A stretch of DNA of 64,000 nucleotides, taken from positions 8,198 through 72,197 of the forward strand of contig DAOTGT010000001.1 of the NCBI GenBank assembly GCA_035447285.1, written 5' to 3'. Numbering within the stretch: the stretch's first letter is position 1; the number at the start of each line of letters is the position of its first letter. Position numbers and translations under genes: made by a program. This document shows, piece by piece, positions 1-64,000 of this stretch. Source of the stretch: Candidatus Competibacter sp. Its GTDB lineage: Bacteria; Pseudomonadota; Gammaproteobacteria; Competibacterales; Competibacteraceae. A model generated the notes under the pieces. It did not search any database. It was not told where the DNA came from and saw nothing but the letters and a program-made list of their open reading frames with translations.

Positions 1-9050: not shown

Positions 9051-10262
9051 TCAAAAGACGCCCTGACCCTTTAGCGTCGCCAGTTCCGCCGCGCTCAGAC
9101 CCAGCAACCCACCGAACACTTCCATATTATGGCTGCCAATCTCCGGCCCCGGCCAACTGGTCGCGCCAGGTGTTTCCGCCAGCTTCGGAATAATGGCTGG
9201 GATTTTCAGTGGCTTGCCGTCGATCTCCACCGTCTCGAACAAGCCCCTCGCCAGAAAATGCGGGTCGGTGACCATATCCGCCACATTGTAAATCGGCCCC
9301 GCTGGTACCTCCGCCGCTTCCAGCCGCGTCAGTGCCTCCCGGCTATCCAGCGTCGCTGTCCAGGCGGTGATCGCCGTGTCGATTTCTTGCTGATGATCGA
9401 CCCGGCCGGCGTTACCGGCCAGTCTTGGGTCTTCGGCTAGATCCGCTCGCCCAGCGGCATGCATCAACCGCTTGTAAATCGAATCGCCGTTACCGCCAAT
9501 GATCACATACTTGCCGTCGCGACAACGATAGGTGCCAGTTGGCACGATGCCGGTCACGGTCGAGCCGGACGGCTCGCGGATCGCGCCGGCGCCGTCGTAT
9601 TCCGGCACCACCGCTTCCAGCAGATTGAACACCGACTCGTACAGCGCCACATCCACGGTCTGGCCGGTGTGTGGGGCGCGGCGTTGGCGGTTGAGCAGCG
9701 CCAGCAGCACGCCGAACGCCGCGTGCAGACCGGCGAAGGTATCGCCCAGGCTGAGATTGGGCCGCACTGGCGGCTCGCCGGGCACGCCGTTGACATAGCG
9801 CAGCCCACCGATTCCCTCGCATACCGAGGCGTAACCGGGCCGGGCGGCATAGGGGCCATCCTGCCCGTAACCGGAAATCCGCGCGAAGATCAGCCCCGGA
9901 TTGACCGGCTTCAGATCGTCCGGTCCCAAGCCCCAACCTTCCAGGATGCCGGGACGGAAGTTCTCGATCAGCACGTCGCAGCGTTCCGCTAGTCGTCGGG
10001 CCAGTGCGCGACCGGCGGGATCGCGCAGGTTCAGGGTCACGCATTTCTTGTTGCGGCCCAGACTGCGCCACCACAGCGACGCACCGTCGCGGACGATGCG
10101 CCATTGCCGGATCGGGTCACCGCCCGGCGGCTCGACCTTGATCACCTCGGCGCCGAAATAGGCCAGCAGGGTGCCGGCGAACGGTCCGGCCAGTAACTGA
10201 CCGAGTTCGAGCACGCGGATGCCGTCCAGCGGACGGGGGGCGGCGGTGGGGGCGACGGACAT
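9051..10262 (-). CDS. family III CoA-transferase (CaiB/BaiF type)
   Basis: 403 aa. N-terminal LDGIRVLELGQLLAGPFAGTLLAYFGAEVIKVEPPGGDP, and family-typical blocks throughout. Confidence 0.9.
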   Translation of the reverse strand: MSVAPTAAPRPLDGIRVLELGQLLAGPFAGTLLAYFGAEVIKVEPPGGDPIRQWRIVRDGASLWWRSLGRNKKCVTLNLRDPAGRALARRLAERCDVLIENFRPGILEGWGLGPDDLKPVNPGLIFARISGYGQDGPYAARPGYASVCEGIGGLRYVNGVPGEPPVRPNLSLGDTFAGLHAAFGVLLALLNRQRRAPHTGQTVDVALYESVFNLLEAVVPEYDGAGAIREPSGSTVTGIVPTGTYRCRDGKYVIIGGNGDSIYKRLMHAAGRADLAEDPRLAGNAGRVDHQQEIDTAITAWTATLDSREALTRLEAAEVPAGPIYNVADMVTDPHFLARGLFETVEIDGKPLKIPAIIPKLAETPGATSWPGPEIGSHNMEVFGGLLGLSAAELATLKGQGVF

Positions 10263-10414
10263 GATTCGAGCACTCTATTGAATTAAAGGTTATAAATTTA
10301 TGGTTAAAAAATGCTTTATGGGCATATGGCGGCGATGGTAGTGTCTTAGCATAGTCGCCCAGGGTCGATTTTGCCGGGGCGCGATCAGCGGATTCTCAGT
10401 GGGGAGCGACGACG

Positions 10415-12115
10415 ATGTACCAGTACGACCAGTACGACCAGACGCTTGTGGACGAGCGGGTCGCCCAATACCGGGGCCAAGTCCGGCGCTATCTGGCCGG
10501 TGAGCTGAGCGACGACGAGTTTCGGCCGCTGCGGCTGATGAACGGTCTCTATCTCCAGCGTCATGCGCCGATGTTGCGGGTCGCCATTCCCTACGGCTTA
10601 CTATCTTCCGAGCAGTTGCGGGTTCTGGCCCATATCGCCCGCCGCTACGATCGGGGCTTTGGCCATTTCACCACCCGCCAGAACATTCAATACAACTGGC
10701 CCAAACTGGAAGAGACCCCGGACATCCTCGCCGAACTGGCCCAGGCGCAGATGCACGCCATCCAGACCAGTGGCAACTGCATTCGCAACGTTACCGTCGA
10801 TCACTTGGCCGGGGTTGCCCCGGATGAAATCGAAGACCCGCGAATCTACTGCGAAATCATCCGCCAATGGTCCACCTTTCACCCGGAATTTTCCTACCTG
10901 CCGCGCAAGTTCAAGATCGCTGTCACCGGTGCTTGTCACGACCGCGCCGCCGCCCAGGTCCACGACATTGGCCTGAACCTGACCCGCGACGAGCGAGGCG
11001 AGATCGGTTTTCGGGTGCTGGTCGGCGGTGGGTTGGGGCGTACCCCGCTGCTTGGCCATGTCATCCGCGAGTTTCTGCCCCAGCGCGATCTGCTGTCCTA
11101 TCTGGAGGCGATCCTGCGGGTCTACAACCAGCACGGGCGGCGCGACAACATCTACAAGGCCCGCATCAAGATCCTGGTCAAGGCACTGGGACCGGCGGTT
11201 TTTCGCCAGCAGGTCGAGGCGGAATGGGAGCAGATCAAGGATTCCGGTCTGGTGCTGGATCAAGCCGAGGTCGAGCGGGTGCGCCGCTTTTTCGCGCCGC
11301 CACCCTACGAGCCGGAGGCCGCCCAAGATCCCGGTTTCGAACAGTGGCTGAGGGCTGACCAATCCTTTGCCACTTGGGTGCGGCACAACGTCGCCGAGCA
11401 CAAAGTGGCAGGCTATCGTAACGTCTTCGTCGCCTTGAAGGAGCCGGGTGCGCCGCCGGGCGACATCGATGCCGATCAGATGGAGGTGGTGGCCGATCTT
11501 GCCGATCGCCATAGCTTCGGCCAGATTCGCGCCACGCATCACCAGAACCTGTTACTGGCCGACGTGCGCCAAGCCGATCTCTACCCGTTGTGGCACGCGC
11601 TTGAGGCGCAAAAGTTGGCCGCGCCGGTGATCGGTACCCTGGCCGACATGATCTGCTGCCCCGGTTTGGATTATTGCAGTCTGGCCAATGCCAGTTCGAT
11701 TTCGATCGCTCAGCAGATCAACGAGAAATTCGACCGGCTCGATGATCTCTACGATCTGGGCGAGATCCGCCTCAACATGTCCGGCTGCATGAACGCCTGC
11801 GGCCATCATCATGTCGGCCATATCGGCATTCTCGGCGTCGATAAGAAAGGCGAGGAGTGGTACCAGATTTCCCTGGGCGGTTCCTCGGAAAACGATGCCG
11901 CGCTCGGTGACATCCTCGGCCCGTCCGTGCGCAAGACCGAAGTCGCCAACACCCTGGAACGCATTCTACGGGTCTATGTGGAGCAGCGCGCGGAAGGCGA
12001 GCGCTTCCTCGATACGTTCCGGCGGATCGGGCTGGAGCCATTTCGAATCCGGGCCTACGCGCCGGGCAGCAACGAGGCCAAGCAGGAGGAAAAGCGCTAT
12101 GCGGTCGGTTATTAA
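10415..12115 (+). CDS. cysI: nitrite/sulfite reductase hemoprotein (assimilatory sulfite reductase type)
   Basis: 566 aa with two NiR/SiR half-domains. The sirohaem/4Fe-4S cysteine cluster reads CCPGLDYCSLA...SGCMNACGHHHVGHIG. Confidence 0.88.
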   Translation: MYQYDQYDQTLVDERVAQYRGQVRRYLAGELSDDEFRPLRLMNGLYLQRHAPMLRVAIPYGLLSSEQLRVLAHIARRYDRGFGHFTTRQNIQYNWPKLEETPDILAELAQAQMHAIQTSGNCIRNVTVDHLAGVAPDEIEDPRIYCEIIRQWSTFHPEFSYLPRKFKIAVTGACHDRAAAQVHDIGLNLTRDERGEIGFRVLVGGGLGRTPLLGHVIREFLPQRDLLSYLEAILRVYNQHGRRDNIYKARIKILVKALGPAVFRQQVEAEWEQIKDSGLVLDQAEVERVRRFFAPPPYEPEAAQDPGFEQWLRADQSFATWVRHNVAEHKVAGYRNVFVALKEPGAPPGDIDADQMEVVADLADRHSFGQIRATHHQNLLLADVRQADLYPLWHALEAQKLAAPVIGTLADMICCPGLDYCSLANASSISIAQQINEKFDRLDDLYDLGEIRLNMSGCMNACGHHHVGHIGILGVDKKGEEWYQISLGGSSENDAALGDILGPSVRKTEVANTLERILRVYVEQRAEGERFLDTFRRIGLEPFRIRAYAPGSNEAKQEEKRYAVGY

Positions 12116-12584
12116 AAACCGCCAGATCGTCGAAGACCACTGGCAAGCCGTTGGCGAGGAAGACGAATTACCGGTCGGGGCGGTGATCGTGCCGTTGACG
12201 CGCTGGCGGCGGGAGCGGGACGAGTTGTTGGGGCGGGACGAGCCGTTGGGGGTGCGTCTGCCGAACACCGCCGACGTGGCCGAACTCGTCGCCGATCTGC
12301 CGCTGTTGGATCTGGTGGCGCTGGAGTTTCCCAAGTTCAGCGATGGCCGCGCCTATTCGCAGGCCCGGTTGTTGCGGGAGCGTCACGGCTATCGCGGCGA
12401 AATTCGCGCGGTGGGCGACGTGCTGCGCGATCAATTGTTCTTCATGGTGCGCAGCGGCTTCGACGCCTTCGAACTGCGGGCCGACCGCAGTCTGGAGGAC
12501 GCGCTGGCGGCGTTCGACGAATTCAGCACCAGCTACCAGCCGGCCGCCGACCAACCGCTGCCCCTATATCGACGCGGACGCTGA
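12099..12584 (+). CDS. DUF934-family protein (usual partner of cysI)
   Basis: The ATG at 12099 overlaps the cysI 3' end. The sequence MRSVIKNRQIVEDHW...FPKFSDGRAYSQARLLRERHGYRGEIRAVGDVLRDQ matches the DUF934 pattern. Listed ORF 11811..12584 is over-extended into cysI. Confidence 0.85.
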   Translation: MRSVIKNRQIVEDHWQAVGEEDELPVGAVIVPLTRWRRERDELLGRDEPLGVRLPNTADVAELVADLPLLDLVALEFPKFSDGRAYSQARLLRERHGYRGEIRAVGDVLRDQLFFMVRSGFDAFELRADRSLEDALAAFDEFSTSYQPAADQPLPLYRRGR

Positions 12585-12630
12585 ACACAAGTGGCGAGGC
12601 GGCACTCGCGCCGCCTCGTGCCTGATGTCT

Positions 12631-12667
12631 CACGCCCCACGCCCCACGCCTCACGCCCCACGCCTCA
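12631..12667. repeat. heptanucleotide tandem repeat (5 units)
   Basis: CACGCCC CACGCCC CACGCCT CACGCCC CACGCCT. Read on the minus strand, this is five GGCGTGR heptads starting directly after the pppA TGA stop. Confidence 0.85.
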
Positions 12668-13480
12668 GTCCAGATACCAATCCGGTGGAATCGGATTGTC
12701 GACCGTCGTTGCGCCCGGTTCCTCGGCGGCTTCCAGGGGATCGGCGTCGATGTTGACCACCACGGTGGTCACGTTGTCACTGGCGTCCCGCATCAGCGCA
12801 AGGTGGATGAATGCCTTGACCGCCTCATGACAGTCGTGGTCGCTGTGAATCAGCAGGCGACTGATTTCCTCGTCGCTCACGGTCTTGTTGAGGCCATCGC
12901 TGCACAGCAGGAACATATCGCCGGGATGCAGTGGGTGGATGACTTCGTCGATGAGCATTTCCTCGGCCGATCCGACTGCCCGGGTGATCACGTTGGCCAG
13001 TGGATGGCGGTGCGCGTCCTCGGGTGCGATCAAGCCCTGGTCGACCAATTCCTGTACGTGGCTGTGATCGCGGGTGAGTTGCTGGAGTTGGCCGTCCCGC
13101 AGCCGGTAGATACGGCTGTCTCCCACCCACAGGCAGGCGCACTGCGTCTCGTAGATCAGCAACGCCACCACCGTGCTGCCGATGGTGCGGTTCTGGTAAC
13201 GTTGGGCCGACTCCAGCCGCAAGCGCTGGTTCACCTCTTGCATCTGCTGTCGCACCGAGTCCAGGAAATCCTGCCAGTCGCACGGTGGCGGTATCTGCTG
13301 CAAGCCTTCGATCAACATCTGGCTGGCGATGTCGCCGGCTTCATGTCCGCCCATGCCGTCGGCGACCGCCCAAAGGCCCAGTTCGGGCATCACCAGGCAA
13401 GCATCTTCATTGATCGCTCGCACCATGCCGACATGGCTGCGGCCGGCGGACGACCATTTAAAAGCGGGATTCTGGTTCAT
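12665..13480 (-). CDS. pppA: PP2C-family Ser/Thr phosphatase (T6SS PppA/TagG type)
   Basis: 271 aa. Motifs GMVRAINEDA, WAVADGMGGHEAGDIAS, LLCSDGL and DNVTTVVV. Confidence 0.9.
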   Translation of the reverse strand: MNQNPAFKWSSAGRSHVGMVRAINEDACLVMPELGLWAVADGMGGHEAGDIASQMLIEGLQQIPPPCDWQDFLDSVRQQMQEVNQRLRLESAQRYQNRTIGSTVVALLIYETQCACLWVGDSRIYRLRDGQLQQLTRDHSHVQELVDQGLIAPEDAHRHPLANVITRAVGSAEEMLIDEVIHPLHPGDMFLLCSDGLNKTVSDEEISRLLIHSDHDCHEAVKAFIHLALMRDASDNVTTVVVNIDADPLEAAEEPGATTVDNPIPPDWYLD

Positions 13481-13482
13481 GG

Positions 13483-14268
13483 TTATTCCTCTTCGGCGGC
13501 GGGTGGCTCGCCCGGACGGTGGGCGACGCCGGCGGGTGCTTTCTCATTCCAGCCCCATTGTTGCCAGTTTCCGGCCAACAACGCCGCAAAACCATCGGCT
13601 GGCGGCAGGTCCTTACAGACCAACAAGCAGCGGGCGATCCAGTCGGAACCGTCGGCCCACCACAGGCTGTGCAGGGGAAAGCCGCGCCGCAGCAGATCAC
13701 TGGCCAGAAACGGCGAGACTCCGGTCGACTCCAGCGCTTGCGGCAGCGGACAATACCAGGCGTCACCGGTGTTCGCCGGACTGGTCGCCGGAAGATCGTC
13801 CGTGGGTGGCGCGCCCAGCGCCGCGACCTGTTGGCTGAATCGGTCCAGATCCAGTTCGTCGCGTTCGAGCGCCGCCAGCGCCAGCCGTTCGGCCTGGCGA
13901 AACCAGGCTTCACCGCCGGCCGGCAGCGTGAACAGCGGCCAGCCCGGTGCCAGCGCCGCGGCGATCGCCAGCGGGTAGTAGCGCCCCACCCGGTCCATGC
14001 TGGGCATCATGATACCGGCATAGGCGGCGGGTCCGCACAGACCGGGACCAAGCGCGAAGCGCCAGACCGGGCTGGTGCAGTAGTATTCCTGCCAATTTTC
14101 GCCTAACTGGTCGCGGCTGTGGGCGATGGCGGTCTGCAACCAGCTATCCCAGGGACTGACGAAGCTTTTGGGCAAATGGCGGCCGATGAAATCGCCTCGA
14201 CTGGGCAGCTTGCCGAAGAAGCCAGCCGCCGGACGCGCCAGGGTGGGAGTTACAGTTGTTCCGGGCAC
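13483..14268 (-). CDS. tagF: T6SS-associated protein TagF (ImpM/DUF2094)
   Basis: GFFGKLPSRGDFIGRHLP...W...SPVWRFAL...AGIMMPSMDRVGRYYPL is the TagF signature. The only in-frame ATG (14424) would overlap tssM by 175 nt. A GTG at 14268 would overlap it by only 19 nt. The 5' end is therefore uncertain (14268 or 14424). Confidence 0.85.
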   Translation of the reverse strand: MPGTTVTPTLARPAAGFFGKLPSRGDFIGRHLPKSFVSPWDSWLQTAIAHSRDQLGENWQEYYCTSPVWRFALGPGLCGPAAYAGIMMPSMDRVGRYYPLAIAAALAPGWPLFTLPAGGEAWFRQAERLALAALERDELDLDRFSQQVAALGAPPTDDLPATSPANTGDAWYCPLPQALESTGVSPFLASDLLRRGFPLHSLWWADGSDWIARCLLVCKDLPPADGFAALLAGNWQQWGWNEKAPAGVAHRPGEPPAAEEE

Positions 14269-17200
14269 TGGAAACCCACCATTTCTTGCAGGCTGAAGGG
14301 GTTGGAGGTGCTGCCGGGGGTTTGCATCTGGTAGATGGCCTGCAAACCGCCCGACTGAAACGTGACCTGGAATTGACCGGCGCCCAGCGGCCGGATCTGG
14401 GCCTGGTCGAGCAGCTTGAACCAAGCCCAGGGACCGGTTTCGCTCAGTCGTGCCGGACTACCGCCAGACTGCGACAGCAATTCGATGCGCGCCTGCCCGG
14501 CGGTTCCGGTCCATTGCAGGTTGCCTGGCCGCCCGGCCTGGTTGGCGCTATACGCAAAGGTTTGGCCATCCAGGCTGATCGTGGCCTGACTCACGCCGGG
14601 GCCAAGCTGAAGAGGGGTCATCTGAAAGCGGATCGTGGGATTCTGGTTACCGCCGAACAAAGCGGCGCGCACGACGGCGGCGCGCTGGAAGGCTTGCAGC
14701 GCTTCCGGGGTGATGCTCTGCTCCGGTCCGGTGGGACCGCGCCAGCGCCAGCTACCCTGCGAGGTGTCGACATGGGTTTGCAGATATTGCTTGAAGAAGC
14801 GGTCCATCAGGCCGTTTGGGCCGAAGAAACGGCCGAAGGCGGCCAAGGGGGCATCGGGCGGTCCCGCCAGCGAACGGCTCGGGCCGGAACCAAGACTCTG
14901 ATCGACCCATTGAATCGAATTGAGCGGGGCGACGGAACCTTGCGCGCCGCCCGGCCCGGCGCCACTCCATTGAATCGAGCTGCGGACCAGCGGGTAGCGG
15001 CCGCGCAGGTTGTCCCGAAAAAAAGGGGCGACTTGCGCCGCCTTCCATTGAGCGTTCAAACGATCTCGTAAGCTGCGCACAATATCGGCGCTGTCCCGAG
15101 CCAGCTTATCCAGCAACAGGTTGAAGGGCGGCGGCTTACGGGCGGCATCCACCTGCAATTGATTGACCACGGCGCTGAACTGGTCCTTGAGGTTTTGCGG
15201 CACGGCACCGTCCGGGCTGGACTCCCGGGCACGGGCGATGGCGTTCATGTGGCCGTACAGATCGTTGAGCGCGGACAGGGTTTTATCGAAGGGTGGAATG
15301 GTGCCGCCGACGCCATCGATTTCCCGGCGGTACTGTGCATCGAAACCGGTCAGCCGGGGGTCGATGGCGCACGGTTGTAGCAGTGGGTCGGCGGCGGTGG
15401 CGTCGCTCTTGCCCAGGATGCCGGCGATCTTGTCGGTCAGCGACCGGTCGGCGGCGGGTTTGCCGGCTTCCGGCGGCGCGGGCGGCTGGTCCAGCGCGGT
15501 TTCGCGGGCCACAGTTTCGATCAGGGTTCGCAGTGGCGAGGCTGGCCCCGACAATACTTGCAGGATGTCGAGCGCTTCTTGCGGGTCGTTGAATGCCTTG
15601 ATCTTGACATCGCCGAGAAGATCCTGCCACTGCTTTAGGTAATCACCGAGATACAAGCGGCAGACACCCTCGGCAATGCGCTGGCGGTCGGCCGGATCGC
15701 TGGATATTTGCAGGGTTTGGCCCAGAATCCAGCTTTCGTCGGCCAGGTGAGCCACCAGCTTGGGGTTTTCGTCCAGAAAAAACTGGTAGTAACCCTTATA
15801 GGTATACAAACCAGGAACCCCGCTATTCAGCGCTTGGCCACTTCCGCGATTGAAGACCCTGGGTGTGTCGGGGCCGGCGGCGAGGGTCAGACCGATGTCC
15901 GGCGGCGTGCCGGCACTGCGCTGGCGTTGTTTGAGCCGTTCATAGATACGCTGGGACAGAGGTACCTGGTTCAGTAGATTCCGGCTGCGCTGGATCAACG
16001 CGCTGTCCAGCGCGATGGGCGATTGCAGCGGCGCCTGTTCCAGCAGGGCGTCCAGGTGAGCCGACAGTTGCTCACGCTGCTCGCGGGTGAAGCCGCGCGG
16101 CGGATTGGCCTGCCACTCCTGCTCCATCCAGTCCTTGACGGTCTTGGCGTCGAAGTGCTCGGCGTCGTCCAGCATCAGGTACGCTTTGAGGGTGTCGTAT
16201 AGCGCGCCGGTATTGTCGGTGTTCTGGCGCAGCCGTTCCTCCAGGCGCAATACGATGCGGGGTAGAAAAGCCTGCTGCAGCAGTCGCTGGTAGATCGCCA
16301 GCGCCTCGCCGCCGAGCTTGTCGCCCTGATAGAGCCCAAAGCCCATCAACCAGGGGGTGCCGGCATTGCGGTCGTCGTAGCCGCCAGGGATGGCGCGGGC
16401 GGCGGTCAGCAGGGACAGGGCGGCGGCGGGATCGGTCTGATCGGGGGAGAGCGCCTGAATCTGTCGTTCCACTTCCAGCCGCTGTTTTTCCACCGCCCGC
16501 ACGTAGATTTCATTGCGGGCGTAGCTGGTCAGCCACAGCAGGGCGGCAATCACGGTGACCAGCAGGGCGGTGGCGTAGGCACCGCGCTGGATCCAGCCAC
16601 GCCAGCGCTCCACCTTGAGGTTGGCGCCGGCGATCTCCGCTTCCGGGAAAATGACCTCGCGCAACAACCGGGTGATGAAGTAACTGCGGCCTTTGCCGGA
16701 GAAAGTGCTCAAGGTCTGGCGGTGCAGGCCGAACGTGGTGGCCAGCGAGCTCATCAGCCGGTCGATCGGCGTGCCTTCCTGGGTACCGCTGGTGAAGTAC
16801 ACCCCGCGCAGCAGCACCCGTTCCTCGTAGCGGCTGGGCCGGAACGCTTCCTTGAGAAAACGGTCGGCGACCTGCTTCAGGGACGCGAACTGCTGGGGTA
16901 GGGTGTAGATCAGGTCGCGCCGTTGGGGATCGCGCTCTTCCTGCAGGCGCTGCACCAGCCGGTCGTTCAGTCGCTGTTCCAGCAGTTCGAACTCGGCGGT
17001 GAACTGTTCGACCACGCCTTCCGGGTTGCCGGGGTTGTCCAGCGGGAAGGTCAGACCCCAGACCTGAGCACGTTCTTCCAGGCCCATGTCACCGAAGAAT
17101 TCGATGAAGCCGGCGATCAGGTCGGCCTTGGTGAACTGGACGTAGATGGGGAAGCGGATGCCGAAATGCTCGTGCAGTTCCTGTACCCGCTGCTTGATGG

Positions 17201-18014
17201 CCAGTGCCTGGGCGGAGCGTTCTTCTTCGCTCTGCTGCATCAGATCGGCCAGGCTGATGGCGATGAAGGCGCCGTTGATGGGTCGGCGGCGGCGGTGTTT
17301 TTTCAGCAGGTCCAGAAAACCGCGCCAAGCGGCTCGATCCACTTCCTCGTGGCTGTCCTGGGTGGTGTAGCGGCCGGCGGTGTCCAGCAGCACCGCTTCG
17401 TCGGTAAACCACCAATCGCAGTTGCGGGTGCCGCCCACCCCGCGCACCTTGCCGGCGCCCAGCGGGAAACGCAGCCCGGAATTGATCAGCGCCGTGGTCT
17501 TGCCGGAGCCGGGTGGGCCGATGATGATGTACCAGGGCAACTGGTAGAGGTATTGGGTGCGGCCGGTCTTGCCACCCAGCTTGGCCCGTTTGAGGACGGA
17601 GAGCGCCTCGTCCAAACCTTGCTTGAGCGTGGAGATTTCCTCGGCCGAGGCGGCTTCTTCTTCCTTCTTTTTCTGACGCTCGCGGGCAGCCTGCTCGCTG
17701 TCGCTGGCCGCGCCCTGATCGGCCGTTCCACCCGTTCCGCCTATTCCGCCCGTTCCGATTCCGGCTTGACCGGCCAGATCGGCCAGCATGTTGCGGTTTC
17801 GCTTCAGGGTGTCGATGTAGTAGAGGAGCTGATACAGACCATACATGCCGCCGACGGTCATGATGGTGCCGATCCGGCCCAGATCCGAGGCGAACGGGGT
17901 TTGGCCAGCGACGGCGATCAGGGGACCGAGGTACCAGATCAAACCGGCGACGGCCAGGAAGCCGGTGATGCCGATGAACCAGCGGCTCTTGAAGAAGTTC
18001 AGGATCTTGTTCAT
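14250..18014 (-). CDS. tssM: T6SS membrane complex protein TssM (IcmF)
   Basis: 1254 aa. It has N-terminal TM helices, a Walker A motif (GPPGSGKTT), and the long IcmF-type periplasmic region. Confidence 0.97.
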   Translation of the reverse strand: MNKILNFFKSRWFIGITGFLAVAGLIWYLGPLIAVAGQTPFASDLGRIGTIMTVGGMYGLYQLLYYIDTLKRNRNMLADLAGQAGIGTGGIGGTGGTADQGAASDSEQAARERQKKKEEEAASAEEISTLKQGLDEALSVLKRAKLGGKTGRTQYLYQLPWYIIIGPPGSGKTTALINSGLRFPLGAGKVRGVGGTRNCDWWFTDEAVLLDTAGRYTTQDSHEEVDRAAWRGFLDLLKKHRRRRPINGAFIAISLADLMQQSEEERSAQALAIKQRVQELHEHFGIRFPIYVQFTKADLIAGFIEFFGDMGLEERAQVWGLTFPLDNPGNPEGVVEQFTAEFELLEQRLNDRLVQRLQEERDPQRRDLIYTLPQQFASLKQVADRFLKEAFRPSRYEERVLLRGVYFTSGTQEGTPIDRLMSSLATTFGLHRQTLSTFSGKGRSYFITRLLREVIFPEAEIAGANLKVERWRGWIQRGAYATALLVTVIAALLWLTSYARNEIYVRAVEKQRLEVERQIQALSPDQTDPAAALSLLTAARAIPGGYDDRNAGTPWLMGFGLYQGDKLGGEALAIYQRLLQQAFLPRIVLRLEERLRQNTDNTGALYDTLKAYLMLDDAEHFDAKTVKDWMEQEWQANPPRGFTREQREQLSAHLDALLEQAPLQSPIALDSALIQRSRNLLNQVPLSQRIYERLKQRQRSAGTPPDIGLTLAAGPDTPRVFNRGSGQALNSGVPGLYTYKGYYQFFLDENPKLVAHLADESWILGQTLQISSDPADRQRIAEGVCRLYLGDYLKQWQDLLGDVKIKAFNDPQEALDILQVLSGPASPLRTLIETVARETALDQPPAPPEAGKPAADRSLTDKIAGILGKSDATAADPLLQPCAIDPRLTGFDAQYRREIDGVGGTIPPFDKTLSALNDLYGHMNAIARARESSPDGAVPQNLKDQFSAVVNQLQVDAARKPPPFNLLLDKLARDSADIVRSLRDRLNAQWKAAQVAPFFRDNLRGRYPLVRSSIQWSGAGPGGAQGSVAPLNSIQWVDQSLGSGPSRSLAGPPDAPLAAFGRFFGPNGLMDRFFKQYLQTHVDTSQGSWRWRGPTGPEQSITPEALQAFQRAAVVRAALFGGNQNPTIRFQMTPLQLGPGVSQATISLDGQTFAYSANQAGRPGNLQWTGTAGQARIELLSQSGGSPARLSETGPWAWFKLLDQAQIRPLGAGQFQVTFQSGGLQAIYQMQTPGSTSNPFSLQEMVGFQCPEQL

Positions 18015-18023
18015 GGTCCCCGC

Positions 18024-19388
18024 CTAGTTGACTCGCGCCAGCAGGATGATGTCGACGCGCCGGTTCAGCGCGCGGTTCTGCGGGGTGTTGTTGGGGGCTA
18101 CCGCTTCGGTATCGGCGCGGCCCTCGCTGATGAAACGGCCGGGCTTATCGCTGACGGCGGCCAGCAGTCGGACCACGCTGTCGGCGCGGGCTTTGGAAAG
18201 ATGCCAGTTGGAAGGAAATTGCAAGGTGTGGATCGGAACGCTGTCCGAATGGCCGGTGACCAGCACCCGGCCCTGGACGGTGTTGAGTTCCTTGCCGATC
18301 TGCGCTAGCAGTGGCAGAAAGGCCGGTTTGACGTTGGCGCTGCCCGAGTCGAACAGGCCGTCGCCGCGGATACGGACCGTGGTCTTGTCGGCATCTTCGA
18401 GGACATCGACCAAGCCCTGCCGAATCTGGGGATCGAGAAAAGTGCGCAAGTCGCGCGATACCCGGTTGAGATCGTTGAGAACCTGCGGTTTTGGCGTCGC
18501 GGGCGCCGCCGTCGCGCCGCCACGGCGGACCATGGCCACGGTATCCCCGCGAATGCCGCCGAGCGCGGTCAGCACCGGGTCGGAGGCACTGTTCAGCAGC
18601 CAGTTGAACAGCGCGTAGGCGATCAGCAGCAGAGCGGCCGCCACCGCCGCCACCACCCATAACGGCACGTAGCGGATCAGCGGGTTGTGCTGGTTGAGGA
18701 CGCCGCGCCAGTGTGGAGACAGTTCCCGCTCGAATTCGCCGTGGGCGGTGCGGATGGCGTTGTAGGTGCGCTCCCGTTGTTCGTCCAGTCGACTGCGGCC
18801 GTTATCCAACAGCCGGTAGCGGCCCTGAAAACCGAAGGCCAGGCACAGATACATCAGTTCCAGCAGGTGGAGGTGCTTGCGCGGGTCGGGAAGGATGGCG
18901 TCCAGCAGCTCGAAGAATTTTTCGCCACCCCAGGTTTCGTTGTGAAAGGTGATCAGCAGGCTGCTCTCGCTCCATTCGCTGGCCCGGCCCCAGGGCGTGT
19001 TCAGCACTACCTCGTCCAGTGTGGTGCACAGCACATAGCGAGCCCGGAACACGGTCTTTTCGTGGACGCCGGCATTGCGGGCGCTGACGGTAAACGCTTT
19101 CAGTTCTTCGATCATACGTAGTCGTAAGCGCTCGGGGTCGGGATGCGAGTGAGTGTTTTTCAGGCGCATAATCAGGCTGAGCAGCGGAGCGGCGGCGGCT
19201 TCCAGCGGATTCAGGCCGACGCCGGCCGACACCGGGGCGGATTCGGCCGCTGCCGGGCCGGATGGGCGGGGTGGCGGGAGGGGTGGGGATGACGAGGGTG
19301 GGCTGGCACGCCGGCCGCCTGGCGCCGGCCGAATGATGGTGCGGTCGCCTTCGTCGCCGTCGGCGGCAAACGGATCGTCGATGGTCAC
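18024..19388 (-). CDS. tssL: T6SS TssL (DotU) fused to a C-terminal OmpA/MotB peptidoglycan-binding domain
   Basis: 454 aa. A DotU core (YVLCTTLDEVVLNTPWG...LELMYLCLAFGFQGRYR) is followed by a TM helix, then an OmpA-like end (GHSDSVP...NWHLSKARADSV...NRALNRRVDI). Confidence 0.93.
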   Translation of the reverse strand: MTIDDPFAADGDEGDRTIIRPAPGGRRASPPSSSPPLPPPRPSGPAAAESAPVSAGVGLNPLEAAAAPLLSLIMRLKNTHSHPDPERLRLRMIEELKAFTVSARNAGVHEKTVFRARYVLCTTLDEVVLNTPWGRASEWSESSLLITFHNETWGGEKFFELLDAILPDPRKHLHLLELMYLCLAFGFQGRYRLLDNGRSRLDEQRERTYNAIRTAHGEFERELSPHWRGVLNQHNPLIRYVPLWVVAAVAAALLLIAYALFNWLLNSASDPVLTALGGIRGDTVAMVRRGGATAAPATPKPQVLNDLNRVSRDLRTFLDPQIRQGLVDVLEDADKTTVRIRGDGLFDSGSANVKPAFLPLLAQIGKELNTVQGRVLVTGHSDSVPIHTLQFPSNWHLSKARADSVVRLLAAVSDKPGRFISEGRADTEAVAPNNTPQNRALNRRVDIILLARVN

Positions 19389-20758
19389 TGTTCGGTACTC
19401 GCTGACTCTTTAATGGCCCAGAACGCCATGTCCAAGCCCGGGAACTCGCCGCCGACATGGAAAGCGAAGCCGCCCGAGGTGAGCACTTGTTTCCAGAATT
19501 CGCTGCTGCGGTCGAGCCGGAAATAGATGAAATCGGCCTGATAGGGAATCTCGCGCGGCGCGACCGGCAGCGCGCTGACCCCAATGCCGGGCAAGTGGTG
19601 ATTGACGAACTGCGCGATGCGCTCGACCGGGCCGATCTTGACCTGAGTCGGGAACCGGGCGCGCAGCAGGTCGGTCGCCATGTCGGCGCGGACCGCCAAG
19701 ATGAAGGTGGCCTTGGTCAGCAGCGGGCGTTCGCGGTCGGTGATGATGGCCACCCGGATGCCGTACTGGCGTTCTTCGATCGGAATGCGGATGGCCGCCT
19801 GTTCCTCGACCAGGCTGAGCGAGCGGCGCAGCTCGCCAATCAGGGTGCCGAAGGTTTTTTGCAGGTCGTCATGGTCGTAGGCGGGGAATGACGGTGGCCG
19901 GCGCTTGGTTTTGCCGGTGAAGGTGGACATTTCACCGGCCAGTTGCAGGGCGATCTGGTAGAACGCTTCCGGATGCAGCCCTTGCATGGACGTCAGATGA
20001 GCGAACAACGGTTCGAAGCGGTTGACGGTCTGTAGGCGCAGGAACTGGGCGATGTCCACGCCCGCGCCGCGCGAGGTGCCCGCGCCTGCCACCCGTTCGG
20101 CCAGGGCGTCGCCGCGCTGGTGCAGCAGCCCGAGCACTTCGGTGGCGAAGCCGAGCAGCACCGGTACGCCGCGGCAATCCAGGCAGGGCGGCAGGTAGCC
20201 GGGGTCCAGCACCACCGTCTGATCGGGGCGCTTTTCCTGCACCCGGGCGATGCCGATGCAGGTATGCTCGCTGGAGTCGCGGGTGTCGAGGAACAACCGT
20301 AGCCGGCGCTCGCCGGTTTCGACGAAGGCGCTGTTGTTGGCGGTGTCGACGTTGTTGTCCCGTACCTCGCGGGCCACGGCCCGGTAGCGGGTGGCGGTGT
20401 CCTGTTGCTGTTCGCCGCGTTCCACGTCGGCCATGCCGGTCCGCCGCAGCGGCAGAGCCAGCATGACCCGGGTATCGCGCACGTCAGCGTCGATCGTCAA
20501 CGGCGCGGGTGGCGGATCGTGGTCGGGAATGCTGAACGGCGTGCCGTCAGGCAATAGACCGGAGGCGGTGGTGATGGCGATTTTGCCCAGGGCCAGCGCC
20601 TCCCGATCCAGGGCCAGCTCGGCGACGCCCCAGTCGTAAGGGCGCAGATGGCGGCAGGATTGCCGGACCAGGGCTTCGAGATAGCGGTCCTGTTGTTGGA
20701 AGTGCTGGGGGCGTAGGAACATCCCCTCGGACCACACAACTTTACTGTACCAACTCAT
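19385..20758 (-). CDS. tssK: T6SS baseplate protein TssK
   Basis: 457 aa. The N-terminus MSWYSKVVWSEGMFLRPQHFQQQDRY is the canonical TssK start. A 4-nt overlap couples it to tssL. Confidence 0.95.
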   Translation of the reverse strand: MSWYSKVVWSEGMFLRPQHFQQQDRYLEALVRQSCRHLRPYDWGVAELALDREALALGKIAITTASGLLPDGTPFSIPDHDPPPAPLTIDADVRDTRVMLALPLRRTGMADVERGEQQQDTATRYRAVAREVRDNNVDTANNSAFVETGERRLRLFLDTRDSSEHTCIGIARVQEKRPDQTVVLDPGYLPPCLDCRGVPVLLGFATEVLGLLHQRGDALAERVAGAGTSRGAGVDIAQFLRLQTVNRFEPLFAHLTSMQGLHPEAFYQIALQLAGEMSTFTGKTKRRPPSFPAYDHDDLQKTFGTLIGELRRSLSLVEEQAAIRIPIEERQYGIRVAIITDRERPLLTKATFILAVRADMATDLLRARFPTQVKIGPVERIAQFVNHHLPGIGVSALPVAPREIPYQADFIYFRLDRSSEFWKQVLTSGGFAFHVGGEFPGLDMAFWAIKESASTEQ

Positions 20759-20869
20759 GGCGGAATCGCTCGTTGTATCGTTTCATTGAGAGTGGGGGGC
20801 GTCGTTTTTTCTAAAGCCTAGCATTCAAACCGCGCAACGACAGCGGCGGTCGGATCGGGAACGTGAAGA

Positions 20870-22522
20870 TCAGCGTTCACCCAACCGTTCTTCGTAAGCG
20901 CGGGCGAATTCGCCACCAAACAGTTCGTTGAAGTCGTCCTCGGCCTCCCGGGCAATGATCTGGTATTCGGTGGTGAACAGGTCCCAGTATTTAGCCTTGC
21001 GGTTGCCCGGCCAGATGTTGTCGAGCACGCTCTGTTCAAGCCGGGTTTCCAGGTTGCCCGGATCGAACCGTTCGAGCAGGCGGGTCAGGGCTGCCTGAAT
21101 CCCGGCCATGACCGCCAATTGGTGAGCCTTGATGTCGTTGAAGCCCTCGCGCACCGCCTGCACAGGCGACATGTAGGCATCTTTCTGTCGGATCAACAAC
21201 AGAGTCATCACCTGTTCGGGGCTGAGTGGTGGTTGGCCCGGCGAGGTCTTGAGAGGATTGTTTTCGACGGGACCGATGGTGGTGCGATGCAAGCGGAACT
21301 CCCCTTTGACATCGCCACGGGCGAGCAGAACTTCCACCAGGCCCTGCACGGTTTCGCGGAAGATCTCGCCCAGGGTGCGCATGCACTCGGGCAGTTGTTC
21401 GGCCGTCAGTTTCAAATGCGACAGGCCAGCGCCCTCCAGAAAGGCCCGAATCAGGACATCGGCGTCCGGCCCGGTCGGTTGAACGGTGGGGCGGAGTTCG
21501 GGCTGCGCTGGCTGTGCGGGGGGTTGCACTGGCGGCGGCGCGGGTATTTTTTCCGGGACGGGCCGGCGGGGTTCGGGCGGCGGCGCGCTCGGTGGTTGCG
21601 GCACGGGTTGGGCGGCGGGGGAAGGTGTCGACCACCAGTCTTCCGGGATCAGCGGTTCGGCGCTTTCCCCTGGACCTTCGCTGGCCACCGGCGGTATTTC
21701 TGGCGGCGCTTCCGGTGGCGGTTCGAGGACATCGGGAAACGGTTGGGCTGGGGGCTCCAGCTCAGCCCGTGCCACGGGCGGTTCGTCGATTGGCGCCAGT
21801 CCGGGTTCGAACGGTGGGGGCGTTGTTTCTGGAATCGGCGCGGCGACGGGCGGTGCTGGCGGTGTTTCGGGGATCAGCCTCGGCGGTTCGAAGGACGCTC
21901 GTTCCGGTTCCATCAAATCGGAAGGTGGCTCGGTGACCACCGCCTCCTTGCCCGGTTTCCCCGGCGCTTGGCGTAGGCCCAGGCCGTCCCTGCCCTCGGC
22001 CATGATGTCGCCGAAGGACGGTTTGATCATGCTATCGGGGTCGCCGCCCAATTCCGCGGTGCCGGAGGCGGGCATCAGGTCTGCAATCGGCACGGCTTCG
22101 GTGATCGGCCCTTCCGGTTGGGCGGTTACAGGTTCGGCGGCTTCGGATAGCAAGGCGACCGCGATTTCGTACTCGCCCAGCACAAAATGGTCGCCGTCTT
22201 TCAGCCTGACCATCTGGTTGCGGCCGACGCGCTGTTCGGAATCGTTGAGATAGACGCCGTTGGTGCTGGTGTCGGTCAGGAAATAACCGCCATCCTGATA
22301 GTGGAGGGTGCAATGCCGGCCGGATAGGATGCGCTCCGGGTCTTGCAGGACCCAGTCGCTTTGCGCCGCCCGGCCGATGCTGATCGACCCGCGGTCGAGC
22401 GTTTTGGTGGTTTCCTGACCGGGAGAGAGCCGCTGAAAGCTGGTGATGGTCAATCGCAAGGGCATAACGCAATTTCCGTTGGCAGGGAGGTCCGCTTGGG
22501 TCATTTGGGCGGAGTTCATCAA
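20870..22522 (-). CDS. tagH: FHA-domain T6SS protein TagH (Fha)
   Basis: An N-terminal FHA domain (ISIGRAAQSDWVLQDPERILSGRHCTLHYQDGGYFLTDTSTNGVYLN) is followed by a long Pro-rich linker and a C-terminal ImpI/VasC-type domain. The start may be the internal ATG at 22465 (MPLRLTITSF). Confidence 0.9.
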   Translation of the reverse strand: MMNSAQMTQADLPANGNCVMPLRLTITSFQRLSPGQETTKTLDRGSISIGRAAQSDWVLQDPERILSGRHCTLHYQDGGYFLTDTSTNGVYLNDSEQRVGRNQMVRLKDGDHFVLGEYEIAVALLSEAAEPVTAQPEGPITEAVPIADLMPASGTAELGGDPDSMIKPSFGDIMAEGRDGLGLRQAPGKPGKEAVVTEPPSDLMEPERASFEPPRLIPETPPAPPVAAPIPETTPPPFEPGLAPIDEPPVARAELEPPAQPFPDVLEPPPEAPPEIPPVASEGPGESAEPLIPEDWWSTPSPAAQPVPQPPSAPPPEPRRPVPEKIPAPPPVQPPAQPAQPELRPTVQPTGPDADVLIRAFLEGAGLSHLKLTAEQLPECMRTLGEIFRETVQGLVEVLLARGDVKGEFRLHRTTIGPVENNPLKTSPGQPPLSPEQVMTLLLIRQKDAYMSPVQAVREGFNDIKAHQLAVMAGIQAALTRLLERFDPGNLETRLEQSVLDNIWPGNRKAKYWDLFTTEYQIIAREAEDDFNELFGGEFARAYEERLGER

Positions 22523-22627
22523 ACCAATCGCATAAGCTCATTAGATTTCAGTCTATACCGCCCGGGGTAATCGCGCCAAGCAGGGCTATACTTGAAAATC
22601 GACAATCGATGTAGAGGCGCACGACCG

Positions 22628-23695
22628 ATGAGTGTGATCGAACTCGAAGCATTGCTGAGCGATGTTGCCGCCGATACGCCGTGCGGCGAGGATCTCGAAT
22701 ACGACCCCTTATTCGCCGAGATGGAAAAACTGGCGCAGGAAACACCCGAGCGTCAGTACGGCGACACCATTATTCCGGCCGAGCCGCCCGACTGGCGCGG
22801 CGTCAAGAAAGCCGCCCTAACCCTACTGGAGCGTACCCGAGATCTACGGGTGGCGGTCTATCTGGCCCGAGCTTTGTTGCAGGGCGATGGCTTTCCAGGT
22901 TTCGCCGAGGGCCTGGCCCTAGTGGAGGGTCTGATAGAGCGTTACTGGGATGGCGTTTATCCGTTGCTCGACCCGGACGACGACAACGATCCGACCCTGC
23001 GGATCAACACCATCGTGGCGTTGTGCGATTCGGAAACCACCCTGCGCGACCTGCGGGAGACACCGCTGGTCAGTTCCCGCGCCATAGGACGGTTCAGTCT
23101 GCGCGATGTCCAGGTCGCCACGGGCGTGCTGACGCCGGTGGCGGGTGACGACGAGGAACTGCCGACCCAGAGCCGGCTCGACGCCGCGTTCCAGGATGCC
23201 GATCTGGAGGTATTGCAGGCCACCGCCGAAGCGGTCGCCGATGCCCGCGACCGGGTCGAGCGGATCGAAGCGACGCTGACCGATCAGGTTGGGGTGACTC
23301 AGGCACCGGACATGAGCGACCTGACCGGGGTGCTGAAGGAGGTCCGGCAGGTATTGACGGAGCAACTGCAGCGGCGCGGTGTGAGCGCGACCGGCGAGAC
23401 CGAGGGGCAGGGCGAGTCGGAGGACGGCGCGTCATCTGGCGTCGCGGCGACGGGGCAACGCTTGGTGGTGGGCGATATCGCCAGCCGCGAAGACGTGATT
23501 CGCATGTTGGATAAGATTTGCGACTACTTCTCTCGCTACGAACCCTCCAGCCCCGTACCCTTTTTGCTAAAACGTGCTAAGAATTTAGTCACGAAGGACT
23601 TCATGGAGATCATGCTTGATCTTGCACCGGGAGGGACCGAGCAGGCCAACCTGATTTTCGGTCTGCAGAGCGAAAGTTCCAGCGAATACGGCTGA
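22628..23695 (+). CDS. tssA: T6SS protein TssA (ImpA N-terminal family, short form)
   Basis: MSVIELEALLSDVAADTPCGEDLEYDPLF...RDLRVAVYLARALLQ is the ImpA_N signature. A GAGG RBS precedes the ATG at 22628. Listed ORF 22592 is over-extended by 12 codons. Confidence 0.9.
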   Translation: MSVIELEALLSDVAADTPCGEDLEYDPLFAEMEKLAQETPERQYGDTIIPAEPPDWRGVKKAALTLLERTRDLRVAVYLARALLQGDGFPGFAEGLALVEGLIERYWDGVYPLLDPDDDNDPTLRINTIVALCDSETTLRDLRETPLVSSRAIGRFSLRDVQVATGVLTPVAGDDEELPTQSRLDAAFQDADLEVLQATAEAVADARDRVERIEATLTDQVGVTQAPDMSDLTGVLKEVRQVLTEQLQRRGVSATGETEGQGESEDGASSGVAATGQRLVVGDIASREDVIRMLDKICDYFSRYEPSSPVPFLLKRAKNLVTKDFMEIMLDLAPGGTEQANLIFGLQSESSSEYG

Positions 23696-23760
23696 CGGGC
23701 CGAATCGCCGGGTAAGGCAACAGATCACACGTTTCCGAATTCCAGAGAGGTAATTTTCCA

Positions 23761-24279
23761 ATGGCGATGAGCAGCCAGAAATTTATCGCCCGTAACCGGG
23801 CTCCGCGTGTACAGATCGAGTACGACGTTGAGGTGTACGGCTCGCAGAAAAAGGTGCAGCTGCCGTTCGTAATGGGCGTGATGGCCGACCTGTCCGGTAA
23901 GCCGGTCGATCCACTGGCGCCAGTGGCCGAACGCAAGTTTCTTGAAATCGATATCGACAATTTCGACAGCCGCATGAAAGCCATGAAGCCACGCGCGGCG
24001 TTTCGGGTTCCCAACTCGCTCACCGGCGAAGGTGAGTTGAGCGTGGATCTGACCTTCGAGAGCATGGACGATTTCTCTCCGGCCGCCGTGGCGCGCAAGG
24101 TCGATGCCTTGAACCAGTTGCTGCAGGCGCGCGAGCAACTTACCAATCTGATGACCTATATGGACGGCAAGACCGGCGCCGAGGATTTGATCGCCAAGGT
24201 GCTGAACGATCCGACCCTGCTGCAAGCTCTGGCGTCCGCGCCCAAACCCGAGGGCGAAGCGCCCGCCGCCGAGGAGTGA
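23761..24279 (+). CDS. tssB: T6SS sheath small subunit TssB (VipA)
   Basis: 172 aa. PRVQIEYDVEVYGSQKKVQLPFVMGVMADLSGK is a canonical TssB block. Confidence 0.97.
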   Translation: MAMSSQKFIARNRAPRVQIEYDVEVYGSQKKVQLPFVMGVMADLSGKPVDPLAPVAERKFLEIDIDNFDSRMKAMKPRAAFRVPNSLTGEGELSVDLTFESMDDFSPAAVARKVDALNQLLQAREQLTNLMTYMDGKTGAEDLIAKVLNDPTLLQALASAPKPEGEAPAAEE

Positions 24280-24285
24280 TGAACC

Positions 24286-25788
24286 ATGGCCGAAACCGAC
24301 ACGAACGCACAGGCCCAGCCCGAAGCCCAAACCGAAACGGTGGAAGCCAGCGAGTTTGGCTCGCTGTTGCAGCGGGAATTCAAGCCTAAATCCGATCAGG
24401 CCAAGCAGGCGGTCGAGAATGCCGTCCACACCTTGGCCGAGCAAGCCTTGCAGCATACGACGCTGATTTCCAAGGACGTGCTCAAGTCCATTGAGTCGAT
24501 GATCGCCGCCATCGACCACAAGCTGAGCGAACAGATCAATCTGATCATGCACCATCCGGAATTCCAGCAACTGGAGGGGGCTTGGCGTGGGCTGAATTAT
24601 CTGGTCTACAACACCGAAACCGACGAAATGTTGAAGATTCGGGTGATGAACATCTCCAAGAAGGAACTAGCAAAAAATCTTAAGAAATTCAAAGGAGTGG
24701 CCTGGGATCAAAGCCCGCTGTTCAAGAAGGTCTACGAAGAAGAGTACGGCCAGTTCGGCGGCGAGCCGTTCGGTTGCCTGGTGGGCGACTACTACTTCGA
24801 CCATAGCCCGCCGGATGTCGAATTGTTGCGGGGAATGTCGCAGATCGCCGCTGCTTCTCACACGCCGTTCATCGCCGCCGCCGCGCCCACGGCCATGCAG
24901 ATGGACTCCTGGCAGGAGTTGAGCAATCCACGCGATCTCACCAAAATCTTCCAGACGCCGGAATATGCCGCTTGGCGGTCGCTGCGCGAATCGGAGGATT
25001 CCCGTTACATTGGTTTGGCCATGCCGCGGTTTCTGGCGCGCCAGCCCTACGGGGCCAAGTCCGACCCAGTCGAGGAGTTCGATTTCGAGGAAGATGTGGA
25101 AGGCGCCGACCACAACAAATATACCTGGGCTAATTCGGCCTATGCGATGGCCACCAACATTACCCGGGCGTTCAAGTTGTATGGCTGGTGTACCCGGATT
25201 CGCGGCATCGAATCCGGCGGCGCGGTGGAGAATCTACCGACCCATACCTTTCCGACCGACGATGGCGGTGTGGACATGAAGTGTCCCACCGAAATTGCCA
25301 TCAGCGACCGGCGCGAGGCGGAGTTGGCCAAGAACGGCTTCATGCCGCTGATCCACAAGAAAAACAGTGACTTCGCGGCTTTCATCGGTGCCCAGTCACT
25401 GCAAAAACCGTCCGAGTACGACGATCCGGATGCCACCGCCAACGCCAATCTGTCGGCCCGTCTGCCTTATCTATTCGCGGTCTGCCGGTTCGCGCACTAC
25501 CTGAAATGCATGGTGCGCGACAAGATTGGCTCGTTTAAGGAGCGCGATCAGTTGCAGCTCTGGTTGCAGGAATGGATTTACAACTATGTGGACGGCAATC
25601 CCGCCATTTCCAGCGACGAGACCAAGGCCATGAAACCCTTGGCGGCCGCCGAGGTGGTGGTGGAGGAGGTGGAAGGCAATCCAGGCTACTACACCTCGAA
25701 GTTTTTCCTGCGCCCCCACTATCAGTTGGAAGGGCTGACCGTGTCGCTACGCCTAGTGTCCAAACTGCCTTCGATCAAGGGGGGTTAG
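24286..25788 (+). CDS. tssC: T6SS sheath large subunit TssC (VipB)
   Basis: 500 aa. Blocks HHPEFQQLEGAWRGLNYLV and PFGCLVGDYYF, plus the C-terminal LTVSLRLVSKLPS. Confidence 0.97.
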   Translation: MAETDTNAQAQPEAQTETVEASEFGSLLQREFKPKSDQAKQAVENAVHTLAEQALQHTTLISKDVLKSIESMIAAIDHKLSEQINLIMHHPEFQQLEGAWRGLNYLVYNTETDEMLKIRVMNISKKELAKNLKKFKGVAWDQSPLFKKVYEEEYGQFGGEPFGCLVGDYYFDHSPPDVELLRGMSQIAAASHTPFIAAAAPTAMQMDSWQELSNPRDLTKIFQTPEYAAWRSLRESEDSRYIGLAMPRFLARQPYGAKSDPVEEFDFEEDVEGADHNKYTWANSAYAMATNITRAFKLYGWCTRIRGIESGGAVENLPTHTFPTDDGGVDMKCPTEIAISDRREAELAKNGFMPLIHKKNSDFAAFIGAQSLQKPSEYDDPDATANANLSARLPYLFAVCRFAHYLKCMVRDKIGSFKERDQLQLWLQEWIYNYVDGNPAISSDETKAMKPLAAAEVVVEEVEGNPGYYTSKFFLRPHYQLEGLTVSLRLVSKLPSIKGG

Positions 25789-25899
25789 GTCGAAAAAGCT
25801 TGAGATCTGGACGGGTCAGAATGGGCTCCAGGGGCTCGTTCTGGTCTGCTCGCAGAAAGAAAATAGAAATAAGTGTTTAAAAAGCAATGAATTGTATTT

Positions 25900-25915
25900 T
25901 GGCACACAAGGTGCA
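25900..25915 (+). promoter_or_regulatory. candidate sigma-54 (-24/-12) promoter upstream of hcp
   Basis: TGGCACACAAGGTGCA has canonical GG/GC spacing. It sits inside an AT-rich 252-nt tssC-hcp spacer, 126 nt upstream of the hcp ATG. Confidence 0.55.
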
Positions 25916-26040
25916 ATATCTAGATCGACGACGGAACTTCCAGTCTTTTACACCCAAGGTTGGGCGGAAAAGACGCCGTTGCTCGCAGGGGCGGGGTAAC
26001 CCGTCGGTAGTTTCCATACCTACATCGAGAGGATACGACC

Positions 26041-26529
26041 ATGGCTGATGCATTTTTGAAAATTGGCGACGTGAAGGGCGAGTGCAAGGACCACGAGTTC
26101 AAGGAATGGATTGAGGTGCTGAGCTGGAGCTGGGGCGCTAGCCAGATGGGTACCGCCGGGCATGGTACCGGCTTGGGCGCCAGCAAGGTACAGATGCAGG
26201 ATTTCAGCTACACCATGCACTTCTGCGCCGCTTCGCCCGAACTACTGCTGTCGTGCTGCTCGGGTCATCACTACCCCGAGGCTACCCTGGTGATGCGCAA
26301 GCCGACCGGCAAGGACGGTGGGCAGAAGAAGTTCCTGGAGTTCAAGTTCAAGGACGTGATCGTCAGCAGCTACCAGACCGGCGGCAGCGATGGTGCTGGC
26401 CTGCCGATCGAGAGCCTGTCGCTGAACTTCACCAACATGACCCAGGAGTACTTCACCCAGGATGAGAAGGGTGCGACCAAATCGGCCGGCAAGGCCGGTT
26501 GGGATGTCAAGACCAACAAGAAGGTCTGA
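26041..26529 (+). CDS. hcp: T6SS tube protein Hcp (TssD)
   Basis: 162 aa. MADAFLKIGDVKGECKDHEFKEWIEVLSWSWG is a typical Hcp N-terminus. A GAGAGGA RBS precedes the start. Confidence 0.95.
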   Translation: MADAFLKIGDVKGECKDHEFKEWIEVLSWSWGASQMGTAGHGTGLGASKVQMQDFSYTMHFCAASPELLLSCCSGHHYPEATLVMRKPTGKDGGQKKFLEFKFKDVIVSSYQTGGSDGAGLPIESLSLNFTNMTQEYFTQDEKGATKSAGKAGWDVKTNKKV

Positions 26530-26639
26530 CGCCAAGGCACATTCGTTTCGGGGCCAAGACGCGGATTCCGCGCATTCGGATATTGGTTCGGTCCGGGTGC
26601 GCGGTATTTTTCATTCCCAAGCAGCGGGACAAGCCGTTT

Positions 26640-27470
26640 ATGCAAGCCGAGCAAAGTTTACGCGAAGGCCGTTTGCAGGAAGCTCTGGCTGAATTGCAGG
26701 CACAGGTGCGCAAGGAACCCGCCAACGCCAAATACCGCATCTTTCTGTTTCAGTTGCTGGCGGTACTGGGTCAATGGGAGCGGGCATCGAACCAGTTGAA
26801 CGTGCTGGAGGAGATGGATCCCGAGTCCCTGCCGATGGTGCAGACCTACCGCGAAGCCCTCCGCTGCGAGTTGCTACGTGCCGAGGTGTTCGCCGGTCGC
26901 CGGTCGCCGCTGATCTTCGGTGACCCCGAGCCTTGGATGGCATTGTTGCTGGAGGCATTGCAATTGACCGCCGGTGGCCATCATGCCCAAGCCCAGATGG
27001 CTCGCGACCAGGCGTTCGAGGGCGCGGCGACGACGGCGGGAACGCTGGACGGCCAGCCGTTCGAATGGCTCGCCGATGCCGACCCGCGGTTGGGGCCGAT
27101 GCTGGAGGCCGTCATCAACGGTCGCTACTACTGGGTTCCATGGCAGCGGATCCGCACGCTCGCGCTCGAACAGCCCAGCGACCTACGCGACTACGTCTGG
27201 ATGCCCGCCGGCTTTACCTGGGCCAACGGCGGCGAAGCCGTGGGCCTGATTCCGTCGCGCTATCCCGGTTCACAGGCCAGCGCCGATCCACAGGTGCAAC
27301 TGGGTCGCAAGACCGAATGGCTGGAGCAGGAGAGCGGGATCTATGTGGGTATTGGCCAGCGTATGTTGGCCACCGATCAGAACGAATATCCGTTGCTCGA
27401 TATTCGACGAATCGATCTGGCCGCTCCGGAAGCCGCGCCACAGGCGACGACTGATTCCGACGATGGCTGA
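26640..27470 (+). CDS. tagJ: T6SS accessory protein TagJ (ImpE family)
   Basis: MQAEQSLREGRLQEALAELQAQVRKEPANAKYRIFLFQLLAVLGQWERA is the ImpE/TagJ TPR-like N-terminus. The position between hcp and tssE matches H1-T6SS. Listed ORF 26499 is over-extended. Confidence 0.85.
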   Translation: MQAEQSLREGRLQEALAELQAQVRKEPANAKYRIFLFQLLAVLGQWERASNQLNVLEEMDPESLPMVQTYREALRCELLRAEVFAGRRSPLIFGDPEPWMALLLEALQLTAGGHHAQAQMARDQAFEGAATTAGTLDGQPFEWLADADPRLGPMLEAVINGRYYWVPWQRIRTLALEQPSDLRDYVWMPAGFTWANGGEAVGLIPSRYPGSQASADPQVQLGRKTEWLEQESGIYVGIGQRMLATDQNEYPLLDIRRIDLAAPEAAPQATTDSDDG

Positions 27471-27978
27471 ACTCACACCCAGGGAGCGACTGCAACCTTC
27501 GTTGTTGGATCGCCTGACCGACGACGAGCCGGACCAGCCGCAGGAGTCGCGCGACAAGCGAGTGTTGTCCACGAACCGTCTGCGCGAGTGCGTGCTGCGC
27601 GATCTGGCTTGGTTGTTCAACGCTAGTCGGATGCCGGATGACAGCGAAATCGAGCGCTATCCCTTCGCCGCCCGGTCGACCATCAATTTTGGCTTGCCAC
27701 CGCTGGCCGGGGTGACGGCCCATAGCCTGGACGTGGATGGACTGGAGCTTGTTCTGCGTCAAGTGATCTTGGATTTCGAACCACGCATCCTGCGTAATTC
27801 GTTGCGGGTGCGCGCGTCGTTTACCGAGGAGCGCATGAGCCATAACGCCCTGACCTTCGAGATCGAGGGAGAGTTGTGGGGGCAGCCCATGCCCCTACAA
27901 CTCTACTGGAAAACCGAGATCGACCTGGAAAGCGGTCAGGTCAAGGTCGAGGAAGCCAGCCGGACGAGGGAACACTAA
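27463..27978 (+). CDS. tssE: T6SS baseplate protein TssE (gp25-like)
   Basis: RLQPSLLDRLTDDEP...LRECVLRDLAWLFN...INFGLP is the TssE signature. The ATG at 27463 overlaps the tagJ stop. Confidence 0.93.
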   Translation: MAELTPRERLQPSLLDRLTDDEPDQPQESRDKRVLSTNRLRECVLRDLAWLFNASRMPDDSEIERYPFAARSTINFGLPPLAGVTAHSLDVDGLELVLRQVILDFEPRILRNSLRVRASFTEERMSHNALTFEIEGELWGQPMPLQLYWKTEIDLESGQVKVEEASRTREH

Positions 27979-29855
27979 TGGATCCTCGCCTGCTCGAATA
28001 CTACAACCGGGAACTCCAGCATCTGCGCGAGCTGGGCGGGGAATTCGCCCGCGAGTTCCCGAAGATCGCCGGGCGGTTGGGGTTGGAGGGGTTCGAGTGC
28101 GCCGATCCCTACGTCGAGCGGTTGCTGGAGGGTTTCAGCTTCCTGGCGGGGCGGGTGCAGCTCAAGATGGATGCCGAGTTCCCGCGATTTACCCAGCATT
28201 TGCTGGAGATCGTCTACCCGCACTATCTGGCGCCGACGCCGTCGATGCTGGTGGCCCGTTTCCAGCCAGACCCGACCGAAGGCGCGCTCGAACAAGGGTT
28301 CGTGATTCCTCGCGACAGCCAATTGCACAGCCAGCTCGGCAAGGGCGATCAGACGCCCTGCGAGTACCGGACCGCCCATGACGTGACGCTGTGGCCGTTG
28401 GAACTGACCGAAGCGCAGTATTTCGCCGGCAAGGAACCGGTGGCGCAGCTCGATCTACCGGATCTGGCCAAGGTCCGCGCCGGTATCCGGCTACGTCTGC
28501 GCACGACGCTGCCGGGCTTGCCTTTCAACAAGCTGGCGCTGACCCAGTTGCCGCTGTACCTGCACGGTAGCGAAGCCATTCCGGCCCGGCTGTACGAACA
28601 GTTGTTGTCCAACGTGGTGATGGTGGTGGCGCGGCCCGGCCAGCGGCCAGCGCCTTGGCACGAGGTTGTGGCCCGAAACCAAATTCGACGGCTCGGCTTC
28701 GAGGACGACCAAGCTCTGCTGCCCGGTACGCCCCCCTCGTTTCAGGGGTACCGGCTGTTGCACGAGTATTTTTCCTTCCCGCAACGCTATCTGTTCGTGG
28801 AATTGGGCGGCCTGGGGCCGGCGGTGCGCCGCTGCGCGGATCGCGAACTGGAAGTGCTGATCCTGCTCAACCGTGCCGATCCGGCGCTGGAAAACGTGGT
28901 GGCGGCGGAAAATTTCGCCCTGTTCTGCACGCCCGCGATCAATCTGTTTCCCAAGCGAGCCGATCGCATTCACCTGAGCGATCAGGTAGCCGAACATCAC
29001 TTGGTGCCGGACCGTACCCGGCCGATGGATTTCGAGGTTCACCAAGTCACCGGGGTGACCGGCATCGGCCCCGAAGGTGAAGAACAGGATTTCCTGCCGT
29101 TCTATGCCAGCTACGATCGGATTGACCAGCGCCAACAGCGCTCCTACTACACCATGCACCGGTTGCCGCGGTTGCTGTCCAGGCAGCAGCGGCGCGATGG
29201 GCCGCGCTCAAGTTATGTGGGCAGCGAAGTCTTCCTGTCGCTGGTCGATGCCGACGAGGCACCCTATCGCGGCAACATGCGGCAACTGGCGGTCGCCACT
29301 TGGTGCACCAACCGCGACCTGCCCTTGCTCATGCCGATCGGGCGGGGCGACACCGACTTCACGTTGGCTTCCGGGGCACCGGTCGGCGCCGTGCGCTGTC
29401 TGGCCGGACCCACTCGACCGTGGCCTTCCCACGCTCACGGCGACACCGCTTGGCGGCTGATCAGCCATCTGTCCCTGAACTATCTGTCGCTGGCCGATAC
29501 CGACGCCCGTCAGGGCGCCGTGGCGCTGCGGGAGTTGCTGGCGCTGTATGGCAATCTGGCGGAAATGACCGTTCGCCGGCAGGTCGATGGCGTTTGTTCG
29601 GTGCAAGCTACACCGGTAACCCGGCGCGCGCCGATTCCAGGCCCGATCGCCTTCGCTCGCGGCCTGGAGGTGACCGTGACCTTGGATGAGGCCGCCTTCG
29701 AAGGAGTGGGCATTCTGTTGTTGGGCGCGGTGCTGGAACAGTTTTTCGCCAAGTACGCTTCCATCAATTCCTTCACCGAAACGGTCGTTAGATCGACCGA
29801 GCGGGGCGAGATCATCCGATGGCCAGCCCGGATCGGACGCAGGCACACACTGTAG
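27978..29855 (+). CDS. tssF: T6SS baseplate protein TssF
   Basis: MDPRLLEYYNRELQHLRELGGEFAREFPKIAGRLGL is the canonical TssF start. It has a TAATG overlap with tssE. 625 aa. Confidence 0.95.
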   Translation: MDPRLLEYYNRELQHLRELGGEFAREFPKIAGRLGLEGFECADPYVERLLEGFSFLAGRVQLKMDAEFPRFTQHLLEIVYPHYLAPTPSMLVARFQPDPTEGALEQGFVIPRDSQLHSQLGKGDQTPCEYRTAHDVTLWPLELTEAQYFAGKEPVAQLDLPDLAKVRAGIRLRLRTTLPGLPFNKLALTQLPLYLHGSEAIPARLYEQLLSNVVMVVARPGQRPAPWHEVVARNQIRRLGFEDDQALLPGTPPSFQGYRLLHEYFSFPQRYLFVELGGLGPAVRRCADRELEVLILLNRADPALENVVAAENFALFCTPAINLFPKRADRIHLSDQVAEHHLVPDRTRPMDFEVHQVTGVTGIGPEGEEQDFLPFYASYDRIDQRQQRSYYTMHRLPRLLSRQQRRDGPRSSYVGSEVFLSLVDADEAPYRGNMRQLAVATWCTNRDLPLLMPIGRGDTDFTLASGAPVGAVRCLAGPTRPWPSHAHGDTAWRLISHLSLNYLSLADTDARQGAVALRELLALYGNLAEMTVRRQVDGVCSVQATPVTRRAPIPGPIAFARGLEVTVTLDEAAFEGVGILLLGAVLEQFFAKYASINSFTETVVRSTERGEIIRWPARIGRRHTL

Positions 29856-30856
29856 CCCTGTTCGAGGCGCTACAGCGCAAGCCGTATGCCTTCCATTTTT
29901 TCCAGGCGCTGCGGCGGCTGGAATGTCTGTACCGCGAGAAACCTCGGCTGGGCAAGGCGACCCGGCTGAGCGACGATCCCGTGCGCCTGGCGCAGGAGCC
30001 GTCGTTGGCCTTCGCGCCGGCCACGTTGGCGGCCTTCGATCCGGGCGGCGATGGCCGACCACCGCGTCTGTTCGAATATTTTCTAGGGTTGTTTGGCCCG
30101 CACGGGCCGTTGCCACTGCATCTGACCGAATACGCGCGCGACCGGTCGCGCAATTACGATGACCGGACCTTCGCTTGGTTTGCCGATGTCTTTCACCACC
30201 GAATGTTGTGCCTGTTTTACCGAGCCTGGGCGGATACCCAGCCGACCGTCAGTTTCGACCGGCCGGAAACCGATCGCTTCAATGTCTATGTCGGTGCCTT
30301 GTGCGGTTTGGGCATGCCGTCGCTGTGGCATCGGGACGCGGTGCCGGATCTGGCCAAGTTCCATTACGCCGGCCGCCTGGTCAGCCAGACCCGCAACCCC
30401 GAGGGCTTGCAAGCGATTCTGGCGGATTTTTTCAAGCTGCCGGTGACGGTCGAGAGCTTCGTCGGGCACTGGTTGCCGTTGTCCGAGGCCAGCCGCTGTC
30501 GGTTGGGGGAAACCCCGGATACCGGCCTGCTGGGGGTGACGGCGGTGATCGGCGAGCGGGTGTGGGATTGCCAGCACAAGTTTCGGGTCGTCATGGGGCC
30601 GATGGGCTTGGCGGAATTTCAGCGCTTTTTGCCCGGTAGCGCCAGCCTGCGGCGGTTGGTCGATTGGGTGCGCAACTACACCGGCGACGAATTGCTGTGG
30701 GATGTCAATCTGATCCTCCGCAAGGAGGAAGTACCGCCGCTGCGATTGGGCGAGGGGTCGCAGTTGGGCTGGACCACCTGGCTGACCAGCCAGCCGCCGG
30801 ATCGCGATGTCGATGATCTCAAACTGGATGCCATTATCTACTGTACCCGATCTTGA
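29819..30856 (+). CDS. tssG: T6SS baseplate protein TssG
   Basis: 345 aa. Blocks YAFHFFQALRRLE and LPLHLTEY. It overlaps the 3' end of tssF. Confidence 0.95.
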   Translation: MASPDRTQAHTVALFEALQRKPYAFHFFQALRRLECLYREKPRLGKATRLSDDPVRLAQEPSLAFAPATLAAFDPGGDGRPPRLFEYFLGLFGPHGPLPLHLTEYARDRSRNYDDRTFAWFADVFHHRMLCLFYRAWADTQPTVSFDRPETDRFNVYVGALCGLGMPSLWHRDAVPDLAKFHYAGRLVSQTRNPEGLQAILADFFKLPVTVESFVGHWLPLSEASRCRLGETPDTGLLGVTAVIGERVWDCQHKFRVVMGPMGLAEFQRFLPGSASLRRLVDWVRNYTGDELLWDVNLILRKEEVPPLRLGEGSQLGWTTWLTSQPPDRDVDDLKLDAIIYCTRS

Positions 30857-30994
30857 GGTGAAGGGTTAAAGGCCAGGGGTTAAAGGTGAGCGCGGTAAAG
30901 GGCCGAAGGCCGGCCGGCGACCTCCTCGCCTGACCCAGGCTCTAGTCCTTGGCCTCGTCTGTTGACCTGTCAATGCCGCTGGGAGTCTGAACCT

Positions 30995-33679
30995 ATGGCC
31001 GAAATCAGTCGCGTCACCGCATTCGGTAAGCTGAATAGTCTGGGCTATAAAGCCATCGAAAGCGCCACCGTTTTCTGCAAGCTGCGCGGTAATCCTTATG
31101 TGGAACTGGTGCACTGGTTGCATCAAATCCTGCAATTACAGGATTCAGACCTGCACCGAATCATCCAACACTTCAGCTTGAATCCGTCGCGGCTGGCCAA
31201 GGATTTCACCGAGGCACTGGACCGGTTGCCGCGCGGCTCAACTTCAGTTTCCGATCTATCCTCCCATGTCGATGCGGCGGTGGAAAACGGCTGGGTGTGC
31301 GCGACCCTGATGTTCAAGGACAGCCAAGTGCGCACCGGGCACCTGCTGGTCGGGATGTTGCGGACACCGGACTTGCGCAACGTGTTGTTGGCCATCTCGC
31401 GCGAATTCGACAAGATCAAACTGGACGAACTGGGCGACCGGTTTAACGATATCGTCGCCGCCTCGCCGGAAACCGGGTTGCGCGCCTCGGATGGATCTCA
31501 GGTCGGTGGTGGCGCGGCGCCCGGCGAGGCCAGCGAAGCCGTGGCGCCAGCACAGATGGGCAAACAGGAAGCCTTGCAACGCTTTTCGGTGGATCTGACC
31601 GAGCGGGCGCGCAAGGGCGAACTGGATCCCATCGTCGGCCGCGACGAGGAAATCCGCCAGATCGTCGATATTCTGATGCGCCGCCGCCAGAACAACCCGA
31701 TCCTGACCGGCGAGGCCGGCGTGGGCAAGACGGCGGTGGTGGAGGGGTTCGCTCAGCGCATCGCGTCCGGGGATGTGCCGCCGCCGCTCAAGGACGTGAC
31801 GTTGCGGGTGCTGGATGTGGGTCTGCTGCAAGCCGGTGCCAGCATGAAAGGCGAGTTCGAGAACCGGCTTCGGCAAGTGATCGACGAAGTGCAATCCTCC
31901 CCCAAGCCGATCATTTTGTTCATCGACGAGGCGCACACTCTGATTGGCGCGGGTGGCGCGGCCGGCACCGGTGACGCCGCCAACCTGCTCAAGCCAGCGT
32001 TGGCGCGCGGTAAATTGCGCACCATCGCCGCCACTACTTGGGCCGAGTACAAGAAGCATATCGAGAAAGACCCCGCACTGACCCGCCGCTTTCAGGTGGT
32101 GCAGGTCGGCGAGCCCAGCGAGGAAAAAACCATCCTGATGATGCGTGGCATGGCTTCGACCATGGAGCAACATCACCGGGTGCTGATTCTCGACGAGGCG
32201 CTGGAGGTGGCGGTCAAGCTGTCGCATCGCTACATCCCGGCCCGGCAGTTGCCGGATAAGGCAGTCAGCCTGCTGGATACCGCCAGCGCCCGGGTGGCGA
32301 TCAGTCTGCACGCGGTGCCGGCCGAGGTCGAGGACTGCCGCCGCCGCATCGAAGGGCTGAACACCGAACTGGAAATTATCGGCCGCGAAACGGCGGTCGG
32401 TATCGATACCGCTCAGCGTCAGGCCGATGCCACCGAGAAATTGCAAGCCGAGCAGCTGCGACTGGGAGAACTGGAGGCCCGTTGGCAGGAAGAAAAAGGC
32501 GTGGTCGATCAGATCCTGGAGCTGCGCGCCAAGTTGCGCGGTGACGGTGGCGCGGTCGATACCGCCGCCGTGGCCGAACCCGATCCAGAACGGCAGACTT
32601 GGTTGGCGGAGCTGAAGGATCTCCAAGGCCGATTGCACGAATTGCAGGGCGAAACGCCGCTGATCCTACCCAGCGTGGACGCTCAGGCGGTGGCGTCGGT
32701 GGTCGCCGACTGGACCGGCATTCCGGTCGGGCGCATGGTCAAGAACGAAATCGAAACCGTGCTCAAGCTGGCCGACATCATCAACCGCCGCATCATCGGC
32801 CAGCGTCATGCCCTGGACATGATTGCCCGGCGGATTCAGACCTCGCGCGCCGCATTGGACAACCCCAGCAAGCCGATTGGCGTGTTCATGCTGGCCGGCC
32901 CGTCCGGGGTGGGCAAAACCGAGACAGCGCTGGCGCTGGCCGAGGCGCTGTACGGCGGCGAGCAGAACGTCATCACCATCAACATGAGCGAGTTCCAGGA
33001 AGCGCACACCGTTTCCACTCTCAAGGGCGCGCCGCCCGGCTACGTCGGTTACGGTGAGGGTGGGGTATTGACCGAGGCAGTGCGCCGCCGGCCCTACAGC
33101 GTGGTGCTGCTGGACGAGGTGGAAAAGGCCCATCACGACGTGCACGAAATCTTCTTCCAGGTGTTCGACAAGGGGTGGATGGAAGACGGCGAAGGGCGGC
33201 ACATCGATTTCAAGAACACCCTGATCCTGCTCACCACCAACGTCGGTACCGATTTGATCATGGGCATGTGCAAGGACCCGGATTTGTTGCCCGATCCCGA
33301 TGGCTTGGCCAAGGCACTGCGGGAACCTTTGCTCAAGGTGTTTCCGCCGGCGCTGCTGGGGCGATTGGTGACGATTCCCTATTACCCGCTCAGTGACGAG
33401 ATGATCGGCGATATCGTGCGCCTGCAACTGGGGCGGATTCAGAAACGGGTTTTGGCAAACCACAAGGTTCCGTTCGACTACGACGACGAGGTGGTGAAGC
33501 TGATCGTCAGCCGCTGCACGGAGCTTGAGAGTGGCGGGCGGATGGTGGACGCCATTTTGACCAACACCGTGTTGCCCGCGATCAGCCAAGAATTTTTGAA
33601 TCGGATGGTGGAAGGCCAGCCGGTTTCGCGGGTGCGGATTAAGGTCGTGGATGGCGAGTTTGGTTTCGAGTTCGAGTGA
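30995..33679 (+). CDS. clpV: T6SS AAA+ ATPase ClpV (TssH)
   Basis: A Clp N-domain is followed by two AAA+ modules (GEAGVGKTAVVEG..., GPSGVGKTETALALAE...). A GGGAG RBS precedes the ATG at 30995. Listed ORF 30962 is over-extended. Confidence 0.97.
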   Translation: MAEISRVTAFGKLNSLGYKAIESATVFCKLRGNPYVELVHWLHQILQLQDSDLHRIIQHFSLNPSRLAKDFTEALDRLPRGSTSVSDLSSHVDAAVENGWVCATLMFKDSQVRTGHLLVGMLRTPDLRNVLLAISREFDKIKLDELGDRFNDIVAASPETGLRASDGSQVGGGAAPGEASEAVAPAQMGKQEALQRFSVDLTERARKGELDPIVGRDEEIRQIVDILMRRRQNNPILTGEAGVGKTAVVEGFAQRIASGDVPPPLKDVTLRVLDVGLLQAGASMKGEFENRLRQVIDEVQSSPKPIILFIDEAHTLIGAGGAAGTGDAANLLKPALARGKLRTIAATTWAEYKKHIEKDPALTRRFQVVQVGEPSEEKTILMMRGMASTMEQHHRVLILDEALEVAVKLSHRYIPARQLPDKAVSLLDTASARVAISLHAVPAEVEDCRRRIEGLNTELEIIGRETAVGIDTAQRQADATEKLQAEQLRLGELEARWQEEKGVVDQILELRAKLRGDGGAVDTAAVAEPDPERQTWLAELKDLQGRLHELQGETPLILPSVDAQAVASVVADWTGIPVGRMVKNEIETVLKLADIINRRIIGQRHALDMIARRIQTSRAALDNPSKPIGVFMLAGPSGVGKTETALALAEALYGGEQNVITINMSEFQEAHTVSTLKGAPPGYVGYGEGGVLTEAVRRRPYSVVLLDEVEKAHHDVHEIFFQVFDKGWMEDGEGRHIDFKNTLILLTTNVGTDLIMGMCKDPDLLPDPDGLAKALREPLLKVFPPALLGRLVTIPYYPLSDEMIGDIVRLQLGRIQKRVLANHKVPFDYDDEVVKLIVSRCTELESGGRMVDAILTNTVLPAISQEFLNRMVEGQPVSRVRIKVVDGEFGFEFE

Positions 33680-33697
33680 GAGGAGCAGGCTGAAATG

Positions 33698-33750
33698 AAC
33701 CGGTCCAGAATGAATCCCTGTCGTTTATTCTGGACCGGTTATCGATTTTT
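33698..33750 (+). terminator. stem-loop / intrinsic terminator after clpV
   Basis: A 14-bp perfect stem, AACCGGTCCAGAAT (33698..33711) with ATTCTGGACCGGTT (33727..33740), is followed by ATCGATTTTTAT. Confidence 0.65.
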
Positions 33751-33880
33751 ATGTGGTTGGTTGGCATGAAAATATCGTGTTGGATAGGGACTGGATTGAA
33801 TTGGTATTGATCGTGCGTATTCCGAATGTGAGATTGGTGATTCATGTATTAAAGTAGCGATCAATCAAGGGGAACTTATT

Positions 33881-34414
33881 ATGGTAACTCTGGGATTTTA
33901 TGTTGGGGGCGTATCGGCGTCCTTGCTTGGGGCTACGGAGGATTCAGCGTTCGCACACGTGGTAGTGGGGCACTTCAAGTCCAGCACATTCTATTTCAAT
34001 ACATGTGGCGAAGTCATGAAGAGTGGTGACACTGGATTTGGTAAATTACAGAATAAAATCCTCCACTACGGCTGGATGAGCTGCAACACCCAGGTGAATG
34101 GAGTCAACCTTGCCCTTGATAAGGAAGGAAGGGCGCTGCCGCTGAACTTGGTCGGTAAGTTCATCGAAATCAAGGTCGATTGCGGTACAACGTTCGCTAG
34201 TTGGGAGCGTGTAAATACGGTGTTTAAAGTGACCGAGATGGGGAAAGATGGCAACAAAGGAAAGGTGCTTTTCGAGTTTGATGGAATGATGAAAATCTGG
34301 GCGGGAAAAATGAGCTCTGATGTTGAAATCTCGGGTGTGCTCAAGCCACTTACGGGCAAGGTGGCAGAGAACGTAGCCCTACAAGTCATCAATGCCGATG
34401 CGTCTAGGCTCTAG
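33881..34414 (+). CDS. hypothetical protein (no recognisable domain)
   Basis: A 177-aa ORF in a clearly AT-richer islet. No convincing signal peptide or lipobox. The composition looks beta-rich. AT-rich codon usage differs from the neighbours. Confidence 0.55.
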   Translation: MVTLGFYVGGVSASLLGATEDSAFAHVVVGHFKSSTFYFNTCGEVMKSGDTGFGKLQNKILHYGWMSCNTQVNGVNLALDKEGRALPLNLVGKFIEIKVDCGTTFASWERVNTVFKVTEMGKDGNKGKVLFEFDGMMKIWAGKMSSDVEISGVLKPLTGKVAENVALQVINADASRL

Positions 34415-34476
34415 CATAGAGCGGCGGTTTTTTTGTTTGAGCCTTGAATAAAACCGACGCCGAGGAATAAAAAATC

Positions 34477-35151
34477 ATGATGCAAGCCCATGATTTTGAG
34501 CTTTTTGACAGCAATCAGCAGTCCTGTACCGTCATATTCAAATGGACCGGTGTCTACGCGGGATTTTTCAAGAATGACCGGTTGTTCGACAGGTTTGGAC
34601 GTTATCTGGGCTGGTGCGATGCCCAAGGTTCCGTGTGGAAGTATGACGGAGAATGGCTCGGTCATGTCGTTGAACAGAATTACTTAGCGCGCGACCTGCG
34701 GGCGTTGTCCCAGCGGCGACCGCCCCAGGTGCCCCCGGTACCGGCTCAGCCGCCGATGCCACCCACGCCGCGAGTAGCGCGGGCAGTACGGCCGAACTGT
34801 TGCGACCCACTGGAAGCTTTGCTGCGGATGCCGGCGTCGGAGGAATTGATTGGCGAGTGGTGTTCCGACGATGAAATCCTGCGGTTGAGCGAGGACGGCT
34901 CTTTTCAGTGGACGGCGATGGAATCGGCAACGGATGCCGTTGGCCGCTGGGAATTACGCGGGCAGGAGTTGCTCCTGTGCTGGGAAGGCGTCGTGGAGCC
35001 GGAACGAACCTATTGGGTGATCGAATTCAGCGGGGATTCGCTGTTGCTGCGCTGGATGAGAAAAACTGGCCGAAGCTTGCCCTTGTGGTTGCATCGCCGG
35101 GCTGTTCAACCGGACATCCGGGACGACGCCGATGAATCGCAAGCAACGTAG
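34477..35151 (+). CDS. hypothetical protein: N-terminal beta-hairpin repeat region, Pro-rich linker, C-terminal lipocalin-like region
   Basis: 224 aa. The N-terminus LFDRFGRYLGWCDAQGSVWKYDGEWLGHVVEQNYLAR resembles the repeated D-x-x-G-x-x-L-G hairpins of so-called 4-fold beta-flower proteins. It is followed by PPQVPPVPAQPPMPPTP and a GxW-rich C-terminal domain. This is recollection only. Confidence 0.55.
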   Translation: MMQAHDFELFDSNQQSCTVIFKWTGVYAGFFKNDRLFDRFGRYLGWCDAQGSVWKYDGEWLGHVVEQNYLARDLRALSQRRPPQVPPVPAQPPMPPTPRVARAVRPNCCDPLEALLRMPASEELIGEWCSDDEILRLSEDGSFQWTAMESATDAVGRWELRGQELLLCWEGVVEPERTYWVIEFSGDSLLLRWMRKTGRSLPLWLHRRAVQPDIRDDADESQAT

Positions 35152-36481
35152 GGCGCTCAGCGGCGCGGCGCGGCCGGATGCTCCCGCCAGCGAAGCACGA
35201 CGGGTCGAGCAGGCGATTGCCCTGCACCGGCAGGGGCAACTTGGTGCGGCGGAAGCGCTTTATCGCCAGATGCTGCGCCGGAATCCGCGGCAGGTCGACG
35301 CCCTGCATTTTCTGGGGGTGCTCGCCGCGCAGCGGCATGAAAACGACGGCGCCGTCAAGCTGATCCGCCAAGCGCTCGAACTGAACCCACGCTATGCGGA
35401 CGCCCATAACAACCTGGGCAACGTGCTGGCCGCCATGGAGCAATTCGATGAGGCAGCGGCGGCCTATCGCCAAACCATCGAGTTGGCTCCCGGCAATCTC
35501 GGCGCTCGCTGCAACCTCGGCGTGATGCTGCGGCGATCCGGTCGGTTTGAGGACGCGGTGGTTGCCTGTCAGCAGACGCTTGCCCTGAAACCGCGACTGG
35601 CGGAGGTTCATCTCAATTTGGGCAAGGCGCTGGTCGAGCTGGAACGCCATGAAGAAGCGATGGCCGCGTTCCGCGAGGCGATTCGCCTGCGACCCGGCCA
35701 TGCGTCCGCTTACAAGAGTCTGGGCATGCTGTTGTACCGGCTCAATCGTAGCGAGGAAGCCGCCGAGCTGTTTCGGGGTTGGCTGGAGCAAGACCCGGCC
35801 AATCCGGTCGCTCGGCATCTGCTGGCGGCCCATTCCGGGCACGCCGCACCAGCCCGGGCGGCGGACGATTATGTCCAGGAACTGTTCGACGGCATGGCCG
35901 ACAGCTTCGACGACCATTTGCATCGGTTGGACTATCGGGCGCCGGACTTGATTGCTGGGGAAATCGGTACGACGCTGGGCATGCCGACCCAGTCGCTGGA
36001 GGTGTTGGATGCCGGTTGCGGTACGGGGCTTTGTGGGCCGCTTTTGCGTCCTTACGCCCGCCGCTTGATCGGAGTCGATTTGTCGCCGCGCATGGTGGAG
36101 CGCGCGCGGACGCGGGGGGATTACGACGAATTGGCGGTCGCGGAGTTGACCGCATTCCTCGCCGCCCGGCCAGCGTCTCATGACCTGATCGTGTCGGCGG
36201 ATACGCTGGTTTATTTTGGCGATCTACGGCCGGTGTTGGCCGCCGCCGCCGCCGCCCTGCGACCCGAGGGTTGGCTGGCGTTTACCGTGGAGCGTGGCGA
36301 GGAGGGAGGAACGGAGGAATTCCGGCTCGATCGCAGCGGTCGCTACCAGCATGCCGAAGCCTATTTGCGCCGAGAACTGGTCCAGGTCGGCATGGTGGTC
36401 GAGACGCTGGAAACCGTGGATTTGCGTTTGGAAGGCGGCCATCCGGTCGTCGGGTTCCTGGTGCTGGCGCGCAAGCCATGA
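35132..36481 (+). CDS. TPR-repeat protein fused to a class I SAM-dependent methyltransferase (COG4976-like), copy 1
   Basis: 449 aa. About 6 TPR units (ALHFLGVLAAQ..., AHNNLGNVLAA...) are followed by the SAM motif I LEVLDAGCGTGLCGPLL and IVSADTLVYFGDL. Confidence 0.85.
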   Translation: MNRKQRRALSGAARPDAPASEARRVEQAIALHRQGQLGAAEALYRQMLRRNPRQVDALHFLGVLAAQRHENDGAVKLIRQALELNPRYADAHNNLGNVLAAMEQFDEAAAAYRQTIELAPGNLGARCNLGVMLRRSGRFEDAVVACQQTLALKPRLAEVHLNLGKALVELERHEEAMAAFREAIRLRPGHASAYKSLGMLLYRLNRSEEAAELFRGWLEQDPANPVARHLLAAHSGHAAPARAADDYVQELFDGMADSFDDHLHRLDYRAPDLIAGEIGTTLGMPTQSLEVLDAGCGTGLCGPLLRPYARRLIGVDLSPRMVERARTRGDYDELAVAELTAFLAARPASHDLIVSADTLVYFGDLRPVLAAAAAALRPEGWLAFTVERGEEGGTEEFRLDRSGRYQHAEAYLRRELVQVGMVVETLETVDLRLEGGHPVVGFLVLARKP

Positions 36482-36530
36482 CCGGCGACGCGAGTGGAAG
36501 CGTGATCGAAGCAAGCTTGAGGAGGTACCT

Positions 36531-37952
36531 GTGAACGGCAATGACGGCAAGTCCAAGGTGTTTGACGACGCTCTGCGATCCACGGTGGTGACCGGATGGT
36601 TTGACCAGGCGATGACGCAGCATCGTCAGGGCAATTTGACCCAGGCGCAGGTCTTTTACCAGCGGGTGCTCGATGCCCAGCCAGATCACCCGGAGGCATT
36701 GAATTTCCTTGGAATTCTCATGCAGCAACGGGGTCAGTCGACTCAAGCGGAACAATTCATTCGTCGGGCCATCCGCAGCACGCCCGATTATGCGGCGGCG
36801 TATACCAATCTGGGCAACGTACTGATCGTCCAGAAGCGCTACGAAGATGCCATCGCCGCCTACCGGCAAGCGACCATTTACAGAGCGGACGAAGTGGAAG
36901 CCTGCGTGAATATGGGCGCGGTGCTCAGGGGGTTGGGGCGGTTGCCGGAAGCGCTGGAGGCGTACCGGCAGGCCAGCGAGCGGCGTCCCGCAAGCGCTGA
37001 AATTCACCACCGCCTCGGTCTGGTGCTGGCCGAGTTGGGACGGTTTGAAGAAGCGATTGTCGCTCAGGAGGCCGCACTGCGCTGCGACGCCGGCCACGAG
37101 GCGGCGATCGAACAGTTGGGTGGTTTGCTGCATCGCATGGGACGCTCCGAGGACGCGCGGATGGTACTGGGCAATGCGGTGTTTCAGTTGGGAGATAGCA
37201 AAGCCGCGCTGAATTTGCTGCAATTCTGGTTGCGGTTGATGCCGGACGATCCGATCGCTCAGCATCGCTTGGCGGCTTGGTTCGGACAAGATCAAGCGCC
37301 AGAGCGCGCTTCCGACGCCTACGTGACTTATCTGTTCGATCGGTATGCGGAAGGGTTCGACCAGCATTTGGTGCAGGAATTGAACTATCAGGCGCCGGCG
37401 GTCATCGCGGAGCGGATCGCCGAAGTGCTGGGTGCGCCCGCTGCCTGTCTGGATGTTCTGGACGCCGGCTGCGGCACTGGTTTGTGCGCGCCGCTGTTGC
37501 ATCCCTATGCCCGTCACTTGGTGGGTGTGGATCTGTCGCCGCGCATGTTGGACAAGGCACGCGAGCGAGGTGATTACGATGAGCTGATCGTCGCCGAGCT
37601 GACCGCGTTTCTGGCGACGCGGCCTCAAGCCTACGACCTGATCGTTTCGGCCGATACGCTGGTGTATTTCGGGGCGTTGGAAGCGGTTTTCGCTGCCGCT
37701 GCCGCTGCCTTGCGCCCTGGTGGCTGGCTGGCGTTTACGGCGGAAGCCGCGACGGGGGATGCGCCGCCGGGCGGATTTCGCATCAATCACAGTGGCCGCT
37801 ATAGCCATGCGGCCGAGTATTTGCGGCAGGTCTTGGCGGAAGTGGGTCTGGAAATTCACTCGATGACGACGGCTACGCTGCGGCGGGAATGCGACCAACC
37901 CATGGTGGGTTATGTGGTGCTAGCCCACCAGCCCGTCGTCACGATCAGCTAA
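36531..37952 (+). CDS. TPR-repeat protein fused to a class I SAM-dependent methyltransferase, copy 2 (paralog of 35132..36481)
   Basis: Same architecture as copy 1 (LDVLDAGCGTGLCAPLL, IVSADTLVYFGAL). A GTG at 36531 is preceded by GAGGAGG. Listed ORF 36216 is over-extended into copy 1. Confidence 0.82.
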   Translation: MNGNDGKSKVFDDALRSTVVTGWFDQAMTQHRQGNLTQAQVFYQRVLDAQPDHPEALNFLGILMQQRGQSTQAEQFIRRAIRSTPDYAAAYTNLGNVLIVQKRYEDAIAAYRQATIYRADEVEACVNMGAVLRGLGRLPEALEAYRQASERRPASAEIHHRLGLVLAELGRFEEAIVAQEAALRCDAGHEAAIEQLGGLLHRMGRSEDARMVLGNAVFQLGDSKAALNLLQFWLRLMPDDPIAQHRLAAWFGQDQAPERASDAYVTYLFDRYAEGFDQHLVQELNYQAPAVIAERIAEVLGAPAACLDVLDAGCGTGLCAPLLHPYARHLVGVDLSPRMLDKARERGDYDELIVAELTAFLATRPQAYDLIVSADTLVYFGALEAVFAAAAAALRPGGWLAFTAEAATGDAPPGGFRINHSGRYSHAAEYLRQVLAEVGLEIHSMTTATLRRECDQPMVGYVVLAHQPVVTIS

Positions 37953-37999
37953 CTGCTGGATTCTTGTCGTCGGCAAGGCTATCTTGACAAGCTCTCGGC

Positions 38000-38036
38000 G
38001 CGCGCGGCGGCCGGCGACCCGCCGGCCGCCGCGCGC
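38000..38036 (+). terminator. 17-bp perfect GC palindrome hairpin after the second TPR-methyltransferase gene
   Basis: GCGCGCGGCGGCCGGCG-acc-CGCCGGCCGCCGCGCGC, followed by TGCCCTTTTCCC. Confidence 0.6.
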
Positions 38037-38065
38037 TGCCCTTTTCCCATCCCGAGGAGGCGGTC

Positions 38066-38326
38066 TTGATGGTCGAGTTCGATGACGTGCGACAGTTGGT
38101 CGGCGAAATATTGCAGTTGGGAGATCGGGTCACCCGGCTCGGCCCGGATACGCCGCTGCTGGGGAGCATCCCGGAGTTCGACTCGATGACGGTGGTCACC
38201 TTGATCCATGCTCTGGAGCAGCAGTTCGATATTCAGGTTGCCGACGACGAGATTAGCGCCGAGAGCTTCGAAACCTTGGGCAAGGTTCACGAATTCGTCC
38301 GCGACAAAGCTACGGCGAGGAGTTGA
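38066..38326 (+). CDS. acyl/peptidyl carrier protein-like (phosphopantetheine-binding)
   Basis: 86 aa. LGSIPEFDSMTVVTLIHALEQQF contains the carrier-protein (D/E)-F-D-S-(L/M) serine motif at the start of helix 2. A GAGGAGG RBS precedes the start. Confidence 0.7.
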   Translation: MMVEFDDVRQLVGEILQLGDRVTRLGPDTPLLGSIPEFDSMTVVTLIHALEQQFDIQVADDEISAESFETLGKVHEFVRDKATARS

Positions 38327-39320
38327 GGATCGTTGTTGCCGCCGGGCGGGCGGCGGACCCATTCCACTGTGTCGCTAGAAACTCGGGAAGCCTTTGTTCC
38401 AGCCAATATTCCGCTCGCCACGGCCAGCGCCCGGCAACGAAGCCGACATGGCCGCCTCGCGAGCTGAGTTCCATCTGTACGCAAGGCGACAGTTCGCTGG
38501 CGTCCGGCACCGCTTCCGGCCGCATGAAAGGGTCGTCCAGGGCATGCAGGATGAGTGTTGGCACACGGATACGTCGCAGGTAAGGGCGGCAACTGGCTTG
38601 GGCGTAGTAATCGTGAACGCCGGCATAACCGTGCAAGGGCGCGGTGATCCGGTCGTCGAAGGTATGGAAATCTCGCAGCGTCGTCAGTTCGTCCAAGGGT
38701 ACGGGCGCATCCGAGCGATGCCGGAATTTGTTGCGGTAGCTCGTTTTCAGCGCACGCAACAGGTGTGCTTGATAAAGCCGCGAAAAACCCTGATTCAGTC
38801 GCCGCGCGGTGATATCGAGTAGGAATGGAACCGATACCGCCGCCGCTGCATGTAAGGGGTTGTCGGTCCCGGTTTCTCCCAGCCACTTGAGCAGGGCGTT
38901 GCCGCCCAGCGAGTAGCCGATGGCGGCCAGGGGTGTGGTCGCTTCCTTTTGGCGCAGCCAGGTTGCCACATGGTCGATGTCGGCGGTATCGGCGGCGCAG
39001 TAGCCGCGCGCCAGCCGGTTGGGCTGGCCACCGCGACCGCGAAAGTGCATTACCACCGCCCGCCATCTGCGGCGGGCGATGGCCGCCAGTAGGCCAAGCG
39101 CATAATGAGAAGCGCTGGAGCCTTCCAGACCGTGCAGGATCAGTACGATCGGTCCCCGTCCACTAGGAAGCCAATCTAAATCCAGAAAGTCGCCGTCGGG
39201 CAATTCCAGACGTTCGCGCCGTAGGGGCACCCGAGGTCGGCGTCGACACAGCACCGGCCACAGCGTTTGAGCGTGCGGGCCGGGCAACCACCATGCCGGG
39301 TCATAGTCAGCGGGTTGCAT
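38310..39320 (-). CDS. alpha/beta-fold hydrolase (YheT-like)
   Basis: 336 aa. Blocks LPGPHAQTLWP and ILHGLEGSS, the nucleophile elbow IGYSLGGN, and a C-terminal GGHVGF. Confidence 0.85.
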   Translation of the reverse strand: MQPADYDPAWWLPGPHAQTLWPVLCRRRPRVPLRRERLELPDGDFLDLDWLPSGRGPIVLILHGLEGSSASHYALGLLAAIARRRWRAVVMHFRGRGGQPNRLARGYCAADTADIDHVATWLRQKEATTPLAAIGYSLGGNALLKWLGETGTDNPLHAAAAVSVPFLLDITARRLNQGFSRLYQAHLLRALKTSYRNKFRHRSDAPVPLDELTTLRDFHTFDDRITAPLHGYAGVHDYYAQASCRPYLRRIRVPTLILHALDDPFMRPEAVPDASELSPCVQMELSSRGGHVGFVAGRWPWRAEYWLEQRLPEFLATQWNGSAARPAATTILNSSP

Positions 39321-39569
39321 GGTGGCAATGACCGGATCGTGAGAGGGGTGGAAAGAGCGATCTGGGTTTGGCGCCGGTAGCCGAGGCGAGGGTTAAAGGC
39401 ACAGCGACGACCCAACGGGATTTGATGGAAAGGCCGGTGCCGATGCCCGAGATAATCCAGCGCTGCCGGGCTTGTCTCGGGTTCGGTCAATCGGTCGGTA
39501 AGAAGAACAATCTGAAATGATCTGGGGCGCGGCCTGTCCATCGCCGCGCCCTAACGCACTAGCGGCGGT

Positions 39570-41906
39570 TCATTCAGGTTGCGCCAATTCCTCTTCCTCG
39601 ACCGCGTCCGGGGCGGCGGATGCCAGCGGTTTCGCGGCCGGTTCCGTCAGCGGTTCTTCCCCGATCGTCGTATCGGCCAGCAGCTCACCCAGGGCGGTTG
39701 TGGTCAGCACCGGTTCCGGCAGCGGTTCCGGACGCAGCACCAAGCCACCCAGTGGCGGCACGGTGATGGTGATCGAGTACGGGTGTTCCATCCACGGCCG
39801 TTCCTCGGCGATCAGGTCGATCCCACCGTTACCGACGCCGCTTCCGGCGTAATAGTGGGAGTCGGAGTTGAAAATTTCCGTGTAACGGCCCGCTCGCGGT
39901 ACGCCGATGCGGTAGCTTTGGCGCGGGACCGGGGTAAAATTGACCACGACCACTAAGAAATCGTCATCCTTTTTGCGCTGATAACTCAGGATGGACTGCT
40001 CGGCGTCGTGACAGTCGATCCATTCGAAACCCTGCCATTCGAACTCGTAGTGATGCAGCACAGGATCGCTGTGATAAAGCCGATTCAGGTCGGTGACCAA
40101 TTGTTTCAAACCCCGGTGGAAATCATACTGCAACACCCACCAGTCGATGGGGTTGGCGCTGTTCCACTCGTTGCCCTGGCCGAACTCGGTGCCCATGAAC
40201 AGCAGTTTCTTACCGGGGTGGGTGAACATGTAGAGATAGAGCAGCCGCAGATTGGCGAAGCGCTGCCATTCGTCGCCCGGCATCTTGTTAATCATTGAGC
40301 CTTTGCCATGCACCACTTCGTCATGCGAGAACGGCAGCATGAAATTCTCGGTGAAGCAGTACAACATGCTGAAGGTCAGCAGATCGTGGTGATATTTGCG
40401 ATGAATCGGATTCTGCGCCATGTAGCGCAGAGTGTCGTTCATCCAACCCATGTTCCATTTCATGCTGAAGCCTAGCCCGCCCAGGTAGGTCGGTCGGGTG
40501 ACCTGCGGCCAGGAGGTGGATTCCTCGGCGATGACCATCGCGCCGGGGTGTTCGCTGTGGACCACCGTATTCAGCTCGCGCATGAAATCGATGGCTTCCA
40601 AGTTCTCGCGCCCGCCGTATTTGTTGGGAATCCACTCGCCTTCCTTGCGTGAATAATCGAGATACAGCATCGAGGCGACCGCATCCACCCGCAGACCGTC
40701 GAGATGGAACTCCTCGATCCAGTACAGGGCGCTGGACAGTAGGAAGTTCTTCACCTCGTAGCGACCGAAGTTGAAGATCAGCGTACCCCAGTCGAGATGT
40801 TCGCCCTTACGGGGATCGGTGTGCTCGTACAGCGCCTCGCCATCGAAGCGGGCCAAACCGGAAGCGTCCTTGGGGAAGTGCGCCGGCACCCAATCGAGGA
40901 TGACGCCGACATCGTGTTGGTGGCAGTAATCCATGAAATAGCGGAAATCGTCCGGGGTGCCGAAGCGGCTGGTCGGGGCGTAGTAGCCGGTGGTCTGATA
41001 ACCCCAGGAGGCATCGTAGGGATGCTCGGTGATCGGCAGCAGCTCGATGTGACTGAAACCGGTTTCCTTGACGTATTCCACCAACTGGTGCGCCAGTTCC
41101 CGATAATTCAGGAACTCGCCTTCCGGCCCGCGCCGCCACGAGCCGATATGGACCTCGTAGATGGACATCGGTTGATGCAGCCAGTCGGATTTCTTGCGCC
41201 GTTCCAGCCAGTCGGCATCGCGCCAAGCATAGGTGGTGGGCTTGGTGACGATGGTGGCGGTGCTGGGACGCAGCTCGAACTGTTGGCCGTAGGGATCGGA
41301 CTTCAGCATGATCGCGCCGCTATTGCGGTTGCGGATCTCGAACTTGTACAGATCGCCCGGGCTTACGTTGGGGATGAACAGCTCCCATACGCCGCTGCCG
41401 CCGCGTACCCGCATGGGGTGGATTCGACCGTCCCAGCGGTTGAAATTGCCGACCACGCTGACCCGTTCGGCGCTGGGTGCCCACACCGCGAACAGTACGC
41501 CGGCCACACCATCCGCCTCGTGCCGGTGCGCGCCCAGGAAGCGGTAGGAATGCCAGTGCTTGCCCTCGCCGAACAGGTAGAGATCGAAATCGGGCAATTG
41601 CGGTGGAAAGCAGTAGGGATCGTGGGAGATATGCTCGTGGTGGTCACCATCGCGCCAGATCAACCGGTAGCGCTCTGGGACTTGATCGACCTTGCCCTGC
41701 CACTCGAACAGATCAGTGTTGGGAATCCGCTCCAGAGGCAGGTTGCCTTCGGCGATGTGCACTTCCTGGGCGTAGGGCAAATGGGCGCGCACCACGACTT
41801 TCTTGTCTTGCGGGTGGCGGCCCAGCACGGCGAAAGGATCGTGATGGCGGGCTTCGATAATGCGTTGCAGTTCGGGTTGGAGTTTCGGGCTCGTCACGTG
41901 GTGCAT
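39570..41906 (-). CDS. glgB: 1,4-alpha-glucan branching enzyme
   Basis: 778 aa. GH13 blocks [22 protein letters not shown] and IAEESTSWP, plus the typical N-terminal CBM48 region. Confidence 0.97.
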
Positions 41907-42174
41907 CCTTAATTAGTGTTGACGGTTTTTGGGCCATGCCCGGCAGTGGCTGGACTCCAGCCGCAAAACCGGACAACAACGCGCGAACGAAAATCGCGCG
42001 TTGCGCGGAATCGGGAAACGGCAAGCGTTTGGAGTCGGGCGTCCAACGCCATGTGCGCTAATGGGTTTAGTATAACCCCGAATCCGCTAAATAATGACTT
42101 TCCGTAAGGGTACCGGTGGATACCCCGCGCGTCGGGCAGCCCATGGTGCGGCGTTCCATGTCGCGATGCTCGTT

Positions 42175-43446
42175 TTATTCCAGTCGTTCGATGCCCAGCG
42201 TCCGCAACACGTATTTCTCGTACACTGGCTCCGACGTGCCAGTCTTGATCTTGTGGATGAAGTATTTTTCGAAGGCGATTTTGGCGTAGTGAACCCACTT
42301 GCCTTTTTTGAACCAGTTGACGTTGCGCGGCGGGATCTGCGGCAGCGCCACGAAAGCCGCGCCGGTATCGCCCATGTCCGCCAGGCAGATGGCGTTCCAG
42401 GTACCCTTGGCGACGGTTGGCTGACCCGCCAGGTCGGCCTGAATGTTCTGAACGATGGCGGACACCATTGATTCGATCATGTAACCGGTCTTGGGCATCC
42501 CGGTGGGCACCGGTGTGGCCTCGACCGGCGGGATCGCCACGCACACCCCGGCCGAGAAGATGTTGCGGTACTTGAGGCTGCGCTGGTTGGCATCGATTAG
42601 TACGAAGCCGCGCGGATTACATAGGCCATCCACGGCGGCGACCGGGTCCACGCCGCGAAACGCCGGTAGGGTCATGGCGAACTTGAAGGGCACTTCATGT
42701 TCCTTGATCACTTCGCCTCGTTCGTTGTATTCCTCGACCAGGGCGCAGTCGGCCTCGATCCGAGTAGTCTTGGCGTTGGTGATCCATTTGATGTGTCGGT
42801 TGCGCAAATCCGATTCCAGCATGCCCTTGGAGTCGCCGACACCGCCCAGGCCCAAATGGCCGATGTACGGCTCGCTGGTGATCATAGTCATGGGTACGTG
42901 CTTGCGCAGCTTGCGCTTGCGCAGGTCGGCGTCGAGAATGAATGCGCTTTCGTAGACCGGTCCGAAACAACTGGCCATGGGCATCGCACCCACCACGATC
43001 GGGCCAGGGTCCTCGCAGAAGGCTTCATAGGCTTCGTAGGCGGTCTGGGCATGGTCCACCGCGCAGACCGAATGGGTGTGGCCATTGTGAGGACCGGTGC
43101 CCGGTACTTCGTCAAAGGCTAGTTTGGGACCGGTGGTGATGACCAGGTAGTCGTAATCGACGGTTTGCCCGTCTTGTATCGTGAGCCGGTTGTGGGCGGC
43201 GTCGATATGGGTGACCGGCCGACCGATGAAACGAATACCCTTCTTTGCGAGGTAGGGGCCGATCGGGAAGGCGATATCGCCGCGCTGGCGCCAGCCGACC
43301 AGCAACCACGGGTTGGAAGGGAGGAATTGGAACTCCTCGCTCGCGTTGATCACCGTGATATCGTGGGTCTTGCCTAGTTTTTCCCGGGCTTCGTAGGCGA
43401 AGGGGATGCCGCCGATACCCGCGCCCATCACAACGATATGAGCCAT
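42175..43446 (-). CDS. sqr: sulfide:quinone oxidoreductase
   Basis: MAHIVVMGAGIGGIPFAYE is an FAD fold. Conserved cysteines sit in HSVCAVD and AGVCVAIPP. An AGGAG RBS precedes the ATG at 43446. Listed ORF 43593 is over-extended by 49 codons. Confidence 0.88.
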   Translation of the reverse strand: MAHIVVMGAGIGGIPFAYEAREKLGKTHDITVINASEEFQFLPSNPWLLVGWRQRGDIAFPIGPYLAKKGIRFIGRPVTHIDAAHNRLTIQDGQTVDYDYLVITTGPKLAFDEVPGTGPHNGHTHSVCAVDHAQTAYEAYEAFCEDPGPIVVGAMPMASCFGPVYESAFILDADLRKRKLRKHVPMTMITSEPYIGHLGLGGVGDSKGMLESDLRNRHIKWITNAKTTRIEADCALVEEYNERGEVIKEHEVPFKFAMTLPAFRGVDPVAAVDGLCNPRGFVLIDANQRSLKYRNIFSAGVCVAIPPVEATPVPTGMPKTGYMIESMVSAIVQNIQADLAGQPTVAKGTWNAICLADMGDTGAAFVALPQIPPRNVNWFKKGKWVHYAKIAFEKYFIHKIKTGTSEPVYEKYVLRTLGIERLE

Positions 43447-43688
43447 GGTAGTTCTCCTGAACCCTCTGCGGGGTGCTTGATATGGTCGTTTGTGAAGCCG
43501 ATTGAGGTGGATAACATCTTCAAATTGAAGCATAGAGCATTTCCGCGGGCTTGGCCGGATGCCGACACGCGATGATTCGTGACGCGTCGGCATCCCCGTA
43601 TCGCCGCAGTCTGGTAAGATTATGGCGGTATCATCCAGACGTATCCGATAACCCGAGCAGGTCTAAAACATATCCAAAAGGACGATCC

Positions 43689-44084
43689 ATGAACTCTCGT
43701 AAACTGCTTGCATTCGCGCTGGTTTTGGGGTTGGGCATGCTGGCGGGTTGTTCCGGCGAACAACCGAAAAAGCCGGTGAGCTTCCAGAAGGACGTGTATC
43801 CGATTCTGAAAGCGAACTGTGCGGAGTGCCATACCGCGCCCGACGGCGAGGGCTACACCAAGAGTGGTTTGGCGCTGAGCACCTATGAGGAATTGATGAA
43901 GGGTACCAAGATGGGTCCCATCATTATTCCCGGACAGAGTCTCAACAGCAGTTTCAACCGGTTGATCGAAGGCCGCCCCGGTGTGGATCCTTCCATTCAG
44001 ATGCCGCACGGCAAGGTCAAATTGCCGGAAGCGCAACTGGCTATCATTCGTCAGTGGGTCGATCAGGGCGCCAAGAACAACTAA
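43689..44084 (+). CDS. lipoprotein with a single c-type haem motif
   Basis: MNSRKLLAFALVLGLGMLAGC is a signal peptide plus lipobox. CAECH is a CXXCH haem-binding site. 131 aa. Confidence 0.7.
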   Translation: MNSRKLLAFALVLGLGMLAGCSGEQPKKPVSFQKDVYPILKANCAECHTAPDGEGYTKSGLALSTYEELMKGTKMGPIIIPGQSLNSSFNRLIEGRPGVDPSIQMPHGKVKLPEAQLAIIRQWVDQGAKNN

Positions 44085-44105
44085 GCGACTCATGTCGTTT
44101 CCCGC

Positions 44106-44152
44106 CCACATGTCGATTTTTCCCCCGATGCCAGGGGAAGGTCGACATGTGG
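44106..44152 (+). terminator. long nested stem-loop after the cytochrome lipoprotein gene
   Basis: CCACATGTCGA (44106..44116) pairs with TCGACATGTGG (44142..44152). An inner TTCCCC/GGGGAA stem nests inside. No U-tract follows. Confidence 0.45.
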
Positions 44153-44266
44153 ACCGATTGCACCCGCTGAAATAACCCGGTTCGTCCGCCCGACCCCCAT
44201 TCTCCGTTCCTCACCCATCCGGCGTTGGAGCGGGCCTGTTCCGTTGGATCGTTTTGGGGAGGCATC

Positions 44267-46411
44267 ATGGTAAGTTCCCGGCAGACCGCGCTGGCCGGCG
44301 CGGATTTCGATACCTGGTTGAGCACCCTGCAAGTTCGCTGGTCGCCGGCTCAGATCGAGGTCGTCCGGCATGCCTACGCGCTCGGTGGCGAACCGGAACT
44401 AGCGGTGGCCGACCTGTTGGCCGACCTGCGCGTGGATTACGAAGTGGTCGTTGCCGCGCTGCTGCACGAACCGGTTGCGGCCGGGCAGGTCGAGTCGGCC
44501 TTGGTCGAGGAGGAATTCGGACCGGCTGTCGCGCGTTTGGTCGACGGCATCGCCAAACTCGATGCCATCGGCGAATTGCACCAGAGTGGCCAGCATGTCG
44601 GCCATCAACTGGAAAGCCTGCGCAAGATGTTGTTGGCGATGGCGCAGGACGTGCGGGTCGTGTTGATCAAGCTGGCAATGCGTCTGCACGAACTGCGCCA
44701 GTTCGGGCAGCATCCCGCCGCCGAACAGTGTCGCATTGCCCAGGAAACCTTGGATATCTTTACCCCACTGGCCAACCGACTGGGCATCGGCCGCATCAAG
44801 TGGGAGATGGAAGACCTGGCGCTGCGCTACCTGGAGCCGCCAGCTTACAAGCAAATCGCCACCGCCCTCGACCAGCGCCGCGCCGACCGGGAAAGCTATA
44901 TCCACCGGGTTGTGGAGGAGTTGCGCGACCGTCTGCGCCAGGTCGGCATCCGCGCCGAGGTCAGCGGCCGAGTCAAGCATATCTACGGCATCTGGCGAAA
45001 GATGCAGCTCAAGAAGCTGTCCTTCGAGCAGATTTTCGATGTGCGCGCGGTGCGGGTCATGGTCGATACGGTGAACGACTGCTATGCCGCGCTCGGCGTG
45101 GTGCATGCCTGCTGGAACCATATCCATCAGGAGTTCGACGACTACATCGCCCATCCCAAGCCCAACGGCTATCAATCGCTGCACACGGCGGTGGTGGGAC
45201 CGGAGGGTCGGGCCCTGGAAGTGCAGATTCGAACCTTCGCCATGCATCAGAACGCCGAATTGGGCGTCGCCGCCCACTGGCGCTACAAGGAGGGCGGCGA
45301 GAGTCCTGGCGAAACGGCCGAACAGCAAATCGCCTGGTTACGGCAGATTCTGGAATATCGGGAGGAAGAAAGCGGCGACAGCGATCTACTGGAGCATTTC
45401 AAGGCCGAGGCGTTCCAGGATCGGGTGTACGCCATCACGCCCAAGGGTGCCATCGTCGAACTGGCGCAGGGAGCGACACCGCTGGATTTCGCCTACCACA
45501 TCCATACCGAAGTCGGTCATCGCTGTCGGGGCGCCAAGGTCAACGGCCGCATCGTGCCGCTCACTTACGAACTCAAGAATGGCGAGCAAGTGGACGTGCT
45601 GACCGCCAAGACCGGCGGTCCCAGCCGCGACTGGCTCAGTCCGCATCTGGGCTATGTCAAGACCAATCGGGCGCGGGCCAAGATCCGACAATGGTTTATC
45701 CAGCAGGATCAGGATAAAAGCATCGTCGCCGGCCGCGCGCTGCTGGAGCGGGAGTTCCAGCGGCTGGGAATCCGGCAGCTCAAGCTGGAGAAAGCGGCGG
45801 AAAAATTCAACTTTGCCAAACCGGAAGAGTTGTTTGCCGCCGTGGGTCACGGCGCGCTGACCACCGCGCAGGTGGTGGCCAAAATTCAGGATTTGCTGCC
45901 GGCGCCGCCCACGGCTGCGGATCATCCGCCCATCGCGCGCAAGCCCAGAAGCGTCGAATCCGGCAAGGACGACGTGCGAATCCGCGGGGTGGGCCGGTTG
46001 CTGACGCAAATGGCGCAGTGCTGCCAACCGGCACCGTTCGAACCGATCGCCGGTTATATCACCCAAGGGCGCGGTGTAACCATCCACCGCCAGGATTGCG
46101 CCAACTGGCTAAGCCTGGCCAGTCAGCACCACGAACGCGTCATTGAGGTCGGCTGGGGCGAAACGCCGGCCACCTATCCAGTGGACGTCATGGTGGTCGC
46201 CCACGACCGCTCCGGCCTGCTGCGCGATATCACCTCGATTCTGGCCAACGAACAGGTCAATGTGCTGGGCGCGAACACGCTGACCGACCGGGAGACCTTG
46301 ATCGCCCGGATGGGATTGACGCTGGAAATCACCGATGTGGTGCAACTCAGCCGGGTACTGGACCAGATCGGGCAGTTGCACAATGTGGTGGAGGCGTATC
46401 GCAAGAGTTGA
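44267..46411 (+). CDS. relA: RelA/SpoT-family (p)ppGpp synthetase, RelA type
   Basis: Synthetase blocks GRVKHIYGIWRKM, DVRAVRV, PNGYQSLHT and EVQIRT, followed by TGS and ACT regions. No obvious HD hydrolase motif in the N-terminus. A GGGGAGG RBS precedes the ATG at 44267. Confidence 0.88.
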   Translation: MVSSRQTALAGADFDTWLSTLQVRWSPAQIEVVRHAYALGGEPELAVADLLADLRVDYEVVVAALLHEPVAAGQVESALVEEEFGPAVARLVDGIAKLDAIGELHQSGQHVGHQLESLRKMLLAMAQDVRVVLIKLAMRLHELRQFGQHPAAEQCRIAQETLDIFTPLANRLGIGRIKWEMEDLALRYLEPPAYKQIATALDQRRADRESYIHRVVEELRDRLRQVGIRAEVSGRVKHIYGIWRKMQLKKLSFEQIFDVRAVRVMVDTVNDCYAALGVVHACWNHIHQEFDDYIAHPKPNGYQSLHTAVVGPEGRALEVQIRTFAMHQNAELGVAAHWRYKEGGESPGETAEQQIAWLRQILEYREEESGDSDLLEHFKAEAFQDRVYAITPKGAIVELAQGATPLDFAYHIHTEVGHRCRGAKVNGRIVPLTYELKNGEQVDVLTAKTGGPSRDWLSPHLGYVKTNRARAKIRQWFIQQDQDKSIVAGRALLEREFQRLGIRQLKLEKAAEKFNFAKPEELFAAVGHGALTTAQVVAKIQDLLPAPPTAADHPPIARKPRSVESGKDDVRIRGVGRLLTQMAQCCQPAPFEPIAGYITQGRGVTIHRQDCANWLSLASQHHERVIEVGWGETPATYPVDVMVVAHDRSGLLRDITSILANEQVNVLGANTLTDRETLIARMGLTLEITDVVQLSRVLDQIGQLHNVVEAYRKS

Positions 46412-46421
46412 AGTCGACGGT

Positions 46422-47039
46422 TTAGGCTAGGCTGGCCAACAGCCGTCGGGTTTCCCGCAGCAAGGGATTGCGCCGCAGCAGCAGCGTCAGTCGGCCGCCG
46501 CCGCTTTGCCGCCACAAGGCCGCCGCGCGGATGCCGGCCAGTAGCAGCGCCCGAATCCGATTGCTGTTCTCCGGGTTGTTCAGGTGAACCGGTGCGCCGC
46601 TGACCATGATTCGCGGCGACAACGTGCTCAGACTGTGCAGATAGATCTCGGCGAAACGAGCGATGGAGTTGCTGTGTTCGATCGGAAAGTGCGCCAGATT
46701 CGGGATGATGTTCTCGATGCCGCTACGGATGGCCCGCAACAGATCGGCGCGTTGGGAGAGCTTGCGTTCTAGGCTCAGCAGCGTCACCACGTAGCGGGTC
46801 AGTTCCATGTCTCGCGGGTTGCCGAGCTGCTGCTCCAGTAGTTGCAGTCCGGTGCGCAGCCGGAGAATGCCGTCGTACACATCGTCGCTGCTGGCGGCAT
46901 CGATCTTGATCAGGCTGTTCAGGCAGGTTTCGACATCCATCGGGTTGGCTTGGCCGCGGCGGGCGATGCCGCGCACCAGTTCGGCGGCTTGCAGCACGCC
47001 GGCGAGAGCGATGGCGCGATCACGGTCGGTTTGGGGCAT
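46422..47039 (-). CDS. hflD: high-frequency-of-lysogenisation protein HflD homolog
   Basis: 205 aa. DRAIALAGVLQAAELVRGIARRGQ is a typical HflD start. It sits in the conserved position next to mnmA. Confidence 0.82.
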   Translation of the reverse strand: MPQTDRDRAIALAGVLQAAELVRGIARRGQANPMDVETCLNSLIKIDAASSDDVYDGILRLRTGLQLLEQQLGNPRDMELTRYVVTLLSLERKLSQRADLLRAIRSGIENIIPNLAHFPIEHSNSIARFAEIYLHSLSTLSPRIMVSGAPVHLNNPENSNRIRALLLAGIRAAALWRQSGGGRLTLLLRRNPLLRETRRLLASLA

Positions 47040-47069
47040 GAGCGTGAAATCGGGGTTGCGGAGTTGGAT

Positions 47070-48158
47070 TCAATCCCAGGCGGCATCGATCGTTCCGCCG
47101 CCCAGGCAATTGTCGGCGAGATAGAAGACGATGGACTGTCCGGGGGTGATGGCGCGCTGTGGTTCCACAAACCGGACCGTGGCGCCCCGTGGGTCCAGCG
47201 CGTCCAGCACGCAAGCCTGATCGTGCTGACGGTAGCGGATCTTGGCCTGACAGCGCAACGGGGTGGTGGGTGCTTGTCCGGTAATCCAATGCAGCTGCGA
47301 GGCGCGTAAACACCGGTGGAACAGGGCGGGGTGGTCGTGACCCTGCACCACGATCAGGGTGTTGCTTTCCAACTCCTTGCTGGCGACGTACCAGGGCGCG
47401 CCGCTGCCATCGCGCCGGCCACCGATGCCCAGACCCTGTCGCTGACCGATGGTGTGAAACATCAAACCGGCATGTTCGCCCAGCAGTTCTCTGTCCAGGG
47501 TTCGGATCGGCCCCGGTTGAGCTGGCAGAAAACGGTTCAGAAACTCCCGGAACGGGCGTTCGCCGATAAAGCAGATACCGGTGCTGTCCTTTTTGGCATG
47601 GGTGACCAGACCAGCGTGGGCGGCCTTATCCCGCACCTCCTGCTTGTGGAGGTCACCGACGGGAAACAGTGCGCTGGCCAGTTGGGATTGGTCGAGTCCG
47701 TACAGAAAATAGCTCTGATCCTTATTCGGGTCGCGGCCCTTGAGCAGGTGCTGATGGTCATCGCGCGCCTCGCGCCGGACATAGTGGCCGGTAGCGATAC
47801 ACCGGGCGCCCAGTCGGCGGGCGTGGTCAAGGAAAGCCTTGAACTTGATTTCGGTGTTGCACAGGATGTCCGGGTTGGGGGTCCGGCCATGGCGGTATTC
47901 GTCCAGAAAATAGCGGAACACCCGTTCCCGATATTCGGCGGTGAAGCTAACCTGATGCAGGGGAATGCCCAGTGTGTCGCACACCGAGCGTGCATCCTCC
48001 AGATCCTCGGCGGCGGAACAGTAACCGACTTCGTGGGAATCTTCCCAATTTTTCATGAACACACCATGCACATCGTGGCCCTGTTCGACCAGCAACAGGG
48101 CGGCCACCGAGGAATCCACACCGCCGGACAGGCCCACCACGATCCGGTTTTTTAGCAT
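47070..48158 (-). CDS. mnmA: tRNA 2-thiouridine(34) synthase
   Basis: The PP-loop [17 protein letters not shown], with the blocks CNTEIKF and KDQSYFL. Listed ORF 48257 is over-extended by 33 codons. Confidence 0.95.
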
Positions 48159-48256
48159 TGGGAGCTCATTGAAAAATTGGGATGTAATGATGCGAATGGA
48201 GAAATATAGGATACCAAACGGATCCCGTCGGGACAGTGCCTGCTCACCGCCGACCA

Positions 48257-48285
48257 AAGAAAAAGGCCGAACCGGGGGTTCGGCC
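48257..48285 (-). terminator. intrinsic terminator after the phasin gene
   Basis: The minus strand reads GGCCGAACC-ccc-GGTTCGGCC followed by TTTTTCTTT. Confidence 0.7.
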
Positions 48286-48318
48286 TTGTGGGGACGGATG
48301 CGGCTTATTTGATGCGGC

Positions 48319-48663
48319 TTATTTGCCGATGCCGGCCAAGCTGTCCTGTACCAGCTTGTCGAATTCGGCCTTGAAGCGCGTGGTCAGATCGGCCAGTGCC
48401 TTGGCGTCGTCCATGAACTTCTGATTCAGACTGGAGATCGACTCGGACTGCGAGGTCAGGAACGCCTGTAAACTGGCGGGATCGCTGATGTCGGCGGCGC
48501 TTTTCATCCGGTTCATCGCCATATCGACATAGGATTGCAGGGCGTTCATCTGAAAATTGACCAAGGCTTCCAGGTTGGTGGCGGACAGCTTGTTGGCCTT
48601 GATCACCGGAGCCAGGAAGTTCTGATACTGCTCGGACATTTTGGCTAGGGCATCGTTGGTCAT
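48319..48663 (-). CDS. phasin-family PHA granule protein
   Basis: 114 aa, all-helical. [47 protein letters not shown] matches the phasin pattern. A GGAG RBS precedes the start. Confidence 0.82.
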
Positions 48664-48840
48664 GGCGGTGGTTTCTCCACAAGTGATCGATTGATGAAAA
48701 ATAGCATAAAGGAGCTTTTGTTGCAGTGCAATATAAATACGGATTTTTTTGCAGTGCAGCAAAGCGGCAGTGTTTGACCGGCTTGGCGTCCAGTCGGCAT
48801 TCACGGATAATAATGACCTTTGCGGCGATGGATAATTCCC

Positions 48841-49737
48841 ATGTGGTTCAAGAATATGACCTTATTTCGCTTGGTTGAACCATTGCCGCTTTCGGCCGAG
48901 ACGCTGGCGGCGCAACTGGAGCAGCGCGCCTTCCAGCCCTGTCCCAGTCATCAACCGAGCAGTACTGGCTGGGTACCGCCGCTGGGCCGTAAAGGACGCG
49001 ATCTGGTGCATGCCGCGACGGGCCGGCTGCTGCTGTGCCTTCGGACCGAGGAAAAAGTCTTGCCGGCGGCCGTGCTGAATCAGATGGTGGATGAGCGCAT
49101 CGCCGAGATGGAAGATCGAGGGGGGCCAGTGCGGCGACGCGAAAAGCAGGAGCTGCGCGAACGGATCGTGAGCGAACTGCTGCCTCGCGCCCTGTGCCGG
49201 AGCCGGCATGGCTATGCTTATCTCGATCCAGCGGCGGGCTGGCTGGTGGTGGGCAGTGCCAGTCCGCGCGGGGTGGAAGAGTTGACCGGAATGCTGCGCA
49301 AGACGCTGGACACCTTGCCGATCGCGCCACCACGGGTGCGGCAATCGGTGGCGGCAGTCATGACGGCGTGGCTGGCCGAGGGCCAGGCCCCCGCGGAATT
49401 TACCTTGGGCGATATCTGTGAGCTACGGGAGGCGGGAGAAACCGGCGGAGTCGTGCGTTGTCGCGGCCAGGATTTGGCGGGTACCGAAATCCGCGCCCAT
49501 CTGGCTGCGGGGAAGGAAGTGACCCGGTTGGGCCTGTGCTGGAACGAGCGGATCGCCTTTGTGCTTGATGAAGCGTTGGTCATTCGTCGGCTCCAATTTC
49601 TCGATGTGGTCCGGGAGTCGTTACGGGATATCGCGGATTCCCCGGAGGCAATATTCGATGCCGAGTTCGCGCTGATGACCGGCGAGCTGGCGCTGCTGGC
49701 GCCGCGGTTGCTGGATGTGTTCGGGGGTGAGGCGTAG
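48841..49737 (+). CDS. rdgC: recombination-associated protein RdgC
   Basis: MWFKNMTLFRL... is the canonical RdgC start. 298 aa. Confidence 0.9.
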   Translation: MWFKNMTLFRLVEPLPLSAETLAAQLEQRAFQPCPSHQPSSTGWVPPLGRKGRDLVHAATGRLLLCLRTEEKVLPAAVLNQMVDERIAEMEDRGGPVRRREKQELRERIVSELLPRALCRSRHGYAYLDPAAGWLVVGSASPRGVEELTGMLRKTLDTLPIAPPRVRQSVAAVMTAWLAEGQAPAEFTLGDICELREAGETGGVVRCRGQDLAGTEIRAHLAAGKEVTRLGLCWNERIAFVLDEALVIRRLQFLDVVRESLRDIADSPEAIFDAEFALMTGELALLAPRLLDVFGGEA

Positions 49738-49823
49738 ATATTCGGCATCAAGCCGAAACAGGCGCTAGATTTGGATAATACGACGGGCAGTACATCATTT
49801 CGGTGGCCCGATAAAGGCGGCAC

Positions 49824-50867
49824 ATGAGCGGTTGGCAACTGACAGGCGTGATTGGATTGCTGGTGGCGCTGGTGAGCATTGTGTTCGCCGGCTGGCTGAT
49901 GCTGCGTTTTATCCAACAGCATAAGCAGCGAATGGAAAGACGGTTGGAGGCATTGAAGAAAGCGGCGGCGGAGAAAGCGGCGGCGGAGAAAGCGGCGGCG
50001 GAGAAAGCGGCGACCAAGCGAGCGGCCGCGGAGCGGCTGACAGCCAAACGAGCGGCGGCGGAGAAAGCGGCGGCGGAGAAAGCGGCGGCGGAGAAAGCGG
50101 CCGTGGAACAGGCCATCGCCGAGTGGGCGGCGGCCGAACAGGCCGAGGCCGAACGTGTCCAGATTAAGCGCACCACGGTGGAGCGACGGGAATCCGAGGA
50201 AGTCGAGGCGCGGATGCGCGCTGTCGAAGATGCCATCACCGAATGGTTGGATGTGGAACGCGAAGGCAACCGGATGGCCGCCACCGTCGCCGCTAAACCG
50301 GGCAAGACATCGCAAAAAACCTACACTCGGACGGAAGCGATCCGTCAGCAGGTGCGTACCACCGCCGAGAAGGTCGAGAAGGAGGCTCAGGAACTGGAGT
50401 TCATCAAGAATCGCATTGAAGCCGGGGTGGATTTTCTGCCGATCGAATTCAAGCAAACCATTGATGACTGGAAAGCAGGACGGGTTTTTCGCACCAGTAC
50501 TTTCGAGGATCTCAAGCTTAAATTCCGCTACAAAGCCTACTCGGTCGAGGACGGCTACGAGTTGCTGTATCAGTACAACGAGTGGATGGCCCAGCAACGC
50601 GAGAAACTCCGGGTGTTTATCCGCCTGCTGGGTACCGAGGTGAATAAGGGAGAGAGCATTCAGGCTGCCATTGAGCAGGCGGAGCGCAGCGAGCGGCAGA
50701 AATACCTGGAGATGGATGTCGATGTGATCTTCACCCTGCGCGAGGTCCGTACCATTTTGGACCGGCTGATCGGCATGGAGACCATTCTCAAGGATCTCGA
50801 AATGGTCTGTCGCAAGCGTTCCGAACAGATCATCACTCCATCCTGGGAGGCGAAGGGGTCGTTATAG
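49824..50867 (+). CDS. membrane-anchored hypothetical protein with AAAEK pentapeptide repeats
   Basis: An N-terminal TM helix (GVIGLLVALVSIVFAGWLML) is followed by an Ala/Glu/Lys-rich repeat helix and a ~200-aa C-terminal domain with no recognisable family. Confidence 0.65.
   Translation: MSGWQLTGVIGLLVALVSIVFAGWLMLRFIQQHKQRMERRLEALKKAAAEKAAAEKAAAEKAATKRAAAERLTAKRAAAEKAAAEKAAAEKAAVEQAIAEWAAAEQAEAERVQIKRTTVERRESEEVEARMRAVEDAITEWLDVEREGNRMAATVAAKPGKTSQKTYTRTEAIRQQVRTTAEKVEKEAQELEFIKNRIEAGVDFLPIEFKQTIDDWKAGRVFRTSTFEDLKLKFRYKAYSVEDGYELLYQYNEWMAQQREKLRVFIRLLGTEVNKGESIQAAIEQAERSERQKYLEMDVDVIFTLREVRTILDRLIGMETILKDLEMVCRKRSEQIITPSWEAKGSL
49959..50103. repeat. 15-bp in-frame tandem repeats (two blocks of three)
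   Basis: AAAGCGGCGGCGGAG occurs three times at ~49959..50009 and again three times at ~50050..50100. The two blocks are separated by a degenerate version of the repeat. Confidence 0.9.
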
Positions 50868-50880
50868 GTACAGTCGTTTT

Positions 50881-51606
50881 TCAGCCACGTCCACCCAAAT
50901 ACGCCCGCCGCACCTCAGGGTCGGCCAGCAATTCCTCGCCGGTTCCCGACAGGCGGATTTCGCCGTTGACCAGCACATAGCCGCGTTGGGCGAGCTTCAG
51001 CGCGTGATGGGCGTTTTGCTCCACCAGAAAAATGGTGGCGCCGCTGTCGCGAATTTCCCGGATCGTGGCGAAGATACGCTGCACCATCAGCGGCGCCAGT
51101 CCCAGACTCGGCTCATCCAGCAGCAGCAGGCGGGGCCGGCTCATCAACGCCCGGCCGATCGCCAACATCTGCTGCTCGCCGCCGGAGAGCGTGCCGGCCC
51201 GTTGATGGCGCCGTTCCTTGAGACGGGGGAACAGCTCGAACACCTTGATCAGGTCGGCATCCCTGTGATCCATCCCGACCGGTATCGCGCCCATCAGCAG
51301 ATTTTCCTCCACGCTCATCGCCGCAAAGATCCGCCGTCCTTCCGGGGCTTGCGCGATGCCGCGCTTGGCGATCTCGTGAGTCGGCAGGCCGGTGATGTCG
51401 TGGCCCTGATAACGGATCCAGCCCCCGGCAGGCTGTGGATCGCCGAACAGGCTCATCAGCAAGGTCGATTTGCCTGCTCCATTGGCGCCGATCAGGGTCA
51501 CGATTTCGCCAGCATCGATGTGCAGGGAGACTTGGCGCAAGGCATGGATCGGGCCGTAGCGGGCATCCAGTTCGTGAATTTGCAACAACGGCTCGCTAGG
51601 ACTCAT
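50881..51606 (-). CDS. livF: branched-chain amino acid ABC transporter ATP-binding protein
   Basis: 241 aa. Walker A GANGAGKST, signature LSGGEQQML, Walker B LLLLDEPS. Confidence 0.92.
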   Translation of the reverse strand: MSPSEPLLQIHELDARYGPIHALRQVSLHIDAGEIVTLIGANGAGKSTLLMSLFGDPQPAGGWIRYQGHDITGLPTHEIAKRGIAQAPEGRRIFAAMSVEENLLMGAIPVGMDHRDADLIKVFELFPRLKERRHQRAGTLSGGEQQMLAIGRALMSRPRLLLLDEPSLGLAPLMVQRIFATIREIRDSGATIFLVEQNAHHALKLAQRGYVLVNGEIRLSGTGEELLADPEVRRAYLGGRG

Positions 51607-52489
51607 CGTCGTTTACCGCATCGGTTCCAAGATAGGCCGCCAACACGGCCGGATGGTGCGCCACGGTGTGCGGATCGCCATCGGCGATGACCTCGCCATA
51701 GTCCAGGACCACGATATGCTCCGATAGCCTCATCACCAAGCCCATGTCGTGCTCGATCAGCAGGATCGTGACTCCATGCTCGTCGCGCAACTGACGGATC
51801 AACTCGCTCAATTGCTCGGTCTCGCGGGGATTCAATCCTGCCGCGGGTTCGTCCAGGCACAGCAAGCGGGGACCGGTGCACATGGCGCGAGCGATTTCCA
51901 GGCGCCGCTGGTGACCATAGGGCAGCTCTCCAGCCAGACGGTTGGCGTCCTCGGCCAGCCCAAACACCTTGAGCCAAGCGTAAGCGCGTTCCAGGGCATC
52001 GCGTTCGGATTGGCGATAGGCCGCGGTTTGCAGCAGGCCCGCCACCAGGTTACGGTTGAGTTGCAGGTGTTGGGCGACCAACAAGTTTTCGATCGCGGTC
52101 ATTTCCTTGAACAACCGCACGTTCTGGAAGGTACGCGCCACTCCCGCCCGGGTCACCCGATGGGTGCCACCGAACATCTTGTAATACAGCCGGTTGGCAA
52201 AGGCCGCCGGGTTGACCAGGTCACTGGCCTGAAATGGCTGACCGAGGATCTGAATCAGGTCGATGGCGGCGCGCGGAGTATGCAGCGCGATCCGACCTTC
52301 CGTCGCTTTGTAAAAACCGGTCAGGCAATTGAATACCGTGGTCTTACCGGCGCCATTGGGTCCGATCAGGGCCGAGATCGAACCGTGCCTGACTTCGAAA
52401 CTGATATCGTTGAGTGCCAGGATGCCACCGAAACGCATGGTCAACCCGGCTACTTCCAGAAGCGGCGGGTGAATCGGGTCGCCGGTCAT
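51596..52489 (-). CDS. livG: branched-chain amino acid ABC transporter ATP-binding protein
   Basis: Walker A GPNGAGKTT, LPYGHQRRLEIARA and LLCLDEPAAG. The ATG at 52489 overlaps the livM stop (ATGA). Listed ORF 51596..53473 is an over-extension. Confidence 0.92.
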   Translation of the reverse strand: MTGDPIHPPLLEVAGLTMRFGGILALNDISFEVRHGSISALIGPNGAGKTTVFNCLTGFYKATEGRIALHTPRAAIDLIQILGQPFQASDLVNPAAFANRLYYKMFGGTHRVTRAGVARTFQNVRLFKEMTAIENLLVAQHLQLNRNLVAGLLQTAAYRQSERDALERAYAWLKVFGLAEDANRLAGELPYGHQRRLEIARAMCTGPRLLCLDEPAAGLNPRETEQLSELIRQLRDEHGVTILLIEHDMGLVMRLSEHIVVLDYGEVIADGDPHTVAHHPAVLAAYLGTDAVNDDES

Positions 52490-53796
52490 CGACACAACCC
52501 CTTGACCTCGAAGGCGCGTCGCCGGGGGCGAATCAGGCCGCGCGGTCGCCAGATCATCATCAGCACCATCAGCACCCCGAAGGCAAACACCCGGTAGTCG
52601 GCGAAGGCGCGCAGCAATTCGGGCAGGATGGTTAGCACCAGCGCCGCCACGATCACCCCGGTCGTTGAACCCAGCCCGCCCAGCACCACGATGGCGACGA
52701 TCAATGCCGATTCGAAGAAGTTGAACGATGTGGGGTTGATGAAGCCCTGATAGGTGGCGAAGAACACCCCGGCGATGCCGCCCACCATCGCTCCCATCAT
52801 GAAAGCCGATAGTTTGACCAGAACATGGTTGATGCCCAGGGCGCGGCAGGCGATCTCGTCCTCGCGCAACGCTTCCCAGGCACGGCCCACCGGCATATTG
52901 CGCAGGCGGGTGACCACGACCACCATCAGGCAGACGATCAGGAACAGTGCTAGGTAGATGAAGATGAAACGGTGCAGTGGGTCGTAGCTGATCTGGAAAT
53001 ATTCGTGAAAGGGCACTCCACCGTCTTTGGCGGTGCGGGTGAATTCCAGGCCGAACAGTTGGGGAGCCGGAGCGGAGACACCGTTGGGACCGCCGGTGAA
53101 TTCCAGCCAGTTGTTCAGCACCAGGCGGATGATTTCGCCAAAGCCCAAGGTGACGATGGCCAGATAGTCGCCGTGCATCCGCAGCACCGGGAAACCGAGT
53201 ACGCCGCCGAACAGCGCCGCCAGCATCGCCGCCAGCGGCAGTGCGCTCCAGAAGCCCAGGTCGAGATACTGCGCGCCCAGGGCCAGGCCGTACGCGCCCA
53301 CGGCGTAGAAGGCGACGTAGCCGAGATCGAGCAGACCGGCCAGTCCGACCACGATGTTCAAACCCAGGCCGAGCAGCACGTAGATCATGGCCTGGATCAA
53401 TACCGTCAGCCAATACTTGCTGGCCAGGAATGGCAGGGTCAGGCTGACGGCAACGATGGCCAGTAGCCACCAACGCTGTCGGTCGCTTTCCGAGGCGCTG
53501 ACCACCAGCACCCCCGGTTGGCGACGGCGGGCATTGAACCGTTCGAGCGCCGCTTGTCCGGTCGGGGTGTGCATCGCCAAGGTCACCAGAAACCGGCCTG
53601 CGGCGATGATCGCGGCGATCAACAGCGGGCGTTGCAATTCATTCCTGACCTGATAGCCGTCCAGCACCAGGCCGACGATGGGACCAAACAGCAAGAGCGC
53701 CAAGGCGAAAGCTGCGGTCGCCTCCAGAACAGCTTGGCGGAAAACGAGATTCCAGCGAACCTCGGTCGTGGAGGAGGCAGCGGCAACGGGCGGCAT
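52486..53796 (-). CDS. livM: branched-chain amino acid ABC transporter permease
   Basis: 436 aa, polytopic. Typical LivM blocks (LGLNIVVGLAGLLDLGYVAFYAVGAY). Confidence 0.9.
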   Translation of the reverse strand: MPPVAAASSTTEVRWNLVFRQAVLEATAAFALALLLFGPIVGLVLDGYQVRNELQRPLLIAAIIAAGRFLVTLAMHTPTGQAALERFNARRRQPGVLVVSASESDRQRWWLLAIVAVSLTLPFLASKYWLTVLIQAMIYVLLGLGLNIVVGLAGLLDLGYVAFYAVGAYGLALGAQYLDLGFWSALPLAAMLAALFGGVLGFPVLRMHGDYLAIVTLGFGEIIRLVLNNWLEFTGGPNGVSAPAPQLFGLEFTRTAKDGGVPFHEYFQISYDPLHRFIFIYLALFLIVCLMVVVVTRLRNMPVGRAWEALREDEIACRALGINHVLVKLSAFMMGAMVGGIAGVFFATYQGFINPTSFNFFESALIVAIVVLGGLGSTTGVIVAALVLTILPELLRAFADYRVFAFGVLMVLMMIWRPRGLIRPRRRAFEVKGLCR

Positions 53797-53799
53797 GGT

Positions 53800-54717
53800 T
53801 TACACCTTCTCCACTTCCGGCTTACCGAGCAGGCCCGTGGGGCGGAAGATCAGCACCAGCACCAGCAGCGAGAAGGCGAACACGTCTTTGTAATCGGTGT
53901 TGACCATGCCGGAGAACAGCGCTTCCGCCAAACCGAGAATCAGGCCACCCAGCATCGCTCCCGGCAGCGAGCCGATACCGCCCAGCACCGCGGCGGTGAA
54001 GGCTTTGATGCCGGTGACGAAGCCGATGTTGAAATCGAAGGAGCCATAGTTCAGGGTAACCAGCACCCCGGCGATGGCGGCCATGGCCGCGCCGATGATG
54101 AACACACTAGAGATGATGCGGTCGGTGTTGATGCCGAGAATGGCCGCCATCCGTCGATCCTGCTGCGTCGCGCGGCATTGTCGGCCCAGCGAGGTGCGCT
54201 GGATCAGCCAGGTCAATGCAGCCATGCTGCTCAGCGAGATCACGATGATCATCAACTGCACCAGGGTGATCTGCACGAAGTCATCGCCTTCACCGAAGCG
54301 TAGCGTGGTCGGAATTAGGCTCGGTACGCCCTGCGTGCGGGCGCCTTGACTTAATTGCACCCCGTTTTGCAGTACCAGCGATACTCCGATCGCCGAGATC
54401 AGCGGCGCCAGCCGGGTCGATCCGCGCAGTGGACGGTAAGCGATGCGCTCGATGGTCCATCCATAGGCGGCGGTGATGACCATCGTCATGACCAAGGTTA
54501 CCAACAGGGCGAAGGGCAGCGAGTCCAGGCCAAACGAAAACAGCGTCGCCAGGCTGATGGCGGTCACATAGGCAGAGAGCATGTATACGTCGCCGTGGGC
54601 GAAATTGATCATGCCGATAATGCCGTACACCATGGTATAGCCGATGGCGATCAGACCATAGATGGAGCCCAGCGTCAGACCATTGACCAATTGTTGGGCA
54701 AGAATATGCCAATCCAT
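53800..54717 (-). CDS. livH: branched-chain amino acid ABC transporter permease
   Basis: 305 aa. LVNGLTLGSIYGLIAIGYTMVYGIIGMINFAHGD is the canonical LivH start. Confidence 0.93.
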   Translation of the reverse strand: MDWHILAQQLVNGLTLGSIYGLIAIGYTMVYGIIGMINFAHGDVYMLSAYVTAISLATLFSFGLDSLPFALLVTLVMTMVITAAYGWTIERIAYRPLRGSTRLAPLISAIGVSLVLQNGVQLSQGARTQGVPSLIPTTLRFGEGDDFVQITLVQLMIIVISLSSMAALTWLIQRTSLGRQCRATQQDRRMAAILGINTDRIISSVFIIGAAMAAIAGVLVTLNYGSFDFNIGFVTGIKAFTAAVLGGIGSLPGAMLGGLILGLAEALFSGMVNTDYKDVFAFSLLVLVLIFRPTGLLGKPEVEKV

Positions 54718-54786
54718 AGGAGTGAGGATGCTTAGGCGCGAGGAGATGGAAACCCTCCTCCTGGAGGAGGAGGGATCGAGGCAAGG

Positions 54787-55929
54787 CTACTTCTGAGCCA
54801 TTTCCTTATAGTTACCGTCAGCACCCCAGACGTAGATCGAAAAGCCGCTTTCTTTCAGATCGCCCTTGGCGTCCCATTTTTTCGGTCCCAGCACCGTCGT
54901 AACGGTATGGCTCTTCAGCCAATCCGCCAGCTTCTTGCCATCGGTGGATTTGGTGGCTTTCATGGCCTCGGCGATGCTTTGCAATGAAGCGTAGGAGTAG
55001 AGCGTATAGCCGGCCGGGTCAATGCCCGCCGCTTTGAATTTAGCGACAACCTTTTGCGCCGCTGGGATATTGCGGGCCTCGCGGACCGAGGTCATGTAGG
55101 AACCTTCGATGAACTTCGGACCGCCAGCCGCCGCCACGATGGCCGGGTCCAGACTGCCATCACCGGAGACGAAGGTGGCCTTGACGCCCTGATCGCGCAG
55201 TTGTCGCAGCAGGGGACCCGCCTCATTGTAGAGTCCGCCGAAGTACACTACGTCGGCGCCCGAACCCTTGATCTTGGTGACCAAGGGGTTGAAGTCCTTC
55301 TCGCCTCGGGTCAGTCCCTCATACAGCACTTCTTTCTTGTCCGCCTTGAGTTCCTTGAGGCGGGCGCGCATGGCGTCCGCAATACCCTGGCCGTAGGTGT
55401 CCTTATCATGCACTACAGCGATTTTCTTCGCTTTCAGCTTGTTCACGATGAAATCGGCCGCCATGGGACCTTGCTGGTCGTCGCGCCCGCACATGCGAAA
55501 CACGGTGGGCAGACCACGCTCGGTGACCTTGGGGTTGGTGGAGCCCGGAGTAATCACCAGGACGCTGGCATCAGCGTAAACCTCGGAAGCTGGGATGGTG
55601 GAGGATGAGCAGAAATGGCCAATGACCGCCGTCGCCTTATCCTGATCCAGCAACCGGTTGGCGACCGCGACCGCCTGCTTGGGTTCGCAGGCGTCATCAC
55701 CCTTGACCAGCTCGATCTGTTTGCCATTGATGCCGCCGGCGGCGTTGATTGCTTCGGCGGCCTGGGTGGCGCCGTTCCAGAATTGCTCGCCAAACGCCGC
55801 ATTGCCGCCGGTCATCGGACCGGCAACGCCGATCTTGATGGTTTCGGCGGCGCCAGCCAAGCCGCTCAGGCTCAGTCCGCCAGCCAGGACCATGGCCAAC
55901 AGGCCACGCGGAAAAGAAGGAAAATCCAT
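54787..55929 (-). CDS. periplasmic branched-chain amino acid binding protein (LivJ/LivK family)
   Basis: A signal peptide is followed by TIKIGVAGPMTGGNAAFG. An AAGGAG RBS precedes the ATG at 55929. Listed ORF 56046 is over-extended. Confidence 0.9.
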   Translation of the reverse strand: MDFPSFPRGLLAMVLAGGLSLSGLAGAAETIKIGVAGPMTGGNAAFGEQFWNGATQAAEAINAAGGINGKQIELVKGDDACEPKQAVAVANRLLDQDKATAVIGHFCSSSTIPASEVYADASVLVITPGSTNPKVTERGLPTVFRMCGRDDQQGPMAADFIVNKLKAKKIAVVHDKDTYGQGIADAMRARLKELKADKKEVLYEGLTRGEKDFNPLVTKIKGSGADVVYFGGLYNEAGPLLRQLRDQGVKATFVSGDGSLDPAIVAAAGGPKFIEGSYMTSVREARNIPAAQKVVAKFKAAGIDPAGYTLYSYASLQSIAEAMKATKSTDGKKLADWLKSHTVTTVLGPKKWDAKGDLKESGFSIYVWGADGNYKEMAQK

Positions 55930-56274
55930 GAAAGCACTCCTTGGGGATGGGTTAAAAACGGATCGGTGTGATTGACGCGGCCAATTCGAAGTGAGCGGCG
56001 CCAAAGGGGTCGACATTAGCTGGCCCCGCTTAATTCTTATTGACATTGCTCGATTTTGCCAGTTTTTGCAAAGCTTGCCGTGCCCACGCGGATCGTCCCC
56101 TAACGCCTACGTGTCGGAAACCGGGACGGTCGTTTTAAGTCGTTCTAACCAGCGCCGTCAGGAACCGCTTGGCGACCCTCGGATCAAGGAAACCTGTCTG
56201 GAGATCTGGCGCCGATCTGAAAGACAGGCATTGGTGCTCTTAGCTCTTGCCTTTCAAGCGAGTGTCGCTCGGCT

Positions 56275-57636
56275 TCATGCCAAATCCTTTTCGAGATCGC
56301 GCTCCAGCAACGCCTCGTAGATCGGCACGTCCGGCCACCATTCGGCGATGACGTAGGCCGAGAAGCAGGCGGTGAACAACGGCAGGATCAAGGAATAGTT
56401 GCCGGTCATTTCGACGATCAGCACGATGCCGGTAAGCGGCGCGCGGACGATGGCGGTGAAATAGGCGGCCATGCCGGCGACCGCGACCGTCAGCGGTTCC
56501 GGCGCGACCAGCGGGAACCATTCGCGGCCCAGTTCACCGATCCCCAATCCCAGCAGGGCGCCGAGCACCAGCAGCGGCGCGAAGATGCCACCGGCCGCGC
56601 CGGTGCCGTAGCTGCCCATCGTCAGCAGGAAGCGCAAGCCGAACAGCAGGGCCAGCGTCCAAAGATCGATGTATTCCCGCCCGCTCAGAATCCGCTCCAC
56701 CAGTGGTTGGCCACCGCCGCAAATCTCCGGCATCCACCAGCCGGTCAGACCGATGATCACCCCCCAGGAGATCCATTTGCTGGCCAGCAGTCGCGGGTTT
56801 TGGGTATCGCCCAGACGCTGGGTGGCCAACAATGCCCGGTTGAACAGAACGCCGAGAACGCCGGCCAGGATACCCAGAGCCAGAAACAGCGGCAGGCTGG
56901 TCAGATCGGGAATGGCGGTGACCGTTACGTGGAACACCGGATGCTGGCCCATGAGTCCACGCGAAAGCACATCGGCGGTCATGGAGGCGATGAGCGCGGC
57001 GAAGAACACCAGCGAGGTGAAGTTTCCTTGCAGTTCCTCCAGGACGAAGACCACGCCCGCCAGCGGCGCGTTGAAGATGGCGGACAGCCCGGCGCCGGCG
57101 CCGGCGGCGATCAGCGAGCGTTGTTCCAGGGTATCGCTGTGGGAGCGGCTGCCCAGCATCTGGCCCAGTGCTCCGCCCATCTGCACGGTGGGGCCTTCCC
57201 GTCCCAGGGTGAGGCCGCCGGTGACGCCGATCACGCCCCCGACGAATTTCACCCAGAGCACTCGATACCAGACCATTGAGCGGTAGCCGAGTAAAACCCC
57301 CTTGAGATGGGGAATGCCGCTGCCGGCGGCGGCCGGGGCGAAGAATCGGACCAGCCAAACCGCCAGACTGATGGTGGCGACCGAAAACGCAACGGATAGG
57401 GCGACTCCCCATCGATCGAAGCGGCTGGCGGAGTCGAGGAGTGTCAGCCGCAGCGTGTCGCCGGCATCCATGGCTTTCGCGAAGGCCACCGCCATCAAGC
57501 CCGACAGCACGCCGAGCAAGAGGGCGCGCGGCAACAGGCGTAGCCGCTGGCGATTCAGTTTCTCCATGCGCCGCCTGGCGCGAAGCAGGTTGCCGCCGGG
57601 CTGGGAAAAATTCTGGTCCGTTCGGGAAGTCATCAC
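56275..57636 (-). CDS. clcA: ClC-family chloride channel / H+-Cl- antiporter
   Basis: 453 aa. Selectivity-filter blocks GSGIP, GREGP and GIFAP. Confidence 0.9.
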   Translation of the reverse strand: MMTSRTDQNFSQPGGNLLRARRRMEKLNRQRLRLLPRALLLGVLSGLMAVAFAKAMDAGDTLRLTLLDSASRFDRWGVALSVAFSVATISLAVWLVRFFAPAAAGSGIPHLKGVLLGYRSMVWYRVLWVKFVGGVIGVTGGLTLGREGPTVQMGGALGQMLGSRSHSDTLEQRSLIAAGAGAGLSAIFNAPLAGVVFVLEELQGNFTSLVFFAALIASMTADVLSRGLMGQHPVFHVTVTAIPDLTSLPLFLALGILAGVLGVLFNRALLATQRLGDTQNPRLLASKWISWGVIIGLTGWWMPEICGGGQPLVERILSGREYIDLWTLALLFGLRFLLTMGSYGTGAAGGIFAPLLVLGALLGLGIGELGREWFPLVAPEPLTVAVAGMAAYFTAIVRAPLTGIVLIVEMTGNYSLILPLFTACFSAYVIAEWWPDVPIYEALLERDLEKDLA

Positions 57637-57719
57637 TTGAGGAGATGTGGGGCGCTGGCGCGTTGGCGGCAGTTTGTCCGCCGCAAAGCCAGTGCGTCGG
57701 AACAGTGACCGAGGGCGTT

Positions 57720-58169
57720 TCAGAGGTAGCCGAACAAATCCAGCGGATAGCGCTTGCCAGCCAGATAATCGTCGATACAGCGCATTACCATCGGACTGCG
57801 CAATTTCGGTCCCAGCGCCACGATTTCATTGCGGTTCAACCAGAGCGCCCGTTGGATGCCGTGATCCAGCGGTTGCTCGGGATGATGCTGGAGGGCGGTG
57901 CCGACAAAACAGGTGCGAACGAAGGTATGGCCCTTGGGGTGGGTCCAGTAATACAACCCGACGATGGCATCGACCCGGACTTCCCAAGCGGTTTCCTCCA
58001 GGGTTTCCCGGATGGCCGCTGCCGCCAGCGTTTCGTGCTCGTCCAGGTGGCCGGCGGGCTGGTTGTAGACCAGTTCCTCGCCATCGGCGTATTCCTCCAC
58101 CAGCAGAAAGCGTCCGTCGCGCTCGATGATGGTGGCAACGGTCAGGCGCGGGCTCCATTCCTGGTTCAT
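57720..58169 (-). CDS. Nudix hydrolase
   Basis: The Nudix box GHLDEHETLAAAAIRETLEETAW. Confidence 0.85.
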   Translation of the reverse strand: MNQEWSPRLTVATIIERDGRFLLVEEYADGEELVYNQPAGHLDEHETLAAAAIRETLEETAWEVRVDAIVGLYYWTHPKGHTFVRTCFVGTALQHHPEQPLDHGIQRALWLNRNEIVALGPKLRSPMVMRCIDDYLAGKRYPLDLFGYL

Positions 58170-58179
58170 GCGGTCCTCT

Positions 58180-58776
58180 CTACGGCAATGGCTTGGCGAT
58201 GGTGAAGGCTCCGCGCAGATCCCCTTCCTTGAAGCCGCGGGCGGTGTCGTTTGGGTATAGCGCTTTCAGTTTGGTGTCCACTTCGGGATCGAGTTTGTCG
58301 CCATGACAGGCCAGGCACAGCGCGCCGGTGGGTATCGCCTTCATGTAGCGAAAGGTTTTCTGACCCTGATCGTCCTCGATGACCGCGAAGAATTCCAGTT
58401 TGTTAGCCGGTTCGCCCTGCGCCTTGCGGGCCTCGAACTGCTTGAGCACGGCGAGTTCCCAGTTATCGGGTGCGTTGCCGGGGTTGCGGGTCTTGAGGCT
58501 GGTGCGGCCGACGATCATGTCCAGTTTCGAGCCAAGATCGGCGGCGATCTGGCCAGCCTGGTCGTGGCAGACCGCGATGCCGTTGGTCGGACCGCCAGTC
58601 TTGATCGCCTGTTGCAGCGCTTCCTTCAATGCACCACCGAACTGTCGCGCGGCGGCGCGGCTGGCTTTCACCTCGGCGCTGCTGACGTCCGGTTGCTCGT
58701 CGGCGGGCTGCGGTCGGGCGAAGGCGACGCCGACCGTCAGTATTGCGCCAAGGATCAGAGTTGAAGCGTAGCGCAT
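58180..58776 (-). CDS. secreted DUF3365 (Tll0287-like) haem-binding protein
   Basis: A signal peptide, then a family-like layout ending in the CXXCH motif ALCLACHG. Confidence 0.65.
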   Translation of the reverse strand: MRYASTLILGAILTVGVAFARPQPADEQPDVSSAEVKASRAAARQFGGALKEALQQAIKTGGPTNGIAVCHDQAGQIAADLGSKLDMIVGRTSLKTRNPGNAPDNWELAVLKQFEARKAQGEPANKLEFFAVIEDDQGQKTFRYMKAIPTGALCLACHGDKLDPEVDTKLKALYPNDTARGFKEGDLRGAFTIAKPLP

Positions 58777-58907
58777 GCGGATTTCTCCATTTCGGTCAAT
58801 ACTTGGCGGTCAGTATAAGTGAAATGCCCCGTTCTGGCGGATTTTTCCAGGTTTCGCCGCTCTAAAACGCCAGATGCGGATTATCGACGAACCAGCAAGC
58901 GAGGTGC

Positions 58908-59258
58908 ATGATGGACCTGTCCCGGAAGACCTGCACGCCCTGTCAAGGTGGAGTTTCTCCCCTCACGTTCGGTGAAGCCGAAATTCTGTTGTCGCAAGCG
59001 CCTGGCTGGCGGTTATGGGAAAATGGCACCCGGTTGGAACGGCGCTTCGAATTCCAGACCTTCGCCACCGCCCTGGCCTTCGTCAACCGGGTCGGCGACT
59101 TGGCCGAGAGCGAAGGGCATCATCCGGACATCCGCTTCGGTTGGGGGTACGCCAACATATTATTTTACACTCACAAGATCGGCGGCCTGCACGAAAACGA
59201 CTTCATCATGGCCGCCAAGGTCAATGAGTTGTACACGGACGAGTACTCGGCGGTTTGA
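58908..59258 (+). CDS. phhB: pterin-4-alpha-carbinolamine dehydratase
   Basis: 116 aa. ESEGHHPDI is the conserved active-site block. Confidence 0.9.
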   Translation: MMDLSRKTCTPCQGGVSPLTFGEAEILLSQAPGWRLWENGTRLERRFEFQTFATALAFVNRVGDLAESEGHHPDIRFGWGYANILFYTHKIGGLHENDFIMAAKVNELYTDEYSAV

Positions 59259-59264
59259 AGTTTC

Positions 59265-60224
59265 TCAAGTCAGAGCCGCCGCCACGCCGCGCAGCGCCGG
59301 ATTGGCGGCGGTGATCACCCAAGTCGGGATCGCCGCCAGGTAAGTGCTGAACCGACCCTTGGCCTCGAAGCGGCTTCGAAACGTCGATCGGTCGAAAAAA
59401 TCGCCCAGGCGCGGCACGATGCCACCACCGATATACACCCCACCCCGCGCGCCGAGCGTGATCGCCAGATTGCCGGCCGCCGTGCCCAAGGCGCCGCAGA
59501 ACAGCTCCAGCACCTCTTGACTGTGTGGGCAAGTCCCGGCCAAGGCGCGCTCGGTCAGGTCGGCGGGCGTCAGATCTTCCACCGGCCAGCCCTCCAGTTC
59601 CGCCAGCGCGGCATGGAGATTCACCAACCCCGGCCCAGATAGCAGCCGTTCCGGCGAGACATGGCCGAACCGTCGGTGCAGAATTTGGCCGATGGCCCAT
59701 TCCCGCCCGTCGGTTGGCGAAAAGGTGACGTGGCCGCCTTCGGTCTGCAAGGGTAGCCAGCGATCGCCGGACCACACCAGACCCGACACGCCCAGACCGG
59801 TACCAGCGCCGATCAGGCCGATGGGCTCGCTGGCGACCGCCGCGCCGCCACCGACCGCCCGACGTTCGTTCGCGCCCAGCAGCGGCAGCGACAGCGCAAA
59901 GGCGGTGAAGTCGTTCAGGATCAACAATTGTTCCAACCCCAGCTCCCGCCGCGCGGTTTCCGTCGAAAACGACCAATGGCTGTTGGTGAATTGGATCCAG
60001 TCGCCGGTGATCGGTGTGGCGACCGCGATGGCCGCCCGGGTCGGGCGCGGCCCCCCGGTCGCTTGCAGATACGCCGTGGCGGCGGCGGTCAGGCCGGTAA
60101 AGTCGGCGCAAGCCAAGATTTGCTCGGCGTAAATCCGCCGATGGGCGTCGACCCGAGCAAAACGGGCGTTGGTCCCGCCGATATCGGCGATCAGGTCATG
60201 GGGTCCAGTCGGAGATTCTTGCAT
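59265..60224 (-). CDS. glk: glucokinase
   Basis: LIADIGGTNARFA is the ATP-binding start, with further blocks LNDFTA and GAGTGLG. The start at 60224 (MQESP) is preferred over listed 60290. Confidence 0.88.
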   Translation of the reverse strand: MQESPTGPHDLIADIGGTNARFARVDAHRRIYAEQILACADFTGLTAAATAYLQATGGPRPTRAAIAVATPITGDWIQFTNSHWSFSTETARRELGLEQLLILNDFTAFALSLPLLGANERRAVGGGAAVASEPIGLIGAGTGLGVSGLVWSGDRWLPLQTEGGHVTFSPTDGREWAIGQILHRRFGHVSPERLLSGPGLVNLHAALAELEGWPVEDLTPADLTERALAGTCPHSQEVLELFCGALGTAAGNLAITLGARGGVYIGGGIVPRLGDFFDRSTFRSRFEAKGRFSTYLAAIPTWVITAANPALRGVAAALT

Positions 60225-60543
60225 CGCGGTCGTTCCGGGCGGTCGGGGAGAGTTGAGAGTTGAATGTCGATGATCGCTAGATTCTAGCAAGCCGAGGGAA
60301 CCCGCGCCGCTGCGGTGCTTTTCGTGAGGGACGGACCGCTGGGGCGTTGTAATCCACTTGTAAAATGCTGCATAGCCACATTAGAATAATTGAAATTACT
60401 TGTTGTGCGATTGGTTTTGTAATACGAAATTCACATGAAATTATCATGGTTTCGCCGCATCTTGCGGCAAGTCCGAGGCGTTTTTTTGCGGCCGCTTCGC
60501 CCGACATCAAACCAAGCCCGTAACCCTCAAAGAGGATCAGCAC

Positions 60544-61836
60544 ATGGCGTACCTCAGCGTTGAGCAACTAAAGAATGATTGGGCCGAAAACCCCCGCTGG
60601 AAGGGCATCACGCGCGGCTACACCGCCGAAGATGTCGTGCGGCTGCGCGGCAACGTACCGGTTGAGTACAGCTTGGCGCAACGGGGAGCCGAGCAACTGT
60701 GGAACCTCATTAACAACGAACCCTACGTCAACTGTCTGGGCGCGCTGACCGGCGGGCAGGCCATGCAGCAGGCCAAGGCCGGCATCAAGGCCATCTATCT
60801 GTCCGGCTGGCAGGTCGCGGCCGACAACAACACCTACATGTCCATGTATCCCGATCAGTCGCTGTATCCGGTCAACTCGGTGCCGGCGGTGGTCGAGCGC
60901 ATCAACAACTCTTTCAAACGCGCCGATGAAATCCAGTGCGCTCGGGGTATCGGTCCGGGCCACAAGGATTTCGTGGACTATTTCCTGCCCATCGTCGGCG
61001 ATGCCGAAGCCGGGTTTGGCGGCGTGCTGAACGCCCATGAGCTGATGAAATCGATGATCCGCGCCGGCGCGGGCGGTGTCCATTTCGAGGATCAACTGGC
61101 CTCGGTCAAGAAGTGCGGCCACATGGGTGGCAAGGTGCTGGTGCCGAGCCAGGAAGCGGTACAGAAATTGATCGCCGCCCGGCTGGCGGCCGATGTGTAC
61201 GGCGTGCCGACCATCATCCTGGCCCGCACCGACGCCGAAGCCGCGGATCTGTTGACCAGCGACTGCGACGAAAACGACAAGCCGTTCTGCACCGGCGAGC
61301 GCACTGTGGAAGGCTTCTACAAGACCCGCAAGGGCTTGGAGCAGGCGATATCCCGCGGTTTGGCCTATGCGCCTTACGCCGACATGGTGTGGTGCGAGAC
61401 CGGCACGCCGGATCTGAATTTCGCCAAGAAATTCGCCGAGGCGATCCGTGACCGCTTCCCCGGCAAACTGCTGGCCTATAACTGCTCGCCCTCGTTCAAC
61501 TGGAAGAAGAACCTGGACGACGCCACCATCGCCAAGTTCCAGCGCGAGCTGGGCGCGATGGGTTACAAGTATCAGTTCATCACCCTGGCCGGTATTCACA
61601 ACATGTGGTACCACATGTTCGATCTGGCGCAGGACTATGTGAAACGCGGCATGTCCGCCTATGTCGAGAAGGTGCAGGAACCCGAATTTGCCGCCCGCGA
61701 CCGTGGTTACACGTTCGTGTCCCACCAGCAGGAAGTGGGCACCGGCTACTTCGACGACATGACCACCGTGATTCAGGGCGGGGTCTCCTCGGTGACGGCA
61801 CTGACCGGCTCCACCGAAGAAGAGCAGTTCCACTGA
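60544..61836 (+). CDS. aceA: isocitrate lyase
   Basis: 430 aa. The catalytic block is KKCGHMGGK, with additional blocks LSGWQ and DAEAGFGG. Confidence 0.97.
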
Positions 61837-61886
61837 TCGACGCCGCGCGTCGCCTCCACAGTTGCCGGCGGCGCTGACCGCATCCA

Positions 61887-61915
61887 CCCGGACGGGGCCT
61901 CCCTCCGGGTTTTTT
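61887..61915 (+). terminator. intrinsic terminator after aceA
   Basis: CCCGGA-cggggcctccc-TCCGGG followed by TTTTTT. Confidence 0.65.
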
Positions 61916-62028
61916 GCGCTGGCCTTGTAACCTGACCTTCCCATCATCATGATCGAATCGCGTCGTCCTCCGATCGCGGCGGACGTTCGCCAGTTTTCCA
62001 CCGTACAACGATTGTTAAGGAGCAACCC

Positions 62029-63627
62029 GTGAGCCTGAACCTGCCCGCTGGCGTGCAGATCAACGCCCCGATGCATCCCCGTTTCGATGAGATCCTGACC
62101 CACGACGCCCTGGCCCTGGTCGCCAAATTGCACCGCGCCTTCGAGCCACGCCGCCAGCAGTTGCTTGCGGCCCGGGTCGAGCGCCAAGCTCGGATCGACG
62201 CTGGTGAGATGCCCGATTTCCTGCCGGAAACCAAGAATGTCCGCGAAGGCGACTGGAAGGTCGCGCCGCTGCCGAAGGCGCTGGAGTGCCGCCGCACCGA
62301 AATCACCGGTCCGGTCGAGCGCAAGATGATCATCAACGCCTATAACTCCGGCGCCGATTCCTACATGACCGACTTCGAGGATTCCAACAGCCCCAACTGG
62401 TACAACCAGATTCAGGGTCAGGTGAATCTGGTCGATGCGATTCGCCGGAAGCTCAGCTTCGTCAATGAAGTGGGCAAGGAATACAAGCTCAACGACCGGA
62501 TCGCCACGCTGCAAATCCGGCCGCGCGGTTGGCACTTGGATGAGAAACATGTGACGGTCGATGGCCAGCGTGTTTCCGGCGGCATTTTCGATTTCGGTCT
62601 GGTGTTCTTCCACAATGCCAAGGAGCAGATCGCGCGCGGCGCCGGCCCGTTCTATTACCTGCCGAAGATGGAGAGCCACCTCGAAGCGCGGCTGTGGAAC
62701 GATATCTTCGTGATGGCGCAAAACGAGTTGGGCATTCCGCAAGGAACCATCAAGGCCACCGTATTGGTCGAAACCATTCTTGCCACCTTCGAGATGGAAG
62801 AGATTCTCTACGAACTGCGCGAGCATTCCGCTGGCTTGAACGCCGGGCGCTGGGATTATATTTTCTCATGCATCAAGAAGTTCAAGAAAAACAAAAACTT
62901 TTGCCTGGCCAATCGCGGCGCGATCACCATGGAAGTGCCGTTCATGCGCTCCTATGCCCTGCAATTGGTCAAGATCTGCCACAAGCGCGGTGCGCCGGCG
63001 ATGGGTGGCATGTCGGCGCTGATTCCGATCAAGGACGATCCGGTCGCCAACGAGAAAGCACTGGCCGGCATCCGCCACGACAAGACCCGCGACGCCAACG
63101 ACGGTTTCGACGGTGGTTGGGTGGCGCATCCCGGTCTGGTGCCGATCGCCCACGAGGAGTTCGTCAAGGTGCTGGGTGACCAGCCGAATCAGTGGGAAAA
63201 GCAGCGGGACGAGGTGTTCACGGCCAAGAATTTCCTGGACTTCCAACCCGAGCAGCCCATCACCGAAGCCGGTTTGCGCAACAACATCAATGTCGGCATT
63301 CACTACCTGGGGTCTTGGTTGGCCGGCAACGGATGCGTGCCGATCCATAACTTGATGGAAGATGCCGCCACCGCTGAAATCTCCCGCTCGCAGGTGTGGC
63401 AGTGGGTGGTCAGCCCGAAGGGGATTCTGGACGATGGTCGCAAGGTCACCGCCGACATGGTGCGCGCGCTGATCCCCGAGGAATTGGCTAAAGTGAAAAC
63501 CACCGTCATCGCCCAGGGCGAAGACACCGCGACCTACGATCAGGCCGCCGGCATCTTCGAGACGATGAGCTTGTCGCCGGATTACCCCGAGTTCCTGACC
63601 CTGCCGCTGTACGAGGCGATGGATTGA
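62029..63627 (+). CDS. aceB: malate synthase A
   Basis: 532 aa. Blocks DFEDS, YLPKMES and NAGRWDYIFS. Confidence 0.97.
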   Translation: MSLNLPAGVQINAPMHPRFDEILTHDALALVAKLHRAFEPRRQQLLAARVERQARIDAGEMPDFLPETKNVREGDWKVAPLPKALECRRTEITGPVERKMIINAYNSGADSYMTDFEDSNSPNWYNQIQGQVNLVDAIRRKLSFVNEVGKEYKLNDRIATLQIRPRGWHLDEKHVTVDGQRVSGGIFDFGLVFFHNAKEQIARGAGPFYYLPKMESHLEARLWNDIFVMAQNELGIPQGTIKATVLVETILATFEMEEILYELREHSAGLNAGRWDYIFSCIKKFKKNKNFCLANRGAITMEVPFMRSYALQLVKICHKRGAPAMGGMSALIPIKDDPVANEKALAGIRHDKTRDANDGFDGGWVAHPGLVPIAHEEFVKVLGDQPNQWEKQRDEVFTAKNFLDFQPEQPITEAGLRNNINVGIHYLGSWLAGNGCVPIHNLMEDAATAEISRSQVWQWVVSPKGILDDGRKVTADMVRALIPEELAKVKTTVIAQGEDTATYDQAAGIFETMSLSPDYPEFLTLPLYEAMD

Positions 63628-63656
63628 TCTGATTCGGTCGGTGTTTGATATGAAGC

Positions 63657-63685
63657 GGTGTTCGGGAAACCGGGCACCGTTTTTT
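63657..63685 (+). terminator. intrinsic terminator after aceB
   Basis: GGTGTTCGG-gaaa-CCGGGCACC (two G-U pairs) followed by GTTTTTT. Confidence 0.7.
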
Positions 63686-64000
63686 GCTGTTCAGTACGCG
63701 GTCGATGATTGTGAGACCGCTTCGGTCGTTTATTGAAATCCAGACTGTCAATCTATACTGAAAAAATAAAGTAACTCATTCCAACGTGCTTTAGCTGACT
63801 TGACTGACCATGCCCGGCAAGCGGTGGAAGAGGTGTTCACCGCTGGGTTGACGGGTAGCACGCATTGCCAAGTCAGTCGAAATGTCGCCAATGAAACGGC
63901 CCTTTCGACCGCTGATTTTACGAGTCTGTTGGAGGTATTCGCCGCGCAACTTGCCAGTGGCGATTTGCCGCGCAGTGCTTGGCAGACGGCTTGTCGGGCG

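What the first reader, a model, noticed from the sequence alone, without database searches (positions are those of the whole stretch)
12665..33679. H1-T6SS-like cluster with only 11 of 13 core genes
Gene order and content reproduce P. aeruginosa H1-T6SS almost gene for gene: pppA-tagF-tssM-tssL-tssK-(gap)-tagH, divergent from tssA-tssB-tssC-hcp-tagJ-tssE-tssF-tssG-clpV. Four things are absent: the tssJ lipoprotein, the ppkA kinase with tagQRST, and vgrG/PAAR. All eleven remaining core genes look intact and translationally coupled, and their codon usage matches the host. The system therefore appears functional rather than decaying. That raises three questions: how the membrane complex assembles, how it is triggered, and which spike it uses.
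Basis: partly seen in the sequence, partly recalled or inferred. Interest (0 to 1): 0.7.

Follow-up and report, generated by a model that had tools for sequence, protein, structure and literature searches.

The report
TssJ-less H1-type T6SS of Competibacter
This is an intact, strongly conserved type VI secretion gene cluster of the wastewater bacterium Candidatus Competibacter; it lacks the outer-membrane lipoprotein TssJ, the PpkA kinase and its own spike genes, which makes it an undescribed example of an already known class of TssJ-less systems and of moderate, not high, interest.

Summary
Window 12665-33679 carries 15 genes in the Pseudomonas H1-T6SS order: pppA-tagF-tssM-tssL-tssK-tagH, divergent from tssA-tssB-tssC-hcp-tagJ-tssE-tssF-tssG-clpV. 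Profile searches found no tssJ, vgrG, PAAR or Ser/Thr kinase anywhere in the 64 kb.

The host is Candidatus Competibacter phosphatis or a very close relative. The same reduced layout, between the same housekeeping flanks, occurs in every Competibacteraceae locus recovered. It also occurs in three other gammaproteobacterial genomes with different flanks. True Pseudomonas-type loci carry tssJ, ppkA and a tagT-like gene at the expected places.

All 15 genes are under purifying selection (dN/dS 0.03-0.16), and their GC3 matches the flanking genes. The cluster is therefore maintained, not decaying.

The surprise is limited. Functional TssJ-less T6SSs are established in Agrobacterium and Acinetobacter. 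A published survey found no TssJ in 27.5% of non-Acinetobacter T6SS genomes. Orphan vgrG/PAAR genes are commonplace, and TagF-Fha control works without PpkA.

I could not search a whole Competibacter genome, so supply of the missing parts in trans remains untested.

Verdict: new member of a known kind, interest about 0.3.

The parts
12665..13480 (-). pppA (tagG), PP2C-type Ser/Thr phosphatase
   Evidence: NCBIfam Stp1_PP2C_phos E=2.8e-65. PP2C motifs are intact (NEDA, ADGMGGH, GDSR, DGL, DNVT). dN/dS 0.059.
13483..14271 (-). tagF, post-translational repressor. The longest ORF runs to 14424, but relatives start about 262 aa before the stop, overlapping the tssM stop by 22 nt.
   Evidence: TIGR03373 / PF09867 TagF_N E=6e-48. 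The GKLPSRGDF and PSMDRVGRYYP motifs are conserved.
14250..18014 (-). tssM (IcmF), 1254 aa. Has a Walker A motif GPPGSGKT at aa 166 and two lineage-specific insertions (aa ~86-119 and ~1014-1051).
   Evidence: TIGR03348, 1155 bits. Pfam IcmF-related_N, IcmF-related and IcmF_C. Insertions seen. C-terminus conserved. Walker A.
18024..19388 (-). tssL, long form with a C-terminal OmpA-like peptidoglycan-binding domain
   Evidence: TIGR03349 DotU/TssL at aa 60-269 and TIGR03350 type_VI_ompA at aa 314-448
19385..20758 (-). tssK, baseplate subunit
   Evidence: TIGR03353, 478 bits. 97% identical to the TssK of Competibacteraceae genome CP065007.1.
20759..20869 (.). 111-bp intergenic stretch at the position where tssJ sits in canonical H1-type loci. 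No ORF.
   Evidence: In L029, L041, L043 and L021 a Pfam- or NCBIfam-verified tssJ lies between tagH and tssK.
20870..22465 (-). tagH (Fha), FHA-domain scaffold. The likely start is MPLRL at 22465; the longest ORF reaches 22522.
   Evidence: TIGR03354, 352 bits. Pfam FHA and T6SS_FHA_C. The phosphothreonine-binding signature is intact (GR, SxxH, TNG).
22466..22627 (.). 162-bp divergent intergenic region between tagH and tssA; presumed promoter region
   Evidence: Sequence. The scan found no sigma-70 consensus site. The promoter type is unknown.
22628..23695 (+). tssA, short TssA1 type, 355 aa
   Evidence: TIGR03363, 285 bits. Relatives have calls of 353-355 aa.
23761..24279 (+). tssB, small sheath subunit
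   Evidence: TIGR03358, 197 bits. dN/dS 0.028.
24286..25788 (+). tssC, large sheath subunit
   Evidence: TIGR03355, 747 bits. Best PDB match is 5n8n_B, P. aeruginosa TssC1, at 876 bits.
26041..26529 (+). hcp (tssD), tube protein
   Evidence: PF05638, 120 bits. Best PDB match is 1y12, PA0085 Hcp1.
26640..27470 (+). tagJ (ImpE family, TPR plus ImpE domain)
   Evidence: PF07024 ImpE E=1.5e-48. Relatives have calls of 275-276 aa.
27463..27978 (+). tssE, gp25-like baseplate wedge protein
   Evidence: TIGR03357 and PF04965
27978..29855 (+). tssF, baseplate subunit
   Evidence: TIGR03359, 678 bits
29819..30856 (+). tssG, baseplate subunit
   Evidence: TIGR03347, 362 bits
30995..33679 (+). clpV (tssH), sheath-recycling AAA+ ATPase
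   Evidence: TIGR03345, 1275 bits. 99% identical to proteins named Candidatus Competibacter phosphatis TssH.
33881..35151 (+). Variable low-GC slot after clpV. Holds orfX177 (33881-34414, GC 0.49, no family hit) and orfY224 (34477-35151, Pfam Bflower). Possible cargo; membership in the system is not shown.
   Evidence: The content of this slot differs between L091, L092 and L093.

Best explanation
This is a genuine, vertically inherited and selectively maintained H1-type T6SS cluster of Candidatus Competibacter (family Competibacteraceae). It belongs to a sub-lineage whose locus lost tssJ, ppkA and tagQRST and carries no vgrG.

Proposed mechanism:
- TssL anchors to peptidoglycan through its own OmpA-like domain. 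Together with TssM, which has an intact Walker A motif, it forms a TssJ-independent membrane complex of the kind known from Agrobacterium tumefaciens.
- TssEFGK plus the short TssA build the baseplate. Hcp is the tube and TssBC the sheath. ClpV, helped by TagJ, recycles the sheath.
- Firing is controlled after translation by TagF binding to TagH (Fha). PppA reverses a threonine phosphorylation that must be made by a kinase encoded elsewhere.
- The VgrG-PAAR spike and most effectors are encoded at other loci. The variable low-GC slot after clpV may hold a small cargo.

Shown here: gene content, absence of the four gene sets from the 64 kb, conservation of the layout, purifying selection, and intact functional motifs.

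Inferred: that the machine fires, the TssJ-independent assembly, a kinase in trans, and a spike in trans.
For: Identity and order of the 15 genes.

Absence of TssJ, VgrG, PAAR and Ser/Thr kinase from all six frames of the window. Positive control.

Same reduced layout in independent assemblies:
- All 14 Competibacteraceae loci that cover the junction have tagH-tssK adjacent.
- All 11 that reach the end of pppA have the convergent DUF934/SiR genes next.
- The set includes the complete genome CP065007.1, a Ca. Competibacter denitrificans-type contig and Ca. Contendobacter odensis.
- clpV is followed by the conserved TPR-methyltransferase genes, never by vgrG, in L091-L093.
- Three further gammaproteobacterial genomes (L010, L095, L096) share the layout with different flanks.

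Canonical Pseudomonas-type loci carry TssJ (TIGR03352), a 1041-aa PpkA-like kinase and a LolD-like (TagT-like) ATPase at the expected positions.

Selection and composition:
- dN/dS is 0.03-0.16 for all 15 genes, against 0.08-0.20 for the flanks.
- GC3 equals that of housekeeping genes.

Motifs: the FHA, PP2C and TagF motifs and the TssM Walker A motif are intact.

The clade of Competibacteraceae plus L009 has 100/100 bootstrap support; adding L010 gives 69/100.

Precedents:
- Agrobacterium secretes Hcp with no TssJ homolog (PMC3702570).
- TssJ is absent from 27.5% of surveyed non-Acinetobacter T6SS genomes (PMC10564176).
- TagF acts through Fha without PpkA (PMC5995506).
Against: - There is no expression or secretion data. 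No searched paper connects Competibacter with a T6SS: one search found none, and the two hits are not about a Competibacter T6SS (one read; the other judged from title and abstract).
- No vgrG, PAAR, kinase or tssJ could be located elsewhere, because no whole genome was accessible. A VgrG search seeded from the relative L009 returned no Competibacter protein among its best 120 hits.
- VgrG is essential in every studied T6SS. If none exists in the genome, the machine cannot fire as proposed.
- A retained phosphatase without a cognate kinase in the locus is unexplained.
- The placement next to the Pseudomonas H1 clade is not resolved by my tree (18/100 bootstrap).
Confidence: 0.7

Rival explanations
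1. The cluster is a decaying remnant. Losing tssJ, ppkA and vgrG disabled it, and the remaining genes are drifting.
For: Two core genes and the activating kinase are missing from the locus. Some MAG loci show a split tssM or tssF (L003, L019, L039, L094, L096).
Against: All 15 genes are full length. dN/dS is 0.03-0.16, as low as or lower than the neighbouring housekeeping genes. The layout persists through divergence with dS above 1, across Competibacter and Contendobacter. Catalytic and binding motifs are intact. The split genes occur in fragmented or long-read MAG assemblies, where neighbouring genes are split too, so they look like assembly errors.
Confidence: 0.04
2. The missing tssJ and ppkA, as well as vgrG and PAAR, are supplied by a second, complete T6SS locus in the same genome. 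The reduced cluster would then be a dependent partner, not a TssJ-independent machine.
For: A different T6SS arrangement exists in relatives. It runs clpV-hcp-vgrG-DUF6931-PAAR ... tssK-tssL-tssM-tagF, with a large Ser/Thr kinase beside it. It is seen in L009, and a partial version appears in a Competibacteraceae MAG, L094. Many bacteria carry several T6SSs (established knowledge).
Against: That second arrangement also lacks tssJ within 10 kb, so it could not supply TssJ. There is no evidence that it sits in the same genome as the window-type cluster. TssJ binds its cognate TssM specifically in studied systems (PMC3213119), and sharing across systems that are 40-64% identical would be unusual. 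The TssK search listed only one TssK on the 3.6-Mb genome CP065007.1, but only hits of 56% identity or more were shown.
Confidence: 0.12
3. TssJ has been functionally replaced. The replacement is either a non-homologous envelope protein encoded elsewhere, like TsmK in Acinetobacter, or the lineage-specific periplasmic insertion in TssM.
For: TssM of Competibacteraceae and L009 carries an insertion of about 40 aa, rich in Gly, Ser and Pro, with a duplicated SSIQWSG / NSIQWV motif at aa 1014-1051. It is absent from all TssJ-positive homologs aligned. In Acinetobacter a GS-linker in TssM plus TsmK compensate for the missing TssJ (PMC10564176).
Against: The insertion is absent from L010, which is in or near the same clade and also lacks TssJ. 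It is absent from the other TssJ-less clades as well (Massilia, Caballeronia, rhizobia). It lies about 200 aa before the C-terminus, not directly before the C-terminal helix as in Acinetobacter. The last ~150 residues are conserved with TssJ-positive homologs. The cluster contains no extra gene that could act as a TsmK analogue; all 15 ORFs are accounted for.
Confidence: 0.15
4. The absences are artefacts of a metagenome assembly: a chimeric join or a collapsed region in one contig.
For: The window probably comes from a 73.5-kb metagenomic contig.
Against: The same junctions appear in more than 14 independent assemblies from different studies, including a closed 3.6-Mb chromosome. These junctions are tagH-tssK, pppA-DUF934 and clpV followed by the TPR-methyltransferase genes.
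Confidence: 0.01

Closest known systems
Pseudomonas aeruginosa H1-T6SS (PA0070-PA0091; the T6SS-i3 type). Represented here by the loci of Metapseudomonas otitidis (L029), Pseudomonas mangrovi (L041) and Phytopseudomonas daroniae (L043).
   Same: - Same two divergent operons and the same order: tagH-(tssJ)-tssK-tssL-tssM-tagF-pppA, and tssA-tssB-tssC-hcp-tagJ-tssE-tssF-tssG-clpV.
- Short TssA1-type TssA.
- TagJ present.
- TssL with an OmpA-like domain.
- TssB and TssC are about 79% identical, TssK 52-53%, TssM 41-42%.
- Best solved-structure matches are PA TssC1 and Hcp1.
   Different: - No tssJ between tagH and tssK.
- No ppkA or tagT-like gene after pppA, whereas both are present in L029 and L041.
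- No vgrG after clpV.
- TssM is 75-90 aa longer, with two insertions.
- The sister relationship to the Pseudomonas clade is not resolved (18/100 bootstrap).
Agrobacterium tumefaciens C58 T6SS (imp/hcp operons)
   Same: - No TssJ homolog, yet Hcp secretion works (PMC3702570).
- The block fha-tssK-tssL-tssM-tagF-pppA is in the same order (my knowledge of the atu4330-4343 locus).
- TagJ/ImpE is present.
- The TssM Walker A motif is present.
- TagF represses through Fha (PMC5995506).
   Different: - Agrobacterium keeps ppkA, fuses TagF to PppA and has vgrG in the locus (PMC5995506, PMC3702570).
- The rhizobial loci in my sample (L083, L084, L087) are the most distant branch, with 46-49% TssK identity and 68% TssC identity.
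Acinetobacter baumannii/baylyi T6SS, with its non-canonical membrane complex
   Same: TssJ is absent from a functional T6SS. The lineage has its own modification of the TssM periplasmic region (PMC10564176).
   Different: Acinetobacter compensates with TsmK, TslA, TagX and a C-terminal GS-linker. None of these is in the Competibacter cluster, and the TssM C-terminus here has no such linker. It is a different T6SS subtype.
T6SS loci with Fha but no PpkA (Vibrio cholerae, E. coli O157, Yersinia pestis)
   Same: tagH is retained and needed even though the cognate kinase is absent from the locus (PMC13584744).
   Different: Those loci also lack the phosphatase. Here PppA is retained and strongly conserved (dN/dS 0.059).

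Membership tests
Canonical proteobacterial T6SS (T6SS-i), 13 core genes TssA-M | Sheath TssB/TssC, tube Hcp, baseplate TssE/F/G/K, TssA and ClpV are present and intact | tested here: met
   The NCBIfam equivalog models all pass their cut-offs; Hcp passes by Pfam. All are under purifying selection.
Canonical proteobacterial T6SS (T6SS-i), 13 core genes TssA-M | Inner-membrane complex proteins TssL and TssM | tested here: met
   TIGR03349 plus TIGR03350 for TssL; TIGR03348 for TssM
Canonical proteobacterial T6SS (T6SS-i), 13 core genes TssA-M | Outer-membrane lipoprotein TssJ (PF12790 / TIGR03352) | tested here: not met
   A TssJ HMM built from 51 verified homologs finds none in the 64-kb window or in any Competibacteraceae locus. 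Presence elsewhere in the genome could not be tested.
Canonical proteobacterial T6SS (T6SS-i), 13 core genes TssA-M | Spike protein VgrG (TssI) and PAAR tip | tested here: not met
   No VgrG or PAAR HMM hit in the window or in L091-L096. 'Not met' applies to the locus only. The genome as a whole could not be tested.
H1-type T6SS (P. aeruginosa HSI-I layout) | Two divergent operons in the order fha-tssJ-tssK-tssL-tssM-tagF-pppA-ppkA and tssA-B-C-hcp-tagJ-tssE-F-G-clpV-vgrG | tested here: inconclusive
   The order of all 15 genes present is identical to L029, L041 and L043. However, tssJ, ppkA and vgrG are missing, and the tree does not resolve a sister relationship.
H1-type T6SS (P. aeruginosa HSI-I layout) | Accessory genes tagJ, tagF and a short TssA1-type tssA | tested here: met
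   PF07024, TIGR03373 and TIGR03363
H1-type T6SS (P. aeruginosa HSI-I layout) | Complete threonine phosphorylation pathway: PpkA kinase, PppA phosphatase, Fha, and the TagQRST sensor module | tested here: not met
   PppA and Fha are present. No Ser/Thr kinase occurs in six frames of the window. There is no room for tagQRST, because pppA is followed directly by DUF934/SiR. L029 and L041 have the kinase and a TagT-like ATPase.
TssJ-less T6SS-i (Agrobacterium-like TssLM membrane complex) | No tssJ in the locus, with tssL, tssM and all cytoplasmic core genes intact and conserved | tested here: met
TssJ-less T6SS-i (Agrobacterium-like TssLM membrane complex) | No TssJ homolog anywhere in the genome | not testable with these tools
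   Only stretches of about 20 kb of the relatives' genomes can be fetched. A whole-genome scan of CP065007.1 is needed.
TssJ-less T6SS-i (Agrobacterium-like TssLM membrane complex) | Hcp secretion or contact-dependent killing demonstrated | not testable with these tools
   The organism is uncultured. Searches found no paper reporting a Competibacter T6SS (one of the two hits was read).
Acinetobacter-type non-canonical membrane complex | TsmK and a C-terminal GS-linker in TssM | tested here: not met
   The cluster has no extra gene. The TssM C-terminus aligns without a linker to TssJ-positive homologs.

The most novel reading that the evidence does not exclude
The clade of Competibacteraceae plus L009 lost TssJ. 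It compensated with a lineage-specific periplasmic insertion in TssM: aa 1014-1051, rich in Gly, Ser and Pro, with a duplicated SSIQWSG / NSIQWV motif. This insertion would let the TssM tip oligomerise or reach the outer membrane unaided. That would be a second, independent solution, parallel to the Acinetobacter GS-linker, arising inside an otherwise H1-type machine. PppA would be kept because a non-cognate Hanks-type kinase has taken over Fha phosphorylation.
Probability: 0.12. Interest if true: 0.5.

Novelty: new member of a known kind. Interest (0 to 1): 0.3.

Why it matters
- Competibacter and Contendobacter are the main glycogen-accumulating competitors of phosphate-accumulating bacteria in wastewater treatment. 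A conserved contact-dependent weapon in the whole family could bear on that competition, and I found no paper describing it.
- For T6SS biology, the cluster is a natural deletion variant of the best-studied system, H1-T6SS, lacking tssJ and ppkA together. A close TssJ-positive versus TssJ-negative comparison could help explain what TssJ is needed for.
- The general phenomenon is already documented, so this adds an example rather than a new principle.

Tried and rejected
1. I looked for a Competibacter VgrG by searching with the VgrG of the relative L009 and matching 'longest contig' sizes to known Competibacter genomes. The best 120 hits were Planctomycetes and others, and none lay on a Competibacter genome. 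This is uninformative, not evidence of absence.
2. I tested orfX177, downstream of clpV, as a hidden TssJ or effector. It has no Pfam or NCBIfam hit. The single-sequence AlphaFold model has pLDDT 31.5 and is unusable, so no fold search was run. The gene is missing from L092 and L093, so it cannot be a conserved structural part.
3. The weak TssJ-HMM hit at 43536-44081 is a lipoprotein cytochrome c (PSCyt1). Only the signal peptide matched.
4. TssM against solved structures gave no hit at E<1e-5, so no structure-based view of the TssJ-binding site was possible.
5. I checked for an Acinetobacter-style C-terminal GS-linker in TssM. It is absent.
6. A sigma-70 promoter scan of the divergent intergenic region found no site.
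7. Literature searches for Competibacter with 'type VI secretion' or 'T6SS' found no paper reporting a Competibacter T6SS. One search returned none. Of the two hits, one was read and is irrelevant; the other was judged only from its title and abstract.
8. I considered a misassembly and rejected it, because the same junctions appear in many independent assemblies.

Full report
**What is there.** On the minus strand lie six genes:
- pppA (12665-13480)
- tagF (13483-~14271)
- tssM (14250-18014)
- tssL, with a C-terminal OmpA-like domain (18024-19388)
- tssK (19385-20758)
- tagH/fha (20870-~22465)

On the plus strand lie nine genes:
- tssA (22628-23695)
- tssB (23761-24279)
- tssC (24286-25788)
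- hcp (26041-26529)
- tagJ/ImpE (~26640-27470)
- tssE (~27463-27978)
- tssF (~27978-29855)
- tssG (29819-30856)
- clpV (~30995-33679)

All hits pass curated cut-offs with two exceptions. PppA scores 220 against a cut-off of 230 bits. Hcp is below the NCBIfam cut-off but passes Pfam. Several longest ORFs overrun the real starts, as gene calls in near-identical contigs show.

The stretch between tssK and tagH is 111 bp with no ORF. Left of pppA lie convergent DUF934 and sulfite/nitrite reductase genes. Right of clpV lie two small ORFs and then TPR-methyltransferase genes, an alpha/beta hydrolase, glgB and relA.

- TssJ, from 51 homologs seeded on eight Pfam-verified proteins
- VgrG, from 60 proteins
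- PAAR
- PpkA-like kinases, from 32 proteins

Against all six frames of the 64-kb window, none gives a hit. The one weak TssJ hit is a lipoprotein cytochrome c. The same HMMs find TssJ and the kinase in the control locus L029. So 11 of 13 core genes are present, and tssJ, vgrG, PAAR and ppkA are absent from the window. tagQRST have no room in the locus.

**Whose genome is it, and is the layout conserved?** TssK and ClpV homologs at 80-100% identity are named Candidatus Competibacteraceae, Competibacter and Contendobacter. ClpV is 99% identical to proteins named Ca. Competibacter phosphatis.

I fetched loci around TssK and ClpV homologs. I also fetched 80 loci from species-representative genomes. 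All were annotated against the window's proteins and the HMMs. The results:
- Every Competibacteraceae locus that covers the junction (14 loci, 80-97% TssK identity) has tagH directly followed by tssK. The set includes the closed chromosome CP065007.1, a Ca. C. denitrificans-type contig and Ca. Contendobacter odensis.
- All 11 loci that reach the end of pppA have DUF934 and the reductase next.
- In the three loci that cover the clpV end, the conserved TPR-methyltransferase genes follow and vgrG never does.
- Three more gammaproteobacterial genomes (L010, L095, L096; 58-60% TssK identity) have the same reduced layout with other flanks.
- Pseudomonas-group loci (L029, L041, L043, L061, L072) have tagH-tssJ-tssK-tssL-tssM-tagF-pppA-kinase. 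In L029 and L041 a LolD-like ATPase, the TagT position, comes next.

The reduced layout is therefore an old, inherited feature of a clade. It is not an accident of one contig.

**Is it decaying?** No. Against CP065007.1 (dS 0.20-0.47), all 15 genes have dN/dS between 0.028 (tssB) and 0.163 (tagH). The neighbouring housekeeping genes give 0.08-0.20. More distant comparisons give the same picture.

GC3 is 0.73-0.83 in the cluster and 0.69-0.82 in housekeeping genes of the window.

Functional motifs are intact:
- the FHA phosphothreonine-binding residues
- the PP2C metal-binding motifs of PppA
- the conserved TagF motifs GKLPxRGDF and PSxDRVGRY
- a Walker A motif in TssM

The claim of translational coupling is only half right. 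Seven of the 13 same-strand junctions overlap or lie within 9 nt, and the rest are 65-252 nt apart.

**How H1-like is it?** Gene order is identical to the Pseudomonas-type loci for all genes present, including the diagnostic hcp-tagJ-tssE and tagF-pppA arrangements. Identity to M. otitidis proteins is 79% for TssB and TssC, 53% for TssK and 42% for TssM. Among solved structures the best matches are P. aeruginosa TssC1 (876 bits, next best 521) and Hcp1.

A neighbour-joining tree of TssK+TssL+TssM gave these bootstrap values:
- Competibacteraceae as a group: 100/100
- Competibacteraceae plus L009: 100/100
- adding L010: 69/100
- the link of this TssJ-less clade to the Pseudomonas H1 clade: only 18/100

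'H1-type layout' is therefore justified. 'Sister of H1' is not established.

**How it most likely works.** The cytoplasmic machine is complete apart from the spike. For the envelope part, the best-supported model is a TssL-TssM complex without TssJ, anchored to peptidoglycan by the OmpA-like domain of TssL.

This has direct precedent. A. tumefaciens secretes Hcp although no TssJ homolog exists (PMC3702570). Acinetobacter also lacks TssJ, and there TsmK and a TssM GS-linker compensate (PMC10564176). The same paper reports neither TssJ nor TsmK nor the linker in 27.5% of 1096 other genomes with tssM and tssB. In my 80 loci, 29 have no tssJ within 10 kb of tssK. These include separate Massilia/Caballeronia/Pseudomonas and rhizobial clades.

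Regulation most likely runs through TagF binding Fha, which operates without PpkA (PMC5995506). The retained and strongly constrained PppA, together with intact FHA residues, suggests that a kinase encoded elsewhere still phosphorylates a target. This is inference. The spike must be supplied from elsewhere in the genome. That is common for T6SSs but was not verified here.

**What could not be done.** That test asks whether tssJ, vgrG, PAAR and ppkA lie elsewhere, or in a second T6SS. A VgrG search seeded from L009 gave no Competibacter hit among 120 and is uninformative. A different T6SS arrangement with hcp-vgrG-DUF6931-PAAR and a large kinase exists in relatives (L009). It too lacks tssJ, and I cannot say whether it shares a genome with the window-type cluster.

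**Novelty and score.** Two literature searches found no paper reporting a Competibacter T6SS. One search returned none. One search returned two incidental hits: one was read and is irrelevant, and the other was judged from its title and abstract only. The instance therefore appears undescribed in the searched literature, and it is conserved across a family important in wastewater treatment. The kind of system is known, and each 'missing' item has ordinary precedents. I rate it a new member of a known kind, interest about 0.3.

The most novel reading still open concerns the clade-specific Gly/Ser/Pro-rich insertion in the TssM periplasmic domain (aa 1014-1051). It might compensate for the loss of TssJ. 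Its absence from TssJ-less L010 and from the other TssJ-less clades argues against a general role. I give this reading a probability of about 0.12.

Noticed in passing
window 33680-35151; L091:12686-14834; L092:12721-13401; L093:12686-12770: The slot between clpV and the conserved TPR-methyltransferase genes is variable and low in GC. The window has orfX177 (GC 0.49, GC3 0.59, no family hit) plus orfY224 (Pfam Bflower). The 97%-identical relative CP065007.1 instead has a 158-aa HExxH protein (IHELAHT), a 145-aa lipoprotein-like protein and an orfY ortholog. Contendobacter has only the orfY-like gene, and another Competibacter has nothing there. It looks like an exchangeable effector/immunity slot.
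   Followed up: partly
window 14250-18014 (TssM aa 86-119 and aa 1014-1051): TssM has two lineage-specific insertions. One is a Gly-rich plus KKKEEE stretch near the N-terminal membrane segments. The other is a periplasmic insertion of about 40 aa, rich in Gly, Ser and Pro, with a duplicated SSIQWSG / NSIQWV motif. The second is shared with L009 but not with L010 or with any TssJ-positive homolog.
   Followed up: partly
L014 (Ca. Contendobacter odensis) hcp versus window 26041-26529: Hcp of Contendobacter odensis is only 40% identical to the window's Hcp, while another Competibacter (L093) is 81% identical and the neighbouring genes stay at 58-88%. This suggests hcp was replaced within the conserved cluster in some lineages.
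   Followed up: no
L009 (ERZ25072999, 5.18-Mb contig) 1-21350: A sister T6SS arrangement: clpV-hcp-vgrG-DUF6931-PAAR, then astacin-like and M91 peptidase genes, then an FHA-guanylate cyclase gene, then tssK-tssL-tssM-tagF, with a 1281-aa Ser/Thr kinase on the opposite strand. No tssJ and no pppA.
   Followed up: partly
window 35132-37952: Two tandem genes encoding TPR-repeat plus class I methyltransferase fusion proteins follow the T6SS cluster, then a small PP-binding (carrier protein) gene in relatives. There are two to three copies in every Competibacteraceae locus seen. Function unknown.
   Followed up: no
window 43686-44081 (+): A small lipoprotein with a CxxCH haem motif (Pfam PSCyt1, Planctomycete cytochrome c). 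It overlaps a 163-aa ORF on the opposite strand. It was the only weak hit of the TssJ HMM, through its signal peptide.
   Followed up: yes
L003, L019, L039, L094, L096: tssM, tssF, tssL or tagH are split into several ORFs in some metagenome-assembled genomes. In L094 neighbouring housekeeping genes are split as well, so these look like assembly or frameshift errors rather than pseudogenes.
   Followed up: partly
window 1-9000: The left end of the window has lower GC (0.50-0.57) and carries glycosyltransferase and TPR-protein genes, possibly an exopolysaccharide region. Not examined.
   Followed up: no

Follow-up and report, generated by a model that had tools for sequence, protein, structure and literature searches.

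In the Competibacteraceae, the DNA that runs from the terminator of the type VI secretion gene clpV to the start codon of a conserved downstream gene, ORF2, is very probably a replaceable cassette slot, with ORF2 lying outside it. In Ca. Competibacter phosphatis SBR_G, from which the 64-kb stretch of DNA analysed here (the window) is taken, the slot holds a single gene, ORF1. The combined statement that there is such a slot, that it serves as a hotspot for cargo of the type VI secretion system (T6SS), and that ORF1 is one of the secreted proteins is given a probability of roughly 0.45. Coordinates of the features are listed in Table 1; loci used for comparison carry L numbers.

Table 1. Features at and around the slot, in positions of the window
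Feature	Position	Strand	Description
clpV (tssH)	30962..33679	+	Final core gene of the T6SS; anchors the slot on its left
Intrinsic-terminator hairpin of clpV with T-run	33698..33750	+	Left edge of the variable slot
Variable low-GC cassette (islet proper)	33741..34476	+	ORF1 leader, ORF1 and ORF1 terminator
ORF1	33881..34414	+	177 aa, 19.1 kDa, soluble, predicted all-beta; orphan family
Short terminator-like hairpin with T-run	34408..34432	+	Overlaps the ORF1 stop codon
ORF2	34477..35151	+	224 aa, acidic, cytoplasmic, conserved; anchors the slot on its right
TPR + class-I SAM methyltransferase gene 1	35132..36481	+	First 20 nt shared with the end of ORF2
TPR + SAM methyltransferase gene 2	36531..37952	+	Paralogue; orthologous GTG start 36531, mechanical ORF from 36216
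Stand-alone acyl-carrier-like protein (PP-binding, ACP)	38066..38326	+	Conserved past the TPR-methyltransferase genes

The T6SS cluster and the edges of the slot

The window contains an H1-like T6SS gene cluster, pppA-tagF-tssM-L-K-tagH / tssA-B-C-hcp-tagJ-tssE-F-G-clpV, which ends in clpV. No vgrG follows clpV, and vgrG, PAAR and tssJ are all missing from the 64 kb, which bears out the original prediction of an H1-like cluster with ORFs standing in the position downstream of clpV. The gene order is that of the Pseudomonas aeruginosa H1-T6SS (HSI-I), a system with small effectors carried by Hcp1 and periplasmic immunity proteins (Tse1/Tsi1, Tse3/Tsi3). Unlike that system, the Competibacter cluster has no vgrG after clpV and no vgrG, PAAR or tssJ in the window, and the gene that borders its slot encodes a beta-flower protein, not VgrG or Hcp. 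No paper found in the literature links Competibacter to type VI secretion.

The left anchor is strongly conserved. The ClpV protein, which by orthology probably starts at the ATG at 30995, is 89–99% identical to ClpV in L011, L013, L029 and L025, and clpV dN/dS is 0.03–0.07. The hairpin that follows (33698..33740) has 17–18 paired bases per arm, 94% complementary, around a loop of 7–9 nt and precedes a T-run; it folds at -30.5 kcal/mol (z = -4.3), none of 200 shuffles being as stable, and its sequence has no repeat copies within the window. This hairpin is the terminator of clpV. L007 and L011 keep it, though with another loop, and it is missing in L013, where ORF2 starts 32 nt past clpV.

Immediately downstream, the islet at 33741–34476 has a GC content of 0.465 (z = -3.0 relative to 600-nt windows), and no other segment between 10 and 64 kb of the window is strongly low in GC; over ~33550–34600 the values are 0.45–0.49, versus ~0.63 in the flanks. 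Both GC content and folding thus agree with the AT-rich islet that had been placed after a strong clpV hairpin. The same stretch had been described as one islet of two ORFs, which stands for ORF1 but not for ORF2, since its first third owes its lower GC to the beta-flower domain, which shows it in every genome. Relative to L007, homology ends just past the clpV hairpin and resumes at 34481, and between loci conservation restarts exactly at the ORF2 start codon. ORF1 and its flanking non-coding DNA alone make up the variable islet.

Contents and exchange of the slot

Between ~90%-identical clpV and ORF2 orthologues, the slot takes at least seven states in Competibacteraceae. It is empty in L013/14 and L029–31, and it holds ORF1 in the window and in L011/12, two close metagenome-assembled genomes. 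A third state pairs a PG_binding_1 and Peptidase_C2 (calpain-like) protein with a 126/149-aa ORF that has a hydrophobic N-terminus; the Peptidase_C2 match has E = 1.9e-14, and PG_binding_1 scores 22.1 bits, below the cut-off of 23. A fourth, found in two lineages (79% and 58% identity), consists of a 157/158-aa protein with a bare HExxH motif and a 145-aa signal-peptide protein. The remaining states comprise a 158-aa signal-peptide protein with a weakly LysM-like 295-aa protein (LysM E = 0.022), a Peptidase_M15_4 protein with 96-aa and 212-aa ORFs, and a 164-aa protein of no assigned function, which in L019 has a minus-strand DUF11 protein rather than clpV upstream. The signal peptides of these slot proteins were judged by eye. 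In most genomes the GC content of the slot is below that of its flanks.

A putative cell-wall or peptidase enzyme is encoded in four of the six occupied states, and in three of these an exported small protein comes with it; on these grounds the slot is slightly favoured to be a hotspot for T6SS cargo. Several of its contents look like T6SS effector–immunity pairs, judging from domain matches that are weak or sub-threshold, and the way in which sister genomes combine a putative cell-wall enzyme and a small exported protein recalls the Tse/Tsi pairs of the H1-T6SS. It is this resemblance that makes ORF1 a cargo candidate by position. The place after clpV had been proposed as a site for cargo genes, and a variable slot in which sister genomes carry different genes is in keeping with that. 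Of the two ORFs put forward as candidates, ORF1 is a reasonable one for cargo by its position in a variable slot; ORF2 is conserved and lies outside the cassette.

The cargo hotspot reading, if true, would yield a positional rule for finding new effector and immunity families, namely to read the interval from clpV to the beta-flower gene. Such families would come from the glycogen-accumulating Competibacter, a wastewater lineage of industrial importance that is uncultured, with ORF1 and the 164-aa protein as wholly new candidates.

How the contents are exchanged is suggested by a near-identical tract of ~1.2 kb, common to the window and L011/L012, which covers ORF1 and most of ORF2. Only two substitutions fall in 33830–35000, whereas the flanks diverge by 4–5% and 35001–35250 by 15%, and dS is 0.011 for ORF1 versus 0.17 for clpV. 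ORF1 is a low-GC, horizontally acquired single gene. Cassettes may be swapped by homologous recombination through their conserved flanks. An integron- or integrase-type mechanism was considered and rejected, since there is no integrase at the slot, no tRNA in the window, no direct or inverted repeat flanking the cassette, no ORF1 relative in phage genome records and no relative of ORF1 or ORF2 in plasmid records and viral contigs. No Rfam family is found in 33400–35400.

The ORF1 family and its possible roles

ORF1 belongs to a very small family, with ~11 clusters among 5.8 billion. A profile search run exhaustively over 1.84 billion representatives returned six true relatives and one spurious repeat protein, and scans of genomes and metagenomes with a closer alignment recovered nothing beyond the source genome and the loci already known. 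In the family alignment (A4), eight full-length sequences, down to 29% identity to ORF1, share 20 invariant residues, including D50, C68, T70, D80, G83, R84, P87, K93 and D147, and the gene is under purifying selection. A Shine-Dalgarno-like sequence precedes its ATG and it has its own terminator. By these sequence features (invariant residues, ribosome binding site and terminator), ORF1 is a real gene.

ORF1 has no match in Pfam, NCBIfam or PADLOC at E up to 1 and none in PHROGs, and it contains no transmembrane segment or lipobox, confirming the original description of a 177-aa ORF with no recognisable domain or lipobox. No MIX, FIX, PAAR, Rhs or Tae/Tge/Tle-type marker and no toxin domain was found in Pfam, NCBIfam or PDB searches. 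The ORF1 profile retrieves nothing from the PDB at E up to 10. The AF2 model, built from four sequences, has a pLDDT of 38.9 and is unusable; Foldseek on this low-confidence model gives no match (best E = 0.33, TM < 0.25). Two candidate relationships were rejected by hhalign: ORF1 as a divergent Hcp (TssD), aligned with the Hcp of the locus, encoded at 26041–26529 (probability 0.2%), and kinship with the 164-aa slot protein (0.05%).

Linkage of ORF1 to clpV is seen in the window and in L011/L012. The more distant homologues occur singly, in unrelated neighbourhoods (L001–6, L020–23, L024), and around them no T6SS genes are visible on contigs that span just 1–6 kb. At the scale of these contigs, this leads part of the way to homologues found mainly where a T6SS is lacking, an outcome that the original prediction had named as counting against it. 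Their neighbours include response regulators with an IS fragment, rpiB/msrPQ, and an HTH-cupin regulator with LysE. No immunity-like gene adjoins ORF1, and none of its contexts contains a conserved partner gene. The terminators on either side isolate ORF1 from the T6SS operon, so co-regulation with the T6SS is not evident.

Such a distribution also fits a second explanation, in which ORF1 is an unrelated passenger, a rare drifting gene, possibly for defence or stress, that settled in a recombination-tolerant gap after a terminator and whose adjacency to clpV has no functional meaning. Its homologues are solitary in four different neighbourhoods, each with a GC content below that of the host contig, and one of them has gene fragments and a transposase remnant around it; terminators bracket the gene, and T6SS markers are absent from it. 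However, the same gap repeatedly holds pairs of an enzyme and an exported protein, as is typical of T6SS effector–immunity modules and not expected of a neutral landing pad, and ORF1 has no phage, plasmid or defence-system match. A passenger origin is a minority possibility to be taken seriously, and if it is correct, the finding shrinks to an ordinary recombination hotspot.

That ORF1 is itself secreted by the T6SS is possible but doubtful. As cargo, a soluble 19-kDa protein would most likely be a small substrate carried inside the Hcp tube, and like the H1-T6SS effectors it is within the size range of Hcp-lumen cargo. Unlike the Tse/Tsi proteins, it has neither an immunity partner nor a recognisable catalytic domain. 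As ORF1 has no cognate immunity gene, its targets would be non-kin, for example eukaryotic grazers, or else the protein would be harmless to its producer.

The missing partner admits a further explanation. Orphan immunity genes beside secretion loci are established in T6SS and contact-dependent inhibition (CDI) biology, and ORF1 could be such a gene, a protective cytoplasmic protein directed against a competitor's toxin and kept beside the T6SS without an effector. The precedent applies to a small, soluble protein under purifying selection that is encoded by a single gene without partner in every context. Against it, an effector-like gene is never adjacent, ORF1 bears no likeness to known immunity families, and orphan-immunity families are typically far commoner than that of ORF1. 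Such a protective role is distinctly improbable.

ORF2 and the downstream gene group

ORF2, which has a Shine-Dalgarno-like sequence ahead of its ATG, is present in every locus, whatever the slot holds and also where it is empty. It lies downstream of clpV in all locus groups with an identifiable upstream neighbour (all except L016–19). Residues 20–100 match Pfam PF21784, Bflower (4-fold beta-flower), with 31.4 bits against a gathering cut-off of 25, as do 28 of the 29 family members (best E 1.1e-8). Bflower is the sole Pfam match of ORF2 and its 28 relatives, none of which has a DUF4123, DUF1795 or DUF2169 adaptor domain. ORF2 has no match in PHROGs or in PADLOC (E up to 1; v2.0.0 of 2023, which predates the report on Cernunnos discussed below).

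The AF2 model of ORF2 has a pLDDT of 84.1, exceeding 90 in the flower region. It shows ~8 short strands over aa 17–73 (by DSSP, seven strands of at least three residues and a short bridge), an ordered Pro-rich segment at aa 80–110 and then a C-terminal all-beta domain. The hairpin tips carry the [DNEQ]xxG motifs DRFG38, DAQG48 and EWLG59, so that the model agrees with the beta-flower class in its strands and in this motif. In Foldseek searches of the PDB with the C-terminal domain, every one of the top matches is lipocalin-like (4gzv, 4i95, 3hty, potempin E 8ehd and Treponema Tp0751 5jk2), with probability 1.00, E of ~1e-3 to 3e-2 and TM-scores by target of 0.47–0.64, at 9–19% identity to ORF2. 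The modelled C-terminus resembles a lipocalin-like or calycin barrel at the level of fold alone; at the sequence level, Lipocalin_4 is matched by one of 29 members (E = 0.18), which gives no membership in a lipocalin-like Pfam family, and PDB profile matches to FABP are weak (E = 0.46–0.97). Unlike most of these lipocalin-like proteins, which are exported as lipoproteins, ORF2 lacks a signal peptide. The predicted architecture of beta-hairpin repeats, Pro-rich linker and lipocalin-like C-terminus is upheld by AF2 and Foldseek, but ORF2 is not the orphan it was taken for, as its N-terminus is PF21784.

Beta-flowers are built of eight short antiparallel strands, paired as four hairpin 'petals' whose tips carry a semi-conserved [DNEQ]xxG motif, and the function of the fold is not established (Durairaj et al. 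2023, PMC10584680). ORF2 is similar to them in its ~8 strands, its Pfam score and its hairpin tips. One PF21784 protein, Cernunnos, is a single-gene anti-phage cassette of a Vibrio cholerae integron (bioRxiv 10.1101/2024.07.02.601686), on which the literature offers nothing mechanistic. Unlike PF21784 proteins, Cernunnos included, ORF2 continues past its flower into a Pro-rich segment and a lipocalin-like barrel. A lipoprotein signal is missing from it, in which it differs from PF21784 proteins, and unlike Cernunnos it is chromosomal and vertically conserved in one family rather than a mobile cassette.

By position and rate of change, ORF2 belongs with the genes that follow it. Its overlap with the first TPR-methyltransferase gene is annotated identically in L007, L011, L013, L026 and L029, and the ACP-like gene is kept downstream of ORF2 and the methyltransferase genes in all long loci. 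The dN/dS of ORF2 is 0.15–0.24, against 0.20–0.27 for the TPR-methyltransferase, and the two diverge to a similar extent while clpV stays ~90% identical. ORF2 opens the next gene group, which consists of ORF2, one to three TPR-methyltransferases and the ACP. It most likely works with the products of the overlapping methyltransferase gene and of the ACP gene on a hydrophobic or acyl ligand, and not as a partner of ORF1.

One option in the original prediction was that ORF1 and ORF2 form a functional pair, either effector and immunity protein or effector and adaptor. The two genes are adjacent on the same strand with 62 nt between them, both lie inside the near-identical tract common with L011, and a short GRxLP[LF]xL motif occurs in both. 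Synteny largely refutes the pair: ORF2 occurs with six other slot states, the empty one included, ORF1 homologues elsewhere have no ORF2 neighbour, and a terminator-like hairpin stands between the genes. The motif match is not significant (hhalign probability 1.5%), and relatedness of ORF1 to ORF2 was rejected. Because ORF2 overlaps the TPR-methyltransferase gene by 20 nt and evolves at its rate, either form of the pair is very unlikely.

A separate question from the role of ORF1 is whether ORF2 is a new T6SS accessory, for cargo loading or in association with ClpV, that stands outside the methyltransferase and ACP group. T6SS adaptors and chaperones (Tap/Tec with DUF4123, Eag with DUF1795, and DUF2169 proteins) co-vary with their effector and adjoin vgrG or PAAR. 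Like them, ORF2 is small, conserved and cytoplasmic and directly borders variable cargo genes, as adaptor genes often do. Besides following clpV in all locus groups except L016–19, it stays with clpV in L029, where the clpV-ORF2 block is not adjacent to tssF/G, and in L025, where no TPR-methyltransferase gene comes after it. However, it overlaps the methyltransferase start and shares that gene's rate rather than that of clpV, it has no sequence similarity to the DUF4123, DUF1795 or DUF2169 adaptors, and it remains unchanged while the cargo changes wholly, unlike the known effector-specific adaptors. In L019, moreover, the DUF11 protein takes the place of clpV upstream. Since the ORF2 homologues all belong to a single bacterial family, the synteny of clpV and ORF2 does not count as independent functional evidence. 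An accessory role for ORF2 is unlikely. A broader proposal, in which Competibacteraceae T6SS clusters with no vgrG after clpV use a dedicated cargo slot, ORF2 is a generic accessory handing cargo to ClpV/Hcp, the first cellular role for the beta-flower fold, and ORF1 founds an effector family of novel fold without an immunity gene, is highly improbable.

Through ORF2, the beta-flower fold gains a reproducible neighbourhood, with clpV upstream and TPR-methyltransferases and an ACP downstream, and concrete experiments on the fold thereby become possible.

The slot between clpV and ORF2

The original prediction placed two orphan ORFs, a strong hairpin and a drop in GC content directly 3' of clpV, and all of these features are found in the window. 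The observation holds up; the interpretation attached to it, that ORF1 and ORF2 could be T6SS cargo, an immunity or adaptor pair or a non-canonical spike-associated module, is supported in part. The hairpin has a folding energy of -30.5 kcal/mol (z = -4.3; 0 of 200 shuffles as stable), and another hairpin resembling a terminator overlaps the stop codon of ORF1. GC content is 0.45–0.49 across ~33550–34600 versus ~0.63 in the flanks; the islet (GC 0.465, three standard deviations under the window mean) is the sole strongly low-GC segment apart from the left-end polysaccharide/pilin region.

Features of the islet and its surroundings
Feature	Position	Strand	Remark
T6SS cluster	12665–33679		
pppA, tagF, tssM, tssL, tssK, tagH		-	T6SS cluster
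tssA, tssB, tssC, hcp, tagJ, tssE, tssF, tssG, clpV		+	T6SS cluster
Hairpin	33698–33740		conserved clpV terminator; 17–18 bp per arm, then T-run
Islet (slot content)	33741–34476		
ORF1, 177 aa	33881–34414	+	plausible ribosome-binding site
ORF2, 224 aa	34477–35151	+	plausible ribosome-binding site
Genes 3' of ORF2			two paralogous TPR + class-I SAM-methyltransferase genes; stand-alone acyl-carrier-like (ACP) gene; alpha/beta-hydrolase gene (opposite strand); glgB

ORF2 homologues were traced into their own contigs (L0xx) to compare neighbourhoods. ClpV is 89–95% identical across these loci, and ORF2, the TPR-methyltransferase gene(s) and the ACP gene are syntenic; the DNA between clpV and ORF2 varies by lineage. 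This slot is empty (32 or 105 nt) in L013/14 and L029–31 and holds ORF1 in the window and L011/12. Elsewhere, it contains PG_binding_1 plus a calpain-type peptidase (Peptidase_C2, E = 1.9e-14) followed by a protein of 126/149 aa whose N-terminus is hydrophobic (L007/9/10); a 157/158-aa HExxH protein and then a 145-aa signal-peptide protein (L026–28, L036/37/39), a pair that two lineages carry, at 79% and 58% identity; a 158-aa signal-peptide protein and then a weakly LysM-like 295-aa protein (L025); a Peptidase_M15_4 protein and then 96- and 212-aa ORFs (L035); or a 164-aa unknown (L016–19). DNA similarity to L007 ends shortly 3' of the clpV terminator and restarts at the ORF2 start codon. Such lineage-specific content and similarity breaks show the slot to be a replaceable cassette site, with ORF1 as its strain-specific content and ORF2 as its conserved right-hand anchor. 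The key result is that the two genes have different histories.

For the cassette, no tRNA, integrase, Rfam element or flanking repeat was found; no relatives of ORF1 or ORF2 occur on plasmid records or viral contigs, nor any of ORF1 on phage genome records. Compared with L011/L012, the two closest MAGs, divergence is 4–5% in the flanks, and the tract at ~33830–35000 carries just 2 substitutions; dS is 0.011 for ORF1 versus 0.17 for clpV. The near-identical tract and low dS are the signature of a recent homologous-recombination tract, which would have brought in ORF1 plus most of ORF2. Directly after this ~1.2 kb tract, a 250-nt patch (35001–35250; ORF2 3' end and TPR-methyltransferase 1 5' end) is 15% divergent from the same MAGs and is probably a recombination breakpoint or mosaic segment. 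A 14-nt direct repeat, CGACGCCGAGGAAT at 34455–34468 just 5' of the ORF2 start and CGACGCCGATGAAT at 35124–35137 across the TPR-methyltransferase 1 start codon, is probably due to chance. At L035:3909–5941, the N-terminal region of the Peptidase_M15_4 protein is 29% identical over 90 aa to C-terminal sequence of the 212-aa protein, encoded two genes 3' of it; the two proteins of this cassette may have a targeting or interaction domain in common.

A candidate T6SS cargo site and the role of ORF1

Four of the six occupied slot states include a putative cell-wall-directed or peptidase enzyme, and in three of these the neighbouring gene is predicted to encode a small exported protein; the domain calls are partly weak (PG_binding_1 just under cut-off, LysM E = 0.022, HExxH a bare motif), and signal peptides were read by eye. 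Periplasm-acting T6SS effectors and their periplasmic immunity proteins are classically encoded in this way, an enzyme beside a small exported protein; established examples are Tse1/Tsi1 and Tse3/Tsi3, which the sister-genome slots resemble in pairing a putative enzyme with a predicted exported small protein. Because of this layout and the position at the T6SS operon end, the best reading (probability roughly 0.55) is that the slot would be a T6SS cargo hotspot. It may represent a variant of the known T6SS-linked variable effector islands, with putative secretion and activity, and could yield new effector families. The predicted cargo site after clpV stands as to position, given the varying contents and the effector–immunity-like pairs of sister genomes, but not as to ORF1 and ORF2 as a pair: ORF2 is present irrespective of slot content, which makes their functional pairing highly improbable. 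The locus is best summed up as a highly variable cargo slot 3' of clpV in a T6SS cluster without nearby vgrG; its occupant in this strain is an orphan gene of extreme rarity, and a conserved beta-flower/lipocalin gene delimits the slot.

ORF1 has a 100% match in Candidatus Competibacter phosphatis strain SBR_G (NZ_SPMZ01000002.1) and none in Pfam, NCBIfam, PADLOC, PHROGs or PDB sequences. Its family is very small: a word-indexed search gave 4 clusters among 5.8 billion, an exhaustive profile search 6 genuine relatives in 1.84 billion representatives, and a broader profile raised the total to ~11, at 29–82% identity to ORF1. Twenty positions do not vary, D50, C68, T70, D80, G83, R84, P87, K93 and D147 among them, and ORF1 is therefore a real gene under selection. 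Its product is soluble, 19 kDa in size and by prediction all-beta; the AF2 model (pLDDT 38.9) is too poor for use and gave nothing but noise in a fold search. An Hcp-like identity was rejected by comparison with Hcp.

Position, foreign composition and a size that fits Hcp-lumen transport make ORF1 a tentative candidate for T6SS-secreted cargo; however, it lacks a neighbouring immunity-like gene and a toxin signature, terminators on both sides insulate it, and its distant homologues are lone genes in unrelated settings (HDOD/HD response regulators and an IS fragment; rpiB/msrPQ; an HTH-cupin regulator and LysE), with GC under that of their hosts. No T6SS gene is visible on the short contigs of these homologues. 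ORF1 could also, as doubtfully, be an unrelated passenger gene; an orphan immunity or protective protein is quite unlikely. In L011 and L012 (8001–8615 in each), two single-base deletions (window positions 34318 and 34333) frameshift the final ~30 codons of ORF1, which points either to a pseudogene or to homopolymer errors from long reads; in these and sister MAGs, several further genes are split too.

ORF2 and its downstream gene group

ORF2 residues 20–100 match Pfam PF21784 ('4-fold beta flower') at 31.4 bits versus a curated cut-off of 25, and 28 of 29 family members score above it. The fold was found through AlphaFold models, without assigned function (PMC10584680), and Cernunnos, a PF21784 protein, conferred resistance to phage as a cassette of a Vibrio integron (bioRxiv 10.1101/2024.07.02.601686). 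A confident AF2 model from 29 sequences (pLDDT 84.1, pTM 0.70) has short strands at residues 17–73, an ordered Pro-rich segment (pLDDT 82–89) and an all-beta C-terminal domain, whose best PDB matches are bacterial lipocalin-like barrels (4gzv, 4i95, 3hty, potempin E, Tp0751; TM-score by target 0.47–0.64, E ~1e-3); a viral library gave the same type of match and nothing else. Together, the domain match, model and PDB matches bear out the predicted beta-hairpin repeats, Pro-rich linker and lipocalin-like C-terminus. The protein is acidic (pI 4.9), with no signal peptide or TM segment. Its lipocalin-like barrel and Tubby-clan flower suggest that it may bind a hydrophobic or acyl ligand, and through this locus the function of the beta-flower fold could become approachable for the first time. 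The motif G-R-x-L-P-[LF]-x-L, at ORF1 residues 83–90 (34127–34150) and ORF2 residues 198–205 (35068–35091), is the best-conserved stretch in both, otherwise unrelated, families; the other slot proteins lack it. The resemblance is not statistically significant (hhalign probability 1.5%) and may reflect either coincidence or a docking motif common to both.

The ORF2 stop codon and the start of TPR-methyltransferase 1 (35132–36481) overlap by 20 nt in the window and five other locus groups. In dN/dS (ORF2 0.15–0.24, methyltransferase 0.20–0.27, clpV 0.03–0.07) and in identity to L013 (~53%, ~62% and ~90%, respectively), ORF2 follows the methyltransferase, not clpV, and terminators stand between ORF2 and clpV. 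This evidence favours ORF2 as the probable first gene of an ORF2/TPR-methyltransferase/ACP group. A minority reading, unlikely in our view, makes ORF2 a T6SS accessory protein: it remains linked to clpV both in L029, which has no tssF/G next to this block, and in L025, without a TPR-methyltransferase after ORF2. Since all homologues come from one bacterial family, synteny alone cannot choose between this and the favoured methyltransferase-group assignment. At L029:1–13255 (also L030 and L031), the block of clpV, ORF2, three TPR-methyltransferases and ACP adjoins ftsW-like, PALP and TRAM-methyltransferase genes, not tssF/G, and is therefore separable from the T6SS core; the L029 clpV is 95% identical to a T6SS-embedded copy. 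The segment at 35132–39320 is a conserved gene group, with one to three TPR/SAM-methyltransferase copies in relatives. The methyltransferases have weak BioC-like similarity, a convergent alpha/beta-hydrolase gene lies nearby, and the set recalls, by analogy, BioC/BioH-type handling of methyl-esterified acyl-ACP.

The T6SS cluster and wider window

The T6SS cluster 5' of the islet has the gene order of Pseudomonas H1 and all core genes except tssJ, vgrG and PAAR. None of these three lies within the 64-kb window, where VgrG and PAAR have no matching ORF, and the spike genes must be located elsewhere in the genome. The tssK–tagH gap, the site of tssJ in H1 clusters, is just 112 nt. The hcp gene (26041–26529) scores 39.2 bits, under the NCBIfam Hcp1 cut-off of 58.9, although its orthologues in sister loci carry recorded Pfam T6SS_HCP, and its product is a divergent Hcp. 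Otherwise, the window encodes glycosyltransferases, a pilin and housekeeping functions. A second low-GC region (1–9300, minimum 0.40) encodes UDP-galactopyranose mutase, several glycosyltransferases, a type IV pilin, a 629-aa TPR protein and a 251-aa ORF without a Pfam match, and is a typical variable surface-structure locus.
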